IMG/VR virus record: IMGVR_UViG_2775506814_000001
Coordinates: 3,716 to 67,715 of that record
Origin: a virus
Lineage: Duplodnaviria; Caudoviricetes
Direction: 5' to 3' (one strand)
DNA: 64,000 nt
In this document: positions 1-64,000 of the stretch, piece by piece
Layout of the letters: each line of letters begins with the position of its first letter
Numbering within the stretch: position 1 is the first letter of the stretch
The notes under the pieces: generated by a model
What the model was told of the DNA's origin: nothing
What the model saw: only the letters and a program-made list of their open reading frames with translations
Database searches by the model: none
Program-made: the position numbers and the translations under genes

Positions 1-587
1 TTGCGTTTGCCCGGTGTTCGATGCACAAACCCCTTCAGGCGGCTAGCCTCATCGTAGATCAGGATTTTCCAACGCCAGCCCCTGTCCTGCCCGATCGTCT
101 CCCAAAGCCACGGCAGGTTCTCACGGTTGATGATCGTGAATTCCGCATCGCGTTTCAGGGCGGCCAGGCGCTGCGCTTCCGACCCGCAGACGACTGTGAA
201 TGTTGCATCGGCAAGGTGTTCCCACTCAGCCAATTCAGTCGGCCACGTCTCTTCCGCAACCGTCAACGGGGCAATGATGATGGTGCGCCACGTCAGTCGC
301 TTCTTCATCAGTCTGCGCGCACCGGTCAACGCCGCGGCCGTCTTGCCGAGGCTCATCTCGGCGGCGCCTAGGAGATACGGCATTGTGACGATGCGGTCGG
401 CGAGATAGCGCTGATAGGAGCGGAGCATGCTTTCCGGTCGGAGCCCCGAAGCCGGTGGTGCGATCCCTAGTAGTTGTTCAAGGAAAGCGGAAAGCGGAGT
501 CTCGACAGAGGGGGTCTCCGATACCTGCAGAACCGTGGAAAGGAGGCTCGCAAGAGGGCTGTCATCAATCGAACAGAGCACAGCCAT
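1..587 (-). CDS. SNF2-family helicase, N-terminal part (runs off the left window edge)
   Basis: Not in the ORF track because it has no stop in the window. Manual translation from ATG 587: MAVLCSIDDSPLASLL...MLRSYQ...AEMSLGKT (motif I)...IIAPLTVAEETW...ILIYDEAS (motif II). Directly follows VRR-NUC, as in Chi-like phages. Confidence 0.9.
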   Translation of the reverse strand, partial: MAVLCSIDDSPLASLLSTVLQVSETPSVETPLSAFLEQLLGIAPPASGLRPESMLRSYQRYLADRIVTMPYLLGAAEMSLGKTAAALTGARRLMKKRLTWRTIIIAPLTVAEETWPTELAEWEHLADATFTVVCGSEAQRLAALKRDAEFTIINRENLPWLWETIGQDRGWRWKILIYDEASRLKGFVHRTPGKR

Positions 588-834
588 CCTCGTAGTTGTC
601 GATCACATGGACATCGAGGCCGTATTCACGCAGCAACTTGATTTGGCGCATCTGCTGTTCATTCGGCTCTTTGCCAAAGTCCTTGAACTCGATAACGATG
701 GGGCGGCGCTTGCGCTTGAAGAACCAACTGTCCGGGCACCCGTTTCGCCCGATGAACTGCACGCGACGAGCCAGCCAGCCCTTTGACTTGGCGTAGGCCG
801 TAACCGGGTTCTGGACGTGCGGGATTTCCGCCAT
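565..834 (-). CDS. VRR-NUC domain nuclease
   Basis: GRNGCPD...VIEFK...Q signature; SD AAGGTGA upstream. Confidence 0.9.
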   Translation of the reverse strand: MAEIPHVQNPVTAYAKSKGWLARRVQFIGRNGCPDSWFFKRKRRPIVIEFKDFGKEPNEQQMRQIKLLREYGLDVHVIDNYEDGCALFD

Positions 835-2015
835 CAATCACCTTTTGGTTGATTTTCAAGACATAGTGAGAGCAGGATCTGAAGGGGACTCACAAGCTCG
901 TGCGTCGAGGCATGCTTCGATGAACGTGATCGCCTGCTCTGCAACGATCGCATTGCCATAACCCCGCAATAGTCCCACACGGGCGGGAGCCCCATGAGCC
1001 AACGGGGATGAGCCGGGTTCAACTGGCCGCCATCGTCCATCCCGGCAGAAGATCCAGTCAGCATCTCGCCACTGGCCGTTAACCGGGCCGGGCCGTCTGT
1101 CGTTCTCCATTGCAGCAGTTGTTGCGGTCCCATTTCGTCTTTTCTGTCCCCACCCCGACTCCTGAATTTGTCTGTTGTTGGCGTCTGCCAGCCTGCCAAC
1201 GTTGCCACGCGCGGCAACTGGTCCAACCGCGAGCGTGTCGACCCGTCCGGGTTCACGGCTGTTGTCGCCATGCCGGCTGTGTCCTTCCAGTCCCTCGCCG
1301 AGGCTGTCGGCCAACCTGCCAATGGAACCGTTTCCGAAAGACCCATCATTCCCGGTCTTGGGCTCACCGCACCCTGTTTGATCGCATCCGTGCTTGTGCA
1401 CGTCGGCCACCCGGCCAAGTGCGTCGCCTGTGCCGTCAATGTGTCCGCCACCCCTCGGCCATGGCGCATGCCCGCGCTCTCTGCGTCCTCCGCTTTCGGT
1501 GTTGCCCATCCTTTGCGAAACCCAGTAGAGCCGCTGGCGGATGTGCGGGGCGCCGACCCCCGCAGCGCAAAAATCGGCGGCCCCAACGGCATATCGTGCT
1601 GCCCATAGGTCAGCTTGTACAACGTTGAGCCAATACCTTCCGTCCTCGCTCGCAACCTGTTCCCCAAAGACGACTGGAGGTTTCCGCTCTCGGATAAGCC
1701 GTGAAAACTCAGGCCAAAGGTGTCGGCCGTCGGCATGGCGATCACATCCGCAATCGAGGCAGATGAAATGTCCGGTTTTGCGAGGGTGGCACAGATTACG
1801 TTTGCCACCACACGATGGGCATCGTTGTTTCTTGCCGGCCAACGAGAACGGCGGGCAGGGACATGACCCTGTCCAGACAGGGCGGTCGTCAGGCCACCCT
1901 GCGCATCGGAGGGCGTAGCTCCAGACGCCGACCCCGGCGAAGAAATGACACTGAGTAAATCCGTCCAGATCGTCCGGGCCAACATCCTCGATACTCCGCT
2001 CATCGACTTCGCCAT
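834..2015 (-). CDS. Alternative-frame C5 methyltransferase beta polypeptide (start uncertain, possibly about 1736)
   Basis: Four GW.T(P) repeats plus a motif-IX-like GQLNPAHPRWLMGLP; long open frame nested in the alpha gene. Confidence 0.7.
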   Translation of the reverse strand: MAKSMSGVSRMLARTIWTDLLSVISSPGSASGATPSDAQGGLTTALSGQGHVPARRSRWPARNNDAHRVVANVICATLAKPDISSASIADVIAMPTADTFGLSFHGLSESGNLQSSLGNRLRARTEGIGSTLYKLTYGQHDMPLGPPIFALRGSAPRTSASGSTGFRKGWATPKAEDAESAGMRHGRGVADTLTAQATHLAGWPTCTSTDAIKQGAVSPRPGMMGLSETVPLAGWPTASARDWKDTAGMATTAVNPDGSTRSRLDQLPRVATLAGWQTPTTDKFRSRGGDRKDEMGPQQLLQWRTTDGPARLTASGEMLTGSSAGMDDGGQLNPAHPRWLMGLPPVWDYCGVMAMRSLQSRRSRSSKHASTHELVSPLQILLSLCLENQPKGD

Positions 2016-2097
2016 CGGCGATGATACCGGCCCTGATCAGTTCCCTCAGCCAGGCTGCCGTCTTCGTGTCGTTCTCGTTGTAGTAGGCAAAACTCAT
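856..2097 (-). CDS. C5-cytosine DNA methyltransferase, large (alpha) polypeptide with Cys-rich insertion
   Basis: Motifs FFAGVG (I), PCPPFS (IV), GEQV (VI), PHIRQRLY (VIII), LRGYGNAIV (X); motif IX not visible in this frame. Confidence 0.9.
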   Translation of the reverse strand: MSFAYYNENDTKTAAWLRELIRAGIIADGEVDERSIEDVGPDDLDGFTQCHFFAGVGVWSYALRCAGWPDDRPVWTGSCPCPPFSLAGKKQRCPSCGGKRNLCHPRKTGHFICLDCGCDRHADGRHLWPEFSRLIRERKPPVVFGEQVASEDGRYWLNVVQADLWAARYAVGAADFCAAGVGAPHIRQRLYWVSQRMGNTESGGRRERGHAPWPRGGGHIDGTGDALGRVADVHKHGCDQTGCGEPKTGNDGSFGNGSIGRLADSLGEGLEGHSRHGDNSREPGRVDTLAVGPVAARGNVGRLADANNRQIQESGWGQKRRNGTATTAAMENDRRPGPVNGQWRDADWIFCRDGRWRPVEPGSSPLAHGAPARVGLLRGYGNAIVAEQAITFIEACLDARACESPSDPALTMS

Positions 2098-2354
2098 GTC
2101 TTAGCCCAATCAGGCCAGACATCTTCCGCAGCGCCGCCCGCAGCAACGAAGCCTCTGGCATACTGAAGCGCGGCGTCTGGATAGAGTGTGCCGCCGCAGC
2201 GCTCGCAAATGACTTTCTCGCGTGAAAGCGTGCCCAGATACGGCGACGAGATCCGATGAGCGTAACAGGACTCGAGACGTGCCACGTTTTGGCGCGCCTC
2301 CTCGATCTGCTCCATCAACTCGGCCTTGCTGATCGTCATTCTGAAATCAGGCAT
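2094..2354 (-). CDS. Hypothetical protein (CxxC)
   Basis: Overlaps both neighbouring genes. Confidence 0.7.
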   Translation of the reverse strand: MPDFRMTISKAELMEQIEEARQNVARLESCYAHRISSPYLGTLSREKVICERCGGTLYPDAALQYARGFVAAGGAAEDVWPDWAKT

Positions 2355-2706
2355 CGCTCACGCCTTCCATCTTCGCCTCAAACTCGACCAGCTGATCGAG
2401 GAGGGTTCCCATGATACCGTGAGGCTCACCCCCTTCACCGCGCGTCATGGCCGGGGCAATGTCAGCCAGTCTGGTGCCGTTCTGAAGGGCGAAAGACAGG
2501 AGGATCGCAGCATCCCGGACATTGATGTCCTGGTCAGTTGAAGGCTTGTGTCTGCCTTTCAGGATGAAGTTGACGAAGACCTCGCCAACCCTGCCATCCT
2601 CATATGTGCCAACAGTGGCCCGAAATTCCGAGCCTTTGCCTTCCGGGTTCGTGTGAACGAAATCGAAGGTCTCGGCATATCGGCGATTGCTCAGTCGTTC
2701 CCGCAT
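2347..2706 (-). CDS. Stand-alone TSCPD / NrdJ C-terminal-like domain protein
   Basis: RERL.NRR...TVGTYEDGRVGEVF...SFALQNG pattern. Confidence 0.75.
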   Translation of the reverse strand: MRERLSNRRYAETFDFVHTNPEGKGSEFRATVGTYEDGRVGEVFVNFILKGRHKPSTDQDINVRDAAILLSFALQNGTRLADIAPAMTRGEGGEPHGIMGTLLDQLVEFEAKMEGVSDA

Positions 2707-2743
2707 TTCGACACCACCAGTTGTTAAGTCACTATTTTGTTGA

Positions 2744-4864
2744 TTATATTGATGCGGCTGCGCCAACACCACCGCTTAATATCTGCGATAGAAACGCTTC
2801 CAAAGGGCAGTGATCTGGCGCGACCTTGGAAAGAAACTGCGACAGGAACGCCTCAAGAGGAGGCACGATGTAGCCGATTTCGGCAAGCATCGCGTATGCC
2901 TCGTCAATGTAGCGCTGGCGATCCAGATCATGAGGAACCGCGAAGTCCCGAGGCATTCGCATCAGAGGTGTCGAGCCATCTGACTTTGAGACCTTGTTGC
3001 GGTTGCCTGTCTTCGCGTGCGGCTTTCCGCGCATGATCGGTGCGCCGTCGGTCGACCAGTAAAAGCGAACTGTCTTGCCGAGATATTCACCCTTCCAGTC
3101 GGCGCCACCCTTCGCTTTTATGACGGTCACAAAACCCCGAACATCGTTATAGGAGTTGACGAAACTCTCGATCGACTGCCCCTTGGTCAGGAACGCCAAG
3201 ACGGCGTCGCCACAGACGGTCATCTTGGGGTTCTTTTTCAACTGCTCGCGGATGCTGTAATCCGGGGAGGACGGATCCCAATGGTTCGCGATTGCGCCTT
3301 TCCGCTTTGCCTTCCCATCCGGCTTGATCGCCACATAGTAGTTCACATCGCGGTTATAGATCGCTGCGTACTCCGCGCCTTCAAGGACGAAGCTGGTGCG
3401 CTGCTCCCACCATTCGATGATGTCCTTGAGGACGCCTCCGGCCGGCCGGTCTTTCCGCATGCCCTGATAGATCGAACGGGGCACCTTCATGACAATGCCG
3501 TCGGTATTCGCCGACACCACTCGAATGCCGTGCTTCTCGGCCCGCTCGATCAGCATCAGCAAAGTGAGCTGCCCGGTCAACGTGGTCGCGATCATCAGAT
3601 GCGGCGCATATAGGATGCTGTAGCGACTGCCGAGCTTGCCATACGGGCCGTTGAGACCGACTTTCAGACCGTCTGAGCGCTGCTTGTGATAGAGTTCGAG
3701 TTCGCGGTCACCCCTGTCTCGCGCAGCATTCGAACGCCCCTTTTCGGCCATGCGCTCGTCTTTGATCCCGCCATAGACCTTCTGGAATTTCGGGCCGACG
3801 GCCCTCGGATATAGACCGAGTTTCAGGATGATCGACGGGTACTGCGATCCCACGTCGACATCGACAAGTTGGCCTTCGGCATCCGAGAACTCAGCGCGGC
3901 ACTTCTCCTGTGAGTGCAGGCCGCCAATGCCGAGTTTGTAGGTCGCCCCGCCGATGGCGATCTTGAATTTCTTGAACTCCTCCGGAAACTTGACCGAACC
4001 CGTCGCTGTGACCTGGATATCGGTATTCCGGATTACGTTTAGGACATCGCGAAGAAGGGGTGTTTCAAACGCGATGAAGTCGGGAACCTGATAGCGGAAG
4101 GTGTAGGCGCCGCGGAACTCGGCTTTCTGAATTCGGCTGCCGGTGATGCGCTCGACACCGGTCTTGATCATGCGCTCGCCAGTTTGCGCGTCGGAAAGCG
4201 ACCGAGCGTCGAAGCCATAGAGTTCCCCGATAGATTCCCGGAGTTCCAGCATTTCCTTGCATGCATGAAAGAGCGCCAGGGTCGCGGGACAGTCCGAATT
4301 CAGGCAGTAGTCGGAAAGCTTGTCCATTTGATCGTGCGTGAGAACGGTCTCAGGCGCGTATGGGAGATCCTGAAGGCGTTCGGAATGGAGACGCCCGGCA
4401 AGCGTCTTGAGGCTCGCGCTTCCGGACGCGAACTGGTTTGAATCCAGTTCGTCTTCATCCCCCTCCGCTGTCTTCGAACCAACCGAGGGATTGGTGTCGA
4501 AAAGGTCGATATGATCGACATACGGCGGGACGATAATCCCGTAGTCGCGCTCGCAGTCCCACGGCTTCAACCGCTTCTTGATAATCGCGTCAGACAGTGC
4601 CTTAAGCTGTGTGTTCGTCGCTCCGGATATGGCATATAGCAGCATCATCATGTCATAGTCGCGGCTATTGAAGCCGACGAACGTGTATTTACGAAGAAGT
4701 TTCCGAACCCTCTGCGGATTAAAATCCGCTCTGTCACTACGTTCGTATGACGCGGTCTGACCGTCTTCTCGAAGAATGCCCACATAAAAGTAGTTTTCGT
4801 AGCATTCTATGTCGAATACTGCGATCGGTCTTTCTGTCTTAAAGCGTTCTGTTCTCGGCGCCAT
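2744..4864 (-). CDS. DNA polymerase, family B-like, with 3'-5' exonuclease domain
   Basis: FDIECY and GFNSRDYD (Exo I/II); DVGSQYP, KVGLNGPYGKLG, ANTDG polymerase motifs; start reassigned to ATG 4864. Confidence 0.9.
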   Translation of the reverse strand: MAPRTERFKTERPIAVFDIECYENYFYVGILREDGQTASYERSDRADFNPQRVRKLLRKYTFVGFNSRDYDMMMLLYAISGATNTQLKALSDAIIKKRLKPWDCERDYGIIVPPYVDHIDLFDTNPSVGSKTAEGDEDELDSNQFASGSASLKTLAGRLHSERLQDLPYAPETVLTHDQMDKLSDYCLNSDCPATLALFHACKEMLELRESIGELYGFDARSLSDAQTGERMIKTGVERITGSRIQKAEFRGAYTFRYQVPDFIAFETPLLRDVLNVIRNTDIQVTATGSVKFPEEFKKFKIAIGGATYKLGIGGLHSQEKCRAEFSDAEGQLVDVDVGSQYPSIILKLGLYPRAVGPKFQKVYGGIKDERMAEKGRSNAARDRGDRELELYHKQRSDGLKVGLNGPYGKLGSRYSILYAPHLMIATTLTGQLTLLMLIERAEKHGIRVVSANTDGIVMKVPRSIYQGMRKDRPAGGVLKDIIEWWEQRTSFVLEGAEYAAIYNRDVNYYVAIKPDGKAKRKGAIANHWDPSSPDYSIREQLKKNPKMTVCGDAVLAFLTKGQSIESFVNSYNDVRGFVTVIKAKGGADWKGEYLGKTVRFYWSTDGAPIMRGKPHAKTGNRNKVSKSDGSTPLMRMPRDFAVPHDLDRQRYIDEAYAMLAEIGYIVPPLEAFLSQFLSKVAPDHCPLEAFLSQILSGGVGAAASI

Positions 4865-4866
4865 CG

Positions 4867-5448
4867 TCAGATGTCGTAACGGTCTGCGTGCCGCGGGTTG
4901 GACGAACCGATGAGAAGCTGCCAGATTTCCGAGACCCACTGCGCCTGATGGAGCGCGTCAGCCAGCGCATTGTGCTTGGTGCCCGTGAAATCCGGAACCC
5001 GATAGCCCTTTGACTCGCCAAGTTCACGAATCGTGCGGCAGTCGCGCACCAACCAGAAATTCCACGGTATTGGGGCATTAGGGCCGAGCACACGATAATA
5101 GGCGTGCTCAAGGATCGTGATGTCGAAATGTGGGCCATTGCCCCAGATCGGGGCCTCCCGATCCAACGACAGGAACGCACTAAGCTTCCCGAGCACCTGC
5201 TCAAGCGGCAGCTTACCGGCAACAGCGTCATGGCGCGCGGCGTCGCTTTGTTTCATCCACCATGCCAGGGTGCGCCCCTCGATAAGCCCGTAGCGAAGCG
5301 CGCTATCCAGATCGACGGTCTCGTAGAACTCTTTCCTGAGTTCACCTGTTGAAGGGCGGAAGAAGCAGGCACCGACGGCAATAACCGGTGCGTTGAACCG
5401 CGTTCCCAACGTCTCGATATCAAGCATGCAATGAACGTCACCCATCAC
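4867..5448 (-). CDS. DEDDh 3'-5' exonuclease (DUF5051/Rv2179c-like)
   Basis: MLDIETLG, WGNGPHFD, RDCRT, HNALADA. Confidence 0.9.
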   Translation of the reverse strand: MMGDVHCMLDIETLGTRFNAPVIAVGACFFRPSTGELRKEFYETVDLDSALRYGLIEGRTLAWWMKQSDAARHDAVAGKLPLEQVLGKLSAFLSLDREAPIWGNGPHFDITILEHAYYRVLGPNAPIPWNFWLVRDCRTIRELGESKGYRVPDFTGTKHNALADALHQAQWVSEIWQLLIGSSNPRHADRYDI

Positions 5449-5469
5449 CGCCTCCAGTGCTGGCGTTGA

Positions 5470-5492
5470 AACGGCGGGTTAGACCCGCCGTT
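5470..5492 (-). terminator. Hairpin downstream of the SSB gene
   Basis: AACGGCGGGT-tag-ACCCGCCGTT perfect 10-bp inverted repeat; only a short U-tract. Confidence 0.45.
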
Positions 5493-5521
5493 GTCACTTT
5501 TTGGTTGAATATCGGCGCAGC

Positions 5522-6268
5522 TCAGATGTCGTCGAACGACCTGCGGCGACGCGGGCGGTCGTCTTCGTCATCGTCGGCAGGCTTGCGGCGACGCGGGCGC
5601 TCGTCTTCGTCATCGTCGATCGAGGACGCGGTTCGACGGCGCGCCGGCTTCCGGTCGAGGTCGTCATCCTCCTCGTCCTCGTCGCCGTAGTCCTCGAATT
5701 CGCTGTCGTCGATGCCGCCGCCCGTGAACTCCTCGTCGCGCTTGTAATACTGGATACCGTCGATCGTCGCGAAAATTCCGTTGCCGCCCTTGTCCTTGTC
5801 GGTAATCGCATAGAAATGAAAATAGGCGATTGCCCAGAACCCGGAAACGAAAAGCTCTTCTGCCTCGTCGGCATCGATTTCTTCGCCCTTCCGGTTGCGC
5901 AACTTGACCTTCTTGTCACTGTTGAGCTTCAGATACCAGGTGTCCTCGTAATGTTCGCGAACATCACCGTCGGGGGTCAGGTTGTCGTCGCCGTCGAAGA
6001 TGGGAAGTCGCTTCGAGTCGAAGGCCTTCAGCAGTCTTTCGGGGTCTTTGCCCGGCCAGCGCTCAGAAATGATGGCATCAACTGCTTCGTCGACGACGGC
6101 CTTATTCTGGCGACCTTCCTTGGTCTTCTTCATGATCAGACCATTGGTCCGATACATGAGTTTGCCGCCCGCCGTCGAAGGCGTCTTCTTCAGGATCTTG
6201 CAGTAGGAAAGGCGAACCAGGCATTTGACAGTGCCGGTGTCGGGATTGAATGAGGGTTTGAAGCCCAT
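5522..6268 (-). CDS. ssDNA-binding protein (DUF2815 / T7 gp2.5-like)
   Basis: VRLSY...FDGD...SG...GIQY; acidic/Arg-rich tail; position between DUF2800 and polymerase. Confidence 0.85.
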   Translation of the reverse strand: MGFKPSFNPDTGTVKCLVRLSYCKILKKTPSTAGGKLMYRTNGLIMKKTKEGRQNKAVVDEAVDAIISERWPGKDPERLLKAFDSKRLPIFDGDDNLTPDGDVREHYEDTWYLKLNSDKKVKLRNRKGEEIDADEAEELFVSGFWAIAYFHFYAITDKDKGGNGIFATIDGIQYYKRDEEFTGGGIDDSEFEDYGDEDEEDDDLDRKPARRRTASSIDDDEDERPRRRKPADDDEDDRPRRRRSFDDI

Positions 6269-6323
6269 CTCAGTTCTCCGGATGATCGATTGAACGGTTG
6301 AGTAGAAGAGCAGATGAGTGCGC

Positions 6324-7541
6324 TCAGTCGTCGACGCCTTCCTCGCCGTAGTCCTCGAAAACGGAGTCGGTCAGCAGCGCGGGCCTCGCGTCCTCCAGTG
6401 GAACGATCACGGGTTGCTGTATGCCTCCCGTAAACAGGAATGAGGGGAATTTCCCCTTTCCGTAGACTTTATCCAGTTGGGCTACGCTAATCAACTTTTC
6501 GTTGATTAACTTGCTCCGCGGAACCCCTTTTCTGACCAGATATCGCTCGGACAGCCCTTCGTCGACGTGAACGCGTTTCGACCGCTTTCCCGCAACAAGC
6601 TTCAGGCCGTATTTGGCGCCATCCCCGAGTTTCACGTCAGCAGATACGGTCTGCTCGATCCGGCTGAGAAACCCTCGCAACGCTGTGAGCCGCATGTAAA
6701 TCGCCGCCTTGCGTTTGACGTTGAGCCCTTCGACCTCCGGGAGTTCGATTTCATCGCCATCTTCAAGCGCGTCGAGATCGTCGAAGTCGATATCAAAGGA
6801 CGACAGGTTCCAGGCCTCATACTCCGGGCAGGCGCCGTCGACCTTGGCAGCCGGACACCATAGACACGCTTCGTCAGACGGTGTGCACGGCGCGTCCTCA
6901 TCGAACGTGAGCGCCGCGCGCGCCTTGACCTCTTCACCGAATGCCAGAAGCTCATCGAGCGTCAAAATCCACTCGCCACCGCCCCGGCCGTTCCTCGGTT
7001 GATCGATGATGAAGCGGAAGACCTTGGCATCCGAGATATGGCGGGCAACGTCATTCCAGAAACCGAGCCCATAGATCGGAACCTGCGGATTTCCAACACA
7101 TGGCACCGCAATGCCGGCACCATATTTCAGGTCACCGATCACAATCTCTTTCCGGCCGACAATCCCACGATCCAGTGTGCCGAGCTGATCGTTGCCGTCC
7201 TCATCCTTGCCGACCCACGGTGTGATGTTGACGCGATACTCGCTAAATCTCTGACCTTCGAACTCGGCCAGCCGATCGAGGCCTGGCTGGATTGCATCAC
7301 ACATCGCCTCGTCGACGACGAAATGATAGCCGTCTGCGGACATGCGACGGCCGAGCAGGTCGTAGGGCTCAAAGCCGAGATTGAAGCAGTAATCGTTGGC
7401 GACCCTGTGTGCGATCGTGCCCTCTGCCGCAGCAAAGCTTGATTGGTCGCTGTTCAGGCCAAGCTTCTTGCACCGGTTGATGGCGCCGGCACATCCCATC
7501 CATCGCTTGGCGTCGGAAGGTGCGTTTCTAGCGTGTGCCAT
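6324..7541 (-). CDS. DUF2800 Cas4/PD-(D/E)xK-like exonuclease
   Basis: HARNAPS..RWM.C, AAEGTIAH, GTLD...DLKYG.G, C.WCPA. Confidence 0.9.
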   Translation of the reverse strand: MAHARNAPSDAKRWMGCAGAINRCKKLGLNSDQSSFAAAEGTIAHRVANDYCFNLGFEPYDLLGRRMSADGYHFVVDEAMCDAIQPGLDRLAEFEGQRFSEYRVNITPWVGKDEDGNDQLGTLDRGIVGRKEIVIGDLKYGAGIAVPCVGNPQVPIYGLGFWNDVARHISDAKVFRFIIDQPRNGRGGGEWILTLDELLAFGEEVKARAALTFDEDAPCTPSDEACLWCPAAKVDGACPEYEAWNLSSFDIDFDDLDALEDGDEIELPEVEGLNVKRKAAIYMRLTALRGFLSRIEQTVSADVKLGDGAKYGLKLVAGKRSKRVHVDEGLSERYLVRKGVPRSKLINEKLISVAQLDKVYGKGKFPSFLFTGGIQQPVIVPLEDARPALLTDSVFEDYGEEGVDD

Positions 7542-7543
7542 CG

Positions 7544-7759
7544 TCAGCCCAACCGTCTGCGTCGTCTGGCGCGAAATCGTTTCCGTGCCTTGTGAGACAG
7601 ATGATATTTCCCGCAGAACCCGCACTTGAAAGTCCCGCAGCCCTTGTGGCTCTTGTTTTCAATCCGACGTGCAACCTTCTTCGCTGTCGCATAGTCGTCA
7701 AAGCCGAATTTGCCTTCGCAGGCTGCGGGCTGGCTGCAGTCAAAGGTTCTCGATGACAT
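7544..7759 (-). CDS. Small basic Zn-finger protein
   Basis: C.GK.GF...FKCGFCGKYHL. Confidence 0.65.
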   Translation of the reverse strand: MSSRTFDCSQPAACEGKFGFDDYATAKKVARRIENKSHKGCGTFKCGFCGKYHLSHKARKRFRARRRRRLG

Positions 7760-8027
7760 ACCAGTCTGCCGCCATGATATCAGCTTGAGACAGTTCGTAT
7801 CCGACCACGCATTCGAGCCCCGTGTCGCTCACGAAGACCGCGTCGATGTGGTCACGTGTCCTGAAGACACATCCCTTTCCGAGATGGGTCACCATCGGCT
7901 CGAATGATGCCTGCACTTCACGCCCAGGCATGAAGACGAGAAATTCAGGATTGCGCTTTGGATGCCAGATGCGACGCGCCACGGCGCTACCCGTTCGCAT
8001 TGTCTCCAGTGCGGCCTGAAAGTTCAT
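7740..8027 (-). CDS. DUF2829 / Tad2-like anti-Thoeris protein
   Basis: MNF..AL....G..VAR..W ... SQADIMAADW family signature. Confidence 0.8.
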   Translation of the reverse strand: MNFQAALETMRTGSAVARRIWHPKRNPEFLVFMPGREVQASFEPMVTHLGKGCVFRTRDHIDAVFVSDTGLECVVGYELSQADIMAADWYVIENL

Positions 8028-8121
8028 GTGAGCCTCCGTGAGGGCATTGAGGAAACGGGCATCGCCCGCTTTCTGAATGCCCCCGGCCAACTGTAAGAGC
8101 TGGCCGGGAACATGAAACGGC

Positions 8122-8580
8122 TCACATGCCGTCGTCATCGCCCTCGTCATCGTCGGACGGCTCGGGGGTCAGGCGGCCTTCCTCCTTCTTCTTCTTGACC
8201 CATGCCACGACACGGTGAAGCTCGGCGGCCGGGACATCCGTGATGGTCGCATCCTGCTTCTTCAGCATCGCAGCGAGCGCCTTCTTGAGCGCGGCAGAGC
8301 GGGCCTGCGGCTCGGGGTCCTTCTCGTTGTCCTCGAACTCGGAGATCCACTCCAGAGCGAAGTCCTTGACCTCCTGGTGGGTCGGGCCGTCGTCGGACTC
8401 CTTCGTCGAGGCCGACTTCCGGCTGCGCGTCGTCTTGGCGGGCTTGTCGTCGGAATCATCACCGCTGGACTTGGTCGAGGCCGCCTTCCCACCGGACGCC
8501 GCGGCGAGCAGCTTTTCCAGGAGGCTGTTGTTGCGTTCCAGAAGCTCGTTGTTGGTCTGCAGAAGCTCTTCGAGTGCCAT
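8122..8580 (-). CDS. Hypothetical protein (coiled-coil N-terminus, disordered linker, acidic tail)
   Basis: SD AAGGA upstream; first gene of the leftward replication operon. Confidence 0.8.
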   Translation of the reverse strand: MALEELLQTNNELLERNNSLLEKLLAAASGGKAASTKSSGDDSDDKPAKTTRSRKSASTKESDDGPTHQEVKDFALEWISEFEDNEKDPEPQARSAALKKALAAMLKKQDATITDVPAAELHRVVAWVKKKKEEGRLTPEPSDDDEGDDDGM

Positions 8581-8738
8581 TGCGGTTCCTTTCAGGGTGA
8601 CATGGCGTTTCACAGCGTGTGCGCCGAAGCGCGGGCACTGACTTGATCACACATCTCGGTTGTCTGGTCAACTAAATATTGACTAAACGAGCGGCGGACC
8701 GTAGCTTGCACGAACGACGCAAGCACAGAGGATTCCAC

Positions 8739-9035
8739 ATGTCTGCGGAACAGAGCGAGGAAGAAGACCTCTCCCTCCACGACCTCATCATGAAAGCCCT
8801 CCCGGAATTCCAGCGCGGCGAGGGCGACGGGGCGAAGCTTGACGTCTACAGGCTCGCAACCGCGCTCGATGTCAGCGCGGAAGCCCTCTACAAGCGATTC
8901 CGGACAGGCCACCCGCAGGAAAACACGATCTCTGTGCGGCTCGCGCGGCGCATCGAGCGGCTGTCTGCGGAAAGCGCGAAGGTGAACAACCATGCGCCGG
9001 TTCTGGCGTCCGCTTTCCAGCGCTTCTTTGTCTGA
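8739..9035 (+). CDS. Cro-like HTH transcriptional regulator
   Basis: LATALDVSAEALYKRF helix-turn-helix; divergent gene upstream of primase. Confidence 0.75.
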   Translation: MSAEQSEEEDLSLHDLIMKALPEFQRGEGDGAKLDVYRLATALDVSAEALYKRFRTGHPQENTISVRLARRIERLSAESAKVNNHAPVLASAFQRFFV

Positions 9036-9091
9036 TCGATTCGACTGACCAGCGCTTCGGACCTGCCCGTAACCCCTGACTCGGGGCAAGT

Positions 9092-11614
9092 ATGCTCGAC
9101 TCCATTCGACAGCTCTGTGAAGAAGGTTTTGCCATTCACTGGCTGTATCCGCGTGCCAAAAACCCGATCGGTGACGATTGGGCCGCAAAGCCCGTGGCGA
9201 GCTTCGAAAAGCTCAAGCGATCGTACCGGCAGGGGATGAACGTTGGCGTCCGCCTGGGCAAGTGGTCGAGGATCGGCGACCTCTATCTGCACGTCATAGA
9301 CCTCGACATCCGCGACGCGTCACTGAGCGATGAGGCACGCGCCGAACTGCGCAAGATGATCAGCGAATTTGAGGATCTGCCGTCGGTCATTTCCGGGTCA
9401 GGCGGCGAAAGCCGTCATTACTATTTTCTGTCCGAAGAGGCTTTCCCGCCGAAAAAGCTTGCGCATAGCGCCGGTAAGGTCCTGGGCAAAGATGACAAGA
9501 AGCATTGGGCGTGGGAGATCGAGCTTTTCGGCACCGGCAAGCAGGTCGCGATCCCGCCGTCGATCCACCCCGATACCGGCAAGCGCTATCGTTGGGAGCG
9601 TGAGATCGACTTCGATGCGATCATTCTCGGTGTCGGCCCGGTCGTCGAAGCTGATCGCATTCGCGAACTCATCGGGCGCGAGCGCGAGATCGACATCCAG
9701 AGCGGCGACGGCGAGGATCGTTCGAAACCGCTTGGACTGACGGTCAGCGAAATCCAGCACACGTTGAAGGGGCTGCCGGTTGAATACTGGCGGGACGATA
9801 GGGAAGGGTGGTTGACCGTCGGATTTGCCATCCACCACGAGACCGGTGGCAGCCAGGAGGGATTTCAGCTCTGGCGCGACTTTTCGGCATCGTCGGACAA
9901 GTTCGACACATCTGATCAACGGCGCGTCTGGAAATCATTCCGGAACAAACCCCGGCCGATCCGCATGGCGACGCTCATGACGGCGGCGCGCGAAGCCAGG
10001 CTTGAGGCCGAATTCGAGAACCTCGACGATGCCGAAGACGACGAAGATGACTTCGATGATCTCGACCGGCCGGCAAAGCCAAAACCCAAAAAGCCGGACT
10101 ATTCGTCTGTCCTCGGAGGACCGCGCGACGCGGAGCCCGAGGAAGAGGATGACGCAGACGACTCAGACGACGAGGACGTTCCGCCTCGTGTCGTAAAACT
10201 GCGAAAGGCGGACGTTGAAGCCGAGCTTGGACATGTGCCGCCGAAGGTCAAGCGCATGAACGCCAAGCATGCAATTGCCTTCGTCAAGGGCAAATGCGTG
10301 ATCATCACCGAGCACGACGACGGAACAACCTCCTACGGCACACAGGCCGACCTCCACGCCTGGTATGAGAACGACCGTGTCGCGACGGAAAAGAGCACGG
10401 AACCGGTTTCCAAGGCGTGGATGCGCCACAAGAAGCGGCGAGACTACCCGAACGGCGTCGTCTTCGCGCCAGGTCGCGACGTTGCCGGCGCCTATAACCA
10501 TTGGAAGGGTTTCTCGGTCATCCCGAACAACAAGTACTCGTGCGCGCTATGGCTCGCCCATCTTCGGGATGTGATCTGCAGCGGAGACGAGACCAACTAT
10601 CGCTATGCGCTCGGGTGGTTTGCGCATCTGGTCCAGCGGCCGGAAGAAAAGCCCGGTGTCGCGATGATCCTGCGCGGCAAGAAGCGGATCGGCAAGGATA
10701 CGATCGCTGACTACTTCGCCAACATCATCACGCACCATCGCGTCAAAATCGCGAACCAGGACCAGTTGGTTGGGAAGTTCAACGCCCATCAGGAAAAGTG
10801 TCTCTTCCTCCATGTCGAGGAAGGCTTCTGGGCTGGTAACAAGAACGCCGACGGCGTTCTCAAGAACCTGATCACCAGCGAGCAGGTGCTAATCGAGCCG
10901 AAGGGTATCAACCCCTTCAACGTCGACAGCTGTCTACGCCTCTTCATGTCCTCGAACGAAGAATGGATCGTGCCTGCGACCGCGGATGAAGGGCGCTATT
11001 TCGTGCTCGATGTCTCGGAGGCGCGACGCAACGATCACGTCTATTTCGCCGCTCTCCGCAAGGAGATGAAGAACGGCGGCCCGGAAGCACTGCTCTGGTA
11101 TCTGCAGCACTACGACATTAGCGATTTCCAGGTGCGCAAGGTGCCGAACACAGCGGCCCTGACGCAGCAGAAGCTGGCAGGACTCAAGAACCTCGACCGC
11201 TGGTGGTTCGAAATGCTGGACACGGCCGATCTGTCGTTCGAGCACTACGTGGCTGGAGGCAGGACCGCCGACTGGTCATCGGACCACGTGCATGTTGACC
11301 GTGACGACCTGTTCGACTCCTACAATCGCTGGATCCACGGGCGCCGCTACGATGGCGACGCACTGAGTGGGCCTCTGCTCGGCAAGCGTCTGCAGGAGAT
11401 CATCGGCGACAAGTTGCAGGCCTGCTACCCGCGCCGCGGCAAGTCGCGCATCCGCCAATACATCATCCCGCCATTGGAGATCTGCCGGCGCGCGTTCGAG
11501 CGTTATCTGAACTCGGAGATCAAATGGGATGTCCCCGCCAAGGTCGTCGATGCTGACGAGCTGGACGAGGACATGGATGACGAATACGACGATCTCGATC
11601 AGGACAAAATGTGA
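9092..11614 (+). CDS. Primase-polymerase / PriCT-2 / DUF5906 NTPase (primase-helicase)
   Basis: Prim-pol (VIDLD, HYYF, VAIPPSIHPDTG), PriCT-2 (WLTVGFAIHH), Walker A GKKRIGKD. Confidence 0.92.
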   Translation: MLDSIRQLCEEGFAIHWLYPRAKNPIGDDWAAKPVASFEKLKRSYRQGMNVGVRLGKWSRIGDLYLHVIDLDIRDASLSDEARAELRKMISEFEDLPSVISGSGGESRHYYFLSEEAFPPKKLAHSAGKVLGKDDKKHWAWEIELFGTGKQVAIPPSIHPDTGKRYRWEREIDFDAIILGVGPVVEADRIRELIGREREIDIQSGDGEDRSKPLGLTVSEIQHTLKGLPVEYWRDDREGWLTVGFAIHHETGGSQEGFQLWRDFSASSDKFDTSDQRRVWKSFRNKPRPIRMATLMTAAREARLEAEFENLDDAEDDEDDFDDLDRPAKPKPKKPDYSSVLGGPRDAEPEEEDDADDSDDEDVPPRVVKLRKADVEAELGHVPPKVKRMNAKHAIAFVKGKCVIITEHDDGTTSYGTQADLHAWYENDRVATEKSTEPVSKAWMRHKKRRDYPNGVVFAPGRDVAGAYNHWKGFSVIPNNKYSCALWLAHLRDVICSGDETNYRYALGWFAHLVQRPEEKPGVAMILRGKKRIGKDTIADYFANIITHHRVKIANQDQLVGKFNAHQEKCLFLHVEEGFWAGNKNADGVLKNLITSEQVLIEPKGINPFNVDSCLRLFMSSNEEWIVPATADEGRYFVLDVSEARRNDHVYFAALRKEMKNGGPEALLWYLQHYDISDFQVRKVPNTAALTQQKLAGLKNLDRWWFEMLDTADLSFEHYVAGGRTADWSSDHVHVDRDDLFDSYNRWIHGRRYDGDALSGPLLGKRLQEIIGDKLQACYPRRGKSRIRQYIIPPLEICRRAFERYLNSEIKWDVPAKVVDADELDEDMDDEYDDLDQDKM

Positions 11615-11895
11615 GTCCGATGAAGGCGTGACGACAGCTTATCAAAGCGGGCCTTTGCCTGGGCGCCTTCCGCTGACAGCATGTCGCACTGGCTGTCGAA
11701 CAGGACACGAACACCTTCCGGAATATTGAAGCCCGTGACGAAGGCCCCCATGTAGGCGACCGCCGAGCCACCCTCTTCAAGCGTCTTCAACATTTCCCGG
11801 ATGTCCGCTCCGGTTTGCGGATGGTAGGCGCCGAGCGTTGCGGAAATCTCGCGAGCGACTTCCTGGGACGGCGCGAAAATCAGAATTCCTGGCAT
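11599..11895 (-). CDS. Hypothetical protein (weak helicase-C-like TGFNIP segment)
   Basis: SD AAAGGTGA upstream of ATG 11895. Confidence 0.55.
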   Translation of the reverse strand: MPGILIFAPSQEVAREISATLGAYHPQTGADIREMLKTLEEGGSAVAYMGAFVTGFNIPEGVRVLFDSQCDMLSAEGAQAKARFDKLSSRLHRTHILS

Positions 11896-11915
11896 GCGAA
11901 TGTCACCTTTCCGGT

Positions 11916-12125
11916 TCAGATATTGTGGAAGCCTTTCCGTTTGCTCGGCACGCATCTCCAGCGCGCAACTTGCCATTTTGGATGAGCCGCCGTCCACTGC
12001 GCGATCGTCTGCTGCGCCGTCATCATGCACTGCATCGGCGGGGCTTCCTCGATCGAGACCGTCAGGCTCTCCGACCTGCAGTGCGCCGGGGTGGCGAGAA
12101 GACAGACGATCATCAACAGTTCCAT
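11916..12125 (-). CDS. Small Cys-containing protein
   Basis: MELLMIVCLL..P.HC...CMM.AQ..IAQW...HP.W....WRC pattern. Confidence 0.7.
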   Translation of the reverse strand: MELLMIVCLLATPAHCRSESLTVSIEEAPPMQCMMTAQQTIAQWTAAHPKWQVARWRCVPSKRKGFHNI

Positions 12126-12150
12126 GGCATGGTCACCTTTTAGTTGAACG

Positions 12151-12615
12151 TTAAAGCGCGATGAGAGGCTGATCGGACCTCACGTAAAGCGGATGACGTG
12201 GATGCCCCTGCTTCGTTTTGCCAAGGCATTGCAGGAGCCCGCCAGCCATGTTGAGAACGGCACGGTCCCTGCCGAGAAAGACCCCGTGCGCGCCCCAGGC
12301 GGCAATCAGTGGTCCCGTTTTGGACAGCGCACGAGCGATGTAGACGTTGTTCTCCTGGCCGAGTGGATATTCCGCCCGCTTCAGGTCGGCAGGTGATGTG
12401 GCCCGAAACGCGAAGAGGTTGACGACCTCCAGAGCACCGCAGTGCTCCCGCTTCGCAAACCCAATACAGCGCCGTATCGTTGGGTCGTCCTGCGTCCCGT
12501 CTGCCGTGCTTGGATTGAGCATGATGAAGACGCAGGTTGGCCCCGACTTCCAACGCCGGAAAAGACGGTAGCGGTATTGACCGCAAGTGGAAATGACAGC
12601 GCTACTCTCGATCAT
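12151..12615 (-). CDS. DUF1643 domain protein
   Basis: YRYRL.R.W, IMLNPSTAD...DDPTIRRC, AAWG, PRHPLY; start reassigned to ATG 12615. Confidence 0.9.
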   Translation of the reverse strand: MIESSAVISTCGQYRYRLFRRWKSGPTCVFIMLNPSTADGTQDDPTIRRCIGFAKREHCGALEVVNLFAFRATSPADLKRAEYPLGQENNVYIARALSKTGPLIAAWGAHGVFLGRDRAVLNMAGGLLQCLGKTKQGHPRHPLYVRSDQPLIAL

Positions 12616-12814
12616 AGCTTTCCTCGTTCCACAGTGTGTTTTCGATGGCGGTCGAGCCTGTCTCACCCTGATCGGACTCATCCATCGGCAGATGGAGCAT
12701 CCTTTCCCAGTAGGCGTCGTAGCCGGCAACGCATTCAGGGCCGAACTGCTCGCACCAACTAGAGTTCTCCCCTTGTGCGGCGGCCGTATAGCCGAGATCA
12801 AACATCTTACCCAC
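12602..12814 (-). CDS. Hypothetical protein (weakly RMF-like)
   Basis: Follows a 15-bp repeat that contains the SD. Confidence 0.55.
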   Translation of the reverse strand: MGKMFDLGYTAAAQGENSSWCEQFGPECVAGYDAYWERMLHLPMDESDQGETGSTAIENTLWNEESYDRE

Positions 12815-12934
12815 AAATCACCTTTTAGTTGAACGGGTCGGCGTACTGAAGCAGTGCCTCCATCCCTTTCGGGGTGATCCATGCCCGATCTGTCCCGATA
12901 GGCCACTTGATCAGCTTGAGGCGGCGCAAGGCGA

Positions 12935-13213
12935 TCATGACCGACTTGCGCCGCCCCCGTCGAGATAGGGTTGTGGGATCACCGTGTCGCTCTTGCGCCG
13001 ATACGTCCACATGACCATTTGACGAAACACGATCTCGTCCGAATAGGCGACATGCCACAGGATTTCCCGGCGCCGCGGCGTCATCTTGACCACGTCATAT
13101 TCAGCGCGGCCACAACGCACTATCCGGCTCACGGGGCGCTCAAGCTTCCCCTCGCGCTTCTTCCGATAGTAGATCTGGATGGCGACGCGTTGAGCCTTAT
13201 TGCGCCGAGGCAT
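12935..13213 (-). CDS. Hypothetical basic protein
   Basis: ORF overlapping its neighbours. Confidence 0.55.
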   Translation of the reverse strand: MPRRNKAQRVAIQIYYRKKREGKLERPVSRIVRCGRAEYDVVKMTPRRREILWHVAYSDEIVFRQMVMWTYRRKSDTVIPQPYLDGGGASRS

Positions 13214-13457
13214 CGTTGACCACCGTAATGCGCTCTAGCTCATTTTCGAGCATGGAAGTGACGAAGTTGGCAATGACCATGGCCTGATCGCTACCAACGG
13301 TATCCTCGAGTCTTACATAGGCTTCGGCAGAATGCTCTGGGACCATGTGAACATCGTCGATACGTTTCTGGCGTGCCTGCATTTCTTCCAGGTACTCCGC
13401 CTCTCTACGCTCCCGTGCCTCACGCTTGCGCTGGTTGGCATAGAAATTCTTTCCCAT
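13197..13457 (-). CDS. Hypothetical protein
   Basis: ATG 13457 downstream of the structured RNA region. Confidence 0.6.
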   Translation of the reverse strand: MGKNFYANQRKREARERREAEYLEEMQARQKRIDDVHMVPEHSAEAYVRLEDTVGSDQAMVIANFVTSMLENELERITVVNDASAQ

Positions 13458-13477
13458 GGGCGACGACCTTCTCAAGA

Positions 13478-13628
13478 AAATGGGGACGCCAGTTTTCACC
13501 AACGCCCCCTAGTTTGCCGATCTGGGAGGACCGGGGATTGCGCGGGGTGTCGGACGGGCCACTACCTCCCGCCCGACGCGTTCGGTTAGTGTGACCGAAC
13601 CCCCCTGCTCGGACGCCCGTACGGGCGA
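13478..13628 (-). ncRNA. Candidate structured RNA downstream of tRNA-Lys
   Basis: Four consecutive hairpins, including a GAAA-tetraloop stem. Confidence 0.4.
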
Positions 13629-13631
13629 ATA

Positions 13632-13708
13632 TGGTAGACACGCAGGGACTCGAACCCTGGACCCCCGATTTAAAAGACCGGTGCTCTAACCAACTGAGCT
13701 ACGTGTCC
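13632..13708 (-). tRNA. tRNA-Lys(UUU)
   Basis: 77-nt cloverleaf: acceptor GGACACG/CGTGTCT, anticodon arm CCGGT-CTTTTAA-ATCGG, TTCGAGT T-loop, encoded CCA. Confidence 0.95.
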
Positions 13709-13729
13709 TCGTCACAATGAGGTGGACCC

Positions 13730-14155
13730 GACTATGCCGGGATTACACACTGTTCGGGGGTCCGAACAGTGCGACCACTCTGCGATGGACCCTCTCGGGA
13801 GATGATTACCCGACGTATCCCGAGACCGTCAGAACCACCGCATTCCGTGTTGCCCATACGGGCGAAACTGACGATCGGCGGTAAGCGCTCCACATACCGT
13901 TGCCGCACGCTTTGTTGGTTGCTCCATAGCCGCCGCGTGCACCGATCTTTCAGGCGGGACGGTCGGAAGTCCTACTAAGACGGTACGTGAAAAGGAGGTC
14001 GATCCCCACGTACCCAACCGACCGTTGACCCCACTCCTGAACCCGCTGTTGCGACAGAAACACCGGTTCCCCGGAATTCCGCCCGCCGTGCTGTCAGGCC
14101 CTTGGCCGCTCCAGCGGGTGTCCGCACACTCGCAACAACTGTCACGACCATAGTC
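13730..14155 (-). ncRNA. Candidate large structured ncRNA upstream of tRNA-Lys
   Basis: Closing stem 14149-14155/13730-13736 and nine nested 6-10 bp stems (see findings). Confidence 0.55.
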
Positions 14156-14362
14156 ACCTTTTAGTTGACTGTCAACCGTGCGTGGACTGCTCGACCAAGT
14201 GATTTCCATTTCTAGACCGGCCGGCAAATTCTAATGCTCGCGCAGCCTCTTGAGCCGATTTCCATGGGGCCAACCGGCCACCCCCGAATATCAACTCGTG
14301 CAATTTCTGCACACGCTCGATGCCGAAATCCCGGCCTCGAAACAGTAAGAGTCCGTTATGCC

Positions 14363-14699
14363 TGGTCTAGGTGGTGCAGGCAGCAAAAAGCTTGCCTAGA
14401 CCACTTTGCCACCGTTAACACTATGATTTCACGTAAAAATTTTAAGTGGTCTAGGTGGTCTAGGTGGTCTAGGTGGTTTTTCCCAACAACGTGCAAATGT
14501 TTCTGACTTGCCACAATTCAATTTCTGTCCGTTATGCAGCATGATGCCACTTCCATCTTGTGCGCGCGCGTATAGAAACTGCCTAGACCACCTAGACCAC
14601 CTAGACCACCCGTCTTTTCTCTAATAGGAATAAGGGGTTAAGTGGTGCAGGCAAACTCAATTTTGGTCTAGGTGGTCTAGGTGGTCTAGGTGGTCTAGG
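14363..14699. repeat. Cluster of 9-bp TGGTCTAGG iterons in both orientations (probable replication origin)
   Basis: 14 copies: 14363, 14372(var), 14395(rev), 14447, 14456, 14465, 14582/14591/14600(rev), 14643(var), 14664, 14673, 14682, 14691; AT-rich spacers. Confidence 0.85.
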
Positions 14700-14845
14700 C
14701 AGTTTCTGGACTTACGATCAGTCCGTTGTGCGTGTTCGCCATAATTTCGTCACAAGTAGCACAGTCTCGCCTTATTTGCCCGCAGTTTGCCATAATGCAG
14801 GGGTGTGAATAGGAAAATTTCCCTAAAAATTCTCGCGTTCATGGG

Positions 14846-14888
14846 TCTCGGCGCCCCCGCGCACGACGAAAATCCCGAAGAAGGACCC
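14846..14888 (-). other. cos site: cosQ-like GGGTCCT plus putative 12-nt cohesive end GGGGCGCCGAGA
   Basis: Minus strand ACGGGTCCTT...GGGGCGCCGAGA...GAAATTTTCC parallels lambda ACGGGTCCTT...GGGCGGCGACCT...GAAAATTTTCC; the phage has a lambda-type terminase. Confidence 0.75.
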
Positions 14889-15105
14889 GTAGCGACCTGC
14901 ATTTGCAGGCTTTTTCCGACATAGCACAACGGACGCCAACAGAGAGTGAGCACAACGGACATTGACTTAATTCCTATGCATGGATCATGGATGCGGTATC
15001 ATAGTACCGTATGTCCGTATTGCCACGGTAACCGGTTACCACATTAACCATTACGGAACCGAAACGATTCATGCGGTAACCACATACCACATACAACGGA
15101 CGCCA

Positions 15106-15144
15106 GGGCTTCCCCTGGTCGAGGGCTTCCCCTGGTCGAGGGCT
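15106..15144. repeat. 17-bp tandem repeat AGGGCTTCCCCTGGTCG x2
   Basis: Direct reading. Confidence 0.8.
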
Positions 15145-15197
15145 GACGGTCGGCGGGAAACAGGGCTGACCAGGCCATGCGAAAGCGAAGTGACCAA

Positions 15198-15237
15198 TCA
15201 ACTAAATGTTGACTGCACAACGGACACTCTTTATAAA
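15198..15237 (+). promoter_or_regulatory. Sigma70-type early promoter overlapped by the 15-bp operator
   Basis: TTGACT(15209)-17 bp-TATAAA(15232); TCAACTAAATGTTGA at 15198-15212 overlaps the -35. Confidence 0.75.
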
Positions 15238-15267
15238 GGGACTCACAATGCAACCGGAGTTTCCGAA

Positions 15268-15564
15268 ATGACCATTCACACTGACCCTCGCGTCGCTATC
15301 TATGCTGAACGTGAGGAAGCGCTTGAACGGTTGAACGCCCTGTTCCGCGACAAGTATCGCAACGTCTTCCACGCCTTCCCGGTCAATGAACGGGGTATCC
15401 GTCGGAAACGCCTTTGGAAGGTGTTGCACCGTGCCATCGCTATCCTGATAACTTTCCGACAATTGCGGAAATCAAAGAGCGGGAAGGTGAAAACACACGA
15501 AGGGTTGAAGCAACTAGGCGTCGCGTTGCCGAAGATTCTTTCAAACGTAAAGCTGAAAAGGTGA
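15268..15564 (+). CDS. Early hypothetical protein
   Basis: SD GGAG; first gene after the promoter. Confidence 0.7.
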   Translation: MTIHTDPRVAIYAEREEALERLNALFRDKYRNVFHAFPVNERGIRRKRLWKVLHRAIAILITFRQLRKSKSGKVKTHEGLKQLGVALPKILSNVKLKR

Positions 15565-15667
15565 ATGCGATCGAAGGTTTGCAAAAAATCCGCGATAACC
15601 GCGAACTTTCAAACTTCGAACGCGATGCACTGTTGACGGCAATTCGTCTGTTAGGGGAGTCGGGCAC

Positions 15668-15937
15668 GTGACCGCAATCCCTCCCGCCCATACTCTCTTT
15701 GACCGCGCAAAGGCACGTCTCAACGGGCGCACGTTCTATGCTGGCGAGACCTGCCCTGCAGGCCATGACGGCGCCCGCTATGTCGCCAACCGGCTTTGCG
15801 CGCATTGCGCCAAGGCAAAGAGCCGCGCCCGCTATCGGGCCGATCCTGCAGCGGACAACGCGGCACGGTCGGCGCGTCGACGTGCTAAGTTCGAACCGTG
15901 TCCGCTGGCGCGTTTTGTCGCCGAACTGATCAACTAA
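15668..15937 (+). CDS. Early small Zn-binding protein (C..GH...C..C)
   Basis: FYAGETCPAGHDGARYVANRLCAHC. Confidence 0.7.
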   Translation: MTAIPPAHTLFDRAKARLNGRTFYAGETCPAGHDGARYVANRLCAHCAKAKSRARYRADPAADNAARSARRRAKFEPCPLARFVAELIN

Positions 15938-15995
15938 AAAGTGACATTTGCCGTGCATGGTTGATTGCCGGCATTCAATCCAAGGAGTCGCCACT

Positions 15996-16217
15996 ATGGG
16001 CAAGTTGCTGTTTCTGTCCCTCGCGGTTGCCGTCTCAACGGCGGTTAACCTTATGTTCCCGCCCGATATCACGTCGGCACGTTTTGACCTTTTGTCGGTC
16101 GATGCGGCAACCGGGGAGTCGGACATTCTCGACTACAATCTGACTTTCTCCGATTGCCTCTTTGAAATCGCGCGCCGCGCGCCGTCGCATCTGACGTGCG
16201 AAACCGTGCGCAACTGA
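15996..16217 (+). CDS. Early small exported/membrane protein
   Basis: SD AAGGAG; hydrophobic N-terminus. Confidence 0.65.
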   Translation: MGKLLFLSLAVAVSTAVNLMFPPDITSARFDLLSVDAATGESDILDYNLTFSDCLFEIARRAPSHLTCETVRN

Positions 16218-16238
16218 TCAACCAAAAGGTGATTGACC

Positions 16239-16583
16239 ATGAAATATTCAATCTATCTTCCCGCCACACAACGGCGCGTTTCGGTCGGCGCCTATGTCAA
16301 GGGTGTCAAGTCTGCGATCACCAATCCTGATCAGGTTTTCCGCCATGGGCTGGAAACATGGTGGCCTGTTACGGGCGCTCATATCCGCGAGGAATTTCGG
16401 CGGGGAATGGTGGATCGGATTAACCGGCATTTGCCTGAGCACGGCAAGGGGCGCAAGCGCACGCCAGAATGGCAGCTGCAGGCATGGCGTATCGCCGACA
16501 AGGTCAACAATCGGATTGTCGCCTATGAGCGGGACTGTCCGCGCGAATTGCGAGCGCGCCTCGCAAACCGTCTCGAGTCCTGA
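16239..16583 (+). CDS. Early hypothetical protein
   Basis: Repeat-embedded SD AAGGTGA. Confidence 0.75.
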   Translation: MKYSIYLPATQRRVSVGAYVKGVKSAITNPDQVFRHGLETWWPVTGAHIREEFRRGMVDRINRHLPEHGKGRKRTPEWQLQAWRIADKVNNRIVAYERDCPRELRARLANRLES

Positions 16584-16600
16584 TCACAAGGAGTCCAGTC

Positions 16601-16996
16601 ATGAAGCGCCAAGAATGGAAAGCCTATGTTTCCGCGTTCCGGCTCAACGCGAGAAAGAAATTGCCAGCCGGTTGCCGCGCCACGTTCTGCAATCTCTTCG
16701 AAGTCGGCGGACTGATCTATTCGTTGCGAGTCGAGCGCCAGAGCACGGCCGTTTATTCGCCTGATCCGTTGCGGCGAAACACGTGGGGCGCCCCGGTTTC
16801 CATCGTTCCCGCCATCATCCGCGATAGGGCGCCGCGCCATCTGCAGGCAGACGCGTTGAATTGGGCGGCCCGTTACCGCCACAACGTCAAGGCGGACAAG
16901 TGGGCGCCCCATATGCGGCAGATATCGAAGGGCGCCCATGCGGCGATGATCGCGGAATGCCGCGGTTATGGATCCGCGTTTGCCCGTCTTCCCTGA
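16601..16996 (+). CDS. Early hypothetical protein
   Basis: SD AAGGAG. Confidence 0.75.
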   Translation: MKRQEWKAYVSAFRLNARKKLPAGCRATFCNLFEVGGLIYSLRVERQSTAVYSPDPLRRNTWGAPVSIVPAIIRDRAPRHLQADALNWAARYRHNVKADKWAPHMRQISKGAHAAMIAECRGYGSAFARLP

Positions 16997-17026
16997 AAAT
17001 CAACTAACTCTTGAGGAGTCCAACCT

Positions 17027-17704
17027 ATGGCAACGTGGCATCAATCACACAACCGGACAGGCCTTGCAGCGCTTTACCGTTCCGAGCCCGGAGTCTGGAA
17101 AGTGATTTCCGACAAGCCCGATGAATTCGCAAGCGCTATAGCCTTCAATAACCCGGAAGACGCAACGGCGCTTGCGGCGAAGAACGGCGGCCTGATCGTT
17201 ACGCCGTTGGCCAAGCCGGAAGACACGCCAGCGTGTAAATTCACAGTTCTTGAGCAACACGACTGGCATGGGCGACGCGGATATGTCGGAATCAACGAGT
17301 CGCAACGCCTTTACGTTATTCCGGCCGATGGCGGTTTTTCCTGCCTTGGATTCGACGTTGCCGAACGCAAGCGCCAAGCCGTTTTGAAATGGCTAGCCAA
17401 GGGCGCTCTGACTGTCACCGTGGGAACGGCGCTTGCGTATGAAGCCTATCTTGAGGCGATGGAAGCCGGCCGCCGTTATTCAGAGCGGTCCGGTTTGAAA
17501 TGCCTCGCCAACCTGACTCCCGCTCTGACGGGGCTTGAGGGGAGGCGCGTCGCCCTGGTCGACAAGTCCGGGCAGGAAATCGAACGCTTTTACGTGTCCC
17601 GTTCGGGCGGATGGATGCCGGTTCATATCGCCTTGAAGCGCCGTAATTCGTCAGGCGGTTGTGCGGTTTACATGCCAGACGGCGCAACCGTCCGAACGAT
17701 CTAA
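17027..17704 (+). CDS. Early hypothetical protein
   Basis: SD GAGGAG; C-terminal RFYVSRSGGWMPVHI...SSGG domain. Confidence 0.8.
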   Translation: MATWHQSHNRTGLAALYRSEPGVWKVISDKPDEFASAIAFNNPEDATALAAKNGGLIVTPLAKPEDTPACKFTVLEQHDWHGRRGYVGINESQRLYVIPADGGFSCLGFDVAERKRQAVLKWLAKGALTVTVGTALAYEAYLEAMEAGRRYSERSGLKCLANLTPALTGLEGRRVALVDKSGQEIERFYVSRSGGWMPVHIALKRRNSSGGCAVYMPDGATVRTI

Positions 17705-17756
17705 CCGCGTCCGACTAATCAACAAAAACTTGAAAATCCAATCTGGGAATAGACCA

Positions 17757-18773
17757 ATGCAAAACACTGCAATCACCAATGACAACGCGGCCCTCTTTGT
17801 CGGCGCGCCCGTCTATAGCCGCAACCGGCAAGGCTATGTCACCGCGATCCGGGAACGGACGGCGCAAACCTTCATGATCGGCCGCAACATGCGGGAAAAT
17901 CACTTTGACGTTGATATCGCCTGGTGCGATGGCACATTTGCGGAACTGCCGGACGGCATGGTCAATGACTATATCGAAGAGGCCGCACGTTGCCGCATGA
18001 CGCCTATCAGCGAAGGCGAGGCGCGTGACATGTTGGCGAATGCCAAGGCCGAAAAGGCGCGCCAGCAAGATCGCGCAAGGGCTGACGCGGAACTGACACG
18101 GGAAGCCTACAAGATTTTCCGGGAAGATGCGGCACGCCGTCTGCCGGCATGGGCAAAAGCGGTCATTGTCGCTGAGCACGTCACGGACGACTCCGACACC
18201 ATGTCCGACTATTTCGCCAGCAAGAAGGGGCGCACGATCATTCTCGCCTTTTCGAAGTCAACGCGCGACCTGTTTCCGGAATTGCGCAACGCGGCCTTGA
18301 ACCATGCCGAAACCGCGCATCTCGCCACGGCGCCCGAAAATGCCGAACATCGCGAAAAGTGGAGCATGGGCGCCGGCTATTACCTCAAGGTCGGCGGACG
18401 CCATTCGACCGGATGGCAAATTCGCAAGTTGGGACTCTATGACAGGGGCGCGGACAATATCCCCATGGGCGAATGGTCCCTTGCCGAAGTCGCCGCGCCC
18501 GCGCCGGTCCAAGCCCCGGCAGATGAACCGGACGCGCCAGCTGCCGGCATGACGATTGAAAAGCACATCCACACAAAGAAAGGATTCGATATGTGGGTTG
18601 CCGTCATGTCGGAACGCGTTGACCGCGACACCTATGACTCCCTTTTGGACAAGGCGCGCGACTTCCGGGAATGGCTGGAATCTCACAACAGTTATTGCGA
18701 GGAAATCGACGCGGGCGCCTTCAAGGAAAGCGGCACGGGAGTCGCGACCTGCCTTGTTGTGATCGATCAATAA
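17757..18773 (+). CDS. Polyvalent/anti-restriction-like protein ending in a methyltransferase C-terminal remnant
   Basis: DSDTMSDYF...EHREKWSMGAGYYL domain; C-terminus FREWL...GAFKESGTGVATCLVVI. Confidence 0.7.
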   Translation: MQNTAITNDNAALFVGAPVYSRNRQGYVTAIRERTAQTFMIGRNMRENHFDVDIAWCDGTFAELPDGMVNDYIEEAARCRMTPISEGEARDMLANAKAEKARQQDRARADAELTREAYKIFREDAARRLPAWAKAVIVAEHVTDDSDTMSDYFASKKGRTIILAFSKSTRDLFPELRNAALNHAETAHLATAPENAEHREKWSMGAGYYLKVGGRHSTGWQIRKLGLYDRGADNIPMGEWSLAEVAAPAPVQAPADEPDAPAAGMTIEKHIHTKKGFDMWVAVMSERVDRDTYDSLLDKARDFREWLESHNSYCEEIDAGAFKESGTGVATCLVVIDQ

Positions 18774-18795
18774 TCAACCAAAAGGTGACAATGCA

Positions 18796-19047
18796 ATGAC
18801 ACGCTATGTCTTGAACCGCGACCTGACAGTGACGTTTCGCGGCTATCCCGTGTCCGCCAAGAAAGGCGCACCGTGCACCATGCTTCGTGACGGACTCGGC
18901 AATCCCTGTTTCGCTATCCGGCGGGTTGCGTGCGACGCGGGCGCCATGGGCAAGGCGGGGACCTGGTCAATCTTCGGACATGACTCGAAATACTTTTACG
19001 TTTGGGTGCCGTCCGACGCGGTTAGCGAGGAATCAGACAATGCCTGA
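18796..19047 (+). CDS. Early hypothetical protein
   Basis: Repeat-embedded SD. Confidence 0.7.
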   Translation: MTRYVLNRDLTVTFRGYPVSAKKGAPCTMLRDGLGNPCFAIRRVACDAGAMGKAGTWSIFGHDSKYFYVWVPSDAVSEESDNA

Positions 19048-19543
19048 ATTCATCCTTGATACATCCAACGCGGCGAAGGAATGGCGCGACCTTTCCGACT
19101 TCGCCAAGGGCTTTATTGAAGCGATGTACTTTTGCGACCAATCGCCAGCCTATGACATGGCCGATTGGTTTTCCGAAGAGACGCAAGAGGCGGTCCGGGA
19201 AGGTCAATCGGACGGTGAAATTCCGTCGGACGCGGGAGTCGAGCATTTGCACCCGGACGCTATCCGGGACATTGCCAAATTCTGCGAGGCCTTCGAGACC
19301 AAAGCCGCGGACTTGCTGGCGAAAGCCTATGACCGCGAGGACTATGACTCCGAGCAAGCCGGACGCGACCTGTATTTCACATATGCCGGGCATGGAGTCG
19401 GGTACTGGTCGCGTGAGCAACTGGAAGCCGAAGGCCTTGGCGAGGCTTTATCCACGGCATGCGGGCGCGGGGAAGTCTGTTCCTTTTTCGGCGGACATGT
19501 CGAGCACGGAGACGCGCCGTTTGTGCACGTCTCCGTATGCTGA
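19040..19543 (+). CDS. Early acidic hypothetical protein
   Basis: SD GAGG; AGRDLYFT..GHGVGYW motif. Confidence 0.75.
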   Translation: MPEFILDTSNAAKEWRDLSDFAKGFIEAMYFCDQSPAYDMADWFSEETQEAVREGQSDGEIPSDAGVEHLHPDAIRDIAKFCEAFETKAADLLAKAYDREDYDSEQAGRDLYFTYAGHGVGYWSREQLEAEGLGEALSTACGRGEVCSFFGGHVEHGDAPFVHVSVC

Positions 19544-19567
19544 AACTCAACTAAAAGGTGATCAGCC

Positions 19568-19888
19568 ATGAAATACGGTTATAGCCCGCGCGGCATGCCC
19601 GCGCGATACATGGACGGCGCACCCGCGATCGTTCGGCGCTCGATTATAGACATGCTCAAGATTGAGCCGGCCGGGCCCCTTGATTTTGATATCGTGTTCC
19701 GGCCGGATCGGACGGACTCGGAAATCACGGGCTTGGACTTTGACAAGGGCGGTTGCCAAGGGTGTCATTTCTTCCTGAAACCGCATGAGGCGCGCGCCTA
19801 TCGCGAGAAAAACCGCCGTCGGCGCGTCGCCTGGTCGGACCTGCCGAAGGAAACGCAAGGCGCGATTCTGGCATATCTCGAGTCCTGA
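19568..19888 (+). CDS. Early hypothetical protein
   Basis: Repeat-embedded SD. Confidence 0.75.
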   Translation: MKYGYSPRGMPARYMDGAPAIVRRSIIDMLKIEPAGPLDFDIVFRPDRTDSEITGLDFDKGGCQGCHFFLKPHEARAYREKNRRRRVAWSDLPKETQGAILAYLES

Positions 19889-19951
19889 TGACTTCCCTTG
19901 AACGGGCGCGCGGTCTAGTGCGCCCGTTGCGGCGAATCCATCGGAGTCGTT

Positions 19952-21154
19952 ATGCAAGAGCAAATCTCATTATCCGGCAAAGCCGGAATTCCGACGCGAT
20001 ACCTAAACCGGCATTGCCTGATCACGGGCGCCACGGGAACGGGGAAGACGGTTTCGTTAATGCGGCTTGCCGAGCAATGCGCACGGCAAGGCATTCCCGT
20101 TTTTACGGCCGATATCAAGGGCGACCTGTCAGCGCTTGCCCGTTCATGCATGGTGCGCTTTCTGGATCCGTTCGGGCAGGGGAAGGGCGACGCGGTTGCC
20201 GTTCCTGTTGCCAGTTTCGGAGCGCCAGCGCTTGCCCGCATTTGCGGCTTGTCGCCTATCCAGTCCGACGCGTTGGCAATCGTGTTTCAGGTCGCGGGCG
20301 CCATCGGCGCGCCCCTTGAAACGTTGAGCGACTTGCGCGCCGTTCTTCGGACCATGGGCACAACAGCTGGATTGAGGGACTCCGACTTCGGCCACGTGTC
20401 GCGCGGCACAATCGGCATTCTGCAGCGGACCGTCACGGCGCTTGAGACTGACGGCGCGGCTTCACTGTTCCGCGCACCCTGTTTCGACGTGGCGGACCTA
20501 TTGGCGCCTCGCGTTTCCGTCCTCACGGCGGATCGGCTGATTCAATCCCCGCGCACCTATGCGGCTTTCCTGTTCTGGCTGTTGTCGGACCTTTACGAAC
20601 GGTTGCCGGAAGTCGGCGACCTGGACGCGCCCCGCCTGGTTTTCATTTTCGACGAAGCGCATTTGCTTTTTGAGGACGCGCCGCGCGCCCTGGTCGACAA
20701 GCTGGCGCAAATGGCAAGGCTGATCAGGTCCAAGGGCGTTGGCGTTGTCTTTGCCTCGCAATCCGCCGACGACATACCCGACACCATCCGCGCGCAGCTG
20801 GCGACGCGGATTGAGCATAGCCGGGAATTGCCGATTGGCACGGCGCGGGTCCGCACGTTGGATCAAGCCGGCCGGCCGGTTGATGCGGGCGCCGTCCCAA
20901 TCGATATGCCGGATTGCCCACTAGGTGCCCTTGAGGAGGGCGAGCGCCCCATGCCCGCGCCGATTGATCAGGCGGACACGCCCCGCGCCCCATGGGCGGC
21001 TATGGGCAAGAGCGAGGCCGCGCTATTGGGCGTCATCCTCGCGCTAGTCGGCGCGGCGGGATTCGGTGCCTTGACGGCATGGCAAAGCGGATCGGCCGGC
21101 AAGCTTGCCGTGATCGCGGTTGCCATCATTGCGGCGGGGTTGGCGCGCCGCTAA
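19952..21154 (+). CDS. HerA/DUF853 (YjgR-like) P-loop ATPase with two C-terminal TM helices
   Basis: NRHCLITGATGTGKT, ADIKGDLS, LPEVGD, FIFDEAHLLF, RLIRSKGVGV. Confidence 0.85.
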   Translation: MQEQISLSGKAGIPTRYLNRHCLITGATGTGKTVSLMRLAEQCARQGIPVFTADIKGDLSALARSCMVRFLDPFGQGKGDAVAVPVASFGAPALARICGLSPIQSDALAIVFQVAGAIGAPLETLSDLRAVLRTMGTTAGLRDSDFGHVSRGTIGILQRTVTALETDGAASLFRAPCFDVADLLAPRVSVLTADRLIQSPRTYAAFLFWLLSDLYERLPEVGDLDAPRLVFIFDEAHLLFEDAPRALVDKLAQMARLIRSKGVGVVFASQSADDIPDTIRAQLATRIEHSRELPIGTARVRTLDQAGRPVDAGAVPIDMPDCPLGALEEGERPMPAPIDQADTPRAPWAAMGKSEAALLGVILALVGAAGFGALTAWQSGSAGKLAVIAVAIIAAGLARR

Positions 21155-21178
21155 CGGCAGATTTTCGGGAGCACGTCT

Positions 21179-21211
21179 AAAGGCCTTCGGAGCAATCCGG
21201 AGGCCTTTTTG
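21179..21211 (+). terminator. Rho-independent terminator ending the early operon
   Basis: AAGGCCTTCGGA-gcaa-TCCGGAGGCCTT followed by a T-tract. Confidence 0.85.
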
Positions 21212-21609
21212 TTTGCCTCGCCCGTGCCGCGAGGGGCGCCCCGACTAGACGCGGATCGGACCTCGACCGCACATTCTGAAATCCCCTTGCATGCCGTTGG
21301 CGTCTGACCTGGTCGGCGGACCGCGTGGACTCCATTCCTATCGCATTTCGGCCTGGTCGCCCTATGGCGTCAACCGGGAATTTCGTTTCGTGTCCGTAAT
21401 GATCAGGGAGACTGACGATCAGAGTTCTTACGATCACTCGAGCGCGAGCCCGCCAGGCCTGCAAGAGATTTCTGCCGTGCCGCCGATCCACCAGGTGACG
21501 GGCCGGCCACCTGGCGCTCGCTTACTTTGGCGCTCTGGATTGATTTTTGATCGAGAGGAAATTTTGGCAATTTCGATCGACCGGAGATTCGTTTGGGCTC
21601 CGGTCAGTT

Positions 21610-21963
21610 TTAGGATTGCGCCTGTGCGACGAGGAATGCGATGTGCGTCACGTCTCCAGCGGCCACCTCTTTACGCAGAACTCGGTTGGCCTCATCACCA
21701 TAGCGGCCGTCGAAATCGATCCTGGCACCGATGATCTTTCCGCGGTCGGCCAAGGGATCGTCGACGGGATGGCGCACCGCGACATGCACCCAATAATTCC
21801 CGTCCGATGTTCTGGCTATCTCGACGTCGCCGCCTGGAAAACCGATGATCGTATGAGGCTTTTCCGGCTTGATGTTCGGATCGCCGAGAAGGTCGGTTCG
21901 TCCTCCGATCTTAACGCGATTGCAATCAACGCCTGCTCCCGAAAATAGGTTAGGATTTTTCAC
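21610..21963 (-). CDS. Hypothetical protein
   Basis: SD GAGG upstream. Confidence 0.65.
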   Translation of the reverse strand: MKNPNLFSGAGVDCNRVKIGGRTDLLGDPNIKPEKPHTIIGFPGGDVEIARTSDGNYWVHVAVRHPVDDPLADRGKIIGARIDFDGRYGDEANRVLRKEVAAGDVTHIAFLVAQAQS

Positions 21964-21980
21964 GACATACCCTCTTGGCG

Positions 21981-22298
21981 TCAGTTGTTGGGCTCGTTCG
22001 CAAGCGCGGCGGCGCGGTCGATCTCGGCGGCAATGAGCGCGCCGGCCTTAACCAGATCGCGGCGGCGATCGGTCGGCTTCCACCACGTACGATCCCATGG
22101 CCAAAGGCGACGCAGCACTACGCCATCCCACCACTCGCCAATCTCGCGAAACGTGGTGGAAGTCGCACTAGCCCAAGCATAGCAAGCTGCTGCCTTGGCT
22201 ATTTCACCCTTTGTGTGCTCGTCGTCATGCTCCGGCGTCCAGCCTTCCTCGTTGATCTGCCGCTGGCGCTCGGCGGCGATGCTTTCGGCTCCGTTCAT
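21981..22298 (-). CDS. Conserved phage protein
   Basis: AERQRQI..EGWTPEHDD.H...WWKP...RRDLVKAGALIAAEI. Confidence 0.85.
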   Translation of the reverse strand: MNGAESIAAERQRQINEEGWTPEHDDEHTKGEIAKAAACYAWASATSTTFREIGEWWDGVVLRRLWPWDRTWWKPTDRRRDLVKAGALIAAEIDRAAALANEPNN

Positions 22299-22316
22299 TT
22301 CGGCCTCCGGTCGGTT

Positions 22317-22541
22317 TCAGGATTGGTCCAAAGCCCAGCAAAGCTGGGTCATGTAGCTGGTCTGCGTTCGGCGCACCGCCCCGTCGCGTTCGAGAGCTTT
22401 GAGCCGATAGCGAACGTAAGCTGTCTTCACGTCCTTAAACTTTGGGCGCAGCACATTCGCGATGACATAGGTCATCGTTCCATTCGGATTGTGATGCTTG
22501 ATCGCCGCAAGAATGTCGGCGTCTGTCGGCTGTCCGGTCAT
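22317..22541 (-). CDS. Small winged-helix-like protein
   Basis: TYVIANVL...VRYRLKALERDG.V. Confidence 0.6.
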   Translation of the reverse strand: MTGQPTDADILAAIKHHNPNGTMTYVIANVLRPKFKDVKTAYVRYRLKALERDGAVRRTQTSYMTQLCWALDQS

Positions 22542-22654
22542 GCTGGTCGCCTATGTTTCTGGATTATGTTTCTGGACTATAGGCGCGTCGCGTTGTAATG
22601 TCCAGATAACTAGTCCATATTGCCATCGCGAAAAATGCGAGGGCATGTAAGAAA

Positions 22655-23296
22655 GTGGCATCCGAATCCGAAAACCCGCCAAACAGGAAGGTCGGATACG
22701 CCCGCGTTTCGACGAGCGAGCAGAACCCGGACATGCAGATCGCGGCGCTCAAGGCCTATGGTGTCCCGGAGGCGTTGATCTTCGTCGACAAGGCGAGCGG
22801 CGGCACGATGCAGCGCCCGGAATTCATCAAGGCGGTTCGGGTCTGCCAGGTCGAAAAGACCGAGTTTGTGGTCTGGAAGCTCGACCGTCTCGGGCGCACC
22901 CTCGGCGGCATACTTGAGACGCTGGAACTGCTGACCGATCGCGGGATCGAGTTCGTCAGTCTGACGGAGCGGATCGACACCAAAGGCCCGATGGGCAAGG
23001 CGATGGTGCGATTGCTTGCCGTGTTCGCCGAGCTGGAGCGCGACCTGATCCGCGAGCGCACGAAGGCGGGCATCGAGCGGGCGAAAGAGCGCGGTGAACA
23101 CGGCGGCCGGCCGCGAGCGATGACGGACGAGCGGATCGCCAAGGCTGTGGAGATGTTGGCGACCGGCGAGCGCGGCAACGCGATCTGGAAGGCGCTCAAG
23201 GGTTTGCCTGGGCCGAAGATCAGCCGCTCGGCCTATTATGCCTGGCAGCAGGAATGGGATGTCGAGAACCGCTCGCCCGATACGGTCGGCGAGTAG
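22655..23296 (+). CDS. Serine recombinase (resolvase/invertase)
   Basis: GYARVST, VVWKLDRLGR, AELERDLIRERT.AG, GRP, C-terminal HTH. Confidence 0.95.
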   Translation: MASESENPPNRKVGYARVSTSEQNPDMQIAALKAYGVPEALIFVDKASGGTMQRPEFIKAVRVCQVEKTEFVVWKLDRLGRTLGGILETLELLTDRGIEFVSLTERIDTKGPMGKAMVRLLAVFAELERDLIRERTKAGIERAKERGEHGGRPRAMTDERIAKAVEMLATGERGNAIWKALKGLPGPKISRSAYYAWQQEWDVENRSPDTVGE

Positions 23297-23506
23297 TCCA
23301 GATAGGAGCAAGGTGATGTTCTACCATCTCGGTCTTGCCGAGGCGCTTGGAGTTTCCGAAACCCAACTGGAGCGGATGAGTTTGAGAGAATTGAGCGATC
23401 GAGCCTTTAAGAAAGGCTTCGAACTCAAGCTTGATCGCAACGGGGTCGGCAAGGGCCTTACCTTGCATGACGGCAGGCCGAACCAAGCGGCGCAGGCCAG
23501 ATAGGA

Positions 23507-23743
23507 ATGCCGATGTCAATCGTTAAGAAGTTGAGTTCGGCAAGCCGCGCTCCCGGTGCACCGGCAATTCTCGGAGAGGCGGCGCAAGAAATCATCCGTC
23601 AGGATGAGGAGATCAAGCGATTGCGGCAGGCCCTTGAGCGCATCCGGGATGACGACCAACTTGGATGGGACCTGGTGAACGACTGCCCGCTCGAAGCCCC
23701 CTATTTTGCTGGCCAAGTGCTGAACGATCCCAACGCGTCTTGA
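23507..23743 (+). CDS. Hypothetical protein
   Basis: EAAQEI...EIKRLRQAL phage-type coiled coil. Confidence 0.55.
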   Translation: MPMSIVKKLSSASRAPGAPAILGEAAQEIIRQDEEIKRLRQALERIRDDDQLGWDLVNDCPLEAPYFAGQVLNDPNAS

Positions 23744-23748
23744 CGCTA

Positions 23749-24093
23749 TCACTGTTTGTCCAGCTGATCGAAAATCGGCCGCACCTTATGGATTGCCGCC
23801 TGCACTTGCGGTCGTGATCGCATCTTCTTGGCGGTGTCCGGATTGATGCCCAGATCGGCCGCGATCTGCTTATTGCGCCTGCGCCTGGCCGCCAGTTCGG
23901 CGATGTCATTCTCGCGCGGCGTCAATGTCGTGTCCCGGTAGAGGGCACTCACATCGTCCGACTGCTCTTTTTCGAGCACGACCAGCTTACCGACCAGTCC
24001 GCTGTCACGCGCTCGCTCCCAGAACTCCATATCGGATTCGTCCGGGTCATGCAGGATGACCTCCTTCGGCTGCAAGAGGGCGACCATAGCCAT
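23749..24093 (-). CDS. LuxR/GerE-type C-terminal HTH regulator (start uncertain)
   Basis: LTPRENDIAELAA...NKQIAADLGINPDTAK. Confidence 0.7.
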   Translation of the reverse strand: MAMVALLQPKEVILHDPDESDMEFWERARDSGLVGKLVVLEKEQSDDVSALYRDTTLTPRENDIAELAARRRRNKQIAADLGINPDTAKKMRSRPQVQAAIHKVRPIFDQLDKQ

Positions 24094-24557
24094 GAGACAC
24101 CGTGTGAAGCTTATTGCGAGGAAGCGCGACCCCTGGAAGAGCGCTGCCGCGGCAGCCCGGAATGCCTGTCGCACCATTTCGGATGCCGACACAAGGATTA
24201 CCCAGGGCACGAGTCTAATCTCCAAGATTGAAATGGGGGTATGCATAACCCCCATAATTGTATTTGACCACCATCTATAGATGTACATAAATTAAAATCG
24301 TTAAGCGTCAGTTTCATAGTTCAGTGAGTGTGTTCGATGCTGCGTATTACTTTGGATATAATCATCTTGCTTCTTTTCCTGCGAATTTGAAATCCTTCGC
24401 AGAACTACGGACATCTCCAGAAATATAAGGTCAATGGATTCCGGGCACGCCGACGCGTGGTTGAACGGCTGCAACCTATGGGCCATCCATCAATCAACAT
24501 TTAGTTGACAAGTCCAAATAAAAGGTTGAATAAGGACAGGTCAACGGAGGCTACTCG

Positions 24558-24728
24558 ATGACTCTGAGCGAAGAAAAGCAAAAACAACTGACCGAGCTAA
24601 AGCAAATGATTGAATCACTTGCCGAAATTGAAGATTGCATTGGCAATGGCGATATGACGATCGCCGAGGCTCGGACAGCCCTGAAGGTGCAAATGGCCGA
24701 TATGCTGATCGTGGAAGACGGTCGGTAA
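24558..24728 (+). CDS. Small acidic protein (56 aa, below the ORF-track cutoff)
   Basis: SD GGAGG; MTLSEEKQKQLTELKQMIE...VEDGR*; TTGACA at 24505 upstream; hairpin 24729-24750 downstream. Confidence 0.65.
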   Translation: MTLSEEKQKQLTELKQMIESLAEIEDCIGNGDMTIAEARTALKVQMADMLIVEDGR

Positions 24729-24829
24729 CGTCAAATCCCCCGATTTGACGGCCGGATAAATCAACAAAATGTTGACTAATAGGGTATGTCGGTTGATTAT
24801 CGGCGCACCCTATTCGTCGGGAGAGAGCC

Positions 24830-25444
24830 TTGCGAAACTTATATGACGTTCTCGGCATCTCGCGAGATGCGACGACCGAGGACATTCAAAAGGCAAAACG
24901 GCGCCTTGCGAGAGCGACCCATCCAGATGTGGCGGGTGGCAGCAAGGAAGCTTTCCAGGCTGTGGAAGAAGCCGCTCGCGTTCTTGGTGACCCCGAAACC
25001 CGTCTGCTCTACGACGCCACCGGCCACACCCCGCATGACGGCCTGGATGAGGCGGCAGAGGGTATCGTCTGGGCCGAGGTCGGGAAGGCCATGATGTCGT
25101 CGGACAAGCCGGAAAGGCTCGATATTGTCGGGCTTGCCCGCAACTCGATCAGTGACACGATTCAGACGGCGCGGAGCAACATCAAAAAATTGACGGCTGC
25201 CAAGGTGAACGCTGCCCGGATGGCCGGCAGGTTCAGAACCTCGCTGCCGAACGACCCGATCGCGCAGCGTTTCGCCAAGATCCAGCGCGACGCCGATGCC
25301 GAGATCGAGTCGACCAAAGCCAAGATTAAGGTATTCGAACGGGCCTTGCAGATCGCCGAGGCCTACGAATTTGAGCGCGAGCCGACCCCCTCAGCCACAG
25401 CATGCGATGGGTGGGTCTTTGTCCAAACGCCGAGGACGTGGTGA
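24830..25444 (+). CDS. J-domain (DnaJ-like) protein
   Basis: LYDVLGISRDAT.EDI.KA.RRLA...HPD...F..V.EA..VL.DP..R..YD. Confidence 0.9.
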   Translation: MRNLYDVLGISRDATTEDIQKAKRRLARATHPDVAGGSKEAFQAVEEAARVLGDPETRLLYDATGHTPHDGLDEAAEGIVWAEVGKAMMSSDKPERLDIVGLARNSISDTIQTARSNIKKLTAAKVNAARMAGRFRTSLPNDPIAQRFAKIQRDADAEIESTKAKIKVFERALQIAEAYEFEREPTPSATACDGWVFVQTPRTW

Positions 25445-26079
25445 TGGCTGATGACAAGATGCCAACGGAAGCCGGGCTCTACTGGAGTCGTTCCAAACAC
25501 GTCAAGAACGATCAATGGAGCGTCAGGCGTGTCACCGTGATCGGATGGGACGGTTCTCGAGTCGTCCTCGCTGTACAGAATTTTGGTGACAGCGAGGACG
25601 ACCACCCCTCCATGTATGAATGGGGACCAAAAGTGTCGCCTATACTTGGCGAACGGGCCGATGTAGCGGTCGATCCCGCAATTTCGCTCGCCCTCAAGAT
25701 GGGCCAAACGGTTGAACTGTCAGAACCGATGAAGTTCCGACACGTCAATGAGCGGTGCCGACAGTTGCTGGACGTGTCCGACGAGATCAGGTTGACCCTC
25801 TTGGCGGCAAGACTCATTGTCGACCTGCAGGACGCAGTCAACCGCAATCTCGGGGTCGAGATGGACCTCGCAAAGCCAATTCCCGGTGTCCACTACGATC
25901 CGGCTTTGTGCGAAACCCTCAGCGCTGCGATATCCGTTATCCTGGACCGCGCCAGAAAAGTTGCGCTCGTTGCCGCGGGTATCCCCGAACTCAAGTACGT
26001 CCCGGAAGACCTCCGGACGGTCTGCGAGCAGCTGCGCGTGGTCTCGAACAAGATGCGGGCTTCGGAGAAGGGGACATGA
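25444..26079 (+). CDS. Hypothetical protein
   Basis: Coupled to the J-domain gene. Confidence 0.65.
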   Translation: MADDKMPTEAGLYWSRSKHVKNDQWSVRRVTVIGWDGSRVVLAVQNFGDSEDDHPSMYEWGPKVSPILGERADVAVDPAISLALKMGQTVELSEPMKFRHVNERCRQLLDVSDEIRLTLLAARLIVDLQDAVNRNLGVEMDLAKPIPGVHYDPALCETLSAAISVILDRARKVALVAAGIPELKYVPEDLRTVCEQLRVVSNKMRASEKGT

Positions 26080-26217
26080 TCTTCGCCCCCAACATTTTCT
26101 TGTGCCAGGCCATTTGGCAGTACCGCATGACCGTCTTGTGCGCGAGCGGCATGGCTTTGGTATTCGTCGGCGCCTTCTCGGCGCTCCACAGCAGCATCCA
26201 GACCGGAAGGTGATGAG

Positions 26218-26409
26218 ATGAAGATTTTCTCTGATGAAGACGGCAAGGGGGACACCGTCATTGTTTTGAGCAAAGACGACGGGAAAGCCTTGGTGCGCGC
26301 ATTGGAAGTGGCGACAACACGCAAACCTGCTGCCTTCAAAGCGTTGGCCGCCAACTCCAAAGCCTATCAGATTGCCCGAAAAATCGAACTGAATTTGCCC
26401 GTGTTCTGA
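26218..26409 (+). CDS. Hypothetical protein
   Basis: SD AAGGTGA. Confidence 0.6.
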   Translation: MKIFSDEDGKGDTVIVLSKDDGKALVRALEVATTRKPAAFKALAANSKAYQIARKIELNLPVF

Positions 26410-26457
26410 AGCACGAGTCTGCTCGGCACAAGCCCCAAAAATCGGAAGGTGACCAAC

Positions 26458-26895
26458 ATGTCGGACGAAGCGACAATAGCTCTGGCTCGCGGGGAAATCC
26501 TGTCGCGCCTCGATCTCTCCAAGGCAAACACCAGCGGCCTTCTGGACCGTATCGGCGACTTCCTGCGCGAGCGGGACGAGCAGACGACGCAGGATGAGCG
26601 GGATGCCGGGGAGCGGATCACAACCGCCTTCTACATCATCCAGATCGTCCGCAGCACGATCAATTCCGACGATCCGGAGTCACAGCCTCGCTGTGAACTG
26701 GCCGAGGGCGACCTTAACGCGATAAAGCTCTGTTTGTCCGGATCCCCGCTTCCTTACGGCTCGATTCGCAGCGAGACCGACGAGATGAGGCGTTTCAGCG
26801 CCATTGGCAAGTCAGTTGGAATTGAGCACGCGACAGACATCAAAGAGATGATCGTAGATAAGTGTGTCCGAGTGAAGCCTCACTCGGGCACCTGA
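26458..26895 (+). CDS. Hypothetical protein
   Basis: SD AAGGTGA. Confidence 0.65.
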   Translation: MSDEATIALARGEILSRLDLSKANTSGLLDRIGDFLRERDEQTTQDERDAGERITTAFYIIQIVRSTINSDDPESQPRCELAEGDLNAIKLCLSGSPLPYGSIRSETDEMRRFSAIGKSVGIEHATDIKEMIVDKCVRVKPHSGT

Positions 26896-27179
26896 AGCGT
26901 CATCTCGGGCGGGATCGTCGCGAGCGTCGAGCGTTTCCATTCGGCGATCTGCTCCATGCTCGTCACGCAAGCCCCATAGGCGCCCTTGTAGCCGTCGAGC
27001 TGGTCCAGAAGGCCGCCCGTATTCTTCGCGTCCCGCACGGGCTCGGCCGGCACAACCAGCATCGAATCCGGTGGCGTCAGCGGCACCAGCCTCGTTTCAA
27101 TGACGGGCGGGGCGGTTGACCACAGAGAGCAGGCTGTCAGGGATGTCAGTGCCAAGATACTCATCAGCCTTCGGATCAT
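26880..27179 (-). CDS. o-spanin (Rz1-like lipoprotein)
   Basis: Signal peptide with lipobox LTAC, Pro-rich, overlaps the i-spanin 3' end. Confidence 0.8.
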   Translation of the reverse strand: MIRRLMSILALTSLTACSLWSTAPPVIETRLVPLTPPDSMLVVPAEPVRDAKNTGGLLDQLDGYKGAYGACVTSMEQIAEWKRSTLATIPPEMTLQVPE

Positions 27180-27492
27180 TGGACCTGATCTCCTTGATAG
27201 TCCTACGGGCGTCTTCGGTTGCCGCGGCAACCTCTTTCAGCTTCTCGGCCAACTCCGCCTGCAGCTTGTTGCTGATGTCCGCCTGGTCGAGCAGGCGCTC
27301 AACGTTGCGCGCGTTCTGCGCATTGGTGGCGATAAGGGACCGATTCTGTTCGGTAAGCCTCGCGCTCTCGGCTTCGGCGGCGATCGAGTTGCCCCGGTAG
27401 TAGAGCGTTGTCGCGAGCAGGCTCAGGAACAGGAGCGCGACGCCGCCGAGCACATAGGGGTTGCCGAGGATCCTGTTCAACACGATGTCCAC
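27097..27492 (-). CDS. i-spanin (Rz-like)
   Basis: N-terminal TM plus coiled coil, in the lysis cassette. Confidence 0.8.
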   Translation of the reverse strand: MDIVLNRILGNPYVLGGVALLFLSLLATTLYYRGNSIAAEAESARLTEQNRSLIATNAQNARNVERLLDQADISNKLQAELAEKLKEVAAATEDARRTIKEIRSNDPKADEYLGTDIPDSLLSVVNRPARH

Positions 27493-27791
27493 ACCCCGTC
27501 CTTGAGCCAGCCATGCCAGTGCTCGACGGTGCCACCCTTGCCGTCCGGGACCGAGAGCATGACGGATGGGTCGACCGTCGGTCGCTGGTAGGAACCGTTC
27601 CAGCGCCAGGCGCCTTCCCCGGCAACCTTGACGCCGCCGATCGCTTCACAGCCGCACGGGCAGCGGAAGTTGAAGCCGGCAGGGTCGTGATCCTTCGACA
27701 CGTAGAACTTGATTGCGCCGGCAGGCGCGTAATCGTGAAATAACTTGTCGACGAGTTGCGCCCTTATGGGGTGCGTCCTGACCGCACTCAT
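27477..27791 (-). CDS. DUF6527-like Zn-binding protein
   Basis: FRCPCGC...W.WNG....PT..PS...WHGWL.DG.W. Confidence 0.8.
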   Translation of the reverse strand: MSAVRTHPIRAQLVDKLFHDYAPAGAIKFYVSKDHDPAGFNFRCPCGCEAIGGVKVAGEGAWRWNGSYQRPTVDPSVMLSVPDGKGGTVEHWHGWLKDGVWTSC

Positions 27792-28426
27792 CCCTTGAGC
27801 CCCGACACGCAGAGTTCGGCCTCGCCGAGGCGATATTTGTCACCCATCTCGCGCCGGTTCACGAGACCGTCGAGGCGGACACCACCTGCCGAGTTGATGT
27901 TGGTCTGCGCCTCACAGGCCCCACGCCAGTCGCGATTGCGGATCGCGCGTGACATGGACCAGCCGCACCATCCACGCTTTCTCGCCTGGGAGCCGACACC
28001 GAAATTGTAGGCGCCGCTCGTCATCGAGGCTTGCACGCTGTCCGGGGCTTCCTTGAGGGGAGGGGCGCAGGCGACGATCGGCTCATAGTAGTCGTTCTGC
28101 AGTTGAACCATCAGCTCGGCCTGGCACTGCTCGACGGTGAGCGTCATTCCCGGACGGACGGGCTTCCCGTTGATACGGGTTGCCCCATAGCATATGTCCC
28201 AGACCTTGCCGTAGCGATCCCAGTGGGCCGTCAGCACAAGGCCCTCCCAGTTCTTGACGATCAGCTCGGCGGCCATGACGACAGGAACATCGACCTTCTG
28301 GCCGTTGATCTCGACGGTTTTGTCCCGGCTATCGTAGAAGCCGTAGGAGCCTGCTGCGAGCGCGACCATGAACGCGGCAATGGCGTTGCGAGCGCGAACG
28401 GTGGCGACGATCTTATGGATTGGCAT
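27788..28426 (-). CDS. Endolysin, GH24 lysozyme with SAR-like N-terminus
   Basis: EG...HWD...VWDICYGAT, AYNFG, GLVNRR. Confidence 0.9.
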   Translation of the reverse strand: MPIHKIVATVRARNAIAAFMVALAAGSYGFYDSRDKTVEINGQKVDVPVVMAAELIVKNWEGLVLTAHWDRYGKVWDICYGATRINGKPVRPGMTLTVEQCQAELMVQLQNDYYEPIVACAPPLKEAPDSVQASMTSGAYNFGVGSQARKRGWCGWSMSRAIRNRDWRGACEAQTNINSAGGVRLDGLVNRREMGDKYRLGEAELCVSGLKG

Positions 28427-28637
28427 CGGCCTTGCGCTCCTGTTTGATGAGGCGCCCGAGAGCCGCGGCAGAGCAGATGACGCCGACCGGCCACCAGTAT
28501 TCGCCGTAGGGGGTAAAACCCCACATCATGCCGCTCGCAACCGCACTGGCTGCGTTGATCCAGAACGAGAAGGATCGCGTGACGACGAACTTCCAGTCGT
28601 CGACGATGCGAGCCCTGATCCAGCCAACAAACCTCAT
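28413..28637 (-). CDS. Holin
   Basis: DDWK....SFSFW, two TM segments, RLIKQ; immediately upstream of the endolysin. Confidence 0.75.
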   Translation of the reverse strand: MRFVGWIRARIVDDWKFVVTRSFSFWINAASAVASGMMWGFTPYGEYWWPVGVICSAAALGRLIKQERKADANP

Positions 28638-28664
28638 CGGTTGATTCCTCAAGAATTGGTTGAA

Positions 28665-28934
28665 TTACTGGACGATTGGCTCGATCCGGTCCTCGCCGAT
28701 CCAGCTTTCGGACGTCATGCCGAGGGTGTCGGTGTATTCGACCAGATATTTCGGCTCGTTCGGTCCGTTGGCGTAGCCGGTCAGTCGGCCATCGGTGACC
28801 CCCATGGACGGCACCGCATACACGTCCGGTCCATTGATCGGATACTTCAGTTCGAAGGTGCGCACCGGCCTGACCAGTGTATCCACCGCCTCGATGGTTC
28901 TGTCGTATTCCGGGATTTCGTCGTCATCGGCCAT
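28665..28934 (-). CDS. Hypothetical protein
   Basis: ORF in the late operon. Confidence 0.65.
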   Translation of the reverse strand: MADDDEIPEYDRTIEAVDTLVRPVRTFELKYPINGPDVYAVPSMGVTDGRLTGYANGPNEPKYLVEYTDTLGMTSESWIGEDRIEPIVQ

Positions 28935-29367
28935 TGCCGGTCCCTCTCATTTTTCCACTCGCGCGGCGCTTCTGGCGCTTTGTCAGCGGGACAATCGGCT
29001 TCATGGCTCGCCGCGGTTGAGGTTGTGTCTGCGCAGGTCTGATGACTGTGTGCACGATCTCGGCCTCGCGCCGAACATAGTGCAGCAACTCGAAATCGTT
29101 TTCAGCGAGCCACAAGCCATTCCACTTGCCGTATTTATCGGTCCACCAGACCGAATAATGCGGGTATGCGGCGCGACCGGGAGCATTCATCCACTCCCGG
29201 TCGCGGATCTCGCCGTCATCGATTTCATACGGCCCGCACCGGACATGATCACCCGGCTCGAACCTATGAGGAATCCTGATCTTCTCGAAGACCTGGTTCC
29301 CTTTGAAATCCCGGCCGATCTCGATGTCTTTCGGCAAGGTGGTGAGAAAGCTCGTTCGCATCGGCAA
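28924..29367 (-). CDS. Hypothetical protein
   Basis: ORF in the late operon. Confidence 0.65.
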   Translation of the reverse strand: MPMRTSFLTTLPKDIEIGRDFKGNQVFEKIRIPHRFEPGDHVRCGPYEIDDGEIRDREWMNAPGRAAYPHYSVWWTDKYGKWNGLWLAENDFELLHYVRREAEIVHTVIRPAQTQPQPRRAMKPIVPLTKRQKRRASGKMRGTGNGR

Positions 29368-29371
29368 GCCC

Positions 29372-31486
29372 TTACGTCACGGTGTAGGGGCCGAGAGCCA
29401 ACTCGGTGCTGTTGGCGGTTCCGTCGTAGCTGGTGGCAACGAGCCATGCATAGGTCGAGCCTGCCGCAAGCCCCGTGACGGTCCGGCTGTCCGCCGCATT
29501 GAAGGTGCCTGTCTCGGTCGCCCGAAGCGTTGCCGTTCCGAAGTCGTTGACGGTGTTGGTGTAGATCTTGGTGCCGCCGTAGTGCGCGTCGTTCGGCGCT
29601 GTCCACGAGAAAGCGATCTGGCCGACACCCGGCGTTCCGCTTGCACCAGTGACCTGGCCGATGGTCTTCGGCGAGGCGTAGGCAAATTCGGGACGCCAGT
29701 CGGTCATGACGGCGTGGTTGGATGCGGTGGCGTCTGTATTGGTGACGCGATACCACCCCTTGAGATAGCGGCCATTGGCGTCGACGGTCATCACCGAGTT
29801 GTGGACGAACTCGCCACGGGCATACTGGCCCGACGTTGGCATCGCCGACGCGAACCTCGGGATCCTGATGATTGACTTGATCCGGAAGACGTGCCCGCCG
29901 AAGTCGTCGCGGGCGATGATCATGCACTCGCCCTTGTGAAGAACGAGAAGCGTCTGCGATGTCGAGCCGTTGGCATCGAGCGGCATCGCGATATTGCCGC
30001 CCGTCGTGAAAGACACGTCGCCGTCATAGGCGCGGATACATAGGTCGACGTTCCAGGTGTGCCAGCTCTCGATATAGGAGATCGGGGTCGTGCTGGTGAC
30101 GACAGCAAGCCAGGTGTTGCCGTCTATCGACAGCGTTCCGGGATTGGCTCCTGTCCCCTTCTGCCGCGTCAGGTTGGACGTCTTGCCCTGCATATCGCTG
30201 ATGACGCGGATCGTATGCTGACCCGTCAGGCACTGGTTGGACGCCACACCCTTGATCAGCGTCCCGAGTTCGCCAGCGACCGTCATGCCATTGATATGCA
30301 GCGTGCAACCGGTATCGAGGTTGATCGCCCAGTCCTTGGCACCATTGGTGCAGAGCGCGTCCGCGATCGTGTTGCCGCGTGATGCGTTGCGATAGTCGTA
30401 GCTGATATCGACGTTTTCGGTCCAGGCGCCGATGTGGATCGTCCCTGACCGGTAAATCAGGAATGCGCGCTTCCCGTTCTGCGCCGCCGTGCCGGGCAAG
30501 AAATGCACGTCACCAGGCGTGAGGGCGCTAGCTATCTCCGTCGGGTTTGCTCCGGACCAGTCATGGTAGCAGAAGTTGGCCTCGTCGTTGACGAGTTCGG
30601 GACGAATTTGGACGTTGGTGCCGAAGCGGGTGCCGTTGGTGCCGTCGAACTGGCAATTGGTAAACCGCGTCTGGCCGAACTGACCGGTCAGCACCAGCGA
30701 ACTGGACAGATTGTTTTCCGTGTCGTCGCCGATCCGGAAGATGTGGATATGGCTGAACTCGTTGAACTGGTGCGGCGTGAGATAATCGGAGCCGGCTCGC
30801 AGCCAGAGACCGCAGCGGAACCCATAGAACTGGATATCGCGCAGGGCCGAGTACCAGAGGCCACCGTTGTTGTCCGGTGCGCCCTGTGGCACCGCTTTGA
30901 GCATACCGCCGAACTGCGGACCGTTCGCCAAATTGGCGTCGAAGGCAAAACCCTGAAAATCGACATTGATGACCGGTCCGGTGTCCATCGTCAGGACAGG
31001 CCCAGTCTCACCCGTGATCTGCATGAACCGGGTGCCCGTCGATCTCGACGACGAGACGCCCTCGGCACACATCTTCGTGTAAATCTTGACGTTGCTGACG
31101 CGGTAGAGCTTCTGATCGTACTTGATCTTGTAGCCATACTGCTTCGAGGCCTGATGAGCCCGGTCGCACATCAGTGTGTCGTCACCGGCCGGGTCCGAGG
31201 CGTAGCGATAGTTTTCGACGTGCCGCTCAAGCCTGTTTGCATAATAGGCGCCGGCAATGCCATTCGCATCGACACCCATCGCAAGGGACGGAACAATGAC
31301 GCCCGAAGCAATGGATGTTGCCGCGAACGCCTGTATCGCTGCCTTCAGGAATTTGTCGAGCGCAGATGGACCGGCCGTTCCCGCCGAATCCTGAGCCAAA
31401 ACATCGACCGGCGTATCGATTGCAGCCGCATCAAACGCATTCTCGACAGCCCGGCTCTTTCCACGGAATCGGATGACCTGGTTCAA
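29372..31486 (-). CDS. Beta-helix tailspike/depolymerase-like protein with C-terminal FnIII-like domain
   Basis: D..GDDT pectate-lyase-3-like start, Asn/Gly/Thr-rich repeats, C-terminal FSWTAP...VTGLAAGSTY. Confidence 0.7.
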   Translation of the reverse strand: MNQVIRFRGKSRAVENAFDAAAIDTPVDVLAQDSAGTAGPSALDKFLKAAIQAFAATSIASGVIVPSLAMGVDANGIAGAYYANRLERHVENYRYASDPAGDDTLMCDRAHQASKQYGYKIKYDQKLYRVSNVKIYTKMCAEGVSSSRSTGTRFMQITGETGPVLTMDTGPVINVDFQGFAFDANLANGPQFGGMLKAVPQGAPDNNGGLWYSALRDIQFYGFRCGLWLRAGSDYLTPHQFNEFSHIHIFRIGDDTENNLSSSLVLTGQFGQTRFTNCQFDGTNGTRFGTNVQIRPELVNDEANFCYHDWSGANPTEIASALTPGDVHFLPGTAAQNGKRAFLIYRSGTIHIGAWTENVDISYDYRNASRGNTIADALCTNGAKDWAINLDTGCTLHINGMTVAGELGTLIKGVASNQCLTGQHTIRVISDMQGKTSNLTRQKGTGANPGTLSIDGNTWLAVVTSTTPISYIESWHTWNVDLCIRAYDGDVSFTTGGNIAMPLDANGSTSQTLLVLHKGECMIIARDDFGGHVFRIKSIIRIPRFASAMPTSGQYARGEFVHNSVMTVDANGRYLKGWYRVTNTDATASNHAVMTDWRPEFAYASPKTIGQVTGASGTPGVGQIAFSWTAPNDAHYGGTKIYTNTVNDFGTATLRATETGTFNAADSRTVTGLAAGSTYAWLVATSYDGTANSTELALGPYTVT

Positions 31487-31514
31487 TGCTGCCCCCTGTC
31501 GTCAGGATATGCGG

Positions 31515-31772
31515 TTAGCGGATCGCCCGAACGGCGCTGGCCTGGTTTCCGACCGGCATGAGATAGACCTTGTTGTCGAGATCGGTGAACTCGGCAGCCG
31601 GTTTCAGGGTGCTCATGGTGATGTACTTGTCGGTGTCGGCGGCTGGCTGTGATGCGGCAATCGCAAGCCTGACGCTGCCCTGCTGCGCCAGCTCGATATA
31701 GACGCTCGGTCCATCACTGATGTGCGTGTACTCGCCTGCAGGCAGTTCGATATAGTCCGTCTCAACAGCCAT
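31515..31772 (-). CDS. Small beta-rich putative virion protein
   Basis: ORF preceding the depolymerase gene. Confidence 0.6.
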   Translation of the reverse strand: MAVETDYIELPAGEYTHISDGPSVYIELAQQGSVRLAIAASQPAADTDKYITMSTLKPAAEFTDLDNKVYLMPVGNQASAVRAIR

Positions 31773-31913
31773 CGCGCTCACCGGATAACAATGATTTGTT
31801 GATTGATGAACTCTGGTGTCGAGAAAATCAAGCAAAAGCTGAATAAACAGTTGATAGTCAACTTTTTATTGACTACGCTGACCCGATCTTCATTCAGCCG
31901 AGGCCTGACGAAA

Positions 31914-32417
31914 ATGACGCAGATCGCATTGCCTGCAGTTAAAATGCCGCGCGGAGAGATGGCACTGATGCTGGAGGACATTCACCGGGTCGAGCCGGTG
32001 CACTGCTACTTCGAGCAGGAGCACCCACCATATCGTATCGATAACAGCATCCCGCCTTGGACCCCGAAACCCTATCAGACCAGCTACATGACATTACTCC
32101 GGGAATACCAGCGCTATTGGGATGTTCTCTCCCGTAAGATGGGAGCCGCATGGAGCCGGCCTTTCAGAACTGGCAAGTCGGAAGCGGCCTTCCGCTTCTA
32201 CCGGGAGTCGGACGTGCTTCTGATGAACAGTGTTGAGAAAAAGCAGCTGGAGCGTCGCCTGCACACACTGCGCGGTGAGCTTCAGATTCTGCGGCATCGA
32301 AGACGCATCGCGGAATCCGAAATCGCCGAGGTAATGGACAGCATTGCTGTTGTTCGGCGCGCGATCCACGCTGTCGAGTTGCGGGAACGCGGAGCCTCCC
32401 AACTCGACAATCCGTGA
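31914..32417 (+). CDS. Hypothetical protein
   Basis: First gene of the rightward block, after an operator cluster. Confidence 0.65.
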   Translation: MTQIALPAVKMPRGEMALMLEDIHRVEPVHCYFEQEHPPYRIDNSIPPWTPKPYQTSYMTLLREYQRYWDVLSRKMGAAWSRPFRTGKSEAAFRFYRESDVLLMNSVEKKQLERRLHTLRGELQILRHRRRIAESEIAEVMDSIAVVRRAIHAVELRERGASQLDNP

Positions 32418-32456
32418 TGACCGGCTATGATGCGGCCTTGCATTCGAGGACGCATC

Positions 32457-32636
32457 ATGACCGAGCAGCAGTTTCGCTTTGCCGTTGTCGGCCTTCTGGC
32501 CGTCATCGTTGTCGGCGTCGGCGCCTTCGCGTGGCGCGTCCACTCGGACGATCGCGCGATTGCCAGAGTCGCAAATGACGCCGCAGTCCTCGCCGAGCAT
32601 TGCCGCATCATGCGGGCTACCGGCCGCGACTGCTAA
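32457..32636 (+). CDS. Small single-TM protein
   Basis: SD GAGG; FAVVGLLAVIVVGVGAFAW. Confidence 0.6.
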   Translation: MTEQQFRFAVVGLLAVIVVGVGAFAWRVHSDDRAIARVANDAAVLAEHCRIMRATGRDC

Positions 32637-32721
32637 ATCAAGATTGCCTTAATCCCTTTTTTGTTGACCACGTTCAGATAATCAACTAAATGTTGACTAA
32701 CTGATTTGGAGGGACGCGGTC

Positions 32722-32847
32722 ATGTCCAGCGGCATTAAAGCGCATAGCGACACGCTCGGTAGTGTCGTCGTCTGGGGTATCCGCCTTGCGGTGATTGCCG
32801 GCTGCGCGGTCTTCTGGATCGTGTCTGGCTGTATGGTGTTCGGATGA
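32722..32847 (+). CDS. Small TM protein (41 aa, not in the track)
   Basis: SD GGAGG; MSSGIKAHSDTLGSVVVWGIRLAVIAGCAVFWIVSGCMVFG*; ATGA overlap with the next gene. Confidence 0.55.
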   Translation: MSSGIKAHSDTLGSVVVWGIRLAVIAGCAVFWIVSGCMVFG

Positions 32848-33098
32848 CCGTTCGCATTCAGGGACTGCAGATCGGCGAGCCGAAAAGTGGTTTGGCCATC
32901 ACTGTTTCTGTCGTCGTCTGGTCTTTCCTGATCGGCATCTTTTTCGGAGCCGGGGCATTCCTCGGCGTTGATCTCGCAAGGGATGCCAAGGCGCGAATTC
33001 AGCAGTCCGCCCCTGCTTATTATCGATCGTGGCGCGGCGAGATCGGGAGTGACTGGCAACCGCGCTTGCGCGCCTTCCGTTATTCAACCAAATCTTGA
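32844..33098 (+). CDS. Small single-TM protein
   Basis: LAITVSVVVWSFLIGIFFGAGAFL. Confidence 0.6.
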   Translation: MTVRIQGLQIGEPKSGLAITVSVVVWSFLIGIFFGAGAFLGVDLARDAKARIQQSAPAYYRSWRGEIGSDWQPRLRAFRYSTKS

Positions 33099-33116
33099 AT
33101 TCACAGGAGAAGCCCG

Positions 33117-33962
33117 ATGGCGAAGCAGGGCGGCATCAAGGATGTCGCGGTCGGACGGTCTGATTTCTATCAGATGGACCCGGCAGATCTTCATATCAAG
33201 GACGGCTGGAACTGCCGTAACCTTGACACAGTGGAGGCCAGGGCGTCGCTCGACTCCCTTGCACTCTCGATTGCCGAGGTCGGCGTCAAGCAGGCGCTGA
33301 CCGTCTGTTGGGAGGACGGCAAGGCGTTCGTCACGGACGGTCATCGCCGGTTGTTGGCGACTCGGCTTGCGATGGAGCGGGGCGCCGAAATCCGCTCCAT
33401 CCCGGTGCAGACCGAAGGACGTTTCTCGTCAGAAGCCGACCGCGTTTTCTCGATGGTGGTGCGCAACAGCGGCGAGCCGCTTCTGCCGATCGAGATGGCT
33501 CGCGTCTTCAAGCGTCTGATCGACTTTGGCTGGACCGAGAGCGAGATTGCCAGCAAGGCGGGGCTCAACCGCCAATATGTCGTCTCGTTGCTCCAGCTTC
33601 AGGCCGCGCCGTCCCAGGTGACCGACCTCGTCGACAAGGGCGAGGTTGCCGCGACACTGGCCGTTTCCGTGATGAAGGCCAACAAGGGCGACATGACCGC
33701 CACGGCCGAGACGCTGAACAAGGCGGTCGAGACGGCTAAGGCTGCCGGCAAGGCCCGAGCCACGGCCAAGCACGTCGAGACGACTGACCGCAAGCCGAAG
33801 GGGCCGGGCAAGGTAGCCACGTTCCTGCTCGCCAACTCGTCGGTCGATACCGGTGACGACGAGAGCGCCGTCTATCTGCGCATGGACATCGCTCGGTATC
33901 GCGAGTTCTGCGCCATGCTCGATATCGATGAGCGTCTGCCCTCGGACGGCGACGAGATGTAA
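33117..33962 (+). CDS. ParB-like domain protein
   Basis: SIAEVGVKQAL, VTDGHRRL, HTH GWTESEIASKAG. Confidence 0.88.
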   Translation: MAKQGGIKDVAVGRSDFYQMDPADLHIKDGWNCRNLDTVEARASLDSLALSIAEVGVKQALTVCWEDGKAFVTDGHRRLLATRLAMERGAEIRSIPVQTEGRFSSEADRVFSMVVRNSGEPLLPIEMARVFKRLIDFGWTESEIASKAGLNRQYVVSLLQLQAAPSQVTDLVDKGEVAATLAVSVMKANKGDMTATAETLNKAVETAKAAGKARATAKHVETTDRKPKGPGKVATFLLANSSVDTGDDESAVYLRMDIARYREFCAMLDIDERLPSDGDEM

Positions 33963-33991
33963 CGGGTTCAAATTCAACAAAAAGGTGAACT

Positions 33992-34279
33992 ATGGCACCG
34001 AAAGTTGGTCATAACAGCCAGGCCGGTGGCGTCGCTGCCGGGCAACTCAAGGCGTTCGTGGAACGCATCGAGCGCCTGGAAGAGGAAAAGAAGGTGATCG
34101 CCGACGATATTAAGGAGGTCTACGCCGAAGCTAAGGGCAACGGCTTCGACACCAAGATCCTCAAGAAGGCGGTCGCTCTCAGAAAGAAGGACCCGGCCGA
34201 ACGGGAGGAAGAGGAGACTATCCTCCAACTCTATCTGCAGGCGCTCGGCATGCTCCCCCAGGAAGAGGACGATATCTGA
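33992..34279 (+). CDS. gapR: GapR-like nucleoid protein (DUF2312/UPF0335)
   Basis: [36 protein letters not shown]. Confidence 0.92.
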
Positions 34280-34509
34280 TGACCATCCGAATGACAAAGC
34301 CGCAGACCGCGCTGCTCGGAGAGTTGAACCGGAACGGTGACAAGGGCGTGATCAAGTCCACGTCGGACGGCTCCGCCTGCGCCCTGGTGGAAAGCGGGCA
34401 CGCCATCTGGCAGCAGAAATACAGCGGCAACCGGACCGGCCTCTTGGTGATCACGCCCATCGGTAGGGGCCACGCCATGGCGTGGCGGGCCGCGCGCTGT
34501 GACCTTTGA
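34279..34509 (+). CDS. Hypothetical protein (wHTH-like)
   Basis: MTKPQ..LL...ITPIGR. Confidence 0.6.
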   Translation: MTIRMTKPQTALLGELNRNGDKGVIKSTSDGSACALVESGHAIWQQKYSGNRTGLLVITPIGRGHAMAWRAARCDL

Positions 34510-34729
34510 GCAGGCCCTTGCCGATGTCGAGAGCAGGGGCTTGCTCGTCCACTACCTGGTCTTCGGCGATGACAACCACTGGCGCTGCACGCTCCGCAAG
34601 CGGGGAGGTGACTGGGTGCTCAGGAGAGCAGGCGGGCAGACCGGTTATGTTCTGCGCGGGCAGGGCAGGACGCCGACGCAGGCGATCACGAACGCCCTGA
34701 AAAAGGATCACTCGGACGTGCTCGGATGA
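34499..34729 (+). CDS. Hypothetical protein ending in DHSDVLG
   Basis: Coupled ORF. Confidence 0.7.
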   Translation: MTFEQALADVESRGLLVHYLVFGDDNHWRCTLRKRGGDWVLRRAGGQTGYVLRGQGRTPTQAITNALKKDHSDVLG

Positions 34730-34971
34730 ACGAACTCGAAACCCTCCTGCGCCGCGAGGCGCGTGCCGGCAACATCAGTCACCTGAGCATCGCGTTCAGG
34801 GGAGGCCAGTTCGAGGCCGTTTACCGCGGAACGGACGATCCCGTTTACGCCATCGGTCGCGCTCCCGATATCTGCGACGCCATCACGAAGGCCCTTCGGG
34901 ATGGCCGGAAGTTGTCACAACCGAAACCCAAAAAGGCGGCACGTGGCCGCTATTCAGATGTGTTGGGGTGA
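34726..34971 (+). CDS. Hypothetical protein ending in RYSDVLG
   Basis: ATGA-coupled ORF. Confidence 0.75.
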   Translation: MNELETLLRREARAGNISHLSIAFRGGQFEAVYRGTDDPVYAIGRAPDICDAITKALRDGRKLSQPKPKKAARGRYSDVLG

Positions 34972-34974
34972 GCC

Positions 34975-35274
34975 ATGGGAATGTTTCAGCAAGTTGAGGG
35001 TGAGTGTGCCACCATCGTTCGCAAGGGGCGCTATAAGCAGGTGCCCGTCTATACGCGCGATGGCTATATCTTCGCCAAGGAAGGGGGATGTTTCATCAGG
35101 CTCTATGCGGACGGGTCGACCAGTGACCCGAACTATCGCTTGGACAATCTACCGTGGGAAGGGCCGTTAGCGCGGAACAAGTTCGGTAAACTTGTCGACC
35201 CGCGCGTGGTCAAGGACAGCCTGTCATTGCCGGATGAAAACAAGACACTCCTGCTGTTTGGCCCATCCGAATGA
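34975..35274 (+). CDS. Conserved phage protein
   Basis: GRYKQVPVY.RDGYIFAK.GG.FIRL..DGSTS.P. Confidence 0.75.
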   Translation: MGMFQQVEGECATIVRKGRYKQVPVYTRDGYIFAKEGGCFIRLYADGSTSDPNYRLDNLPWEGPLARNKFGKLVDPRVVKDSLSLPDENKTLLLFGPSE

Positions 35275-35696
35275 CCCGGTTCTTCGCTCACCCGGAAAGC
35301 GACTGTCTGTTCGCCCTGCGCGACGGCGAAGACCCGCCAACAGACGGGCTTGTCGAAGAAGTCACGCCGGCAGACTTCTTCGAACTCGCATGCCGTGGCG
35401 ACGCCGACCGCGCTGTCTCAACTCTACTCAATGCCATGTTGCAGTCAGGCCGTTTTGATGGGCTCACCTTTTGGCGTTGGAAAAGCGGCAAGGCGACGAT
35501 TTCGCTGCGGCGGGAAGGTACGTCGAACGCCTTCAACTGCAGCCAGAGATTACACCCCAATGATCCCCCATCTCTGCAGCTCTATGCCTTCCTGCGTGAG
35601 ACATTTCGGCACGAGTTCATCCGGAACGAAGTCGTCGCGCCACACCCCAAGTCAGCCCCCGCCGCCCGCAAATCGAGGTTCGAAGACACTATCTGA
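35271..35696 (+). CDS. Hypothetical protein
   Basis: HPESDC motif; coupled ORF. Confidence 0.7.
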   Translation: MTRFFAHPESDCLFALRDGEDPPTDGLVEEVTPADFFELACRGDADRAVSTLLNAMLQSGRFDGLTFWRWKSGKATISLRREGTSNAFNCSQRLHPNDPPSLQLYAFLRETFRHEFIRNEVVAPHPKSAPAARKSRFEDTI

Positions 35697-36958
35697 TGAT
35701 CACGCTCCATGAAGGCGACAGCCGTAAAATCCTTTGCCAGATGATCGACCGCGGCGAGCGCGTTCATTCGGTCGTCTGCGACCCACCTTATGGTCTGACC
35801 AGCATCGAGAAGCGTTTCGGGAAGGACGGCGCCGCGCCGGCCCGCAGCGAGAAGAACGACGGCAGTTTCGGCCGTATATCGAAAGGCTTCCTCGGAATGA
35901 AGTGGGACGGCACTGGAATCGAACGCGACCCCGAGTTCTGGCGCCTCGTCTTTGAGGTTCTGTTGCCGGGCGGCTATGTCTTCGCCTTCTCGGGCGCCCG
36001 CACCGGCCACTGGCAGGCCTGCGCCATGGAGATGGCCGGATTTATCATGCATCCGATGCACGCGTGGGTCTATTTCCAAGGGTTCCCGAAGGCGCACGCG
36101 GCCGACAAGGCGATCGACAAGCATCTCGGCAAGAAAGGGTCCGTCGTTCCGAGCGGCAACCCGGTCAAGCGGATGATCCCTGGCGCCGACCAGGTCGCTA
36201 CCGGGTCATGGGAGAAGAACAACGGGCGGACCTACCAGCCGGGCATTTACGAGCCCGCGACGGACGAGGCGGTCGAGTGGTCGGGCTATGCCTACGGGAC
36301 ACAGGCCCAGAAGCCTGCCCTTGAACCCATCTTCCTCGGCCAGAAGCCATTCGATACCAAGAACGGGGCAGCCAACCTCCTCAGGCACGGCGTGGGCGCT
36401 GTAAACATCGACGGGTGTCGTGTGCCCGGTGGACGCTACCCGTCAAACCTTCTTCTCGATGGGTCGCCTGAAGTCGTTGCTATGTTCCCGCGCGAAGCGG
36501 GGGCCTCGGCACCGGTTAAGGGAACTGAGCCGTCATCGGTGACCAAAGACATTTATGGAAAATTCAATGGGCGCGTTCCGGGCACCTTCTTCAATGACAG
36601 CGGCTCGGCCGCGCGCTTCTTCCATCATTTCCCGCTCGATACGGACCCGCTTATCTGCAACCCGAAGGCCGGCAAGAAGGATCGGGCCGGAACGGACCAT
36701 CCGACCGTCAAGCCGATCAAGCTGCTGCGCTATCTGATCCGCCACATCACGCCGCCAGGCGGGACGGTGCTCGACATGTTTGCCGGCAGCGGCACGACAG
36801 GCCAGGCCGCGATCGAGGAAGGGGTACGCGCCGTGCTGATCGAAATGGACCCCGGCTACAGCGCCTTCATCCGTCGGCGCTTCGGCTTGGCGTCGAGAAG
36901 ACGTGACTACAGCGACGTGCTCGGCCCGGCTTCGCGCTACGCCGATGTGCTCGGGTGA
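35696..36958 (+). CDS. N6-adenine/N4-cytosine DNA methyltransferase (beta class)
   Basis: DPPY, HPTVKP, VLDMFAGSGTTG. Confidence 0.92.
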   Translation: MITLHEGDSRKILCQMIDRGERVHSVVCDPPYGLTSIEKRFGKDGAAPARSEKNDGSFGRISKGFLGMKWDGTGIERDPEFWRLVFEVLLPGGYVFAFSGARTGHWQACAMEMAGFIMHPMHAWVYFQGFPKAHAADKAIDKHLGKKGSVVPSGNPVKRMIPGADQVATGSWEKNNGRTYQPGIYEPATDEAVEWSGYAYGTQAQKPALEPIFLGQKPFDTKNGAANLLRHGVGAVNIDGCRVPGGRYPSNLLLDGSPEVVAMFPREAGASAPVKGTEPSSVTKDIYGKFNGRVPGTFFNDSGSAARFFHHFPLDTDPLICNPKAGKKDRAGTDHPTVKPIKLLRYLIRHITPPGGTVLDMFAGSGTTGQAAIEEGVRAVLIEMDPGYSAFIRRRFGLASRRRDYSDVLGPASRYADVLG

Positions 36959-36962
36959 TGCC

Positions 36963-37229
36963 ATGTCGACGGCTAGCGTTGAGACCACGGCATCGGAGAA
37001 CTGGCCTGTAGGGCTCACAGCTATCTTGCTTGACCCGTGGTTCAGGAACCCTGTGAAAATCAGGATCCGGCGCCATCCGAATGCCGATCACATCGTCGGC
37101 GAGGATGCAAGAGGGGTCGTCTATTACGCGAGAACCGACAGACTGAGGGAATGCGAGCAGCCGATCGTACCGCCGTGCCCGCTTGAACTGTTCCTCAGTG
37201 ATCTTCTCGCTCGCTCTCCATGTGCCTGA
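36963..37229 (+). CDS. Hypothetical protein ending in CPLELFLSDLL
   Basis: ATG 36963 directly after the methylase. Confidence 0.6.
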   Translation: MSTASVETTASENWPVGLTAILLDPWFRNPVKIRIRRHPNADHIVGEDARGVVYYARTDRLRECEQPIVPPCPLELFLSDLLARSPCA

Positions 37230-37509
37230 CCAGCCGCGCGACGTTCTTCTGCATCTCCTGGCGGTCCGCGTCATTGGCGTCTTCCAGCACGTCGCGAACC
37301 CCCTCCACGGCATCGGCGATTCGGCGCAGCTGCTGGACCAACTCGTGCTCATTGAAGGCAGGTCCGACCACCGCATCGACTGGAACTGTCCTGCCCTTCG
37401 TGCGCACATAGACGCCGATGCCACTCAGAACGGCGACCAGGGCGAAGAGGATATTGGCGATGTCTTCAGGACTGAGTTGCTTGTCGAACATTCCGGGCCT
37501 GTAGATCAA
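37195..37509 (-). CDS. Membrane protein (single TM plus coiled coil)
   Basis: IANILFALVAVLSGIGVY. Confidence 0.65.
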   Translation of the reverse strand: MIYRPGMFDKQLSPEDIANILFALVAVLSGIGVYVRTKGRTVPVDAVVGPAFNEHELVQQLRRIADAVEGVRDVLEDANDADRQEMQKNVARLVRHMESEREDH

Positions 37510-37933
37510 CGATTTTTGCGTAGCGAATGGTCATCACGAATATAACGCATTCGAAGAAGAAGTGTGTCGGGTAGATTGCAAAAGCCGTTGAAATATAACC
37601 AGAGCTTACAAATCCGAGAATGATTTGCAGCAGCACAAACCCGCTGACCAGGGAGCACACCGCGCGCAAGTGCGGCGAGCGCCTGAAGAGCCCATTGACG
37701 ATCAGCACCATGAACCGCAGGCCACCAACACTCATGCAGAGAACTGCCCATCCGATGGGGTTGCCCCAGATGCGCATGAAGTTTGGGCACGTTTCGCTCT
37801 CGGAAATGATCTCTGGCCGGATATAGATCATGAGGCCGAACAGAAACAGCGAGACGGAGTGCTCCCATTCGATCATCCGCGACAGGAAGACGATCGGAAA
37901 GTTGCGATGAAAATGGGTAATCACAAGTCTCAA
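37466..37933 (-). CDS. Multi-TM membrane protein
   Basis: R.IEW...W...C..VG.LR...L.VNG..RRSPHLRA pattern. Confidence 0.7.
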   Translation of the reverse strand: MRLVITHFHRNFPIVFLSRMIEWEHSVSLFLFGLMIYIRPEIISESETCPNFMRIWGNPIGWAVLCMSVGGLRFMVLIVNGLFRRSPHLRAVCSLVSGFVLLQIILGFVSSGYISTAFAIYPTHFFFECVIFVMTIRYAKIVDLQARNVRQATQS

Positions 37934-37943
37934 GACATCAACC

Positions 37944-38288
37944 TTATGGTGTGTCGGCCAACTTGGCGTGGCTTATGACCGTTGTCTCGCCAATCGTTAC
38001 GGACTGTGTTTCCACGGTGAGGCCGATCCGCTCGCCGTGAACGCGCCAGTAATCGTCGGCCCACTGGCGCCAGTTCGCCACGTTGTCGCCGCTGTTGCGG
38101 TCGAAGGTCGGCGACATGATTTCGACCTCGGCGCGGTCGAAGCTCATGACGAGCCCCTTTTCCGCCTCGCTCGTCACCGTCTCGATGACTGCCGGCGTGT
38201 CGGCACGCCGTCTGCTCTTGCCATAGCCACGATACTCGGGCGGCCGTTCGTCGCGCTGTGGCGATGTGCGGATATGCTTGATAGGCAT
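37944..38288 (-). CDS. Hypothetical protein
   Basis: Downstream of the tailspike gene. Confidence 0.55.
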   Translation of the reverse strand: MPIKHIRTSPQRDERPPEYRGYGKSRRRADTPAVIETVTSEAEKGLVMSFDRAEVEIMSPTFDRNSGDNVANWRQWADDYWRVHGERIGLTVETQSVTIGETTVISHAKLADTP

Positions 38289-38292
38289 CGAA

Positions 38293-40167
38293 TCACACCT
38301 GTTCGAACCAGCCGGCAACAGACAATCGGTTGCCGGTCGCAATGACGCCGGCAGCGTCATTGTCGTTGATAGCGAGAGTTATCGCCGTCGCCGCATTGAA
38401 AGCGGAGATCGACTTGCCGGACCCCGTGACGAGACGGCCGAAAATCTGGGTATAGGTCTTCAGCGTGACACCCGACGGCAGGGTGATGACGAGGAGATTG
38501 CTCGCAGTACCCGCGTCGGTGATCGTGATGTCGACATTCAGCCAGACCTGCTTGCCGCGCACACGATACTGTGCGGTATTGATCGTGTAGCTGCCGAGAG
38601 CGCCGACCGTTGCTGAAACGCCGGGCGTGTAGGTATCGGGAGGCGTTATCGGCCCAAATCTGATGTCCCGGACAGTGCCGATGTCAGTGGATACGTTCTT
38701 GAGCGTTCCGACGTTGGGCGGGTTGACCTCCATGTTAACATCAATCGGGCCGCTCGGCACGACGCCATACCCATAGGGGTTTGGTCCGTTGTACGCCCGC
38801 AGCACGGTGCCAGTGCCATCCGCAACCCCAGTCATCCCGCCTCTGCCGTCGAGCTTGACACGCTGGCAGGATACTAGGTCGATGAGCACCTTGTTGGCGC
38901 TGCGACAGTTGAGGTCCAGTGCGTCACCGACAAGCCCCTTCACATAGGCGAGGTAGAGTGGCCCCTCGATTACATTCGCGTGCAGATCGTGAATGCGCAG
39001 CGACAGGATCAGCTTGGCGACGAGCGGCGTGTTCTCGGCGCGGATGGCCCAGTTACACCCGACTACGGTAATGTCGCGATAGTTGAAGCCTTCCGCTCCC
39101 CATTCGCGCAGATCAACGTCATCGACGGTGCCGGAGCCGAGCGGGCCGACACAGGCATTGCCAACGCCGATTGTGCCCGTCCAGATTTCCACGGCAAAGA
39201 TGGATGACGAGACGTTACCCACGACGATACCGGTCGCGACGGGGCTGCCACCACTGTTAAAGACCACCGGCTCACCGGCATTGATCGCACCCGTCAGACC
39301 TGTGACCGAAACAAGCTGCACCTCGTAGGGCGCAATCCGAGAGGCTTTATCGCAATAGTCGGCGTTGAGCCCGTCCAGGCGATTGTCGAGGCAGAAGCCG
39401 GAGTATTCGAGCGCAACGCCCGTCCGGCCGCTGCGATGGTTGCTGACCCGGATATTGGACACAAGGCCGCCCTGGCCGTGGTGGATCTTGATCGGCAGCG
39501 CGAAGGAGCTGGCCGAATTCTCCACCGTGAAGATCATGTTGTAGAAATCGTAGAACTTGTGCAGCGAATAGGGGAGGAGGTTTGATGTCAGAAGGTTCCC
39601 GATCGCACCCGCCACTTTGGAATGATGGTTGATGTCGCCGATGGCTGTGTGGTGAAAACGGTCGACGTTGACATTGGTGTAGGTCGGCTTAAAACCGCTC
39701 GTCACCCCTGTCCAGTTGATCCGCGTCGCGCCTGCACTGCCCCCATTGATCAGCAGGCTTCGGTCAGACCAGCTGATCTCCTTGTCAAAGGTGTATTCGC
39801 CTCCACGGGTTCTGATTTCCCGGATGTCCGGGTTTGCTGCCAATGCCGCAATGAAGTCATCCGCTGTGATCGTGGCCGGGTCGCTCTTCTCAACCAATCC
39901 TTCAAGCGTGATGATCTGACGATTTAGATTGACATAGGCCGCCGCGGCGAGAGCTTCTTCCTTCGCTGCGACCGTCTGTTCCAGGATGCCGCCAGTCGCA
40001 GTATTGATCTCGTCGTCTTTGTCCTTGAGAAACTTCCGGATCGACGGAACCAACGACGCGTCACTAGCCTCGAAGGTCGCCGTATCGTCACCGTTCGCGA
40101 ACACGTCGAAGCGGTCCTCGTTGGCCTTGAACCGCGTGATTCCTTGATCGAGTGGAAGTGCGCTCAT
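38293..40167 (-). CDS. Tailspike / tail fibre (receptor-binding protein)
   Basis: N-terminal anchor (FANGDD...VPSIRK), beta-helix body, C-terminal YTP...YRVRGKQVW beta-sandwich. Confidence 0.8.
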   Translation of the reverse strand: MSALPLDQGITRFKANEDRFDVFANGDDTATFEASDASLVPSIRKFLKDKDDEINTATGGILEQTVAAKEEALAAAAYVNLNRQIITLEGLVEKSDPATITADDFIAALAANPDIREIRTRGGEYTFDKEISWSDRSLLINGGSAGATRINWTGVTSGFKPTYTNVNVDRFHHTAIGDINHHSKVAGAIGNLLTSNLLPYSLHKFYDFYNMIFTVENSASSFALPIKIHHGQGGLVSNIRVSNHRSGRTGVALEYSGFCLDNRLDGLNADYCDKASRIAPYEVQLVSVTGLTGAINAGEPVVFNSGGSPVATGIVVGNVSSSIFAVEIWTGTIGVGNACVGPLGSGTVDDVDLREWGAEGFNYRDITVVGCNWAIRAENTPLVAKLILSLRIHDLHANVIEGPLYLAYVKGLVGDALDLNCRSANKVLIDLVSCQRVKLDGRGGMTGVADGTGTVLRAYNGPNPYGYGVVPSGPIDVNMEVNPPNVGTLKNVSTDIGTVRDIRFGPITPPDTYTPGVSATVGALGSYTINTAQYRVRGKQVWLNVDITITDAGTASNLLVITLPSGVTLKTYTQIFGRLVTGSGKSISAFNAATAITLAINDNDAAGVIATGNRLSVAGWFEQV

Positions 40168-40177
40168 GGAATCTCCG

Positions 40178-41110
40178 TCACGGGTAGGTTAGCGGAGCGC
40201 CATAGTCGGCGCCCGGCATATATGTGTTGATGATGGTGTCGAGAAGATCTTCCGCGATCTGGAACTCGTCGAGATCGACGCCGCCAAGCTCGATGATGTA
40301 GTTTTCATCGAGGGTCAGGCCGGACTCCGCGATCTTTGTATAGATGATCGAGTCGACGGACGGAGATTTGCGCCTGATATCTACGTTGAGATTGATCTGT
40401 TGCCACTGATCGGACTTCAGGTCATATTGGCCAGACGGCGTGACCGCGACATATGGGAAGTAATACTGGTAGTCGTGGCCGTAGGCGTTCTTCGAGATGA
40501 AGCGCATGGCGCCGACAACCTCGGTAACGCTGGCAATAGCTTTTTCGGCCGGAGAGTCACGCCATTCGAATGTCGCGCTGATCTCATCCCCGTCGACGAT
40601 GTCCGCCGCGGCTTCGAGCACAAAGAGCCTTCCGTCCGTGAGGTCCACTGATAAGTTCGTTTCGAGGTCGAACGCCGACCCGTTCAGCAACAACGTCAGG
40701 TTCGGCCCGTTGACGTGACGCACACCCTGCGGAAAGACCGACGAGCCGAGCTGATAGAACCGCCCCGGTCGAACCATGAACGTCTCGGTGACCGTACCTT
40801 GCCCACTTTGACCGCCAACGCCGTCCGCACTGGCAAGCCACATGGCGATATTTGGGGTGACGATGTTGTCGATCGCGACCGTGGCCGATGCGATCTCAGT
40901 CTGTGCCAGGCTGTCCCTCTGGACGATTTGACCGCGAAAGGAGCGCTTTCTCGAAACGGCATCGACGGATCGTGAAATGGCGAAACCGGGAGTGTTGCCG
41001 AGGTAGCGCTCGCCCTCGCCAATGCGCGTGCCGGGTCGGAACCGGTCGAAATAGACCTCCCCTCGACCAACGACCAATGCGCTGTTCTCGGTCACGAAAA
41101 CACCTTTCAA
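40178..41110 (-). CDS. Major-tail-protein paralogue
   Basis: VVGRGEVYF.RF..GT...EGERYLGNTP.F, YDLK.DQWQQI match 51720-52517. Confidence 0.8.
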   Translation of the reverse strand: MKGVFVTENSALVVGRGEVYFDRFRPGTRIGEGERYLGNTPGFAISRSVDAVSRKRSFRGQIVQRDSLAQTEIASATVAIDNIVTPNIAMWLASADGVGGQSGQGTVTETFMVRPGRFYQLGSSVFPQGVRHVNGPNLTLLLNGSAFDLETNLSVDLTDGRLFVLEAAADIVDGDEISATFEWRDSPAEKAIASVTEVVGAMRFISKNAYGHDYQYYFPYVAVTPSGQYDLKSDQWQQINLNVDIRRKSPSVDSIIYTKIAESGLTLDENYIIELGGVDLDEFQIAEDLLDTIINTYMPGADYGAPLTYP

Positions 41111-41177
41111 TCAACATTTGGTTGATATTAGACCTACTATCGGTTGGTGTATACCATATTTTGTTGATTAATGAAGG

Positions 41178-43409
41178 TCAAAAGGACCGTGTCAGCGGGA
41201 ACTCGTGCTTGAAGAGCGCCGAAACCGTGTTGCGATAGGCAAAGAGTCTCACGGTCATGTCGCCGACGAGTGAGGAATAGACCCCAGTAAAGACGCGGCT
41301 GTTTCCCGTGATGCCTGTATATTGAACGATGAGGTTGTCATCAGAGTCAAAGAACTGGAGGGTATAGGTGACACCATCTTCAGGCGTTACATCACCGTCT
41401 TCATGAGAAATGATCTGGTCGTCTTGAACAATCCGGTTCCGGTGCGTCCATGAAATCTCGAAGTTTCCGACCACACTGGCGCCGTCATAAGCTGGTGTAT
41501 TGAGACTGCTGCCATGCAGAACACGCACACGCCCAGGCGGATAAGGGCGGAATTGCCGCTGTGCCATGGTCACGGCCTGCTCGCTCGCCAATGAGGCATC
41601 GAGCACGGCGGCGGATGTCAATGGAAGGATTTTGGTCGTGACCGTTTCACCGGTCACATACTCCCGCCTGTCATTGCCAAGCGAGTTGTAGGTGAAGAAA
41701 CATGACGTGTTGTCCGCATGCGAGGACGGCACGGTATCGATGCAGCCGCGACTGATCGTCATCGAGCCGGATGCGCCATCCGCATTGACCTCGATATCAT
41801 CGACGCGCGCCAACTCGTCGTCGATCTGGACCAGCGTCCCGATTTCGATGAGGCCACCGTCGAGCAGCCCGTCGAAGGCAACGTCGGTGTCGTAGTGTCC
41901 GATAGCTCCGGCCAGCCGGCAAGTCGGGGCGAACGTGCCACCGCCACTCTGGACATAGGCTTCGGTTCCGGCCTTACTGAGAATGTCATAGCCAAGACAC
42001 ATGGGTGTCGGCCTGCCTGCAAATATGGCGATCGCCCCATCGTCCGGCTCAACATAGTCGAGTTCGGCCCGCGACATGGATTGAACGAGTTCCTGGTAGG
42101 TCCCCTCCCGCACATAGACGCGTGACGCTGGCGCGGGGGCAGCGTCGGGCTTCTGCCAGGCGGACGGTTCCTGCTCAATGAACGACGTGCTTGGCAGTCC
42201 GAACACGTCGAGCACCGCTTCCACCGTGATCACCCCATCCTCAAGCTTGCCGTAGTCGATCTTGCCAGCCCGGAGAATGGCGTGCTCGATCCCTGAATCA
42301 GGATCGGAAATCCGGAATGCGGCATAGGGGTATATGCGGGATGCCCGGCGATCCAGACGCACTGTGAACTTCGCATTTTGGGTTGACGCCGCCTTCAGGT
42401 CGCGCTGCGCCACGGCAGCCGCGAGCCCGAAAACAGGGATGCCGGAATAGGTGACAGGACTGGAGTTCACGCCTTGCGACGACTGGATGACGCCGAGGTT
42501 CTGCGCCCTGACTTCCCGGTCCTCATTGACGATAACCTCTCTGTATTTGACGATGACCTCGCCAACGGCCTTCGCCATGGACCCGTACTCGGGCGCTTCG
42601 ACACTCAGCAGGCCGCTGTTCTTCGTGAACAGCGGGAGTTCTGACACAACATAGTCGTTGCGCAGCAACTTGAGTTCGAGCAGGCCCGTCTGACGGTCGG
42701 TGTAGATGGTGCCGCCGATATGGCGCAACACGTCGCCGACGAAGTCCTGCAGTTCCCCGCTCTTCCGGTTCCACTTCATGCAGAGACCGAAGCCCTCATT
42801 GTAGAGGGTCTGAGCCACCGCCAGCCAGTCGGCGTCATTGATCCGATTCCGGTCGTAGCCGCGGCCCCAGTCGCGATTGGTCGTGCATTCGTAGAGGATG
42901 TGGGCGGGGTTCATTCCCTTGATCATCGTGCCGGTCGAGCTGACGAGCGGAATGGCGACCAGCTCCGGGTGCCAGACAGGGCCGTCCCATCCCTTGGTCA
43001 GCCTGCGCAGCCGGAAGGTCCACTTCTTGGGATATGGGTTGAGACTGCAGACCAACCCGTCGAAGATCATCGTCACGACGCCGCGGAAGTCCGGCACGTC
43101 GCCGCCGAGCAGGTTCTTGAACCATGTCGGGTAGATCTGGATGGGGAGTCCCATGGCGATTGTCAGCGAGCCCTGGATACCGCCTTCGGACCGGTCGCCG
43201 CCGAAAAGGTTTGGTGCATCGATCGATGTCAACCGATCCTCGGTCGCCGTGGTATCGTAGAACGCCGTCTCGCCTTCACGAACAGGCCACGCCGTCTTGT
43301 CACCCACCTTGATTTCAAGAATCTCGTCCACCGGACCGCGCCCGAGGCCCATTTGCATCGTCATGTAGTAGCGATAGCCGACTGTAACGGAGCCCGCGCC
43401 CTTACCCAT
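41178..43409 (-). CDS. Tail tip / central fibre protein
   Basis: GYRYYM...GPVD.I.EI.VG, NPAHILYEC, RGC.DT.P..H. Confidence 0.88.
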   Translation of the reverse strand: MGKGAGSVTVGYRYYMTMQMGLGRGPVDEILEIKVGDKTAWPVREGETAFYDTTATEDRLTSIDAPNLFGGDRSEGGIQGSLTIAMGLPIQIYPTWFKNLLGGDVPDFRGVVTMIFDGLVCSLNPYPKKWTFRLRRLTKGWDGPVWHPELVAIPLVSSTGTMIKGMNPAHILYECTTNRDWGRGYDRNRINDADWLAVAQTLYNEGFGLCMKWNRKSGELQDFVGDVLRHIGGTIYTDRQTGLLELKLLRNDYVVSELPLFTKNSGLLSVEAPEYGSMAKAVGEVIVKYREVIVNEDREVRAQNLGVIQSSQGVNSSPVTYSGIPVFGLAAAVAQRDLKAASTQNAKFTVRLDRRASRIYPYAAFRISDPDSGIEHAILRAGKIDYGKLEDGVITVEAVLDVFGLPSTSFIEQEPSAWQKPDAAPAPASRVYVREGTYQELVQSMSRAELDYVEPDDGAIAIFAGRPTPMCLGYDILSKAGTEAYVQSGGGTFAPTCRLAGAIGHYDTDVAFDGLLDGGLIEIGTLVQIDDELARVDDIEVNADGASGSMTISRGCIDTVPSSHADNTSCFFTYNSLGNDRREYVTGETVTTKILPLTSAAVLDASLASEQAVTMAQRQFRPYPPGRVRVLHGSSLNTPAYDGASVVGNFEISWTHRNRIVQDDQIISHEDGDVTPEDGVTYTLQFFDSDDNLIVQYTGITGNSRVFTGVYSSLVGDMTVRLFAYRNTVSALFKHEFPLTRSF

Positions 43410-43608
43410 TGAGATGTTCCTCTCTCGCGATGCCGCAAACCTTCAGTGCGAGCGGATCGCCTGTCGCTTCCAGTGTCTCGGCCGCGATCCCCTCGGACAG
43501 GAATTTGGACCAGTCGAGCCCATTGGCTGCAAACCATGCGCGAGCCCCCCTCGAACACAGGGTGGCCTGACGGATATGGGACATGCGGACCGTCACCACG
43601 TTCGTCAT
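43402..43608 (-). CDS. Tail assembly protein
   Basis: CSRGARAWF...GLDW..FL..GI. Confidence 0.8.
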   Translation of the reverse strand: MTNVVTVRMSHIRQATLCSRGARAWFAANGLDWSKFLSEGIAAETLEATGDPLALKVCGIAREEHLNG

Positions 43609-43844
43609 TTCTTGCCCCCACTGCTCTTGATCGGCGAGTTACGCAAGTTTCCATACCAGAGGACGAAGAAGTCGTCGGCCCACTCTTCGCCGAAGTAGAC
43701 GGTCTGCGGGGTGCCCTCGTCGAACTGCGGGAAATCAAAGTCGGCCAATGTCGCGGGCGGTTGTGACTGTTGCTTCGGCGTGGTGAGGACCTGGAGCACC
43801 GCGGACGTGAGCAACAGGACAATTCCCCAGATGAACTGTTCCAT
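43605..43844 (-). CDS. Tail assembly protein
   Basis: DFDFP...EGTPQ.VYFG...WYGN. Confidence 0.8.
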   Translation of the reverse strand: MEQFIWGIVLLLTSAVLQVLTTPKQQSQPPATLADFDFPQFDEGTPQTVYFGEEWADDFFVLWYGNLRNSPIKSSGGKK

Positions 43845-43856
43845 GTCAGCGCTCCT

Positions 43857-44672
43857 TCAAAACACGGGATCGCCGGAAAACGGAGACTTGCCCGGAAGAT
43901 GGGGAAAGCCGCCATAATTCGGCAAGTTTGCGAACTTGTTCCTGCAGTGGTCTCTGGTTCTGGCGCAGCCGGGATAGACGGTGATCCAGTCCCCCACGCT
44001 CAGGCCGGTCGCCGTTCCGAGGATGGCGAACGTTGGCCCAATGTGGCCGTCAATACCCCGGCGATCGAGGGCGCCGTCAAACCGTGCCCACTCGAAGAAC
44101 CCGCCCGCGAACCACCCGTCCGGGTAGGTCGCGAGCACGTCGCTGATGACGGTTGCTCCGGCAATGGCGTCGACCTCCAGGGAAACGCCAAACGCGCTCT
44201 TGGAGACCGTGCAGTTTCGATCATAGAGCGAATGCGGGCACTGGCGTCCCCAGGTGAGGCGTAGCCCAGGCGTCTTGTAGCCGGCTGTCAGCGGCAGCCC
44301 CGACAACTCGACAGTGATGCTGTCAACCGCCTTGCGCGAGACGATGCGATAGATACCCTCGATCGGCGCATCCGTGTCGCCGTAGTGGTGCTTGCGGACC
44401 TGCACCCAAATGTCCTCGCTCGGAGGCGCGCCGTTCATCATGGCCGCAATCACATTGGTCTTCGGAACCCTGATCGTGATGGTGTCAGTCGACGCATCCT
44501 CGGATTGGGCGAAGCCGTCGTCGGAAATCGCTTCCGCGACATAGGTGTTGCCGCCAACGGACACATCTTCTTCAGCTCTCGCGTAATACCAGTGCGCGGT
44601 CCCGTGGATGAACTCGTAGAGGATGACTGGCCGGCCGCCATAGTTGGAATTTTCGATAACCTCGAATGTCAT
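43857..44672 (-). CDS. Baseplate hub protein (DUF2163/BR0599-like)
   Basis: CPHSLYD..C, YPGC..T...C..KF.N..NYGGFP. Confidence 0.9.
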   Translation of the reverse strand: MTFEVIENSNYGGRPVILYEFIHGTAHWYYARAEEDVSVGGNTYVAEAISDDGFAQSEDASTDTITIRVPKTNVIAAMMNGAPPSEDIWVQVRKHHYGDTDAPIEGIYRIVSRKAVDSITVELSGLPLTAGYKTPGLRLTWGRQCPHSLYDRNCTVSKSAFGVSLEVDAIAGATVISDVLATYPDGWFAGGFFEWARFDGALDRRGIDGHIGPTFAILGTATGLSVGDWITVYPGCARTRDHCRNKFANLPNYGGFPHLPGKSPFSGDPVF

Positions 44673-45877
44673 CAGAAACCCTCCTCGCCAACCCGCAGGT
44701 CCGGAGCCGCCCTGAATGTGGTTGAACTGATCGAAATGCCGGCCGTGTCCGTCTCGTGCAGGATCTCGATCCGGTCCTGGTCGAGCCGACAAAGGCTCAT
44801 GAAGCTGATGCGAAGAATGTCATCCGAAGCGAACGGCCCGATGGCTTCGGTCAACCCGACAGCTTCAACGCCTTCGTCATAGATCGACGTGGCGGCGATT
44901 TCGCGGAACATGGTCGACCCATCAACCATGAAGAAGCAGAGCGCCGAGCGGTTGGAGTCATCGGCATTCGCCAAGCCGATCTCACGGATGTAGAGCACTG
45001 TCGTCGAGGCGCTGACGGGAGCAGCCAACGTGATGTCATTGTAGAAGCTCGGCATCCAGATCGGTGTCAGGCGGCCTTGTAGATGGTAGATGAGGCCCAG
45101 GAAGGCCGCGTATTCGGCGCGACCGTTCAGCACCCAACGGCGCTTGCTCGATGGGAATGCGATGCCGGCCGTGTCGTTGAGCGCGGGCAGGGAAACCGCA
45201 TTGTTGAGTTCGTCGACAAGCCTGGCGTATGCCGTGCTGCTCTTTTCACCCTCGTCTGGCTCATCGAGCAGAACGAGGGTGTCGTTCCAGATCGGCGACA
45301 GAGCGATTGCGGGGACCAGGGGGGTAGGCTCCATCATCTCAGTCGAAATGGTCGCCGCGGATGCGGCGTCCGTAAGGCGCTCGACATCGGGTTGCTGAAG
45401 CAGGCGGGCCTTGCGGACCGGAAATACGAGAGAGCCGTCAATGACCGTGACAGGGGCCGGCGCAGCCAATGTGATCGTAGATGCACCGAGTGCCGCGATT
45501 TCCGCGAGAAACTGTGTGCCGTCATCGCCGAGCACGAACACGACTTCACCGATGGACAGCCTATTCGCAGCCAAGTCATTGCTCTGCAGGATGCTCATGC
45601 CGGCCGCCGTGTTACCGCTGACGGCATAGGCTTCATGCCAGATCGGCAGGTAGAAGGCAGCGCTTCCATGGCTCAGGAGGAAGTTGGCAAAGCGCTGACG
45701 CTCGACTCCGGACACGACGATATCGAACTCGACTTGGCGGCGCGGGTAGCGTCTGACGGCATATCGCTGCTCGGCCCCTTTGGTTGAGGCCAGAACGCCT
45801 GTCATCCACTCGAACGCCTCCTTGACCGGGTTACCCCAGTCCGCCTCGAACACGAAGATTGGAAGGTCGTCAATCAT
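44672..45877 (-). CDS. Distal tail protein
   Basis: EW.T.VL.S..GAEQR...R..PRR; follows the tape measure gene. Confidence 0.85.
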   Translation of the reverse strand: MIDDLPIFVFEADWGNPVKEAFEWMTGVLASTKGAEQRYAVRRYPRRQVEFDIVVSGVERQRFANFLLSHGSAAFYLPIWHEAYAVSGNTAAGMSILQSNDLAANRLSIGEVVFVLGDDGTQFLAEIAALGASTITLAAPAPVTVIDGSLVFPVRKARLLQQPDVERLTDAASAATISTEMMEPTPLVPAIALSPIWNDTLVLLDEPDEGEKSSTAYARLVDELNNAVSLPALNDTAGIAFPSSKRRWVLNGRAEYAAFLGLIYHLQGRLTPIWMPSFYNDITLAAPVSASTTVLYIREIGLANADDSNRSALCFFMVDGSTMFREIAATSIYDEGVEAVGLTEAIGPFASDDILRISFMSLCRLDQDRIEILHETDTAGISISSTTFRAAPDLRVGEEGF

Positions 45878-48800
45878 TACGACACCAGGCGCTTGAGCAG
45901 CGCTTTGTTCTTGGTGAGGACCGACATCACAGCCTTCTCACCTTGCGCACTTTCGACCATGGATTTCGCAAACTCGGGATCGAGCGTGACGATGTTGCGG
46001 ATGGCCTGGATGCCGCCACCGCCTTGGGCTTGTGACGGGCCAATGTTATCGGAATGGCGTGGGTCGTTCTTGGTCAGCACTTCCTCGCCCGTCTGAAGCA
46101 CGGCCGGCACTTCGCCGGGGCCGAGCCCGACCTTGCCACCCGTGTGATACCGGACCGCATCCCTGAACATGCTGATCGGCAGCACCCGTGACGAATTGCC
46201 GATACCGATCGTATTCGTTCCAACCTTGCCTCCTGTGTGACCTGTTGGAACGGTGCCGCCCAGAGCCTTGGCCGCTGTGCCAATGGGACCGCCGAACCCC
46301 GCCAAAGCATTCAGGATCGCCTGCTTGAGGATCATCACAGCGATTTCACGCAGGAAGTCGGCGGCGAACTGAAGGAATGCGGAACCGAGAGCCTGAAAGG
46401 CGTTCGCACCATTGGCGACCGCCTGAGCGAAATTCTCGAATGCTCCGACAAGTCCGTCAGCGAATGAGCCAACCAGTCGCTCGCTCTGCGTCGCGGTCAG
46501 CCCGAGAGCATTCGTCTTCTGCTCGATAACCTCGATGCGCTGGCCGGCTGTCTTGGCTTTCTCGGCCAGCGCATCGAGCGTCATCAGTTTTGCTGCTGCG
46601 CCAGAACCGCCGATCTCTTCCCACATGGCCCGCGCATTCTCGATCGCCGCCAGCAACTGGCTGTTGATTTCGAGAATCTGGTTCTTGAGCTGTTCGGTGT
46701 TGTCGGTATTCCCGGTGTCATAGGCCTGCTTAAACTGAGCGATGAGCGCGTTGCGCTTCGTTTCGAGCGCCTGCGCCTGAGCCAGTGCGGCATTGGCCTC
46801 CTTCGTGGCATCACGACCATCACGCTTCGCCTTGACGAGTTCGTACTCGGCAGCCGCAGCAGCCTTGATCTGCGCGACCTGCTCGGCGGTCAGCTCGTAT
46901 TCGGCTTCCTTCGCCCGGCGCTGTTCCTGCGACAGGCGCTTCTGGATGAAACCTTCCTTGGAGAGGTTGCCGGCGTTGGCGTTCTCGTCCTCCTGAAGCT
47001 GGAGGCGGTTTTCGAGTTCCTTGTTGTAATCCTTCGCCTTCTCGGCGCGCTTGGCGTCGATATCGGCGATCTCTTTGTTGATGGCCGCCTCTTCCCGCGA
47101 CAGGCCAACCTTCTGCTGCGCCCAGGCGATGACTTCCTCGACCGTCTTGCCGGACAGGACGGAGGAGTTCGCAGCGACGGCATCAGCGCTCAGGACATCG
47201 GAGGCCTGCGTTCCGCGATTGGCCGACAGCACCTTGACGGCGCCGTTCGGGCCGAGAAAATGCGCGAGATAGAGATTGGCGTCGGTGACCGCTGCGCCAG
47301 CGTCCTTGAGGATCTTGGCGTTCTCCTGAACATAGAGCGCGATCATCTCACGAGAGATTTTCTCGCTCTTGCGCAGTTCCAGGATTGCCGCATCCGTCAT
47401 CGACTGAGCGCGGTCAGGGAAGTTCTCCTTGAACAGCTTCAGCCATGTCTCTTCGATGAACTGACCTACCCCCGTTGCGGTCGAGTTCTTGTTCTTGGCG
47501 TAGGGGTTGCCACCGCTTTCCGCGCCGATAATCGCGTCGACGATGCCGCTCGAACTGTCGATGGAGTTTTCCAGGATGGCCGCAGAAGCGCGATTGTAGC
47601 GCTCGGTGATGATGCGCACCTGGTCGAGCGAACGAGCGAGTTTGACCGCATCCTGATACTGCTTGTTGAGGCCATCCAGCTCTTCGATACGCTTCAACTC
47701 GTCGGCGATGCTCGGCACGAGTTTGTCCATCTCGTGCAAGGCTTCCACGAGGCGCCGGGCGTCCTCGGCAGCCATCTTGCGGAAAGCCGTCGAGGCATCA
47801 TCCGTTGCGGTCGTCAGCGTCTGGATCGTCGTTCCGGTACGCTGCAGGATCTCTGTCACACGGTCGCTTGTGTCACCAAGCTCCTTCGCCGTGAGCGCTG
47901 CCGCGCCAAGCTGTTGCTCGGCCTCTTTCGCATTGCGGCCGGACTCAAGTAGCTGCTCGGCCCATTGGCGCACGCCGTCGCTATCGATGGCGTCGTAGAG
48001 GGATTCGATCTGCGCAACGTAATCCCTGGCCGTGAGCTTGCCGTTGATGAACGCTGTCCGGATGTCCCGCAACTGGGTGACAAGCTGGCGCTGCTCGGAG
48101 CTGCCGCGGCGGATCGAATTGAAGGAGAAAAAATCGCCTCCCGAAATGCCGGACACCGTCTTTTTGATGTCCTCGAACCGCTTCTCCATCTGGCGCAGGT
48201 TCGCCACAGCCTGGTCAAGCGTGACGTTCTCGATCGCCTTGGCCCACTCCTCGGTCTTTCCGCGAACCTTGTCGTAGGCCTTCACGACCTCATCCATGAT
48301 CCGCTTATGCTCGTCGATCGCCGATGTCGTGTCATCGATCTTCGTGAGCCAAGAGCCGATCGCCAACGTCACGCCGGTCAGAATGAGACCGGGCAGCCCG
48401 CCGATAGCGGTCCAGAGAATGCGGAATGTGCCGGCAGCCAGTGCCGCGACAGACTGGAGGCTTGCGATGGCAATCCGAAGCGCGAGGAAACGCCCACCAG
48501 CCGTGCCCGCAACGACCGTCGCCACGCGCAACTGAGCATTGATGGCGGCCAGTGCTCCCGTGCCGGACCGCAGCGTGCCGACAAGGGTATTCCATCTGAC
48601 GCGAGCCGCTTCGACGGTCGATGCCCACGTGAACAGGCTACGGTTCGTCGCCACCGTCTGCGCCGCTGTCGCCCGCAGCGCTGTGACGAGGTTCGAGAGC
48701 CCTTGCGCGGCCTTGATCGTTGCAATGACGGCGAGGACTTTGGCGAGGTCGTCCGCATAGGGGAGAAGGGTGACAATCCCATCCGTCAGATGACCGAGAA

Positions 48801-51006
48801 CGGCGCCCAGACCGAGGAAGAAATCCCGACCTTCACGGCTGCGGAATTGCTCATTGAGTTTGCGCAGGCCATTGGTGAATGACTCAAGAAAGCCACCATC
48901 GGCCACGCGCTTCTGCGCCTCGAAGACATTGTTATCGAAGCGTCCGATTTCGGCGGTCGTCTGCTCGATCGAGGCGGCGAGCTGCGGTCCGAATTCCTTG
49001 TTCAGCTGGTCGGCAAACTTGAGCAGTGTGCTCTGGTTGGCAAAAACCTCACCCTTGCGCAGCATGTCGTCGAGTTGCGCGGTCGAGACGCCGATCGCCT
49101 TGGCGAACAGGCTGAAGGCACCGGGCAGGCGGTCGCCCATCTGGCGGCGCAGTTCTTCGGAACTGACCTTGCCCTTCGAGATCATCTGTTCAAGGGCAAG
49201 GAACGTGCCCTCAAGCTGATCGATCGAAAGCTTGTTGACGCGGCCGGCTTCGGCCACGCTCAGGAAGATCTTGCGCGTCGCATCGGATGTAAAATTCGCG
49301 GTCTTCGCTGCGACGGCGAATTTGGTGTACTGGTCGCTGAGAATGCCGAAGGAAATGCCGAGCCGGTCGGCGTTCTGTTGCAGGAAGTCCAGTTCCTGAG
49401 AGATGCGGGCCGTATCGCGCTCGAACACCACGCCCAGGCGGCTTTGAGCGCCTTCAATCTCCTGAAAGGCGTTGACCACACCACCGACATTCTGCAGCGC
49501 GCTCTGCAGTCCGATATAGGCGGCGGCAATCGACAGCACCTGACCACGCAGGCGCTGGAACAGGGAAAGTGACTGCCTCGAGTCAGAGTAGAAGCCATTG
49601 AACGCCGAGCGGAGGCGGTTTGCACTTTGCGTCGCCTGATCGGAAGCTCCGGCCGCGGACTTGACGGCAGGCGCCATGGCCTTGATCGGGGGGAGCGCAG
49701 CCAGTGTAGCGCCGCGAAGCCGCTGCTGCGCTTCAGCCCCCTGATTAGCGGCGCGGGTTTGAGCAGCCAGTGCGCGGACCTGGGCGTTGGCCGACTTCTG
49801 CTGTTCCGTTGCCGTGGCGGCCAGGAATTTCGTGATGCTCGATTGCGTCGCCGAGGTCTTGCGCAGAGCGATCGAGTTCTGTTCGTAGGCCTTTGCGGCA
49901 AGCTGTGCTTTTGCCTGCGCCTTGCCGAGGGCGTCGCCGAGCGCTTCGGTCGGAACCTCGGCGGCCTTCATTTCGGCGGCAAGGCGGCGAACCTCGGCCT
50001 GCGCCTCGACATAGGTGCGCCGCGATTCCAGAAGCCCGCGCCGGTCAGTCGCGACGGGCGCCACCGTCGAACTGTTCAGTGTTTCAAGCTGCGCCTTGAC
50101 GCGCGCCGTCTCGGCAGCCGTTCGCGCGAGCGCCTTCCCGACATCGCCCTGGCTGGCGGCAAAACCGGCCACTGCCGTGGACGCCCTCTCGGCAACCGCG
50201 GCAAGCTGCGAATATTCGTCCCTCGCCTTCGTGAGGGCGTCCCGGCTGACCTTGAGTTGGGTATTCTGTTTCTGCGTCGCGTCACCGAATTCCCGCTCGA
50301 CGCGGGCGGCCACAGTCAGGCGCGGTTTCAGTTCGGCGAGAGCGGTCGAGGACCGGTCAATTTCGGCGGTATATTCGCGAACCGCCGCAGCGGCCTTCTC
50401 CTGGCGCCGCTGCGCCTGCTCCAGCTCCGTATTAATGAACACACCGGCCGACGCCCGAGCCGACGACTGTGGCGCACCGGAATCGAGGCCTACGCCCTTC
50501 GTCGCGCGTTGACCCTTGATCACCGCGTTGTTGTAGGCCTCCTGCGCTCGTTGGGCCTTGGTCAGGGCACTGTCGGCTTGCCGCAGTTCTCGGTTGGCCT
50601 CGGCGCGGGCTTTCGTGGCGTCCTTGTTCGCAGCCTCTTCCGCAGCGATCTGCGCGCGCAGCCTGACGAGTTTCTGTTGGGCCGACTGCGATTCACGGGC
50701 GAGACGGGCAAGTTCGCCCGCCGACTGCTCGACAGAGCCTTTGAGGGACTTGACTGCCGCCGTGGCGGCACCGAGTTCATCGCCAATCTGCTTGAAAGCG
50801 TTGAGAGCCTTGCTCTGGCGGGCGAGCGAGCCGAGCGCCGTGCCGAGTTCGCCAATGACCGAGTTTGTCTTCTTGGCCTCTCCGCCCGTCTCCTTGGTCG
50901 CAGAAACGAAATCCTCGAAGGCACTGGTGATCGTATCCAGCGCCTTCGAGGCTGCGTCTCTCGCTTTGACGATGAGTTCGACTTCGTTCTGCCGTTTAGC
51001 CACCAC
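45877..51006 (-). CDS. Tape measure protein with lytic transglycosylase domain
   Basis: 1709 aa, Ala-rich; QMISKGKVSSEELRRQMGDRLPGAF; AESGG...ATGVGQF...YLAHFLG. Confidence 0.93.
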   Translation of the reverse strand: MVAKRQNEVELIVKARDAASKALDTITSAFEDFVSATKETGGEAKKTNSVIGELGTALGSLARQSKALNAFKQIGDELGAATAAVKSLKGSVEQSAGELARLARESQSAQQKLVRLRAQIAAEEAANKDATKARAEANRELRQADSALTKAQRAQEAYNNAVIKGQRATKGVGLDSGAPQSSARASAGVFINTELEQAQRRQEKAAAAVREYTAEIDRSSTALAELKPRLTVAARVEREFGDATQKQNTQLKVSRDALTKARDEYSQLAAVAERASTAVAGFAASQGDVGKALARTAAETARVKAQLETLNSSTVAPVATDRRGLLESRRTYVEAQAEVRRLAAEMKAAEVPTEALGDALGKAQAKAQLAAKAYEQNSIALRKTSATQSSITKFLAATATEQQKSANAQVRALAAQTRAANQGAEAQQRLRGATLAALPPIKAMAPAVKSAAGASDQATQSANRLRSAFNGFYSDSRQSLSLFQRLRGQVLSIAAAYIGLQSALQNVGGVVNAFQEIEGAQSRLGVVFERDTARISQELDFLQQNADRLGISFGILSDQYTKFAVAAKTANFTSDATRKIFLSVAEAGRVNKLSIDQLEGTFLALEQMISKGKVSSEELRRQMGDRLPGAFSLFAKAIGVSTAQLDDMLRKGEVFANQSTLLKFADQLNKEFGPQLAASIEQTTAEIGRFDNNVFEAQKRVADGGFLESFTNGLRKLNEQFRSREGRDFFLGLGAVLGHLTDGIVTLLPYADDLAKVLAVIATIKAAQGLSNLVTALRATAAQTVATNRSLFTWASTVEAARVRWNTLVGTLRSGTGALAAINAQLRVATVVAGTAGGRFLALRIAIASLQSVAALAAGTFRILWTAIGGLPGLILTGVTLAIGSWLTKIDDTTSAIDEHKRIMDEVVKAYDKVRGKTEEWAKAIENVTLDQAVANLRQMEKRFEDIKKTVSGISGGDFFSFNSIRRGSSEQRQLVTQLRDIRTAFINGKLTARDYVAQIESLYDAIDSDGVRQWAEQLLESGRNAKEAEQQLGAAALTAKELGDTSDRVTEILQRTGTTIQTLTTATDDASTAFRKMAAEDARRLVEALHEMDKLVPSIADELKRIEELDGLNKQYQDAVKLARSLDQVRIITERYNRASAAILENSIDSSSGIVDAIIGAESGGNPYAKNKNSTATGVGQFIEETWLKLFKENFPDRAQSMTDAAILELRKSEKISREMIALYVQENAKILKDAGAAVTDANLYLAHFLGPNGAVKVLSANRGTQASDVLSADAVAANSSVLSGKTVEEVIAWAQQKVGLSREEAAINKEIADIDAKRAEKAKDYNKELENRLQLQEDENANAGNLSKEGFIQKRLSQEQRRAKEAEYELTAEQVAQIKAAAAAEYELVKAKRDGRDATKEANAALAQAQALETKRNALIAQFKQAYDTGNTDNTEQLKNQILEINSQLLAAIENARAMWEEIGGSGAAAKLMTLDALAEKAKTAGQRIEVIEQKTNALGLTATQSERLVGSFADGLVGAFENFAQAVANGANAFQALGSAFLQFAADFLREIAVMILKQAILNALAGFGGPIGTAAKALGGTVPTGHTGGKVGTNTIGIGNSSRVLPISMFRDAVRYHTGGKVGLGPGEVPAVLQTGEEVLTKNDPRHSDNIGPSQAQGGGGIQAIRNIVTLDPEFAKSMVESAQGEKAVMSVLTKNKALLKRLVS

Positions 51007-51286
51007 CGAGTTCCTTGAGCAGTCTGGTCAGTTTCTCGTTGGCCGAACGGCCCTTGTCTTTTGCCCAAATCGCTGCGGCGATCGACGAAATCACCGCATG
51101 GGTCAGCGTCGCCTCGCTAGCCAGCTGTCGGTTGGCTCGTTCAACAATTAGTTGATATTCCTCCCAAACCTCGGCGACGGTGTAGGACTTGGCGTCCTGG
51201 TGTCCGTGTGCCAGCAGATGGCTGACCTGCGCGCGCAGACCCCGGACGAACTCGATCAGGTCTGGCGCTTCTTGGTTGCCTTTGCC
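50996..51286 (-). CDS. Tail assembly chaperone T-segment (probably reached by -1 frameshift)
   Basis: -1 frame reads GLRAQVSHLLAHGHQDAKSYTVAEVW...LLKELGGG* with no ATG. Confidence 0.65.
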   Translation of the reverse strand, partial: GKGNQEAPDLIEFVRGLRAQVSHLLAHGHQDAKSYTVAEVWEEYQLIVERANRQLASEATLTHAVISSIAAAIWAKDKGRSANEKLTRLLKELGGG

Positions 51287-51696
51287 AGACCGTCCGCGTT
51301 TTGCGCCAGGCGCGTGACGGTCCGCATGAAATTTTCGAAACCACCGCTCATCGCGAAGGACAGGCGGCCGATCGCCTCAAGGGCTGCCACCTGCACATCG
51401 ATCGGCAGGTTCTGCGCTCCCTCGACGTTCTCCGGTTCATCGGCCGCCATGGCGATGATCATCGCCATGGCGGCCGGAAACTTGCTGATGAATTCCAAGG
51501 CCATGCCCTCGACCGTCGCATCGGTCAGAAGCTTGGCGTCTCGGCCGGTGAACTTGTCGTAGATCGCACGGGCTTCGTTGGTGTAGGCCGAAACGAACGC
51601 CATGATGTGGGGCGTCGTAAGACCATGAACCTCGACGGACCCGCCGTCGAATGAGATGGTTTCGATTTTCAGGGTGTGATTGATAGCCACGCTCAA
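51256..51696 (-). CDS. Tail assembly chaperone (G-like)
   Basis: Between the major tail and tape measure genes. Confidence 0.85.
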   Translation of the reverse strand: MSVAINHTLKIETISFDGGSVEVHGLTTPHIMAFVSAYTNEARAIYDKFTGRDAKLLTDATVEGMALEFISKFPAAMAMIIAMAADEPENVEGAQNLPIDVQVAALEAIGRLSFAMSGGFENFMRTVTRLAQNADGLAKATKKRQT

Positions 51697-51719
51697 ACTC
51701 CTTCAGTGGCTGACGACCG

Positions 51720-52517
51720 TCAGGCCGGCACGTAGGGCAGACCGTTGAGGTAGATGGCTTCGAGATTGCCCTTGCGCAGGATGTCCAGTGTGAATGGAAT
51801 CTGCTGCCAGTCGTCGCCCTTGAGGTTGTAGTCACCATTCGGCGCCAGCGTGACGTGAGGCATCGTGAACACGCGGTCAGGACCGGTGGCGTTCCTGGTG
51901 ATGAACTTCAGCGCGCCCTCGACCTTCTCCGAGCCCGACAGCACCCGGTCGTAGGACGAGGCCGTGACGGTGTAGTCGACCTCAAGGTTGGTCCCTTCGG
52001 TGATGGCGCCGCCTTCGACGATCGTCAGATGGCCGCGTTCACCGTCGAGCACGTAGTCATCGCCTGCCGTGAAGGTGACCGGGGTCGGCGTGGTGTCGTC
52101 ATTCACGACAAATCCACTGGCCGCGATATTCAGGTCACCGATCGGATTGCTGGCACTTTCGCCGAGCTGATAGGTGCGGCCGGGAATGGCATCCGGGATC
52201 GAGAAGCCGGTGACGGCGCCGCCCGCCTGCGCAACGGTCTCCTTGCCGGCAGCCGAGAAGAAGAAATAGCTGAGGTTGTCGAGATCGATCTCGTCCGCGA
52301 CCATCTGACCGGTGCGGTTGACTTCGAGCGTGATCGACAGATCCTTCTCACGAATGCCGCGGTCCGAGTTGTAGTGGTCCTGCGCCTGCGACTCGATGGT
52401 GAGGCCGAACTCGGGCGTGTTGCCGAGGTAGCGATACCCTTCCGGCGTCTGCGTGCCGTCCTTGAAACGCCCGAAGAGCACTTCGCCACGGCCAAGGACA
52501 TAGTTTTCCGAACCCAT
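51720..52517 (-). CDS. Major tail protein
   Basis: NYVLGRGE..F, RYLGNTPEF, DHYNSD.G, Chi-type. Confidence 0.88.
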   Translation of the reverse strand: MGSENYVLGRGEVLFGRFKDGTQTPEGYRYLGNTPEFGLTIESQAQDHYNSDRGIREKDLSITLEVNRTGQMVADEIDLDNLSYFFFSAAGKETVAQAGGAVTGFSIPDAIPGRTYQLGESASNPIGDLNIAASGFVVNDDTTPTPVTFTAGDDYVLDGERGHLTIVEGGAITEGTNLEVDYTVTASSYDRVLSGSEKVEGALKFITRNATGPDRVFTMPHVTLAPNGDYNLKGDDWQQIPFTLDILRKGNLEAIYLNGLPYVPA

Positions 52518-52561
52518 GTCATCCACTCCTGCTTGAATAGTCACGATTTAGTTGAACACTT

Positions 52562-53083
52562 TTACCCGAACGGATCGCTGATGTCTTCCACGATCTTCAG
52601 CGTCAGGCGCGTCCAGAAATACGCCTTGTTGGATATCTCATCGGCAGGACGCACGATCGGACTCCCGATGAGGATGCCCTCCACACGGTTCTTCATATCC
52701 CGCTTGTTCATACCGAGCGGATCAAAGCCCCGTTCCGGGGCCTGCGCCTTGCGGCCGGCCTCGATCGCGAGGCGGCGGCACACTTCGGCCGCAAGGGTAT
52801 GTGCTGGATCCGTGGGATTGTTCGGGTCGTCCTTCACGAACCCTTGGATTAACATCTCCCATTCGCGCGCCATCGCACTGGCTGCAACAGGGGTTGGCAA
52901 GTCCCGATGCTCGGTGTGCGGTTCGAGAATGCTGACCATCGTCACTGGGTCAGTTGAGCCGAATATGGAGCGGCCCCGAAAGACGGACGCCGACAGATCG
53001 TTCACATACCCGTTGTCTGGAGTAATCTCCTGGAGGACAGCAGTGAGCGCCTTGGCGGCGCGCAGGCGAAACGGGTCGGTCAC
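52562..53083 (-). CDS. Tail terminator
   Basis: VFRGR..FG..DP...VSILE, QGFV.DD..NPTDPA. Confidence 0.8.
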   Translation of the reverse strand: MTDPFRLRAAKALTAVLQEITPDNGYVNDLSASVFRGRSIFGSTDPVTMVSILEPHTEHRDLPTPVAASAMAREWEMLIQGFVKDDPNNPTDPAHTLAAEVCRRLAIEAGRKAQAPERGFDPLGMNKRDMKNRVEGILIGSPIVRPADEISNKAYFWTRLTLKIVEDISDPFG

Positions 53084-53664
53084 AGGTCCAACTCCAGCAG
53101 CCGCGTGAACTCGTTCGTCATGAACGCTTCCACGTCATCACGGATCATTTCGCGCGTTTGGTTGAAAACCTCGGCCACGTCCGGGCCGTACAAAAGGTAG
53201 AGATTTTCGGCAATTTGCTTGGCGCCCAACGACGGACGACGACCGCTCTTCGTCCGGAGAGCCAGACCGATGTTGCCATTCTTCAGCCTGATCGCGAAAG
53301 CGCCGGGCATCCGCTTGGCAATTCCCGGATCGACCTCTACCGTGACACCGCCGCGTGTTCCGGGCTTCGCGCCGCCGACGACAAAACGCGCCAGTGATGT
53401 AGGGCGGTCGCGCCCGGTGATCTTTGCCGTCAAATCGGTGCTGTCGGCAAACTTCGTGATCGAGAGACGGCCATTGTTACCGGTCAGATACCCGCGGGGA
53501 AACCTGATCTGCTGTTCCATCGACCGCGCCGCAAGTGACTGCGCGCGCCGGGTTGCCGCATTGACCGCAAGCTTGGCGGTCTTCAAGACCTTGTCGTCGA
53601 GCTGACTGATATCCGAAAGACCTGTCAGCCCCTCGATCGCCACGGCAAAGTAGTCGGCAGGCAT
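53080..53664 (-). CDS. Tail completion / minor tail Z-like protein
   Basis: R.TSLARF, LLYGP.V. Confidence 0.8.
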   Translation of the reverse strand: MPADYFAVAIEGLTGLSDISQLDDKVLKTAKLAVNAATRRAQSLAARSMEQQIRFPRGYLTGNNGRLSITKFADSTDLTAKITGRDRPTSLARFVVGGAKPGTRGGVTVEVDPGIAKRMPGAFAIRLKNGNIGLALRTKSGRRPSLGAKQIAENLYLLYGPDVAEVFNQTREMIRDDVEAFMTNEFTRLLELDL

Positions 53665-54039
53665 TCAGGCACCCTCCGGAACCGGCAGCCCGGCAAGTTC
53701 GCTGCCAAGGAGGCGCGTTGCCGTGGCCGTGATCGTCAAACCGTCCGGCTCGCTCACCACGGCAAGTCGGTAAGCTTCATCCGTGCTGATGGAAATGACG
53801 GCGTTGCGGGCAGGTACGGGAATCTCGGAGCGCATGAAGAGGATCTTCGGCTCGACTTCCTCGCGCTCGGCGAAATCGCTTGAGGCGATCAGCCCGCCGA
53901 TAGCGTTGAATTTCGAATGAACGCGCACATAGCAGTCAACCGGATCGGAACCGGGCAGCGCGATATAGAGCGCGCGGACCTTCAAGTGTTCATGAATGTC
54001 CGCGCGAGCCCTGCTCTTTATGTCGCGAAACGACGCCAA
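53665..54039 (-). CDS. Head-tail joining protein
   Basis: Position; FRDIK.RAR.DIH....V.ALY. Confidence 0.75.
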   Translation of the reverse strand: MASFRDIKSRARADIHEHLKVRALYIALPGSDPVDCYVRVHSKFNAIGGLIASSDFAEREEVEPKILFMRSEIPVPARNAVISISTDEAYRLAVVSEPDGLTITATATRLLGSELAGLPVPEGA

Positions 54040-54468
54040 TTACATCTCGTCGTCGTTGTCGGAACCGGTGTTGCCGGCGCCGTCGTTGTCGGTCGTCTCG
54101 GTCGTCTCGGTACCGGCGTTCTCGGTCTTCGCGACCTTCTCCGCCTTCGGCTTCCGACCGCCACGCCCCTTCACCGCATTCGGATCCCCCGCAGCCCCGG
54201 ACGAGGGTGGATTCACGGTCTGCGCCGGAGCACTTTCGACGACCTTTGCCGGAGCGGCCATCTTGCCGTTGCGGCGCTCGAAGATCGCGATCTCATCGTC
54301 GGTCGCCTTGCGCGCCGCCTGCAGGCCCTCGAGTCGCGCGAACTCGTCTTCGGGACACATGAACAGGCTGATGTCCTTCTTGGTCGAGGCCGGGACGACC
54401 TCCGGTGCGCCTTTCTCCTTGCGATGGATCGTGCAAATCGCGAAGGCCGTGATCAATGCTGCTGCCAT
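54040..54468 (-). CDS. Hypothetical protein (post-capsid, disordered C-terminus)
   Basis: SD GGAG; position after the capsid gene. Confidence 0.75.
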   Translation of the reverse strand: MAAALITAFAICTIHRKEKGAPEVVPASTKKDISLFMCPEDEFARLEGLQAARKATDDEIAIFERRNGKMAAPAKVVESAPAQTVNPPSSGAAGDPNAVKGRGGRKPKAEKVAKTENAGTETTETTDNDGAGNTGSDNDDEM

Positions 54469-54505
54469 GTCAGATCTCCAGGGTGTTCACTATTTGGTTG
54501 AAAGA

Positions 54506-54528
54506 GCAGGCGGCACGGTGCCGCCTGC
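54506..54528 (-). terminator. Hairpin after the major capsid gene
   Basis: GCAGGCGGCA-cgg-TGCCGCCTGC followed by TCTTT on the minus strand. Confidence 0.65.
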
Positions 54529-54537
54529 AGTGAGAGG

Positions 54538-55632
54538 TCAGGCGAGCACGCGCGCCTTGAACGTGCGGTTCGGATAGAGCGGGATGGGCAGCGGCGAGGA
54601 CTGATGCATCAGCATCACGTCGCCGGGGTCCTTCGTCATCCACATCTTGGCGTAGACATCGGTCGAGACCATGCCTTCCATCATGGCGTCCGCGTCGTAG
54701 ATGGCACCATGGGCGAGAACGCCCGTGGCGCCGGGGGCGACCAGGCAGATGTCCTTCTCGTTGAAAAGATCGATCTTGGTCTTGCCACCAGACCCGTCCG
54801 GAATGTCGATCGTATCCTTGTAGGTCCACACTTCGAGCGTGGTCGACAGACGGCCGACATACTGCAACGGGCGCTCGATATTCATGATACCGAGGTCCAT
54901 CTGGACCGAGTTGTTGCCGCGATAGTTGGTGTCGAGCGCGGCCTTGACGCCCGTGTTCTTCCGGAAGAGCGGCGCAACCTGCGCGCCGACGATCATCATG
55001 GTGGGAGCACCACCGCCACGGGCAAGATACATGGTGTTGGACCACGTTTCGACATCGCCCATGATGTCGGTCGACGGATCGTTCCAGTAGTCTGCGCTCT
55101 TGACGACCGTATGGCCCGCGGCACGGCCGAAGTCGAGAAGCACATCCGGATTGGCGGCCCCCTGGTCGCGCTCGTACTGGATCAGCACCTTGCCGTCGAA
55201 AAACGCGCGGCAGGCCATCCAGATTCTCCGGACATCGATCGCACGAAGATGGATGCCGGAAACCTCGACGACGCGCTGATTGAAGCGCTCTTCGAGCGAC
55301 GGCTTCGCCCCGCGATTGCGGAAAATCTCGCTCGGCTTCAGGTTCTTCGCATCAACCGCCCGGACACGATCCTTGAGCTTGATGTAAGGCGGGGTGAAGG
55401 CCGAGATGTCTTCGCCCTTGGCATAGGCGATCGGCTTGCCCTGCTCGTAGGGCAGCACGAACGGCGCCAGGAAGCGATCGGCTTCGGGAAGATCGCCGAA
55501 CTTGATCTCGAAGTCTTCCGAATAGTATCGGCCGGTGAAGAAGGTGTCGAGAACCCACGAAGGCAGCGGGTCCATGCGGGGATCCGAACGAAGCATGAAA
55601 AGTTCTTCGTCGGTCCAGAGTTCAATTGCCAT
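54538..55632 (-). CDS. Major capsid protein (lambda E family)
   Basis: LAPFV.P..QG, F.PPYIK.K, QSSPLP.P. Confidence 0.93.
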   Translation of the reverse strand: MAIELWTDEELFMLRSDPRMDPLPSWVLDTFFTGRYYSEDFEIKFGDLPEADRFLAPFVLPYEQGKPIAYAKGEDISAFTPPYIKLKDRVRAVDAKNLKPSEIFRNRGAKPSLEERFNQRVVEVSGIHLRAIDVRRIWMACRAFFDGKVLIQYERDQGAANPDVLLDFGRAAGHTVVKSADYWNDPSTDIMGDVETWSNTMYLARGGGAPTMMIVGAQVAPLFRKNTGVKAALDTNYRGNNSVQMDLGIMNIERPLQYVGRLSTTLEVWTYKDTIDIPDGSGGKTKIDLFNEKDICLVAPGATGVLAHGAIYDADAMMEGMVSTDVYAKMWMTKDPGDVMLMHQSSPLPIPLYPNRTFKARVLA

Positions 55633-55692
55633 CGGTATAACCCTTCAAAGATTTGGCTCGTAGACCGAGCGAAGAGTGCGGAATGCCCCGGA

Positions 55693-56133
55693 TCAGGGAG
55701 CGGCGACGGTGGCCCCGGCACGAACCTTCTTGACCACGATCGCAGTCGGCGTCGGCGCTCCGCGGAACGCTTCCAGCTTCTTCTCCTCGGTGTCGTAGGA
55801 GGCAGGCCAGGCAATCATGTCCATGTTCAGGCAGCCCTGACGCAGCACGGGCTGACCCTGCAGCGGGGAGGCCGGCGTCGTGACGGGCCGAAGAAGGACG
55901 CCGATCGCCTGCGTCGTGCCGGAGACAGCGGGGATGAGATTCCCGGACCCGTCGAAGCCGACCGGAACGAACGCAGTGGCGAACGTCTGACTGGCGGCGA
56001 TGACCATGTCGTCGGTCACGACGGGCGGCGTATCGCCGACGATGAGGCCTTCGGCAACGGGTTCGATCGTATCCGCCCACTGGGACGGAACGCCGGCATC
56101 GGATGCCGCATAAGGCGGGGTGATTGTAACCAT
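55693..56133 (-). CDS. Head decoration protein (lambda D family)
   Basis: AIGVL...G.LN...IAWP; precedes the capsid gene. Confidence 0.85.
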   Translation of the reverse strand: MVTITPPYAASDAGVPSQWADTIEPVAEGLIVGDTPPVVTDDMVIAASQTFATAFVPVGFDGSGNLIPAVSGTTQAIGVLLRPVTTPASPLQGQPVLRQGCLNMDMIAWPASYDTEEKKLEAFRGAPTPTAIVVKKVRAGATVAAP

Positions 56134-56184
56134 CGTTGTTCACCTATTCACTAATTGGTTGAACAGAAGGGCGCAAGTTGGCCG

Positions 56185-57471
56185 TCAGGCGGCCTTGCGC
56201 GGCCCCTTGATCCGGGTGAGGGTTGCATCCACGCGCGACTCCTCGTCGTCGCTCGGCGCGCCGATGTCCGGGTTCTTGCCCGAGTCCATCGCATCACGGA
56301 AGGTCTTGCCGGTCGTGTTCTCGGCGCTTTCGGCCTTCTCCTCCGGCATGTCGCCGAGCATTTCGACGACAGTATCGGAATCGAGAGTCGCGAACTTGTC
56401 GCCGAGCGCCATCTTCAGAGCCATCTTGGGACGGCTCTTGCCGTTGTCGGAATTGACGATCGCAGCGATGCGCGAGCGCTCGGCCGTCGCACCGGCCTTG
56501 AGACCTTCGGTCTTGCCCTCTTCACGAGCCTTGTCGATGGACGCCTGATCGACGGCCGTCTGCTCACTGGTGTTCTGTCCCATCGCATTTCCCTTTCGAT
56601 TGGTGGACAGTTCTGCCGCAAACGCGGCGAGGCCGTCTTCGAGCGGGCCGATCTCGTCGGCGAGCCCGATGGACGTTGCTTGCGAGGCTGTGTAGGTCAG
56701 CGCCTCCGTATCCCGGATGACCTGTTCCTCCATGCCTCGATTCCGTGCCACGATCGACACGAACATGGCGCCAAGCTCATCAATGCGAGCCTGGATGCGA
56801 GCCTTCACATCATCTGGCAGCGGTTCATACGGGTTGCCGTCGACCTTGTGCTTGCCGAAGTGGATGAACGTGACCGCGATGCCGACACGATCGAGCGCCT
56901 TGCTCACATCGATATGAGCGGTCACCACGCCGATCGAGCCAACGCCGCCTGTTCTCGACACGACGATCGTGTCGGCGGCCGAGGCGATCGAATAGGCTGC
57001 CGAATAAGCGCTTTCGGCAGCAAACGCCCGCATCGGTTTTTGGCCTCGCCCTGCGTAGATCATGTCGACGAGATCGAAGTTCCCGGCGACCTCGCCACCT
57101 GGCGAGTCGATGACGAACGCGATCCCGTTGACTTTCGGATCGTTGAGCCCCCGCGAAAACGCACGCGCGATGTAGTCGTAGCCAGTCGCCCAGTCGTAGA
57201 GCTGCCAAGGGAAGTTGTTCAGCAGCACGCCGCGAACCGGAATTTGCAGGACACCATCTTTCACGACGTAGGGCCGATAGGCCGCTCGCCAGTCATTTTC
57301 TTCCGGCCAGAAATCGTCGATGAGCGCCATGCGGTCGCTCGACATTACGATCTTGTCGTAGACCTTCGCTCCCTCAACAACCAGGGACTGAAAGCGGGTT
57401 GCCTGTTCGATGGCGACCAGAGCCGGCTGCCCGTCGAAACGGGCGATCAGGGGGTTAAGCGGCGTTGTCAT
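56185..57471 (-). CDS. S49 prohead protease / scaffold
   Basis: IDSPGG, AYSAAYSIASAA, GSIGV. Confidence 0.92.
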   Translation of the reverse strand: MTTPLNPLIARFDGQPALVAIEQATRFQSLVVEGAKVYDKIVMSSDRMALIDDFWPEENDWRAAYRPYVVKDGVLQIPVRGVLLNNFPWQLYDWATGYDYIARAFSRGLNDPKVNGIAFVIDSPGGEVAGNFDLVDMIYAGRGQKPMRAFAAESAYSAAYSIASAADTIVVSRTGGVGSIGVVTAHIDVSKALDRVGIAVTFIHFGKHKVDGNPYEPLPDDVKARIQARIDELGAMFVSIVARNRGMEEQVIRDTEALTYTASQATSIGLADEIGPLEDGLAAFAAELSTNRKGNAMGQNTSEQTAVDQASIDKAREEGKTEGLKAGATAERSRIAAIVNSDNGKSRPKMALKMALGDKFATLDSDTVVEMLGDMPEEKAESAENTTGKTFRDAMDSGKNPDIGAPSDDEESRVDATLTRIKGPRKAA

Positions 57472-59188
57472 TGTTCTCCCCTGCGGCAGCGCTAACGCTT
57501 CCAGAAGCTGCGTTCACCGAGTTGTCCTGCGTGTCGGCGGCATCCCGCAAGCCGAGTTCTTCGGCTCGGTTGCGCTCGCGGGCGCGTTGCTTCAGAACCT
57601 GCCGCCAATCGCCGCCGAGCCGCGCGACTTCGCTTTCGAGCGTCGTCATATTGAACTTCATGCGCAGCGAGGCGGCTTGCGTTTCCTTGAGCTGGTCGAT
57701 CTGGCCGAGCGCGGCGCCGATCCACTCGCATTCAGTGATGGCTTCCATGACCAAGGGCTTGTAGAGCCAGGCGCTGTCATTCCCGAGCCGCCGCGGCAGT
57801 GACTCGATCATGCCACTGTTGATTGCTTCTTCGAGCCACAAGCGATAGACGATCGACGCGAAGGCGTCGGCGAGCAGGCCCTTGCAGGCCAGCATGTGCT
57901 TCCAGGTCTCGCCCATGGCCGCCTGCGCGGACGAATAGTTGGTCTCGCTGTAGTCGCGCGACAACTGCTCGTAGGAGACGTTGAGACAGGCAGCGATATG
58001 ACGGAGGAGCGACTTTTCAAGGTCGGTCCCGAGCGGGCCACCCTTCGCGGCCGGCTGCATATGCAGCTTCGAGCCTGGCGGTAGATGCGGAATGCGGACA
58101 CCGCCAAGTTGGAACTGGTCGCTCGCACCGATGTAGGAATCGACCGCCCCGAGGTAGGCCGCCATGTAGCTGGTAACGCTCTCGTCTATCTGCTGCGACA
58201 GGTCACCGTTGCCGACGTTGCCGCCGCCGAGGCGCTGGAAAATGACCGAGGTATCGAGATCGGATTCGATCGAGGCCGCGTAGGTCGCATTGACGACCGC
58301 ATTCTGCAAAACGATGTCGCGGAAATCCTTCGTCATCCGCATCTCTTTGAGCGCGGCAACCAATGGTGCCATGCCCCGCGTCTGATTGGGGCGGGTCTGC
58401 TCGTAAAGATGGATGACCTGCGGGCGCCCCCACGGCTTCTTGGCCGGGATCCGCTCCCACTCGTATTGCGACGCGAGCCAGTATGCTCCTGGCGGGGCTT
58501 TTCTCACGTGGTAGGCAACAGGGACATGTCGTTTGTTGACCTCGACCCCACCAACGATGAACGGGTTCGAACCTCCGAGTGCCGGGTTCGACAGCCGGTC
58601 AAGGTCGAGCATGCGGATCGCCGTGTTGAACGGGCGGATTTCCGCGTCGTCCCGGATCCATTCAACCGCGGCCAGAACCTCACCTGTGGCGAAATACGTG
58701 CCGACGGCCTGACGAATGAGCTGCGTGAAAGTGTTCCGTCGACCCCCGTCAACCCAATGCGCGCGCGAGTTTGCCCACAGCCCGAACTTGGTTTCGACTT
58801 CTGTCTGGAACTCTTCCTCCCAGACTTCGTCGTCCTTGCCGAAGACGATCTGCGACACGGGCTTGGCGTTGAGAATGTATTTGCCGCCGACGATGTGGTC
58901 CTTGTGGATCGTCTGCCCGGAACGCACATAGGCATCATTGTTGATCGTGTCGCGGACACGCGCATCTGCGAGGCGTTTTTGAGGCAGGATGTCCTGATCG
59001 GCAGACCGGCTCGGCGGGTTCCACATCGCGAGTTCGCGCGACTTCCGGGACGCCCCCTCATAGGCATCGCCAACAATCGCCATCTCCTTGCTCGCGCCGC
59101 CCGGCACCCTGACACCGGACGGCGCGAGCGTGCCGAGGTCGTCGGACGACGGCCCCAACACATCCGCGTATCGCTGTGGATTCTTCAC
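57455..59188 (-). CDS. Portal protein (lambda family)
   Basis: Q.RG, SYEQLSRDYS.TNYSSA, ID.LKE. Confidence 0.93.
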   Translation of the reverse strand: MKNPQRYADVLGPSSDDLGTLAPSGVRVPGGASKEMAIVGDAYEGASRKSRELAMWNPPSRSADQDILPQKRLADARVRDTINNDAYVRSGQTIHKDHIVGGKYILNAKPVSQIVFGKDDEVWEEEFQTEVETKFGLWANSRAHWVDGGRRNTFTQLIRQAVGTYFATGEVLAAVEWIRDDAEIRPFNTAIRMLDLDRLSNPALGGSNPFIVGGVEVNKRHVPVAYHVRKAPPGAYWLASQYEWERIPAKKPWGRPQVIHLYEQTRPNQTRGMAPLVAALKEMRMTKDFRDIVLQNAVVNATYAASIESDLDTSVIFQRLGGGNVGNGDLSQQIDESVTSYMAAYLGAVDSYIGASDQFQLGGVRIPHLPPGSKLHMQPAAKGGPLGTDLEKSLLRHIAACLNVSYEQLSRDYSETNYSSAQAAMGETWKHMLACKGLLADAFASIVYRLWLEEAINSGMIESLPRRLGNDSAWLYKPLVMEAITECEWIGAALGQIDQLKETQAASLRMKFNMTTLESEVARLGGDWRQVLKQRARERNRAEELGLRDAADTQDNSVNAASGSVSAAAGENNDNAA

Positions 59189-59394
59189 GGGCGCCCCCAG
59201 AATTGCATCGGGGCAATGGACGTTTCATTCACCTGCCGGCGAAGATCGGCGATGTAATTCTGCAAGCGAATAACGTTGGCGGCCGAATAGCGGATGCGCT
59301 CACCGTTCTGGTCAACGACCTCCAGAACGCCGCGGCCCGTCTGCCAATCATGCAGGGCGTTTTCAGCGTCCGTAAGTCGTTCCTGCAGAGTCAT
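59185..59394 (-). CDS. Head-tail joining protein (gpW)
   Basis: AE.ALH...TG......DQNGE...Y. Confidence 0.88.
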   Translation of the reverse strand: MTLQERLTDAENALHDWQTGRGVLEVVDQNGERIRYSAANVIRLQNYIADLRRQVNETSIAPMQFWGRP

Positions 59395-59468
59395 GGCGCC
59401 GCCATAGGTTTTGAAATGATCACTAGGCTATAATCAACATATGGTTGGTTAGCAACTTTTTTGTTGAT

Positions 59469-61568
59469 TTAGGTGAGGCGCTTTGCGAGCGCGCTGAGGT
59501 CATATTTCTTGGGTTTTGCAGGCATGACCGGGTTCTCATCCTGCTCGCCGAAAACCAGTGCGTTCTTGTCCCACTCGGCTGCCCACGGCGGGGGCTTATC
59601 CCAGAAACCGGCACGCAAGGCCCGGACTTCCTCATGGCGCAGCAGCGCCAGGGCGTAATAGGACAAGTCCCACGCCTCGTTATGGACCCGGTGATTGGCA
59701 GGCTTCTCCCAACCTTTGTCCGTGCGCACTTCAGATGTCATCTGAGTGTAGAACCACTTCGGCGCCCAGATCGGGAATGTCCAGTATCCGCCACCTTTAT
59801 CCTGACGCGAGAGAAAGCCGTTCAGCGCATCCTTCATATCGTTCGAGTTGATGAAGCCGACAGGCACATCACCACGCGCCGCCGTGAATTTGTCCTTCTG
59901 GTTCGCGTCAGGAAACTTCTTCGTATAGGCGGGCACCGTTTTCAGTGGGTCGCCTTTGACGAGCTGGAAACGGTTCGATAGGCCGTGCTCGGTGTGAAGC
60001 CGCCGCCAGAACTCCCTGGCCTGGATCGAGACACCTTCCTTGCCGCCATAGTCGCAGCCGGTCAACTTGATTGACATGCGACGGCCTGACTGATCGGCAA
60101 GGGGGTAGCTCCGTTTGATCACTTCACCGATCAGCAGATCCCAGTCTTCGGCATAGGCGCTCGGATCGAGCGGCAGGCGTTCATCGTCCTCGTCCCGCCG
60201 CTCGCTCTTGAGAAGACGGAACATGTCGATGACCCAGGCATCGTTGTGCAGGCCGAAACCGGTGACCTGCACAACAAACCCGGACCGGGAGCCCGACTGC
60301 ACGTCAACCGTTGCGATGATAAAACGGACACCGGGCGGAACCGTCGGATTCTCTTTCGTCGTTCCCCAGTCCTCGGCGTGCTCCATCAGATTTTCAGATG
60401 AGCGGGATTCCGCCAATGCCTTCGGTAGATAAGCCTCGCCCTGATCCGCCGTTACGGTCTTCTTCAGGGGGTTCTCGTCGCCGGTGTTTTCGTAGACATC
60501 GACGGCCTGCAGATAGGCGAAAACAAGGCTCTGCCAATCCTGGAATGCTGCGGCCGGGCCTTTGAGCCAAAACGAGGCGATATCCGTCCGGATCGGCTGT
60601 CCGACGATCGATCCATCCGGCAGCCATAGCATGCCCTCGCGGATCCACCGCCCTTTCGAGTTGAGTTCGCGCTTGAATGACGGGTCAATGTCCATCCGGC
60701 AATGCGGACATTGCATCGTCACCATCTGCGCCGCTTCCCAGTTGTCCGCGGACTTCGGGTATTTCAGAAGGCCGAAATGCGGCTCAAACGGGTTGTCGCA
60801 GTAGGGGCAGCGCCAGTTCCATCTGCGGCGGTCGCCTCGATTGTAAAGGGAGAGGATGCCGCCATGCACAGGCGGGGCCTCATGCGGGGTCTTGCGGATC
60901 CATTTAGGATCCCTGATCTCGCGACCAGGCGACGACTCCGCGAACGTCATTCCGAAACGCTTGAAGGTTTCTGAGCGTTTCATCGCCAAATCGAACGCCG
61001 GCCCTTCCGACGCGATGTCATCCTCCATGCGGTCATAATCAGCCAGGCACAACCTGGGTATTGTTTTTCCGGAAAGCTCGGTGATCGACGGCCAGCGGAG
61101 AAGCAGACGCATCCCGCTTTTGAATCTCTTGTCGAACACGTTGTCGGAATGGCGACCGGGGATCAGGCGGCTCCCCAACTCTTTGGTGTTGCGGAAAACC
61201 TTGCCGAGATCGCCCTGAGAGATATCGCGAGACACTTCCTTCGTCATGCCGATGAACATCATGTCGGCGGGGTCGCAGATGGCAGTATGAGTCAGCCAGT
61301 TGTAGAAAATGTCCGTTTTGCCAATTCGCGCCGCTCCGGCAAGGACGACCCCTCTGAAGTCCAAACTCGTCAGGGTGTCCATAACCTCGACGAGATACGG
61401 CGTTTTCTCGTTTTTCCAATAGCCGACGTAGGAGCCGGGGTTATCCAGATATCGGTACTTCGTTGCCGCCTCAGACACGGTAATACGCTCTGGCGGGCGC
61501 ACCATCTCTGACGCTGCGATAACGATTTCTTCCAGGGTCGCAAATTCATGCGGACGGGACAGTTTCAT
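59469..61568 (-). CDS. Terminase large subunit (lambda GpA family)
   Basis: TPYLVE.MD, GAARIGKT, ESSP, DRRRW.W.CPYC, TVDVQ, NEAWD. Confidence 0.95.
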   Translation of the reverse strand: MKLSRPHEFATLEEIVIAASEMVRPPERITVSEAATKYRYLDNPGSYVGYWKNEKTPYLVEVMDTLTSLDFRGVVLAGAARIGKTDIFYNWLTHTAICDPADMMFIGMTKEVSRDISQGDLGKVFRNTKELGSRLIPGRHSDNVFDKRFKSGMRLLLRWPSITELSGKTIPRLCLADYDRMEDDIASEGPAFDLAMKRSETFKRFGMTFAESSPGREIRDPKWIRKTPHEAPPVHGGILSLYNRGDRRRWNWRCPYCDNPFEPHFGLLKYPKSADNWEAAQMVTMQCPHCRMDIDPSFKRELNSKGRWIREGMLWLPDGSIVGQPIRTDIASFWLKGPAAAFQDWQSLVFAYLQAVDVYENTGDENPLKKTVTADQGEAYLPKALAESRSSENLMEHAEDWGTTKENPTVPPGVRFIIATVDVQSGSRSGFVVQVTGFGLHNDAWVIDMFRLLKSERRDEDDERLPLDPSAYAEDWDLLIGEVIKRSYPLADQSGRRMSIKLTGCDYGGKEGVSIQAREFWRRLHTEHGLSNRFQLVKGDPLKTVPAYTKKFPDANQKDKFTAARGDVPVGFINSNDMKDALNGFLSRQDKGGGYWTFPIWAPKWFYTQMTSEVRTDKGWEKPANHRVHNEAWDLSYYALALLRHEEVRALRAGFWDKPPPWAAEWDKNALVFGEQDENPVMPAKPKKYDLSALAKRLT

Positions 61569-62184
61569 CGTCAAGCGTCGCCAGATAGCTTTCGGTTGCG
61601 CTGGATTGCGCCTGGTGCACAAGTGATGTCTGGATGTCGCTCATCAGACGGTCGGACAGTTCGACGACAAGGTTGCGCTGATCGGGAGTGAGCCCGAGGC
61701 TCTCTTCAACTGTGTCCGCCCAGAGTTGCGTTGCCTTCTTGATTGCTTTGAAGGTCTCGCCGAGCACGTCCAAGACCGACGCCGTCGACCACAGATCGCC
61801 AGCGGCAGCGCGGAACTTCAGTTCCTTCATCTTGGCATTCCAGAAGGACTCTCGAAGTCGTTCGGGGAGATCGTCGGCCTTGAGGGAGGCGAGGGCGGCC
61901 GACAACTCGCGCTCGGGGCGAACCAGATAACCGGCAGCCGTTCGCAGATCGTAGAACTTGCGAACCCCTTTCCGACTTTTGATGGGGCACGGGCGCAAGG
62001 CGCTGGCAACATCCTTGCGGTTCATGCCGAATGCCGCAGCGAGCCAGTCAACGGATACACCATCCGTCGGAGGCATAGCCTCTTCAGCACCGTGTTCCTG
62101 AACAACAGCGGGTGCTGTCTGTCCTCTGCGGACAGGGCCACCATCATCAAAGCCGAGCACATCGCTATAGCGTCCACCGTACAT
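61546..62184 (-). CDS. Terminase small subunit (DUF1441-like)
   Basis: HTH, AAGYLV.P, FW.A, GDLW.T..V; upstream of terL. Confidence 0.85.
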   Translation of the reverse strand: MYGGRYSDVLGFDDGGPVRRGQTAPAVVQEHGAEEAMPPTDGVSVDWLAAAFGMNRKDVASALRPCPIKSRKGVRKFYDLRTAAGYLVRPERELSAALASLKADDLPERLRESFWNAKMKELKFRAAAGDLWSTASVLDVLGETFKAIKKATQLWADTVEESLGLTPDQRNLVVELSDRLMSDIQTSLVHQAQSSATESYLATLDDETVPSA

Positions 62185-62194
62185 GCTCGATCGC

Positions 62195-62398
62195 TCACCG
62201 GTCGTTGAGTTTCTGGCCTATCCAGTCGTTGATCTCGGCATCCGAGAACATGGTCAGCTTTCCCATCTTCACCGGCTTCGGAAACGTCTCGTCGTTCTTG
62301 AGCATCCGGTAGAATGTCGCACGAGAGACATTCAGCATCGTGGTCACGTTCTCCACGCGCAGCAGTCGCCTGGGCGGGTCGCTCAATCCGACACTCAT
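62195..62398 (-). CDS. AlpA-family excisionase/regulator
   Basis: LLR...V...L.VSRATFYR....TFPKPVK.G....FS..EI..WI. Confidence 0.88.
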   Translation of the reverse strand: MSVGLSDPPRRLLRVENVTTMLNVSRATFYRMLKNDETFPKPVKMGKLTMFSDAEINDWIGQKLNDR

Positions 62399-62493
62399 TG
62401 GTCCACCTTCGCTAATCAACTGAAATTCAACTTAGACACTTTTTTGTTGACTCGCAAGGTGGCCTATAGCAAATATCGGCGCGTAAGCAACGG

Positions 62494-62570
62494 CCGGGTG
62501 TAGCGCAGTCAGGTAGCGCACGTGTTTTGGGAGCACGGGGTCGCAGGTTCAAATCCCGCCGCCCGGACCA
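62494..62570 (+). tRNA. tRNA-Pro(UGG)
   Basis: 77-nt cloverleaf: CCGGGTG/CGCCCGG acceptor, CGTGT-TTTGGGA-GCACG anticodon arm, TTCAAAT T-loop, CCA; one A-C mismatch in the T-stem. Confidence 0.9.
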
Positions 62571-62591
62571 CTTCACCCTGAGAGGAACGAG

Positions 62592-62783
62592 ATGGAACCG
62601 AAAGCCGTGTTCAAGTTTGAAATGAATCAGCGCGTGGCGCTCTCGATGAGCGGCGAGTACGGCGTCGTCATTGGCCGCGCGGAATACCTCGACCTCGCGC
62701 CTCAGTATTACATTCGCTATGTCGATGGCACCGACCGACAGGTCCAGGACTGGATCCCTGAAAGCGCCCTGACGGCGCTCTGA
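62592..62783 (+). CDS. Small hypothetical protein
   Basis: SD GAGG; FKFE..Q.V....SGE.G.VIGRAEY. Confidence 0.75.
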   Translation: MEPKAVFKFEMNQRVALSMSGEYGVVIGRAEYLDLAPQYYIRYVDGTDRQVQDWIPESALTAL

Positions 62784-62806
62784 ACGGACCAGTATCTGAA
62801 CCGCAC

Positions 62807-62843
62807 AAAGGCGGGAAGCTACGTCAGGACGCTTCCCGCCTTT
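62807..62843. terminator. 13-bp inverted repeat at the convergent integrase end
   Basis: AAAGGCGGGAAGC...GCTTCCCGCCTTT. Confidence 0.6.
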
Positions 62844-64000
62844 AACGTGTCCACAATGTCAGCCCAGGCCTGCATCAGCTTCTTGCGCTCGTCCCAGTAT
62901 CTTGCCCGATTGTAAATCCCGCGCACACTGCCATCCTTGTGGGCGAGGGCCGTCTCAATCAGTTCCGCATCGAAGCCGCGCTCGTTGAGTATAGTCGAAA
63001 ATGACGAGCGAAAACCGTGCGCCGTGTGCTCTGTTTTCAGATACCCCATTCGGCGCAACGCCGCGTTCATTGAATTTTCGCTAAGGGGTGTTGTGTTTGA
63101 GCGAATCGACGGGAAGACCAGGTCGGTGTCGAAGGCGATTTCACGCGCCTGTTTGAGGACCGCGATTGCCTGCTCGCTCAGGGCAACCTGATGTTCTTTT
63201 CGCATCTTCATCCGCTCGGCCGGCACGGACCAGAGCGCCTTTTCACAGTCAATCTCCGTCCATGTCGCATGCCGGACCTCTCCCGGCCGGGCCGCAGTCA
63301 GTGCCGTGAACATCATTGCAAGGCGTAGGGTCGGCCACCCGTCATATTCGTCCACGGCCCGGATGAGTCCACCAAACTTAGTCTCATCGGTTACCGCGGC
63401 GTGACTGACCACCCTTGGCCGCTTTGTAGCGCCGACAAGAAAGGACGCCGGATCCATGTCAGCGCGAAGGGTCACGATCGCCAGCCGAAAGACTTTGCTG
63501 ATCACCGCTCGAAGGCGTAGCGCTGTCTCGAGTCGACCCGAGTTTTCGCATCGCTTGATCTCATCGAGAATATGCCTGGCAGTGATGGATTTGATCGGTC
63601 GAGACAAAAAGCCCCTGGAGGGAAGCTTCTTCAGCAGCCACTCGTTCTTGGTCAAGGTCGCGTTCGCGACCCCCTCATCCCGCATGCGCTGGAGGTATTC
63701 GTCGGCCAGTTTTTCGAACGTATGCTCTGCCCCGTCGAGGTTTGCACCACGCTCGCTTTGCCGCTTCTCGCTCGGATCGCGCCCCTGCGCCAAGGTCTTT
63801 CGGACCTCGACCAACTCGCTTCTTGCGGTCGCAAGGCTCACGGCCGGATACACCCCCAGGCCGATCGTCTTGCGCTTTCCGCCGTATCGGTAATCGAAGC
63901 GCCAGGCTTTCGCGCCGTTGGTTTTGACGAGCAGATAGAGCCCATCCCGATCAGCCATCTTGTAGGGCTTTTCTTTGGCAGCGGCCTTACGCACGGCCAT
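62819..64000 (-). CDS. int: Tyrosine integrase (P4-like, with arm-binding domain)
   Basis: YK..D.DGLYL.V..NG.K.WRF.YR; R(PGE), HGFR, LAH, YNR catalytic residues; true start may lie beyond the window. Confidence 0.95.
   Translation of the reverse strand: MAVRKAAAKEKPYKMADRDGLYLLVKTNGAKAWRFDYRYGGKRKTIGLGVYPAVSLATARSELVEVRKTLAQGRDPSEKRQSERGANLDGAEHTFEKLADEYLQRMRDEGVANATLTKNEWLLKKLPSRGFLSRPIKSITARHILDEIKRCENSGRLETALRLRAVISKVFRLAIVTLRADMDPASFLVGATKRPRVVSHAAVTDETKFGGLIRAVDEYDGWPTLRLAMMFTALTAARPGEVRHATWTEIDCEKALWSVPAERMKMRKEHQVALSEQAIAVLKQAREIAFDTDLVFPSIRSNTTPLSENSMNAALRRMGYLKTEHTAHGFRSSFSTILNERGFDAELIETALAHKDGSVRGIYNRARYWDERKKLMQAWADIVDTLKAGSVLT

Follow-up and report, generated by a model that had tools for sequence, protein, structure and literature searches.

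[quoted passage not shown] 2012 (PMC3390648) this tail tethers another replisome enzyme, a primase of archaeo-eukaryotic type. As for polymerase α, the phage peptide described here is a short linear motif with conserved hydrophobic positions, and its carrier is again a family-B polymerase: it lies on a disordered tail beyond the last ordered helix, where the pLDDT of the AF2 model falls from >90 to ~60. Yeast polymerase α is quoted as ending in ...SIFDFMLN, and many relatives here end in ...LQIN, ...LKIN or ...LLVN; we claim no sequence homology between the two, and PrimPol binding by the phage tag is putative. Unlike the polymerase α motif, the phage peptide is also carried by a SNF2 motor and by DNA-modifying enzymes; it occurs at either terminus and in tandem.

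Clamp motifs are likewise short terminal peptides common to polymerases and other DNA enzymes, and they dock on one hub, as do the T4 gp45-binding tails on gp43, gp33 and gp55. None of the seven tag copies fits the bacterial β-clamp consensus, a penta- or hexapeptide of the form Gln-Leu-[Ser/Asp]-Leu-Phe or Gln-Leu-x-Leu-x-Leu. The Leu-x-x-Phe-Leu core of the tag loosely resembles the Leu-x-x-Phe-Phe of the PIP box, Gln-x-x-[Leu/Ile/Met]-x-x-[Phe/Tyr]-[Phe/Tyr], but Gln is missing from the position three residues ahead of the Leu, and Leu or Val stands in place of the second aromatic residue. QxxIxxFF is the PIP box form quoted in PMC3201878. Unlike the clamp motifs, the tag lacks Gln, has a different length and is predicted to be a capped helix. 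Hub-and-tail assembly of the replisome is also described in PMC5686142 for the acidic C-terminal tails of the E. coli SSB tip and T7 gp2.5. The phage shares this logic, and its gp2.5-type SSB, Cas4-like nuclease and 8122 protein have acidic tails, but it is the YSDVLG/FDDILG-type second tag that resembles them; the amphipathic tag is not acidic and does not need a free C-terminus. No description of the tag motif was found in the literature searched.

All seven peptides that the original prediction had located in the window (the whole stretch of 64,000 nucleotides analysed) are reproduced by its translation (Table 1). From sequence pattern and AF2 models, the tag is a capped amphipathic helix of 11–14 residues, [ST]-P-hydrophobic-x-x-FL-x-x-LL. 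Ser/Thr-Pro caps its N-terminus, positions 3, 6, 7, 10 and 11 are hydrophobic, and the end is often marked by Gly or Gln together with a further hydrophobic residue. The polar face of the window copies is formed by Glu, Ser, Gln and Asp and is neutral to acidic; no copy contains Lys, and the only Arg is in the 15668 copy. The two polymerase copies have PLEAFLSQ in common and differ at five synonymous positions, in agreement with their proposed synonymous divergence. Codons vary at synonymous positions among the copies, which are conserved as peptide and not as DNA, and the tag is therefore a peptide-level feature rather than a DNA repeat.

Table 1. Tagged genes, tag copies and the putative receptor in the window
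Feature	Position	Strand	Evidence or remark
SNF2-family ATPase, N-terminal extension	428..587	-	SD-like GAGG at 592-589; homologue N-termini
Tag, SNF2 N-terminus no. 1, SPLASLLSTVL	528-560	-	18.0 bits; AF2 helix 11-20, pLDDT ~71
Tag, SNF2 N-terminus no. 2, TPLSAFLEQLL	468-500	-	21.5 bits; AF2 helix 31-40, pLDDT ~77
C5 cytosine methylase, main frame (alpha)	856..2097	-	PF00145 5.7e-7; phrog_363 1.6e-68
Frame B (alternate) inside the C5-methylase gene	834..2015	-	phrog_31772 1e-29; phrog_1008 2.4e-23
Tag, methylase frame-B C-terminus, SPLQILLSLCL	858-890	-	17.3 bits; matrix trained on polymerase and SNF2 homologues only
Family-B DNA polymerase	2744..4939	-	phrog_1252 3.9e-174, residues 29-690
Tag, polymerase C-tail no. 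1, PPLEAFLSQFL	2831-2863	-	15.7 bits; AF2 helix 670-681 (706-aa model), pLDDT ~58-60
Tag, polymerase C-tail no. 2, CPLEAFLSQIL	2777-2809	-	18.3 bits; AF2 helix 687-697, pLDDT ~60-62
Primase-polymerase / D5-type helicase	9092..11614	+	Pfam Prim-Pol, PriCT_2, DUF5906; putative receptor
89-aa small protein, Cys/His-rich domain (residues ~13-60)	15668..15937	+	phrog_1081 3e-8
Tag, 15668 protein C-terminus, CPLARFVAELI	15899-15931	+	Two residues before the stop codon
Small protein directly after the N6-methylase gene	36963..37229	+	Longer ORF from GTG 36903
Tag, 36963 protein C-terminus, CPLELFLSDLL	37176-37208	+	PSSM 14.5 bits

The regular expression of the original prediction gives nine six-frame matches in the window, and the two beyond the seven copies (39425-39457 and 14019-14051) are in short alternate-frame ORFs. 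A PSSM of 14 columns was trained on 108 unique instances taken from database homologues of the polymerase and SNF2, with the window's own proteins excluded; these instances follow the pattern P-hydrophobic-x-x-hydrophobic-hydrophobic-x-x-hydrophobic-hydrophobic. Six window copies have the scores given in Table 1, and the 15668 copy, cut by its stop codon, reaches 14.3 bits over 13 columns; the best non-tag match in the window has 12.6 bits. The chance background was the host chromosome without the prophage, read in six frames (10.5 million positions), where 21 matches score at least 14.5 bits and 11 at least 16 bits. The window has five matches at the lower threshold against 0.26 expected, and four at the higher one against 0.13. 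Of 30 matches of at least 14.4 bits in the whole genome, six fall in the prophage, none of them more than 35 residues from the end of an ORF. Position is similarly biased among 10,264 unique ORFs from 160 related loci, the prophage and three named phages, where 36 of 39 matches of at least 15 bits lie no more than 70 residues from the N-terminus or 35 from the C-terminus.

The tags had been proposed to be appended outside catalytic domains, and the protein models bear this out: family matches stop before the tag, and AF2 places the tag helices (pLDDT 58–77) on low-confidence linkers to well-folded bodies of pLDDT >90. The polymerase (mean pLDDT 91) has PDB profile matches to family-B polymerases, E. 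coli Pol II among them, and its start is probably at 4864, by arithmetic from the 706-residue database model. The SNF2 gene extends past the window start, the full protein comprising 525 residues (G000:C1:767061-768638). Its N-terminus, MLCSIDDSPL, agrees with the homologue N-termini MLCS[TI][DE]SP, and GTG 581 is the more likely start over ATG 587; the database gene model P0121 starts at Met54 and leaves the extension out. The family matches and models also sustain the view of the tag as a module common to DNA-acting enzymes, as does the 15668 family, whose members align to residues 13–60 only and in which one of 150 representatives, the window's own protein, is tagged.

As for M.EcoHK31I, a heterodimeric C5 methylase with a β polypeptide encoded in another frame inside α as outlined in PMC2836561, the window methylase has a second polypeptide in another reading frame within its gene. 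[quoted passage not shown] The window gene likewise seems to have its catalytic motifs in the main frame, and there is a conserved ...LNPAHSRWLMGLPPEWD... block in the alternate frame. We take this block to be motif IX, and by eye assign FAGxG, PCxxFS and GNAIV in frame A and RWLMGLPPxW in frame B to what are presumably the consensus motifs; the Pfam match in frame A is confined to residues 123–200. Unlike in M.EcoHK31I, the alternate frame is open across nearly the whole gene, and the two methylase chains differ in their terminal address tag: the alpha frame is without the amphipathic tag in the window, and in 9 of 14 relatives it terminates in a YSDVLG-type tag. All 14 have both frames open and conserved, frame B from about codon 27 to the end, and its ATG (1040-1038 in the window) is kept in 10; PHROG matches support either frame. 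At the least, frame B would encode a 68-residue beta polypeptide starting at this ATG, with the tag at its end; its stop TGA 836-834 overlaps the VRR-NUC ATG 834-832. The middle of the gene has a frame-B-like substitution pattern by codon position, and judged from sequence, frame B looks like the constrained frame in this part too. The original prediction had taken the tag as support for translation of the alternate frame. This is strengthened by the relatives, where frame B ends in a tag like that of the genome's own polymerase: similarity between the polymerase and frame-B tails of one genome averages 15.75, against 12.3 between genomes (12 genomes, p = 0.004). The generic matrix recognises 5 of the 14 frame-B tails, and the remaining matches consist in this likeness.

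The expectation that the polymerase and SNF2 tags would be specific to the lineage of this phage does not hold, since these tags are widespread in this family of replication modules: a strict pattern is present in 33 polymerase and 51 SNF2 homologues out of 119 each. Two copies are present in 25 of the 119 SNF2 homologues, the second 30–45 residues in, and several relatives have one copy on each protein. In the nearest phage, RHph_X2_30, with a polymerase 73% identical, the three equivalent positions are occupied by HFERFLNLAL, PFERFLEQVL and PFERFLRDVF. Some relatives have further tagged clients, namely a Dam-like methylase, a DpdA-like enzyme and the C5-methylase frame-B product. The Dam-like protein of locus L013 ends in DDSPYALIINQMLNNVQS and adjoins a polymerase ending in DDSPYALIINQVLNVQS, and a tagged DpdA-like protein was found in L094/L014 by a search blind to family; the clients found in this way are DNA-modifying enzymes. 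Among 63 unique loci, which are kin and not independent, both polymerase and SNF2 are tagged in five, SNF2 only in seven, polymerase only in none and neither in 51. Because many relatives with the same replication module are untagged, the tag is dispensable for the module. Where present, the polymerase tail is closer to the SNF2 N-terminus of its own genome than to those of others (mean score 21.4 versus 16.9, 34 genomes, permutation p ~1e-4), but in only 7 of the 34 does the own SNF2 come first, and in many it falls into the lower half of the ranking. The co-variation could alternatively stem from one gene being copied into another inside a genome.

We consider it fairly probable (about 0.6) that the tag serves as a short linear peptide, portable between proteins, for docking on one partner at the replication fork. 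It sits on flexible N- or C-terminal tails of proteins within a family of phage replication modules that lack a clamp, its clients being the family-B polymerase, SNF2 translocase, C5-methylase beta chain, Dam-like methylase and DpdA-like transglycosylase, joined in the window prophage by the two small proteins. We infer that all clients bind the same groove on this partner, with tandem copies providing added avidity if the partner is oligomeric. Synthesis, fork remodelling and DNA modification would then act on the same nascent DNA. Because the C-terminal tail of polymerase α tethers primase, the phage primase-helicase is by analogy our first guess for the partner, a tentative one; it has no copy of the tag. 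Co-occurrence singled out no receptor gene, since every candidate is shared across the clade. The second guess, which we hold to be rather unlikely, is the host β clamp.

The latter would make the tag an unusual helical motif for the host β sliding clamp, with polymerase, SNF2 motor and modification enzymes held on a clamp tool belt. Clamps in cells have a client list that resembles that of the tag (polymerase, methylases, SNF2 motor), and clamp motifs, as the tag, are found on the flexible ends of several DNA enzymes that belong to the same system. The host has a single dnaN, and no clamp gene was detected in the phage by Pfam and PHROG scans or by phmmer with the phage 73 clamp. [quoted passage not shown] In relatives that encode their own clamp, the polymerase tails are short and resemble clamp motifs, some ending in AALSFF, AALFF or KLF. 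The tag, however, is a capped helix of 11–14 residues without Gln-Leu-x-Leu-Phe, and it is highly variable between phages and co-varies within genomes, whereas DnaN retains 52–80% identity within the order and many of its columns are invariant. Overall, we regard clamp binding as unlikely.

Short terminal amphipathic helices in tandem could also direct the replication and modification enzymes to the inner membrane, in the manner of the membrane-targeting tails of MinD and FtsA, and many relatives have Arg or Lys on the polar face (e.g., SPMHRLLRRIG and NPMRRLITRALQIN). The window copies, however, carry no net positive charge, and the polar-face residues are identical in both polymerase copies despite their synonymous divergence. 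A specific protein site is also what the within-genome co-variation and the conserved Ser/Thr-Pro cap suggest, and we consider membrane targeting improbable. In our judgement even less probable would be binding of the tag helices to each other in homotypic or heterotypic bundles that cluster the proteins without a separate receptor. Their likeness within a genome, the frequent double copies on SNF2, the co-occurrence of polymerase and SNF2 tags and the lack of a standout receptor gene would fit, but a stable bundle would be expected to need more than 11 residues per helix, only one copy per protein is present in several relatives, and AF2 gives no confident packing of the paired copies (pLDDT 55–77 for SNF2, 58–62 for polymerase). 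Least probable, and only a slim chance, is that the tails are degradation or remodelling signals by which host AAA+ proteases (ClpXP or Lon) time enzyme lifetimes: polymerase and frame-B tails in one class of relatives end in ...WALAA, ...LIWLIAA, ...LLAA or ...RVAA and resemble the C-terminal Leu-Ala-Ala of ssrA, but the window tails end in ...AAASI, ...QPKGD, ...ELIN and ...SPCA, none with Ala-Ala, the SNF2 tag is N-terminal with a second copy further in, and such degrons are not known to have tandem copies or capped helices.

A docking peptide may share the phage with the YSDVLG-type tag, and the two had been suggested to form separate addressing classes. No window protein bears both, as claimed, but the division is looser than proposed. 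The primase-helicase has an internal YSDVLG-type motif (10100-10117) in a linker, kept in 12 of 17 homologues, and orthologous proteins carry the amphipathic tag in one phage and a YSDVLG-type tag in another; thus the RHph_X2_30 homologue of the 36963 protein (E 3e-20) ends in DDFADILG instead.

The helix tag, a short amphipathic helix with seven claimed copies in the window (two at the N-end of the SNF2 ATPase, two in the polymerase C-tail, and one each in the alternate frame of the C5-methylase gene, in ORF 15668 and in ORF 36963), is borne out by translation, which reads all seven peptides where the original prediction had placed them. Codon choice differs among the copies, and the two polymerase copies, which have PLEAFLSQ in common, differ at 5 synonymous positions. 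Conservation is therefore at the level of the peptide and not of a DNA element, and these codon differences rule out a DNA repeat or regulatory site. Because circularity was to be avoided, the window's own proteins were kept out of the 14-column scoring matrix, which was built from 108 unique instances in the C-tails of polymerase homologues (P0002–P0120) and the N-ends of SNF2 homologues (P0122–P0240). By this matrix the window copies score 21.5, 18.3, 18.0, 17.3, 15.7 and 14.5 bits; the copy at 15899, shortened by a stop codon, scores 14.3 bits over 13 columns, and the best other six-frame match in the window reaches 12.6 bits. The host chromosome minus the prophage (10.5 million six-frame positions) holds 21 matches of at least 14.5 bits and 11 of at least 16 bits, a background that predicts 0.26 and 0.13 matches in the window, where 5 and 4 are observed. 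Over both contigs, 6 of the 30 matches of at least 14.4 bits fall inside the prophage, all six at most 35 residues from an ORF end; the other matches are mostly internal or in short ORFs. The excess over the host background, obtained with an external matrix, rules out chance or low complexity as the origin of the tag. The observation is confirmed, and is firmer than when first stated.

Tag instances begin with Ser/Thr-Pro and are hydrophobic at positions 3, 6, 7, 10 and 11. Gly or Gln and a hydrophobic residue often trail the helix core, the trailing residues being LG[LFY] in SNF2 and LQIN, LKIN or LLVN at the polymerase C-end. The pattern is that of one capped amphipathic helix, with which AF2 predictions made from family alignments agree. 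In the SNF2 model (mean pLDDT 92.5) the helices are predicted at residues 11–20 and 31–40 with pLDDT of about 71 and 77, and the segments linking the two tag helices have pLDDT of 44–55. In the 706-aa polymerase model (mean pLDDT 91.3) the tag helices 670–681 and 687–697 come after the last confident helix, at pLDDT of about 58–62. This confidence pattern places the tags on flexible tails, with no confident packing onto their own proteins. They also lie outside the catalytic domains, as had been proposed: the family profiles stop short of them, with phrog_1252 spanning polymerase residues 29–690 of 731 and the Pfam SNF2 match beginning at residue 75, and homologues of ORF 15668 align only to residues about 13–60. 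An ordinary domain helix is ruled out by these profile limits and by the distant homologues, whose tails are different or absent.

The final conserved helix in the polymerase body (window 2880-2930, minus strand; ...YIDEAYAMLAEIGY...), with the pattern E-A-x-x-[IM]-L-x-[DE]-[IL]-G-[YFW], resembles SNF2 tags found in some genomes, e.g., YTILKDIGY as against YTLLEVLGY, a likeness that may be due to chance or may hint that the tags mimic that helix. The SNF2 database model P0121 (472 aa) begins at Met54 and omits both tags of the N-terminal extension (window 428-587, minus strand); homologue N-ends of the form MLCS[TI][DE]SP... and an SD-like GAGG favour the GTG at 581 as the probable start. In some SNF2 homologues a Mom-like or AP2/HNH-like domain is found between the N-terminal tags and the helicase core (related locus L016, 3188-3934; P0136, P0144, P0177).

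The original prediction regarded the tags as lineage-specific add-ons, but they are a family feature instead. The strict pattern is present in the last 45 residues of 33/119 polymerase homologues and ahead of the helicase core in 51/119 SNF2 homologues (twice in 25/119), and a looser pattern, with the window's own protein included, in 46/120 polymerases. The nearest named phage, Rhizobium phage RHph_X2_30 (73% polymerase identity), has a variant FERFL form at the corresponding three places (polymerase C-end ...THFERFLNLALKVN; SNF2 N-end MLTTLTPFERFLEQVL...SPFERFLRDVFL). This form was recognised solely by reading the termini; the regular expression used originally, even when loosened, gave no match at the gene ends of that phage. 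Across 401 searched genomes of the order, two distant copies were returned beyond the window's own genome; a word-index search with ORF 36963 returned no homologue, and a related-locus search of genome contigs with the polymerase as single query gave no match.

Proteins on the same contig have like tags, for example PLEVLYRRAGL with PLARLYARAGL and PLVKLYRRLGL, or NPMRRLITRAL with SPMHRLLRRIG. Over 34 de-duplicated genomes, the best 9-mer of the polymerase tail scores on average 21.4 against its own SNF2 N-end and 16.9 against those of other genomes (permutation p about 1e-4). The SNF2 of the same genome comes first in 7/34, is among the top three in 13, and falls in the lower half in many. 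Among 63 unique loci with both ends complete, both proteins are tagged in 5, SNF2 alone in 7, the polymerase alone in 0 and neither in 51, and the Fisher p of 1e-4 overstates the strength of this co-occurrence because the loci are kin. A third tail class, ...RLTKAN....L..WALAA, occurs in polymerases whose SNF2 is untagged (P0060–P0120; loci L009, L025, L105 and L106), and the methylase alternate frame in these genomes ends ...LIWLIAA or ...LIWLLAA; this tail end resembles the Leu-Ala-Ala terminus of ssrA.

An unbiased scan of 10,264 unique ORFs of at least 60 aa, from 160 loci, this prophage and three named phages, gave 39 matches of at least 15 bits. Of these, 25 fall within 70 residues of the N-end and 11 within 35 residues of the C-end, leaving 3 internal. 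SNF2 (20) and polymerase (6) matches overlap the training set of the matrix; the remaining 13 are independent. These include the C5-methylase alternate frame in four genomes, a DPPY-motif protein in L013 with a weak methylase match (phrog_56, 1.1e-5) and the C-end DDSPYALIINQMLNNVQS, next to a polymerase with the C-end DDSPYALIINQVLNVQS, and in L094/L014 a queuine-tRNA-ribosyltransferase-like (DpdA-like) protein (phrog_1279, 1.5e-65) with the C-end RVSPFELIINSMLI. The clients are therefore DNA-acting enzymes, which is compatible with a fork-directed address. The helix tag is a selected, mobile, terminal helix that is common to polymerase, SNF2 motor and DNA modifiers, and that co-varies within genomes.

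In the C5-methylase gene (834-2097, minus strand), both frames match PHROG methylase families, the main frame (A) phrog_363 (1.6e-68) and the alternate frame (B) phrog_31772 (1e-29) and phrog_1008 (2.4e-23); the methylase motifs were assigned by eye from their consensus. Frame B is stop-free from about frame-A codon 27 to the end in 14/14 relatives. Substitutions by codon position are frame-A-like at A codons 1–150 and 376–420, frame-B-like at about 256–315 and 361–375, and uniformly low at 346–360, around the RWLMGLPPEW / RVGRLRGYGNA block. A frame-B ATG directly ahead of the conserved block ...GQLNPAHSRWLMGLPPEWD... is kept in 10/14 relatives; its window counterpart, at 1040-1038, predicts a 68-aa product with the tag at its end, this start of the beta chain being provisional. 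The frame-B stop TGA (836-834) overlaps the VRR-NUC ATG (834-832), with the main-frame stop 22 nt upstream, and this arrangement is typical of translational coupling. With its second conserved open frame and these substitution patterns, the gene is dual-coding and fits an alpha/beta enzyme like M.EcoHK31I, in which a beta chain with motif IX is encoded in the other frame inside the alpha gene (PMC2836561).

Frame A of the relatives ends in the acidic tag, the YSDVLG-type motif [FY]-x-D-[VIL]-L-G, in 9/14 (...FEDVLG, ...FSELLG, ...FADLLG, ...FDDLLG), and in L012 and L119 the helix tag and the acidic tag occupy overlapping nucleotides. The generic matrix recognises the frame-B helix tag in 5/14 relatives, against a background of 19/2,626 ORFs of at least 150 aa. 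Across 12 genomes the frame-B tail scores 15.75 with its own polymerase tail and 12.3 with others (p = 0.004; own first in 6), as seen in the polymerase/frame-B pairs ALDLYLSSF/PLQLYLKTF, ...LLEWLRAA/...HLIWLLAA and ...AAWSAVG/...MIWALIG. This likeness of the relatives' frame-B tag to their own polymerase tail supports the earlier proposal that the alternate-frame ORF is translated, and suggests that translation continues up to its stop codon.

Cellular replisomes are organised by short docking peptides, such as clamp motifs and SSB tails, that gather enzymes on one hub. The window is a prophage (G000:C1:768052-832051), with an integrase at the right end and a lambda-type portal and terminase, tape measure and tail genes at 38–62 kb. 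The module, on the minus strand at 1–12 kb, is ordered as SNF2 ATPase (cut by the window start), VRR-NUC nuclease, C5 methylase, family-B polymerase, DnaQ-like exonuclease, T7 gp2.5/Enc34-type SSB, Cas4-like DUF2800 nuclease and PrimPol/D5-type helicase, the last on the plus strand, unlike the remaining module genes. It agrees with the module of Nazgul-like and Enc34 phages as outlined in PMC5686142.

Coordinates of acidic-tag copies, accessory genes and the clamp-adjacent polymerase relative (window positions, except for phage 73)
Feature	Position	Strand	Remark
Acidic tag, C-end of small protein ORF 34726-34971	34951-34968	+	
Acidic tag, N6-methylase C-end, first copy	36908-36925	+	
Acidic tag, N6-methylase C-end, second copy	36938-36955	+	
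Acidic tag, portal N-end	59153-59170	-	
Acidic tag, small terminase N-end	62152-62169	-	
Acidic tag as DYSSVLGG	10100-10117	+	inside acidic PrimPol linker
Tad2-like (anti-Thoeris) domain protein	7740-8150	-	accessory gene
8122 protein	8122-8613	-	152-163 aa, conserved, between Cas4-like nuclease and PrimPol genes
HerA-like ATPase	19952-21154	+	accessory gene
Serine resolvase	22655-23293	+	accessory gene
J-domain protein	24830-25444	+	accessory gene
ParB-like protein	33117-33962	+	accessory gene
Pseudomonas phage 73 (L008)	23625-26830		clamp-adjacent polymerase relative, polIII-beta-like 'processivity factor'

The helix tag would dock its clients onto one partner at the fork. Its interpretation as a shared module is partly supported, in that the module and its clients are real; docking on a single partner is our inference. 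Where relatives of the polymerase come with a polIII-beta-like clamp of their own (41 unique polymerases; phage 73 gp027), the polymerase tails are short, some ending in AALSFF, AALFF or KLF, and the module is a different one, in which no SNF2, VRR-NUC or PrimPol of the window's type is detected. The tails of these relatives therefore make the polymerase C-tail look like the binding place of a processivity or coupling partner. By analogy, the phage PrimPol-helicase, which alone among the core replisome enzymes lacks the helix tag, may be that partner and is a leading candidate; polymerase alpha holds primase via a hydrophobic motif at the very end of its C-tail (PMC3390648). The host beta clamp is likewise a leading candidate, as C-terminal clamp motifs are frequent in B-family polymerases (PMC3201878). 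The tag varies strongly from phage to phage and co-varies within genomes, which leans toward a phage-encoded partner. For comparison with host clamp motifs, the host DinB C-end reads ...ETGLVFES..., and the N-end of host Hda was sought and not identified. Co-occurrence across related loci singled out no receptor gene. The 8122 protein may act as an organiser or hub: its N-terminal helix MSLE..L....N.LL.K.L leads into a linker rich in K, S and D, beyond which come a small helical portion and an acidic tail with a final hydrophobic residue, and the protein atlas lists it as a viral hypothetical protein and nothing further. Membrane targeting by the tag helices, mutual bundling of the helices and a degron role are less likely.

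The acidic tag has six copies in the window, of the form R-Y-[SA]-D-V-L-G. The copy in the PrimPol linker extends this tag beyond the packaging proteins; among 17 PrimPol homologues matching the pattern, 12 have the linker motif (EFDDVLGG, EFDDILGT, EFDDLLGG and others), and the other 5 matches, about 570–590 residues in, are taken to be unrelated. The proposed division into two addressing classes holds in so far as no window protein carries both tags, but orthologues exchange tags between phages. The RHph_X2_30 homologue of ORF 36903 (E 3e-20) ends in DDFADILG, a weak homologue of ORF 15668 (E 1.8e-4) ends in AGFDDVLG, and the DpdA-like protein has an EFSDVLG end in RHph_X2_30 and the helix tag in L094.

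We tentatively propose, with a probability of roughly 0.3, that the tags are two orthogonal address codes, swapped between orthologues and carried in two frames in the methylase, that couple DNA modification to synthesis and perhaps packaging. Clients of the helix tag would then be polymerase, SNF2 motor, methylase beta chain, and Dam-like and DpdA-like enzymes, and those of the acidic tag the PrimPol linker, portal, small terminase, methylase alpha chain, N6-methylase, DpdA-like enzymes and small proteins. Tags would be exchanged among orthologous enzymes in the course of evolution, and the overlapping frames would give the two chains of the C5-methylase different addresses, so that exchangeable docking peptides, instead of dedicated domains, would wire modification to DNA synthesis and perhaps to packaging. 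Neither tag is described in the literature searched (subscription journals and supplements lay outside its scope), where the one match to acidic-tag strings is unrelated and no comparable docking peptide is found for phage replisomes with PrimPol, family-B polymerase, SNF2 and VRR-NUC but no clamp. If the reading holds, the tag is a handle on the hub of a widespread replication module, and accounts for the arrival of phage methylases and 7-deazaguanine enzymes at nascent DNA in time to escape restriction. It would also provide a sequence rule for spotting more clients among small proteins of unknown function and correct the gene models, both at the start of SNF2 and for the methylase beta chain, and the tag exchange between orthologues, with two tags in two frames, would be an unusual case of linear-motif rewiring in viruses. 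The acidic tag resembles acidic SSB-type tails, and the SSB of the window itself ends ...RSFDDI; the clamp of phage 73 ends ...EDDIPF, like an SSB tip.

Follow-up and report, generated by a model that had tools for sequence, protein, structure and literature searches.

Why does a prophage carry the same six-residue peptide on the proteins that copy, methylate and package its DNA? We addressed this question in a 64,000-nt stretch of DNA (hereafter the window), which covers positions 3,716-67,715 of IMGVR_UViG_2775506814_000001, a prophage within a 5.45-Mb genome. The shared peptide is probably an undescribed address tag that is read by one partner, and our search of the literature found no published description of it. 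Our main reading, to which we give a probability of about 0.6, is that the tag is the prophage's version of a docking motif that Chi-like phages place on their DNA-acting proteins, derived from an SSB tail and served by a single putative reader; both the binding and the single reader are what we infer.

The shared peptide of the prophage and its context

The motif [YH]-[SA]-[DS]-V-L-G occurs seven times in six proteins of the prophage (primase, two small ORFs, methylase, portal and small terminase), each time on a floppy end or linker (Table 1). Three copies are C-terminal, two are N-terminal, and two are internal, namely the primase copy and the first methylase copy. All seven end in glycine, and each contains one acidic residue except the primase copy, which has none. 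Five copies are preceded by lysine/arginine runs or an arginine (KPKKPD, KKD, ARGR, RRRD and SR), and the remaining two by QR and GGR. The tags that had been predicted from the sequence proved real, since all seven are in frame with GC3-supported ORFs, and they are read in the sense direction on both strands. Codons vary at every motif position (TAT/TAC, TCG/TCA/AGC/GCC/GCG, GAC/GAT, GTG/GTC, CTC/TTG and GGA/GGG/GGC), indicating that conservation acts at the peptide level and that the copies are not a DNA repeat, as originally proposed. The description of the carriers as six unrelated proteins was slightly too strong: there are six carriers, but a distant paralogy between the two small ORFs is possible (BLASTP E 0.013, 14 of 33 residues identical).

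When we calculated the expectation from composition for the prophage proteome (99 ORFs, 20,445 residues), 0.0087 matches were expected against the seven observed. In the shuffled-proteome comparison proposed with the original prediction, the motif was far above chance, as 2,000 within-protein shuffles gave at most one match, a maximum reached in 16 of them. With a position matrix the seven sites scored 17.5-20.3 and the next best site 6.2, a gap which indicates that there are exactly seven copies. A six-frame search of the 5.45-Mb genome also returned seven matches, all inside the window. An origin by chance, as a DNA repeat, or as a small mobile insertion without function at the protein level has the shortness of the motif in its favour and nothing else. 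It was rejected on the counts given above, on the confinement of all genome matches to the prophage, and on the reading frames, orientation and codon differences of the copies, together with the retention of the position in 95 of 120 primase homologues; we regard it as practically dismissed.

Table 1. Coordinates of the motif copies, the shorter acidic tails and the candidate readers in the window
Feature	Position	Strand	Gene and place
Tag copy 1, YSSVLG	10100..10117	+	Primase (PrimPol/D5-type, gene 9092-11614), linker, Y337-G342, after KPKPKKPD
Tag copy 2, HSDVLG	34709..34726	+	ORF 34499-34729 (76 aa, no family), last six residues, H71-G76
Tag copy 3, YSDVLG	34951..34968	+	ORF 34726-34971 (81 aa, no family), last six residues, Y76-G81, after KPKKAARGR
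Tag copy 4, YSDVLG	36908..36925	+	N6/N4 DNA methylase (gene 35696-36958), first of two near C-terminus, Y405-G410
Tag copy 5, YADVLG	36938..36955	+	Same methylase, last six residues, Y415-G420
Tag copy 6, YADVLG	59153..59170	-	Lambda-family portal (gene 57455-59188), Y7-G12
Tag copy 7, YSDVLG	62152..62169	-	Small terminase (TerS; gene 61546-62184, DUF1441 type), Y6-G11
Second-class tail SFDDI	5525..5539	-	Enc34/gp2.5-type SSB (gene 5522-6268), C-terminus
Second-class tail NDDEM	54043..54057	-	142-aa lambda-FI-position protein (gene 54040-54468), C-terminus
Second-class tail EEDDI	34262..34276	+	GapR-like protein (gene 33992-34279), C-terminus
Acidic C-terminal tail, ends DQDKM	11597..11611	+	Primase
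Family-B-like DNA polymerase, candidate reader	2744..4861	-	Never tagged
Large terminase (gpA family), candidate reader	59469..61568	-	Never clearly tagged

The tags were thought to be short linear motifs outside folded domains, and the domain borders and structure models agree with this. All copies lie outside Pfam domain borders, in a scan that covered about 40 of the 99 ORFs of the prophage. The primase copy falls between PriCT_2 (residues 228-299) and DUF5906 (527-633), where AlphaFold2 pLDDT is below 50 at residues 314-339 and 341-361. The N6_N4_Mtase match of the methylase stops at residue 390, before both tags, and the portal domain begins at residue 50. In the small terminase the Pfam domain begins at residue 44, and residues 1-42 have pLDDT values of 51-65 and no secondary structure in the AlphaFold2 model. 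For the second small ORF, the alignment to an Atlas model spans residues 1-69 only, which places its tail outside the fold. By these borders and models, the tags sit on disordered tethers.

Counterparts in Chi-like phages

The relatives of the prophage are Casjensviridae, in line with the Chi-like affiliation given in the original prediction, and its proposal of a phage-wide tag was borne out by them, as they are tagged at the same positions with a changed sequence. First, the linker motif of the 95 primase homologues is mostly F-D-D-[LIV]-L-G, and YSSVLG of the prophage primase aligns with it in register. Second, among 150 TerS representatives, 50 have a motif of tag shape within residues 1-30 (in two of these 50 the motif is the HTH helix), and 52 carry an acidic C-terminal tail. 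Third, single genomes repeat their own version on many proteins. About 12 copies of F-x-D-[IV]-[LF]-G were counted in RHph_X2_30; they lie in the primase linker, at the methylase end (twice), at the TerS N-terminus, at both portal ends and at the ends of six small ORFs. DSS3-P1 has [ILV]-[DE]-[DA]-L-L-G on 10 proteins, including SSB, exonuclease and the primase-helicase (three copies), and Chi has ..[DE][DE]EV-COOH on at least seven, including SSB, TerS and the FI-position protein. The gp2.5-like SSB, the exonuclease and the lambda-FI-position protein all close with this motif in some relatives.

Individual carriers follow the same pattern. The first small ORF has orthologues tagged at the same end in RHph_X2_30 (17725-17967, ending DFLDILG) and in G416 (ending EFADLLG), whose version of the tag is F-x-[DE]-L-L-G. 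In RHph_X2_30 and DSS3-P1 the methylase likewise bears the tag of its own phage twice at its C-terminus, and the methylases of G416 and G245 end in LFEELLG and DVYLELLGRK, respectively. The portal N-terminus bears an own variant in RHph_X2_30, L019, L020, L021, L023, L025 and DSS3-P1; in L020, L021, L023 and L025 each variant is common to TerS and portal or found on the portal alone. In TerS and the GapR-like protein the tag switches between the N- and C-terminal ends among relatives. Based on these comparisons, the position of the tag is orthologous across phages, and its sequence changes in concert within a genome. A tag that is phage-wide, conserved in position and changed in sequence is what a docking code with one partner predicts.

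The first position of the tag is mostly F in the relatives and I, L, V or M in some, which weakens the idea, raised by the tyrosine of the prophage version, of a tyrosine-kinase site. Tags of the relatives are acidic, unlike the basic-flanked tags of the prophage, and Y-S-D-V with a basic flank is found in this prophage alone, in all seven copies. The prophage has thus recoded all seven copies together, from F-D-D to Y-S-D and from an acidic to a basic flank. This concerted change bears on the possibility that the tails act within their own protein, as DNA mimics or autoinhibitors on its DNA-binding surface, with no common reader. Nearly all carriers bind DNA, many tails of the relatives are strongly acidic, and in an AlphaFold2 model of T7 gp2.5 the C-terminus occupies its own positive groove (PMC12339929). 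However, self-acting tails explain neither one precise motif on unrelated folds within a genome nor its concerted change, the prophage tag has basic flanks, and in neither AlphaFold2 model, of TerS or of primase, is the tag docked on the fold of the protein itself, so that we find this possibility very unlikely.

The variation also speaks against a degron or adaptor that delivers the carriers to host ClpXP, ClpAP or Lon for timed turnover, which was one of the readings first offered. The tag is terminal, exposed and portable, as known degrons are, but a motif that varies among phages of related hosts and is recoded in the prophage would be odd for a conserved host protease. Its carriers also include the portal, which is structural and stable, and the primase with its internal linker, and the mixture of N-terminal, internal and C-terminal places leaves four of the seven copies away from the C-terminus, so that they lack the ssrA-like C-terminal feature. 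One type of C-terminal degron is Ala-Ala, which the prophage tag does not resemble. Delivery for turnover is therefore highly improbable in our view.

While the original inventory contained all seven tags, it missed a second, shorter class of tail in the prophage, which consists of acidic residues followed by I or M at the extreme C-terminus. Its carriers are the SSB, the primase, the GapR-like protein (GapR_DNA-bd domain at residues 15-86), the FI-position protein, a ParB-like protein and proteins of 141 and 163 aa. Homologues of the primase end in DDFDI, DDLDDL, EEDDL or the full DDLLG, and the DSS3-P1 orthologue of the GapR-like protein has an N-terminal tag instead. The SSBs of DSS3-P1, Sano and Chi share their last residues with the other tagged proteins of the respective phage. 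The tails of the SSB and the FI-position protein co-vary, with EDEV and EDEV in Chi, DDLLG and EDLLG in DSS3-P1, DDDI and EEDI in RHph_X2_30, and EDVA and NDLA in L023, respectively. The prophage, RHph_X2_30 and G416 have both classes side by side, with carriers divided between them in a stable way, and the two classes may correspond to two readers.

Comparison with short motifs of other systems

The closest parallels are found in phages T7 and T4. In T7, the gp2.5 tail anchors on a basic patch at the front of the polymerase, and the gp4 tail can be mimicked by a peptide, DTDF (PMC12339929); we read the C-terminal ends of the two proteins as EDGDF and NDTDF, respectively. As in the prophage, one short tail motif is placed on unrelated proteins, and in T7 it is read by a hub, the gp5 polymerase (PMC12339929). 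The SSB of the prophage is itself of the gp2.5-like/Enc34 type. However, T7 has two carriers, compared with 6 to about 12 here, which include small terminase, portal, methylases and small ORFs. The T7 tails are strongly acidic and lie at the extreme C-terminus with a hydrophobic or aromatic last residue and a free carboxylate, whereas the prophage tag is not acidic, ends in L-G, is not limited to the C-terminus and needs no free carboxylate. The second-class tails do have the terminal position and last residue of the T7 type. Since the prophage tag is not acidic and its flanks are basic, simple T7-type electrostatics cannot be its mode. The carriers also compare differently from phage to phage: the prophage primase is tagged in its linker and the SSB bears a second-class tail only, while in DSS3-P1 both end in the full tag.

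In T4, gp33 and gp55 bind the clamp gp45, the hub of that system, through a C-terminal LDFL (PMC9690074). The likeness lies in a hydrophobic/acidic motif on flexible ends and in a DNA-bound hub that couples different processes (PMC9690074), and LDFL resembles the tags in shape, with an acidic residue followed by hydrophobic residues. The prophage itself, of whose 99 ORFs about 40 were scanned with Pfam, gave no DNA_pol3_beta match to suggest a phage clamp, the sole match in the genome being host dnaN (C1:1688-2047), and the gp45-type family PF02916 gave no match in a search run without a positive control. The bacterial clamp-binding consensus has a leading Q followed by L-x-L-F; the prophage copies lack a Q at this point, and L-G closes each of them. 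By analogy, the T7 tails and T4 LDFL would be the same kind of device on fewer proteins. Given these two cases, the original statement that no such system had been described went too far, although the carriers here are more numerous.

The head module of the prophage resembles that of lambda, with a gpA-type TerL, a lambda-family portal, an S49 protease and gpD-like and gpE-like proteins. In lambda, 22 aa are removed from the N-terminus of gpB (PMC3224144 Table 2). This annotated leader contains IPTLLGP, and the prophage portal has YADVLGP at the matching place, in an N-terminal segment of similar sequence ahead of the domain. Nu1 and gpB of lambda bind different ends of gpA. The packaging proteins that are tagged in this phage group (TerS, portal and FI-position protein) match the three partners of gpA listed in that table, which are Nu1, gpB and FI (PMC3224144). 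Sequence similarity between lambda FI and the FI-position protein of the prophage was not found, and no proteome-wide tag was evident in lambda, where 'IP.LL' gave six six-frame matches, of which only three lie in real frames.

The same place and shape of the two portal peptides, and an S49 protease gene (56185-57471) adjoining the portal gene, would also fit a tag that is a processing site or leader cut off by this prohead protease or by another protease. But three carriers end exactly at the glycine, leaving nothing to remove, relatives also tag SSB, exonuclease, primase and methylases, none of which belongs to the prohead, and the flips between the ends of TerS and the GapR-like protein also argue against it. 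As an account of the tag in general, processing is therefore improbable; it could be an add-on of the portal only, with the tag removed after use.

Two further comparisons concern shape and principle. The C-terminal tip of bacterial SSB is an interaction hub for DNA-metabolism proteins, and like the tags it is short and tethered by a flexible linker, with acidic and hydrophobic residues. In that system a single tail serves many readers; in the present one, a single reader would probably serve many tails. Host SSB ends in DDEIPF, an end that the tags do not copy. Papillomavirus E6 binds acidic LxxLL helix motifs, in peptides that contain L-D-D-L-L-G and L-Q-E-L-L-G (PMC5760104), the same letter pattern as the tags of DSS3-P1 and relatives. 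This shared pattern makes it likely that the tag binds in a groove as a short amphipathic helix, although the E6 case is a eukaryotic virus-host system without an evolutionary link, and the analogy is one of shape only.

Candidate readers of a proposed docking code

Under the docking reading, the phages would place the motif on the flexible termini or linkers of their DNA-acting proteins, with the general shape hydrophobic-x-x-hydrophobic-L-G and, in the prophage, the version [R/D]-[Y/H]-[S/A]-[D/S]-V-L-G. When bound, it would probably form a short amphipathic helix capped by the glycine. The motif would be tied evolutionarily to the C-terminal tail of the T7-type, gp2.5-like SSB, from which the device may have spread to DNA methylases, small early proteins, small terminase, portal and the lambda-FI-position protein. 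The likely outcome would be that one reader brings together the proteins of replication, modification and packaging where phage DNA has just been made.

The foremost candidates for the reader are DNA polymerase and large terminase. That the polymerase is the reader is possible but doubtful, and the large terminase and another phage protein are each unlikely; we hold a host protein and the absence of any common reader to be slightly less likely still. Polymerases of DSS3-P1, Chi and Sano belong to family A and those of the prophage, RHph_X2_30, G245, G416 and G418 to family B, while the tags are alike, so that a conserved role of polymerase as reader is less likely. In APSE-1, which shares the replication module, tags are confined to SSB and exonuclease and the packaging set is P22-like, which argues against large terminase as the ancestral reader. 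In alignments with homologues, the polymerase, primase and TerL of the prophage showed no excess of prophage-specific changes that would match the recoded tag. A stronger form of the docking reading, which we put forward tentatively, is a private code: one phage-encoded reader would assemble replisome, DNA-modifying enzymes, small early proteins, small terminase and portal on freshly replicated DNA and so couple replication, methylation and packaging physically. The code could be rewritten across a whole genome, and in the prophage all seven tags and presumably the reader would have switched together from F-D-D-[ILV]-L-G to R-Y-S-D-V-L-G, which could insulate assembly from co-infecting relatives.

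If one reader binds all tags, a six-residue code that annotation pipelines overlook wires replication, DNA modification and packaging together in a phage group that is large and widespread and counts Salmonella phage Chi, roseophages, rhizobiophages and Xylella phages among its members. Such a code would offer a directly testable approach to the long-standing problem of how phage DNA passes from replication to the packaging machine. The T7 'acidic tail' principle, with its two proteins, would then apply to a dozen, and the leader that is removed from the lambda portal might have a role. The prophage would be a natural example in which a motif and its reader were recoded in concert, which bears on the evolution of interaction specificity and on the building of orthogonal docking tags.

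Against the docking reading, the pattern hydrophobic-x-x-hydrophobic-L-G is also a common one at helix ends, and it is seen at the start of a J-domain (24845-24856), in the HTH helix of TerS and at the GapR end.

The peptide tag in the prophage

The original prediction placed a short peptide at seven sites on six phage proteins. The six-residue tag [YH][SA][DS]VLG (as in the peptide KAARGRYSDVLG) was indeed found at all seven sites, in frame, in six ORFs and on both strands. In the 99-ORF, 20,445-residue proteome, it is expected 0.0087 times by composition, and 2000 shuffles gave at most one match, which was attained in 16 of them. When the proteome was scored with a position matrix, the seven sites scored 17.5-20.3 while everything else scored 6.2 or less. 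A looser pattern gave five matches in the prophage against 0.52 expected. A six-frame search of the whole genome returned seven matches, all within the prophage. A second cluster obtained with a generalised motif (C1:4.38-4.41 Mb) lies inside ordinary ORFs and was discarded as chance. The codons vary among the copies at every position, as had been noticed from the sequence for Ser, Leu and Gly, indicating that selection acts on the peptide. Chance occurrence or a DNA repeat is thus excluded by the prophage-only matches, the differing codons and the seven copies found against 0.0087 expected. The six carriers had been called unrelated, and this needs qualification for the two small ORFs, which may be distant paralogues (E 0.013).

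All tag copies lie outside Pfam domain borders. The AlphaFold2 model of the small terminase TerS (70-sequence alignment) has a mean pLDDT of 85, with residues 1-42 at 51-65 and without secondary structure, and the primase model (67 sequences; mean pLDDT 87.6) falls below 50 at residues 314-339 and 341-361, which flank the tag at 337-342. For ORF 34726, an Atlas model aligned across residues 1-69 of 81; the Atlas look-ups returned no family for either small tagged ORF. Based on the position outside domains, the low pLDDT and the partial Atlas alignment, the tags are predicted to sit on flexible tethers, and docking to the carrier's own fold is absent in the models. At the other end of the protein, N-tagged TerS share a conserved element, [ST]-E/R-S-[YQ]-hydrophobic-x-x-L-D-D, which may be the real contact for the large terminase TerL.

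An alternative is that the tag is a removable leader, for which the lambda portal protein gpB offers a parallel in that its leader contains IPTLLGP, but this reading fits the portal only. In the lambda record (L028, 2836-2901), the removed gpB leader comprises 22 amino acids, and IPTLLGP has there the shape and the place of the portal tags; lambda Nu1 has IPGLL at its C-terminal end. We considered the 'IP.LL' string common to the Nu1 C-terminus and the gpB leader as a lambda tag, but it gave six six-frame matches, three of them in real frames, and is kept as a lead only.

Tag versions in related phages

By tblastn, the relatives of the prophage are Casjensviridae (Chi-like phages), of which Rhizobium phage RHph_X2_30 is the closest named member. 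In reference genomes, close relatives are rare: a weak match was present in 2 of 26 other genomes of the family and a good match in 1 of 400 other genomes of the order, and a scan of genome contigs gave one locus. The earlier mention of Chi-like relatives was borne out, and these have their own variants on TerS, portal, primase and methylases. In RHph_X2_30, the motif F-x-D-[IV]-[LF]-G occurs in frame about 12 times, at orthologous carriers: one in the primase linker, two at the methylase C-terminus, one at the TerS N-terminus, two on the portal (at the N-terminus and near the C-terminus) and six at the C-termini of small ORFs, one of which is the orthologue of ORF 34499. The 74-kb provirus G416, which belongs to the same subgroup, has F-x-[DE]-L-L-G on its portal, its methylase and four small ORFs; in the search output, the SSB orthologue of G416 (G416:C1:61547-62209) continues across one in-frame TGA.

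A pattern requiring an aromatic first residue finds no tag in the phages DSS3-P1 and Sano, where the variants are non-aromatic. The DSS3-P1 tag, [ILV]-[DE]-[DA]-L-L-G, occurs on TerS, the portal, the primase-helicase (three copies), two methylases, the SSB, the exonuclease, a 182-aa protein, the protein in the place of lambda FI and the GapR-like protein. Sano has DDIGL on the SSB, TerS (there at the C-terminus) and two others, and phage Chi has ..[DE][DE]EV-COOH on the primase, gp4, exonuclease, SSB, TerS, gp18 and gp42, while its helicase and gp52 have near-forms. In IMG/VR relatives, variants are shared by TerS and portal of one contig: YHPLLG with ISELLG, FEDLLG, and EIDELAG with EILELAG. 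Among 120 primase homologues, 95 have a tag-shaped linker motif, nearly all as F-D-D-[LIV]-L-G and at one aligned position. The motif lies within the first 30 residues in 50 of 150 TerS representatives, two of these 50 being the HTH helix, while 52 of the 150 have an acidic, hydrophobic-ended C-terminal tail instead. The earlier idea of a tyrosine-kinase site fails, since relatives mostly have F in place of the tyrosine, and some have I, L, V or M there.

Among the phages compared, Y-S/A-D-V-L-G with a basic flank is found in this prophage alone, and all seven copies have it; the primase tag is in register, at every aligned column, with the acidic F-D-D-I-L-G of the relatives. As judged from sequence, nothing else points as strongly as this joint recoding to a single reader of all copies, that is, a putative common binding partner. 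A second class of tail, strictly C-terminal and with acidic residues followed by I, M or F, is present as well in the prophage, RHph_X2_30 and G416; it was read on the SSB, the primase, the FI-position protein, the GapR-like protein and 150-170-aa proteins. The orthologues of these carriers in DSS3-P1 and Chi bear the single tag type of the phage, indicating that the two classes are related. From phage to phage, the SSB tail changes together with the FI-position tail.

Candidate readers and known systems

We suggest that the tag would be a docking motif whose use is extended to proteins for DNA modification and packaging. Among studied systems, T7 comes nearest: its gp2.5 and gp4 have similar acidic tails (EDGDF and NDTDF, respectively); according to an excerpt of PMC12339929, the gp2.5 tail anchors on the front basic patch of the polymerase. 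In T4, gp33 and gp55 attach to the clamp via a C-terminal LDFL, which couples late transcription to replication (excerpt of PMC9690074). Papillomavirus E6 targets carry acidic LxxLL helices with the letter pattern of the tag (excerpt of PMC5760104), and because of this match a short amphipathic helix fitting a groove would be a plausible binding mode. Literature searches with the tag strings, covering main texts, gave nothing on phages, and those on a Casjensviridae TerS motif, a short linear motif of phage SSB, and the gp2.5 tail with terminase and portal gave nothing relevant. Thus no published account of the tag was found in these searches, while shared docking tails as such are already known.

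The DNA polymerase as reader suits the T7 precedent, and the tag is absent from the polymerase in all genomes read; however, tagged phages differ in whether their polymerase is of family A or family B, which counts against it. When we counted prophage-specific changes at otherwise conserved columns, the family-B-like polymerase (PolB) had four conservative changes, as other members of the alignment do, so that specific adaptation was not seen in its conserved columns. The primase had six, TerL 5/122, the portal 2/111, the protease 0/43, the SNF2 helicase 1/49 and the exonuclease 2/35; no protein among these seven stands out as co-adapted with the recoded tag.

In the partner entries excerpted from PMC3224144, only gpA, the lambda TerL, is given as a partner of all of Nu1, gpB and FI, and these three correspond to the packaging proteins that bear tags in this phage group; the same excerpt gives gpA-Bet as a one-vector two-hybrid match. 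Phage APSE-1 has the same replication module and a P22-like packaging set, and F-D-D-[LV] is common there to the SSB and exonuclease only. This distribution makes a component of the replication module, or of the host, a more likely ancestral reader than TerL. No sliding clamp was found encoded in the prophage, and the tags do not reproduce DDEIPF, with which the host SSB ends.

Other candidates were set aside. The HerA_C/DUF853 ATPase, with a hydrophobic, membrane-anchor-like C-terminus, is present in the prophage, RHph_X2_30 and G416. A search with the prophage query did not detect it in DSS3-P1, Sano or the relative G245, and it was rejected as a general reader, although it is a possibility for the subgroup. 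The GapR-like protein is unlikely, as it bears tails or tags itself. The SNF2 helicase and VRR-NUC have tag-like ends (VWDDEE in Chi, SDADII in G245) and are more likely clients than readers. The J-domain protein starts with LYDVLG but was rejected, having no counterpart in RHph_X2_30; LYDVLG opens its first helix and probably resembles the tag by chance.

Gene modules of the prophage

The window corresponds to G000:C1:768052-832051 of a 5.45-Mb genome with 64% G+C, and the prophage of about 66 kb lies nearly all inside it. The head module is lambda-like, with a DUF1441 TerS, a gpA-family TerL, a lambda-family portal, an S49 protease, a gpD-like decoration protein and a gpE-like capsid protein; the gpW position is taken by a small gene that matches a gene annotated as head-tail adaptor in relatives. 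The replication module comprises a DUF2800 exonuclease, an Enc34/gp2.5-type SSB, the family-B-like polymerase, VRR-NUC and a PrimPol/D5-type primase.

Coordinates of tag carriers and other features in the window
Feature	Position	Strand	Remark
SNF2 helicase and repressor-like gene	directly left of window
PolB	2744-4939	-	731 aa, no Pfam match
Rv2179c-like 3'-5' exonuclease	4867-5448	-	E 2e-52; in polymerase-SSB interval
Tad2-like (Thoeris anti-defence 2) domain match	7740-8150	-	E 7e-12
Primase	9092-11614	+	tag carrier
tRNA-Lys (TTT)	13632-13708	-	within prophage
HLDH/LDHL repeats	14356-14624	both	small ORFs
HerA_C/DUF853 P-loop ATPase	19952-21154	+
Resolvase	22655-23296
J-domain protein	24830-25444	+	PF00226, E 1e-16
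GapR-like DNA-binding protein	33992-34279	+	PF10073, E 8e-34; phage-encoded
ORF 34499	34499-34729	+	tag carrier
ORF 34726	34726-34971	+	tag carrier
Methylase	35696-36958	+	tag carrier
Portal	57455-59188	-	tag carrier
TerL	59469-61568	-
TerS	61546-62184	-	tag carrier; C-terminal element 61546-61650
tRNA-Pro (TGG)	62494-62570	+	within prophage
Integrase	62819-64000 and beyond		right end of prophage

PolB weakly matches archaeal family-B polymerases (E about 1e-3) and has 5042 homologues at E <= 1e-10, of which a few bear the name DNA polymerase B. It seems to represent a large, poorly annotated phage family that substitutes for the family-A polymerase of other Chi-like phages. The GapR-like protein is conserved in RHph_X2_30, DSS3-P1, G245 and G416, bearing an acidic tail or an N-terminal tag. 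HLDH occurs five times against 0.04 expected, and the HLDH/LDHL repeats near tRNA-Lys suggest that the DNA there forms a short tandem repeat. The region at about 12-33 kb contains the resolvase and a DUF1643 protein; few counterparts of it were seen in RHph_X2_30, and it may represent an inserted island.

Follow-up and report, generated by a model that had tools for sequence, protein, structure and literature searches.

A hairpin-rich non-coding stretch beside a prophage tRNA-Lys(UUU) gene, possibly the long 5′ leader of a self-contained transcription unit

Usual tRNA leaders are far shorter than 433 nt, the length of the stretch that we discuss here, and regulatory fragments derived from tRNA spacers exist, for example the 3′ETS of leuZ in E. 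coli. Two large RNAs, GOLLD and ROOL, are often located near tRNAs and in prophages, according to the parts of PMC5737381 that deal with their context. Regulatory RNAs processed by RNase P are known as well: the relevant part of PMC5499578 describes the CI RNA of satellite phage P4 and the C4 RNA of P1/P7. Phage tRNA-Lys variants can rescue infection from a defence system that cleaves tRNA-Lys, as in the case of T5 and PARIS (PMC11464382, in the part concerning these tRNAs), and the stoperators of cluster A mycobacteriophages are repressor sites spread over the phage genome (PMC9283540, in its part on these sites).

The DNA analysed here, referred to as the window, is a stretch of 64,000 nt (positions 3,716-67,715 of IMGVR_UViG_2775506814_000001), in which all coordinates below are given. 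It is part of a 5.45-Mb bacterial genome and is mostly prophage. The prophage codes for a family-A DNA polymerase, exonucleases, a Gp2.5-like SSB, methyltransferases, an 840-aa prim-pol/D5-like helicase and a small terminase subunit; the integrase lies beyond a tRNA-Pro. An initial annotation described positions 13730-14155 as a large multi-branched RNA next to a tRNA-Lys, possibly of a new class, and stated that phage ncRNAs such as GOLLD and ROOL are often found near tRNAs, a premise that is correct, for tRNAs and for prophages, as far as the account in PMC5737381 goes. The candidate lies inside the main intergenic control region of the prophage, which is non-coding over 1.5 kb (about 13460-14980). 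The right half of this control stretch (14350-15230) is a dense control- or origin-like region, with arrays of two to four 9-bp iterons in both orientations (all eight genome copies are in the control region) and six exact copies of GTCCGTTRTGC. The iteron arrays are about 200 bp from the hairpin-rich stretch, and no copy of either the 9-mer iteron or GTCCGTTRTGC occurs within 13709-14141.

We propose, with moderate confidence, to read the stretch as a long non-coding 5′ leader that belongs to a self-contained, moron-like, operator-controlled transcription unit for a phage tRNA-Lys(UUU). The tRNA-Lys gene (anticodon UUU, positions 13632-13708, minus strand) was identified with ARAGORN and scores 71.4 bits with the Rfam tRNA model. 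It is an extra copy with an encoded CCA end, whose acceptor and anticodon stems are not those of the host tRNA-Lys(UUU); the leader reading is supported by the fact that this tRNA is genuine, additional and unlike that of the host. The leader itself (13709-14141, minus strand, 433 nt, that is, the candidate trimmed to its predicted start) is hairpin-rich and non-coding, and ends at 13709, with the bona fide tRNA directly 3′ of it on the same strand. No terminator-like site is predicted on the minus strand between 14147 and 13709. Co-transcription of leader and tRNA, followed by release by RNase P, would therefore be reasonable, since the same strand runs from a promoter-like site to the tRNA with no terminator-like site between them. 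As in other tRNA precursors, the leader is contiguous with a same-strand tRNA, with a promoter-like site at one end and the putative RNase P site at the other, and a structured trailer and a terminator come next; the density of perfect hairpins, on the other hand, is unusual for such leaders.

The promoter-like site, TTGACA-17 nt-TATGGT (14175-14147, minus strand), agrees with the consensus at 10 of 12 positions, and TTGAC-N17-CTAT has a single occurrence on both strands of the 64 kb, where 0.14 are expected; like the terminator discussed below, it was called as a consensus match only. The predicted transcript start is at about 14141, some 7 nt past the -10 element. The closing stem of the initial annotation (14149-14155/13730-13736), whose arms are indeed complementary, would be outside an RNA that begins there, because the arm 14149-14155 lies on the -10 hexamer. 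The spacer of the promoter holds an exact copy (16/16, positions 14153-14168) of TCAACTAAAAGGTGAC, a quasi-palindromic, operator-like 16-nt motif that contains the SD-like AAGGTGA. When up to three mismatches are allowed, the window contains 20 copies of this motif (0.19 expected); with a limit of two mismatches the genome has 15, of which 14 are in or right beside the prophage. Its orientation tracks the direction of the genes, most copies being between the stop and start codons of small ORFs. We read the copy at the leader start as a putative operator within the promoter; since the spacer carries an operator-like motif present in 20 copies, the tRNA unit is probably under the control of the phage's own regulator. 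The spread of the motif is similar to that of the stoperators of cluster A mycobacteriophages, a likeness that is in layout only. It speaks against the leader reading that the motif is elsewhere an RBS-like junction, 1-6 nt before a start codon, and that here too an ATG follows after 1 nt.

Downstream of the tRNA, a trailer of 122 nt (13510-13631, minus strand) contains three or four hairpins (z -1.80), the first of which, GCCCGTACGGGC, is a near-copy of the leader hairpin 13852-13866; in a local alignment, 8 of 500 shuffles score as high as this leader/trailer likeness. The trailer is followed by an intrinsic-terminator-like hairpin (13509-13482, with a T-run to 13472, minus strand) that has 12 pairs, a GAAA loop and then ATTTTCTT. 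The next gene has its ATG at 13457, so that its RBS and start are about 15-25 nt past the T-run, and the listed promoter-like site at 13475-13446 would start transcription inside this downstream ORF. Taken from the sequence, the minus-strand layout would thus be that of a self-contained unit made of promoter-like site, leader, tRNA-Lys, trailer and terminator-like hairpin. The 10/12 promoter-like site, its core unique in 64 kb, and the terminator-like hairpin past the tRNA all argue for the leader reading.

The ten arm pairs listed in the initial annotation are complementary, with 75 Watson-Crick pairs, 2 G-U pairs and no mismatch. The G-U pairs are on the minus strand, as had been claimed, and none is G-U solely on the plus strand, the only correction being that the "several" of the annotation are two. 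Besides the closing stem, the pairs form a 10-bp stem (14130-14139/14045-14054), a stem at 14036-14041/13949-13954 that encloses 14018-14025/13959-13966 and 14007-14014/13982-13989, a stem at 13940-13947/13873-13880 that encloses 13935-13940/13905-13910, the stems 13868-13873/13827-13832 and 13818-13825/13793-13800, and the hairpin 13748-13771. The latter is the strongest single hairpin, with a 10-bp perfect stem (12 bp on the minus strand) and a 4-nt loop; it lies about 40 nt upstream of the tRNA and its z is -4.80 (minus strand) or -3.45 (plus strand). If perfect hairpins are counted as maximal inverted repeats free of mismatches (8 bp or more, span up to 110 nt), 13730-14155 holds six of them; 1000 dinucleotide shuffles have 0.54 ± 0.76 on average, and not one gets to six. 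Among the 426-nt windows slid across the 64 kb, 3 of 636 (0.5%) reach six hairpins, and all three are in the iteron region (14301-14601).

Unlike the fold energy, this hairpin count is exceptional. The minus strand of the candidate does fold better than shuffled sequence (-192.9 kcal/mol, z -3.34, none of 100 shuffles as good), and so does the plus strand (-168.8 kcal/mol, z -4.08, none of 100). Forty control windows of 426 nt, spread over the 64 kb and compared on the minus strand with 18 shuffles each, reach z ≤ -3.3 in four cases and z ≤ -2.9 in six, the iteron region being one of them. Because 4 of 40 controls fold as well, and because the z of the candidate itself varies from -2.9 to -4.3 with the shuffle set and the chosen ends, the energy excess is real yet locally unexceptional. 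These controls, together with a plus strand that folds equally well, count against the leader reading. The trimmed leader (13709-14141) has an RNA fold of -196.5 kcal/mol (centroid -192.8, z -3.44); the internal domains are kept and the fold closes by another pairing near the tRNA. The three-way domain at 13949-14041 (minus strand, 93 nt) has a z of -2.96 and a centroid identical to its minimum-energy fold, and the domain near the 5′ end of the leader has competing folds. Domain by domain, neither strand is consistently ahead in z. The one measure in favour of the minus strand is ensemble diversity, which is 47 there, compared with 114 ± 34 in shuffles (none of 40 lower); for the plus strand, 3 of 40 are equal or better. 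The excess of hairpins (6 vs 0.54) and the well-defined fold of the minus strand argue for the leader reading. It is nevertheless an objection to it that an ordinary tRNA leader needs neither 433 nt nor six perfect hairpins, so that the excess is unexplained by that function.

The initial annotation held that no convincing protein is encoded, and this is borne out: with either a host-trained or a phage-trained codon table, no frame has positive codon log-odds in about 13460-14980, while the flanking phage genes are positive. The ORF of 58 codons at 13975-14151 (or to 14157, minus strand), located behind the RBS-like motif, was re-examined because the motif has an SD-like AAGGTGA with an ATG 1 nt later. 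That it is a small protein gene, or the decayed remnant of one, has in its favour a 16/16 copy of a motif that stands ahead of start codons elsewhere, followed by an ATG after 1 nt; it is also the ORF whose protein-like conservation (13975-14157) the initial annotation had named as a possible refutation of the RNA, and no such conservation is seen among 5.8 billion proteins. Its GC3 is 0.48 at 64% GC and it scores -0.39 with the host table and -0.25 with the phage table, below the seven motif-linked small ORFs (69-114 aa), whose GC3 is 0.64-0.80 and whose scores range from +0.05 to +0.57. It has no relative among the 5.8 billion proteins, where its own genome does not contribute a gene call for it either, an overlapping ORF of 132 aa has no Pfam or PHROG match, and the product, with its many V, G, A, T and R residues, resembles an out-of-frame translation of GC-rich DNA. 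On the basis of its GC3, its negative codon scores and the lack of a homologue, we rejected this ORF as a gene, and a protein-coding origin of the stretch seems to us very improbable. The absence of a coding frame in about 13460-14980, together with the GC3 of the 58-codon ORF and its lack of a homologue, is a further argument for the leader reading.

No match to 13709-14350 was obtained by blastn in 50,697 phage records, and no homologue of these positions in 60 relatives, 26 other genomes of the same family and 5 related viral records. When the phage records were queried with 8 kb, and 72,556 plasmid records with 1.6 kb, the matches listed were to the tRNA alone, the sole exception being one 133-nt match in the DUF1643 gene region. 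In its own genome, the region matches only itself. Three matches of 25-35 nt in 400 genomes of the same order, and nine of 22-48 nt in 400 genomes of the same class, were read as chance. A single-sequence covariance model of the domain 13949-14041 scores 117.6 bits on its own source and has no match among 150 relatives and 5 viral records, a hairpin pattern has three matches in metagenomes, with unrelated flanks, and a scan with a 26-nt tRNA pattern gave none. As for the neighbouring genes, the DUF1643 protein retrieves one locus (43% identity) without the tRNA, and the prim-pol two genome-contig loci (49-50% identity), also without the tRNA and with no similarity outside the gene; a 101-aa reading of a neighbouring ORF has no match in viral contigs, and an 86-aa neighbour has no relative except itself among 5.8 billion proteins. 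The 33 viral stretches found by scanning for an iteron 20-mer include none that is similar to the leader.

A scan for the 16-nt motif retrieved at least 113 stretches, 11 of which, among the matches listed, share further DNA with the window, and it is in this way that the provirus G812 was found. G812 is the closest relative among the matches listed, with about 69% identity in replication genes, and is syntenic with the window at 28-11600, 14573-14899 and 17000-21000, that is, on both sides of the region. It has no counterpart of 13460-14350, and no tRNA-Lys in the 19 kb examined. On L012, a viral contig that was called unrelated, the same 9-bp iteron arrays adjoin a homologous primase-helicase gene (tblastx E 6e-49). 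Neither G812 nor L012 has an extra hairpin-rich non-coding stretch beside its repeat arrays, which suggests that the leader travels with the tRNA as an inserted cassette and does not belong to the origin. A self-contained promoter-tRNA-terminator unit that is missing from the nearest relative is reminiscent of phage morons, an argument that rests on one relative, G812. The leader reading draws support from this absence and from the specificity of the motif for the prophage.

The Rfam comparison that the initial annotation had suggested (Infernal cmscan, 4227 families of Rfam 15) detected no family at E ≤ 10 inside 13761-14155. These families, which we take to include GOLLD, gave no GOLLD match in 13300-14900 at E ≤ 10. 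ROOL (RF03087, a model of 574 positions with a threshold of 99.1 bits) has no match in the genome at E ≤ 10, nor in the window or in 13300-14900 by cmscan at the same E value; control genomes are unmatched too. A YrlA match of 20.6 bits, compared with a cut-off of 69, overlaps the tRNA and was rejected, as were weak matches to miRNA families, which fall on the iteron palindromes. The leader is like GOLLD and ROOL in being located in a prophage, beside a tRNA, with a predicted multi-branched fold of several hundred nucleotides; it differs in that it matches no Rfam model and is found in one genome so far, and it is shorter than ROOL, whose average length is given as 581 nt in the part of PMC5737381 that concerns it. 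The shared tRNA and prophage context is no evidence of membership in either class. Hence, of the large structured RNA put forward in the initial annotation, the non-coding character, the location on the tRNA strand and the well-defined fold stand, and nothing shows a new class comparable to GOLLD or ROOL; the case for such a class is weak.

In function, the closest analogies are ordinary leaders of tRNA precursors and the RNase P-processed RNAs of P4 and P1/P7. The resemblance to the CI RNA of P4 and the C4 RNA of P1/P7 lies in the setting, a temperate element that has an iteron origin and codes for a P4-alpha-like primase-helicase, and in the arrangement, a long untranslated leader with a seemingly regulated promoter and an RNase P substrate that adjoins it. 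In contrast to those systems, a complete tRNA, anticodon included, would be the RNase P substrate here, the operon that follows is not the replication gene, the leader has no sequence or Rfam similarity to theirs, and no repeated complementary target boxes were found in it. The signals that come closest to target boxes are one 10-nt complementarity between leader and tRNA and one 15-nt repeated hairpin motif. Regarding the tRNA, T5 (PMC11464382, in the part on T5) offers a parallel, the tRNA-Lys(UUU) of the prophage being different from the host copy in the anticodon and acceptor stems. This tRNA-Lys fits the use of tRNA-Lys in counter-defence, by analogy, which would bear on the cargo of the cassette and not on the leader; as to the latter, no counterpart in T5 is known. 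The T5 tRNA belongs to a cluster of tRNAs.

Within a hairpin of the 13949-14041 domain, GGATCGACCTCCTTT (14005-13991, minus strand) resembles the 3′ tail of the host 16S rRNA: the minus-strand sequence GGAUCGACCUCCUUU is that tail with one inserted base. There are six matches to the 16S tail on both strands of the 5.3-Mb chromosome, two of which are the real 16S genes. Read on the plus strand, the same bases spell an extended Shine-Dalgarno sequence, and no start codon is near enough to be served by it. This likeness is a post hoc observation and may be a relic. A derivation of the leader from a 16S-ITS-tRNA region was rejected, as the similarity is limited to the 15-nt motif and the 15-nt match to the 16S tail, and so was the idea that the 75-nt module 13873-13947 is a decayed tRNA, the similarity again being limited to the 15-nt motif (whose score is reached by 8 of 500 shuffles). 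The spacing is similar to that of the 16S-ITS-tRNA region (283 vs 292 nt), an unsupported parallel.

Three other explanations deserve to be weighed against the leader reading. An independent structured ncRNA of an unseen class, which would form the 5′ part of the tRNA precursor, be released by RNase P and act in trans, would account for the hairpin excess and the well-defined ensemble on the minus strand, on which both G-U pairs are also found. Such an RNA would have the location beside a prophage tRNA that is given for GOLLD and ROOL (PMC5737381, in the same part), and the precedent of the RNase P-processed RNAs P4 CI and P1/P7 C4 (PMC5499578, likewise); moreover, the 15-mer that resembles the 16S 3′ tail lies within one of its hairpins. 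We nonetheless judge it unlikely, given that there is no Rfam match and no BLAST homologue in phage, plasmid, family (26), order (400) and class (400) genomes or in 5 viral records, and that the covariance model of the best domain has no match other than its own sequence. The z values have no strand preference and are larger with DNA parameters, and G-U pairs number no more than 2 among 77; in addition, the global closing stem is at odds with the promoter and the 5′-end domain has competing folds. The more specific idea of a new ncRNA freed by RNase P from the precursor of a counter-defence-type tRNA-Lys, acting in trans by a hairpin that mimics the 16S tail as an anti-Shine-Dalgarno sequence or by its other domains, is quite improbable in our opinion. 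Such an RNA might, for example, titrate the highly conserved RBS-junction motif of the phage or its binding factor, or control read-through into the leftward operon. Much the same reserve applies to a cis-regulatory leader for the leftward operon (13457 to about 11600), in which the RNA, alone or together with the tRNA, would decide on read-through of the terminator (13509-13482), in the manner of processive antitermination RNAs or of the leader-based termination control of satellite phage P4. The downstream gene is indeed 15-25 nt past the T-run, none of the promoter-like sites found could serve as its own, the promoter of the tRNA unit carries the phage operator-like motif, and the leader hairpin has a perfect 10-nt complementarity (13754-13763) with the anticodon-stem/variable region of the tRNA (13659-13668). 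This proposal is, however, purely architectural, with no homologue and no known antiterminator family matched, and by our estimate 10 nt is roughly the length of match to be expected by chance when 1.7 kb are searched. Duplexes of the leader with the terminator/RBS region are not above shuffles (160 of 200 equal or better) in a scan that allows unlimited loops and is ill-suited to the question, and the same scan against the tRNA, the trailer and the motif is for this reason uninformative.

Some of the observations that weaken an RNA function speak for a DNA-level element, in which the palindromes would act as hairpins, cruciforms or protein sites of the neighbouring origin/control region, for example as places where the prim-pol/helicase of the phage primes or unwinds, and the RNA fold would be incidental. 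The hairpins could act as DNA, since the plus strand folds equally well and since DNA parameters give the 433-nt leader z values of -5.0 (minus strand) and -4.1 (plus strand), larger than those of RNA and similar on both strands; 75 of the 77 pairs are Watson-Crick. The iterons are about 200 bp away and their arrays adjoin the homologous primase-helicase gene in L012, and the phage has its own DNA polymerase, SSB-like protein, exonucleases and prim-pol. Yet the ten stems have no common arm sequence and are therefore not repeated binding sites, no repeat of the control region occurs inside 13709-14141, and L012 and G812, whose origin regions are similar, lack the hairpin-rich stretch. This stretch is, moreover, bounded exactly by the promoter-like site and the tRNA. 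We regard a DNA-level role as unlikely for these reasons.

According to the leader reading, which we prefer, the host RNA polymerase would start near 14141 at a sigma-70-type promoter whose spacer carries the operator-like motif. The 433-nt RNA would fold co-transcriptionally into about six local hairpin domains, a cut by RNase P at 13709/13708 would free the tRNA, and the trailer of about 120 nt and the terminator at 13509-13482 would end most transcripts and shield the downstream operon. The role of the leader would most likely be in cis, as the stable structured 5′ end of the precursor and as a regulated entry point, and probably not that of an independent ribozyme-like RNA.

If the stretch is a spacer only, it is an ordinary, though unusually long and hairpin-rich, leader of a prophage tRNA, and the value of the present analysis is that of a bounded claim. 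Should it have a function as RNA, it would stand as an orphan case of a large phage ncRNA that arises through tRNA processing, beside a tRNA-Lys of the kind that defeats tRNA-cleaving defence systems. It may be that the control region as a whole, with its shared iteron origin and its 20-copy operator-like motif, is more informative about the regulation and the replication of the prophage.

The 16-nt quasi-palindrome TCAACTAAAAGGTGAC occurs 20 times across the window at up to three mismatches, against 0.19 copies expected (examples are the copies at 837, 5493, 12132, 12817, 14153, 15930, 16218, 18774, 19547 and 33974). The motif is specific to the prophage, its orientation agrees with the direction of the genes, and most copies lie in the gaps between small ORFs, with a stop codon on one side and a start codon on the other. 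Palindromic variants of it, TCAACTAAATGTTGAC, overlap the –35-like elements TTGACT at 8668, 15198 and 24761. In its layout, and only in its layout, the set of sites resembles the stoperators, the repressor sites that are spread over the genomes of cluster A mycobacteriophages.

The control region has operator-like sites of a second class, with the sequence GTCCGTTRTGC: six exact copies, three on each strand, are present between 14351 and 15225, and one of them is contained in the spacer of a promoter-like site, TTGACT-17-TATAAA, at about 15208–15236.

The same region carries arrays of a 9-bp iteron, GGTCTAGGT, at 14364–14699, with two to four units per array in direct and inverted orientation; all eight genome copies of the 17-mer fall within this segment. 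The same iteron arrays are found in an unrelated viral contig (L012, 44% GC), where they adjoin a primase-helicase gene homologous to that of the prophage (tblastx E value of 6e-49 against 10454–11146). The arrays are probably the replication origin of the phage, bound by the prim-pol/helicase.

In the closest related provirus that was found (G812), of which a 19-kb piece (L174, G812:C1:44000–63000) was examined, positions 8800–9800 of the piece form a control region of its own that is very dense in hairpins and repeats: a stretch of 426 nt holds as many as 11 perfect inverted repeats of 8 bp. This control region has only two short segments in common with the window, 14573–14644 and 14812–14899, and the 19 kb contain a single, degenerate copy of the 16-nt motif. 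Other segments of the window stand out as well. Those at about 5301–5826 and 38001–38426 each contain five perfect hairpins of 8 bp, and the three that begin at 20801, 22401 and 28801 have fold z-scores between –3.7 and –4.2; these three coincide in part with long ORFs and seem to be coding at least in part.

Within the hairpin-rich leader of the prophage tRNA-Lys(UUU), the minus strand of 13991–14005 reads GGATCGACCTCCTTT, which is the 3' tail of the host 16S rRNA with one inserted base; the plus strand reads as an extended Shine–Dalgarno sequence without a start codon. This site is 283 nt from the tRNA, close to the 292 nt that separate 16S from tRNA-Ile in the host rRNA operon; beyond this similar spacing, no further likeness was found between the two stretches. 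Outside the window and the rRNA operons, the 16S 3' tail recurs in the host chromosome as an exact match of 15 nt (G000:C1:3646747), whose opposite strand is a perfect extended Shine–Dalgarno sequence.

A 15-nt motif, TTCGCCCGTAYGGGC, with a GCCC-N4-GGGC hairpin, occurs twice on the minus strand, directly 3' of the tRNA (13615–13629) and inside the leader (13852–13866); in an alignment test, 8 of 500 shuffles reached as high a score. The tRNA itself (13632–13708) is unlike the host copy (G000:C1:2428321–2428396) in its acceptor stem, D-loop and anticodon stem, and in the databases it is matched best, at 82–86% identity, by tRNA-Lys genes from large enterobacterial phages. It may serve the prophage as a counter-defence or codon-supply tRNA.
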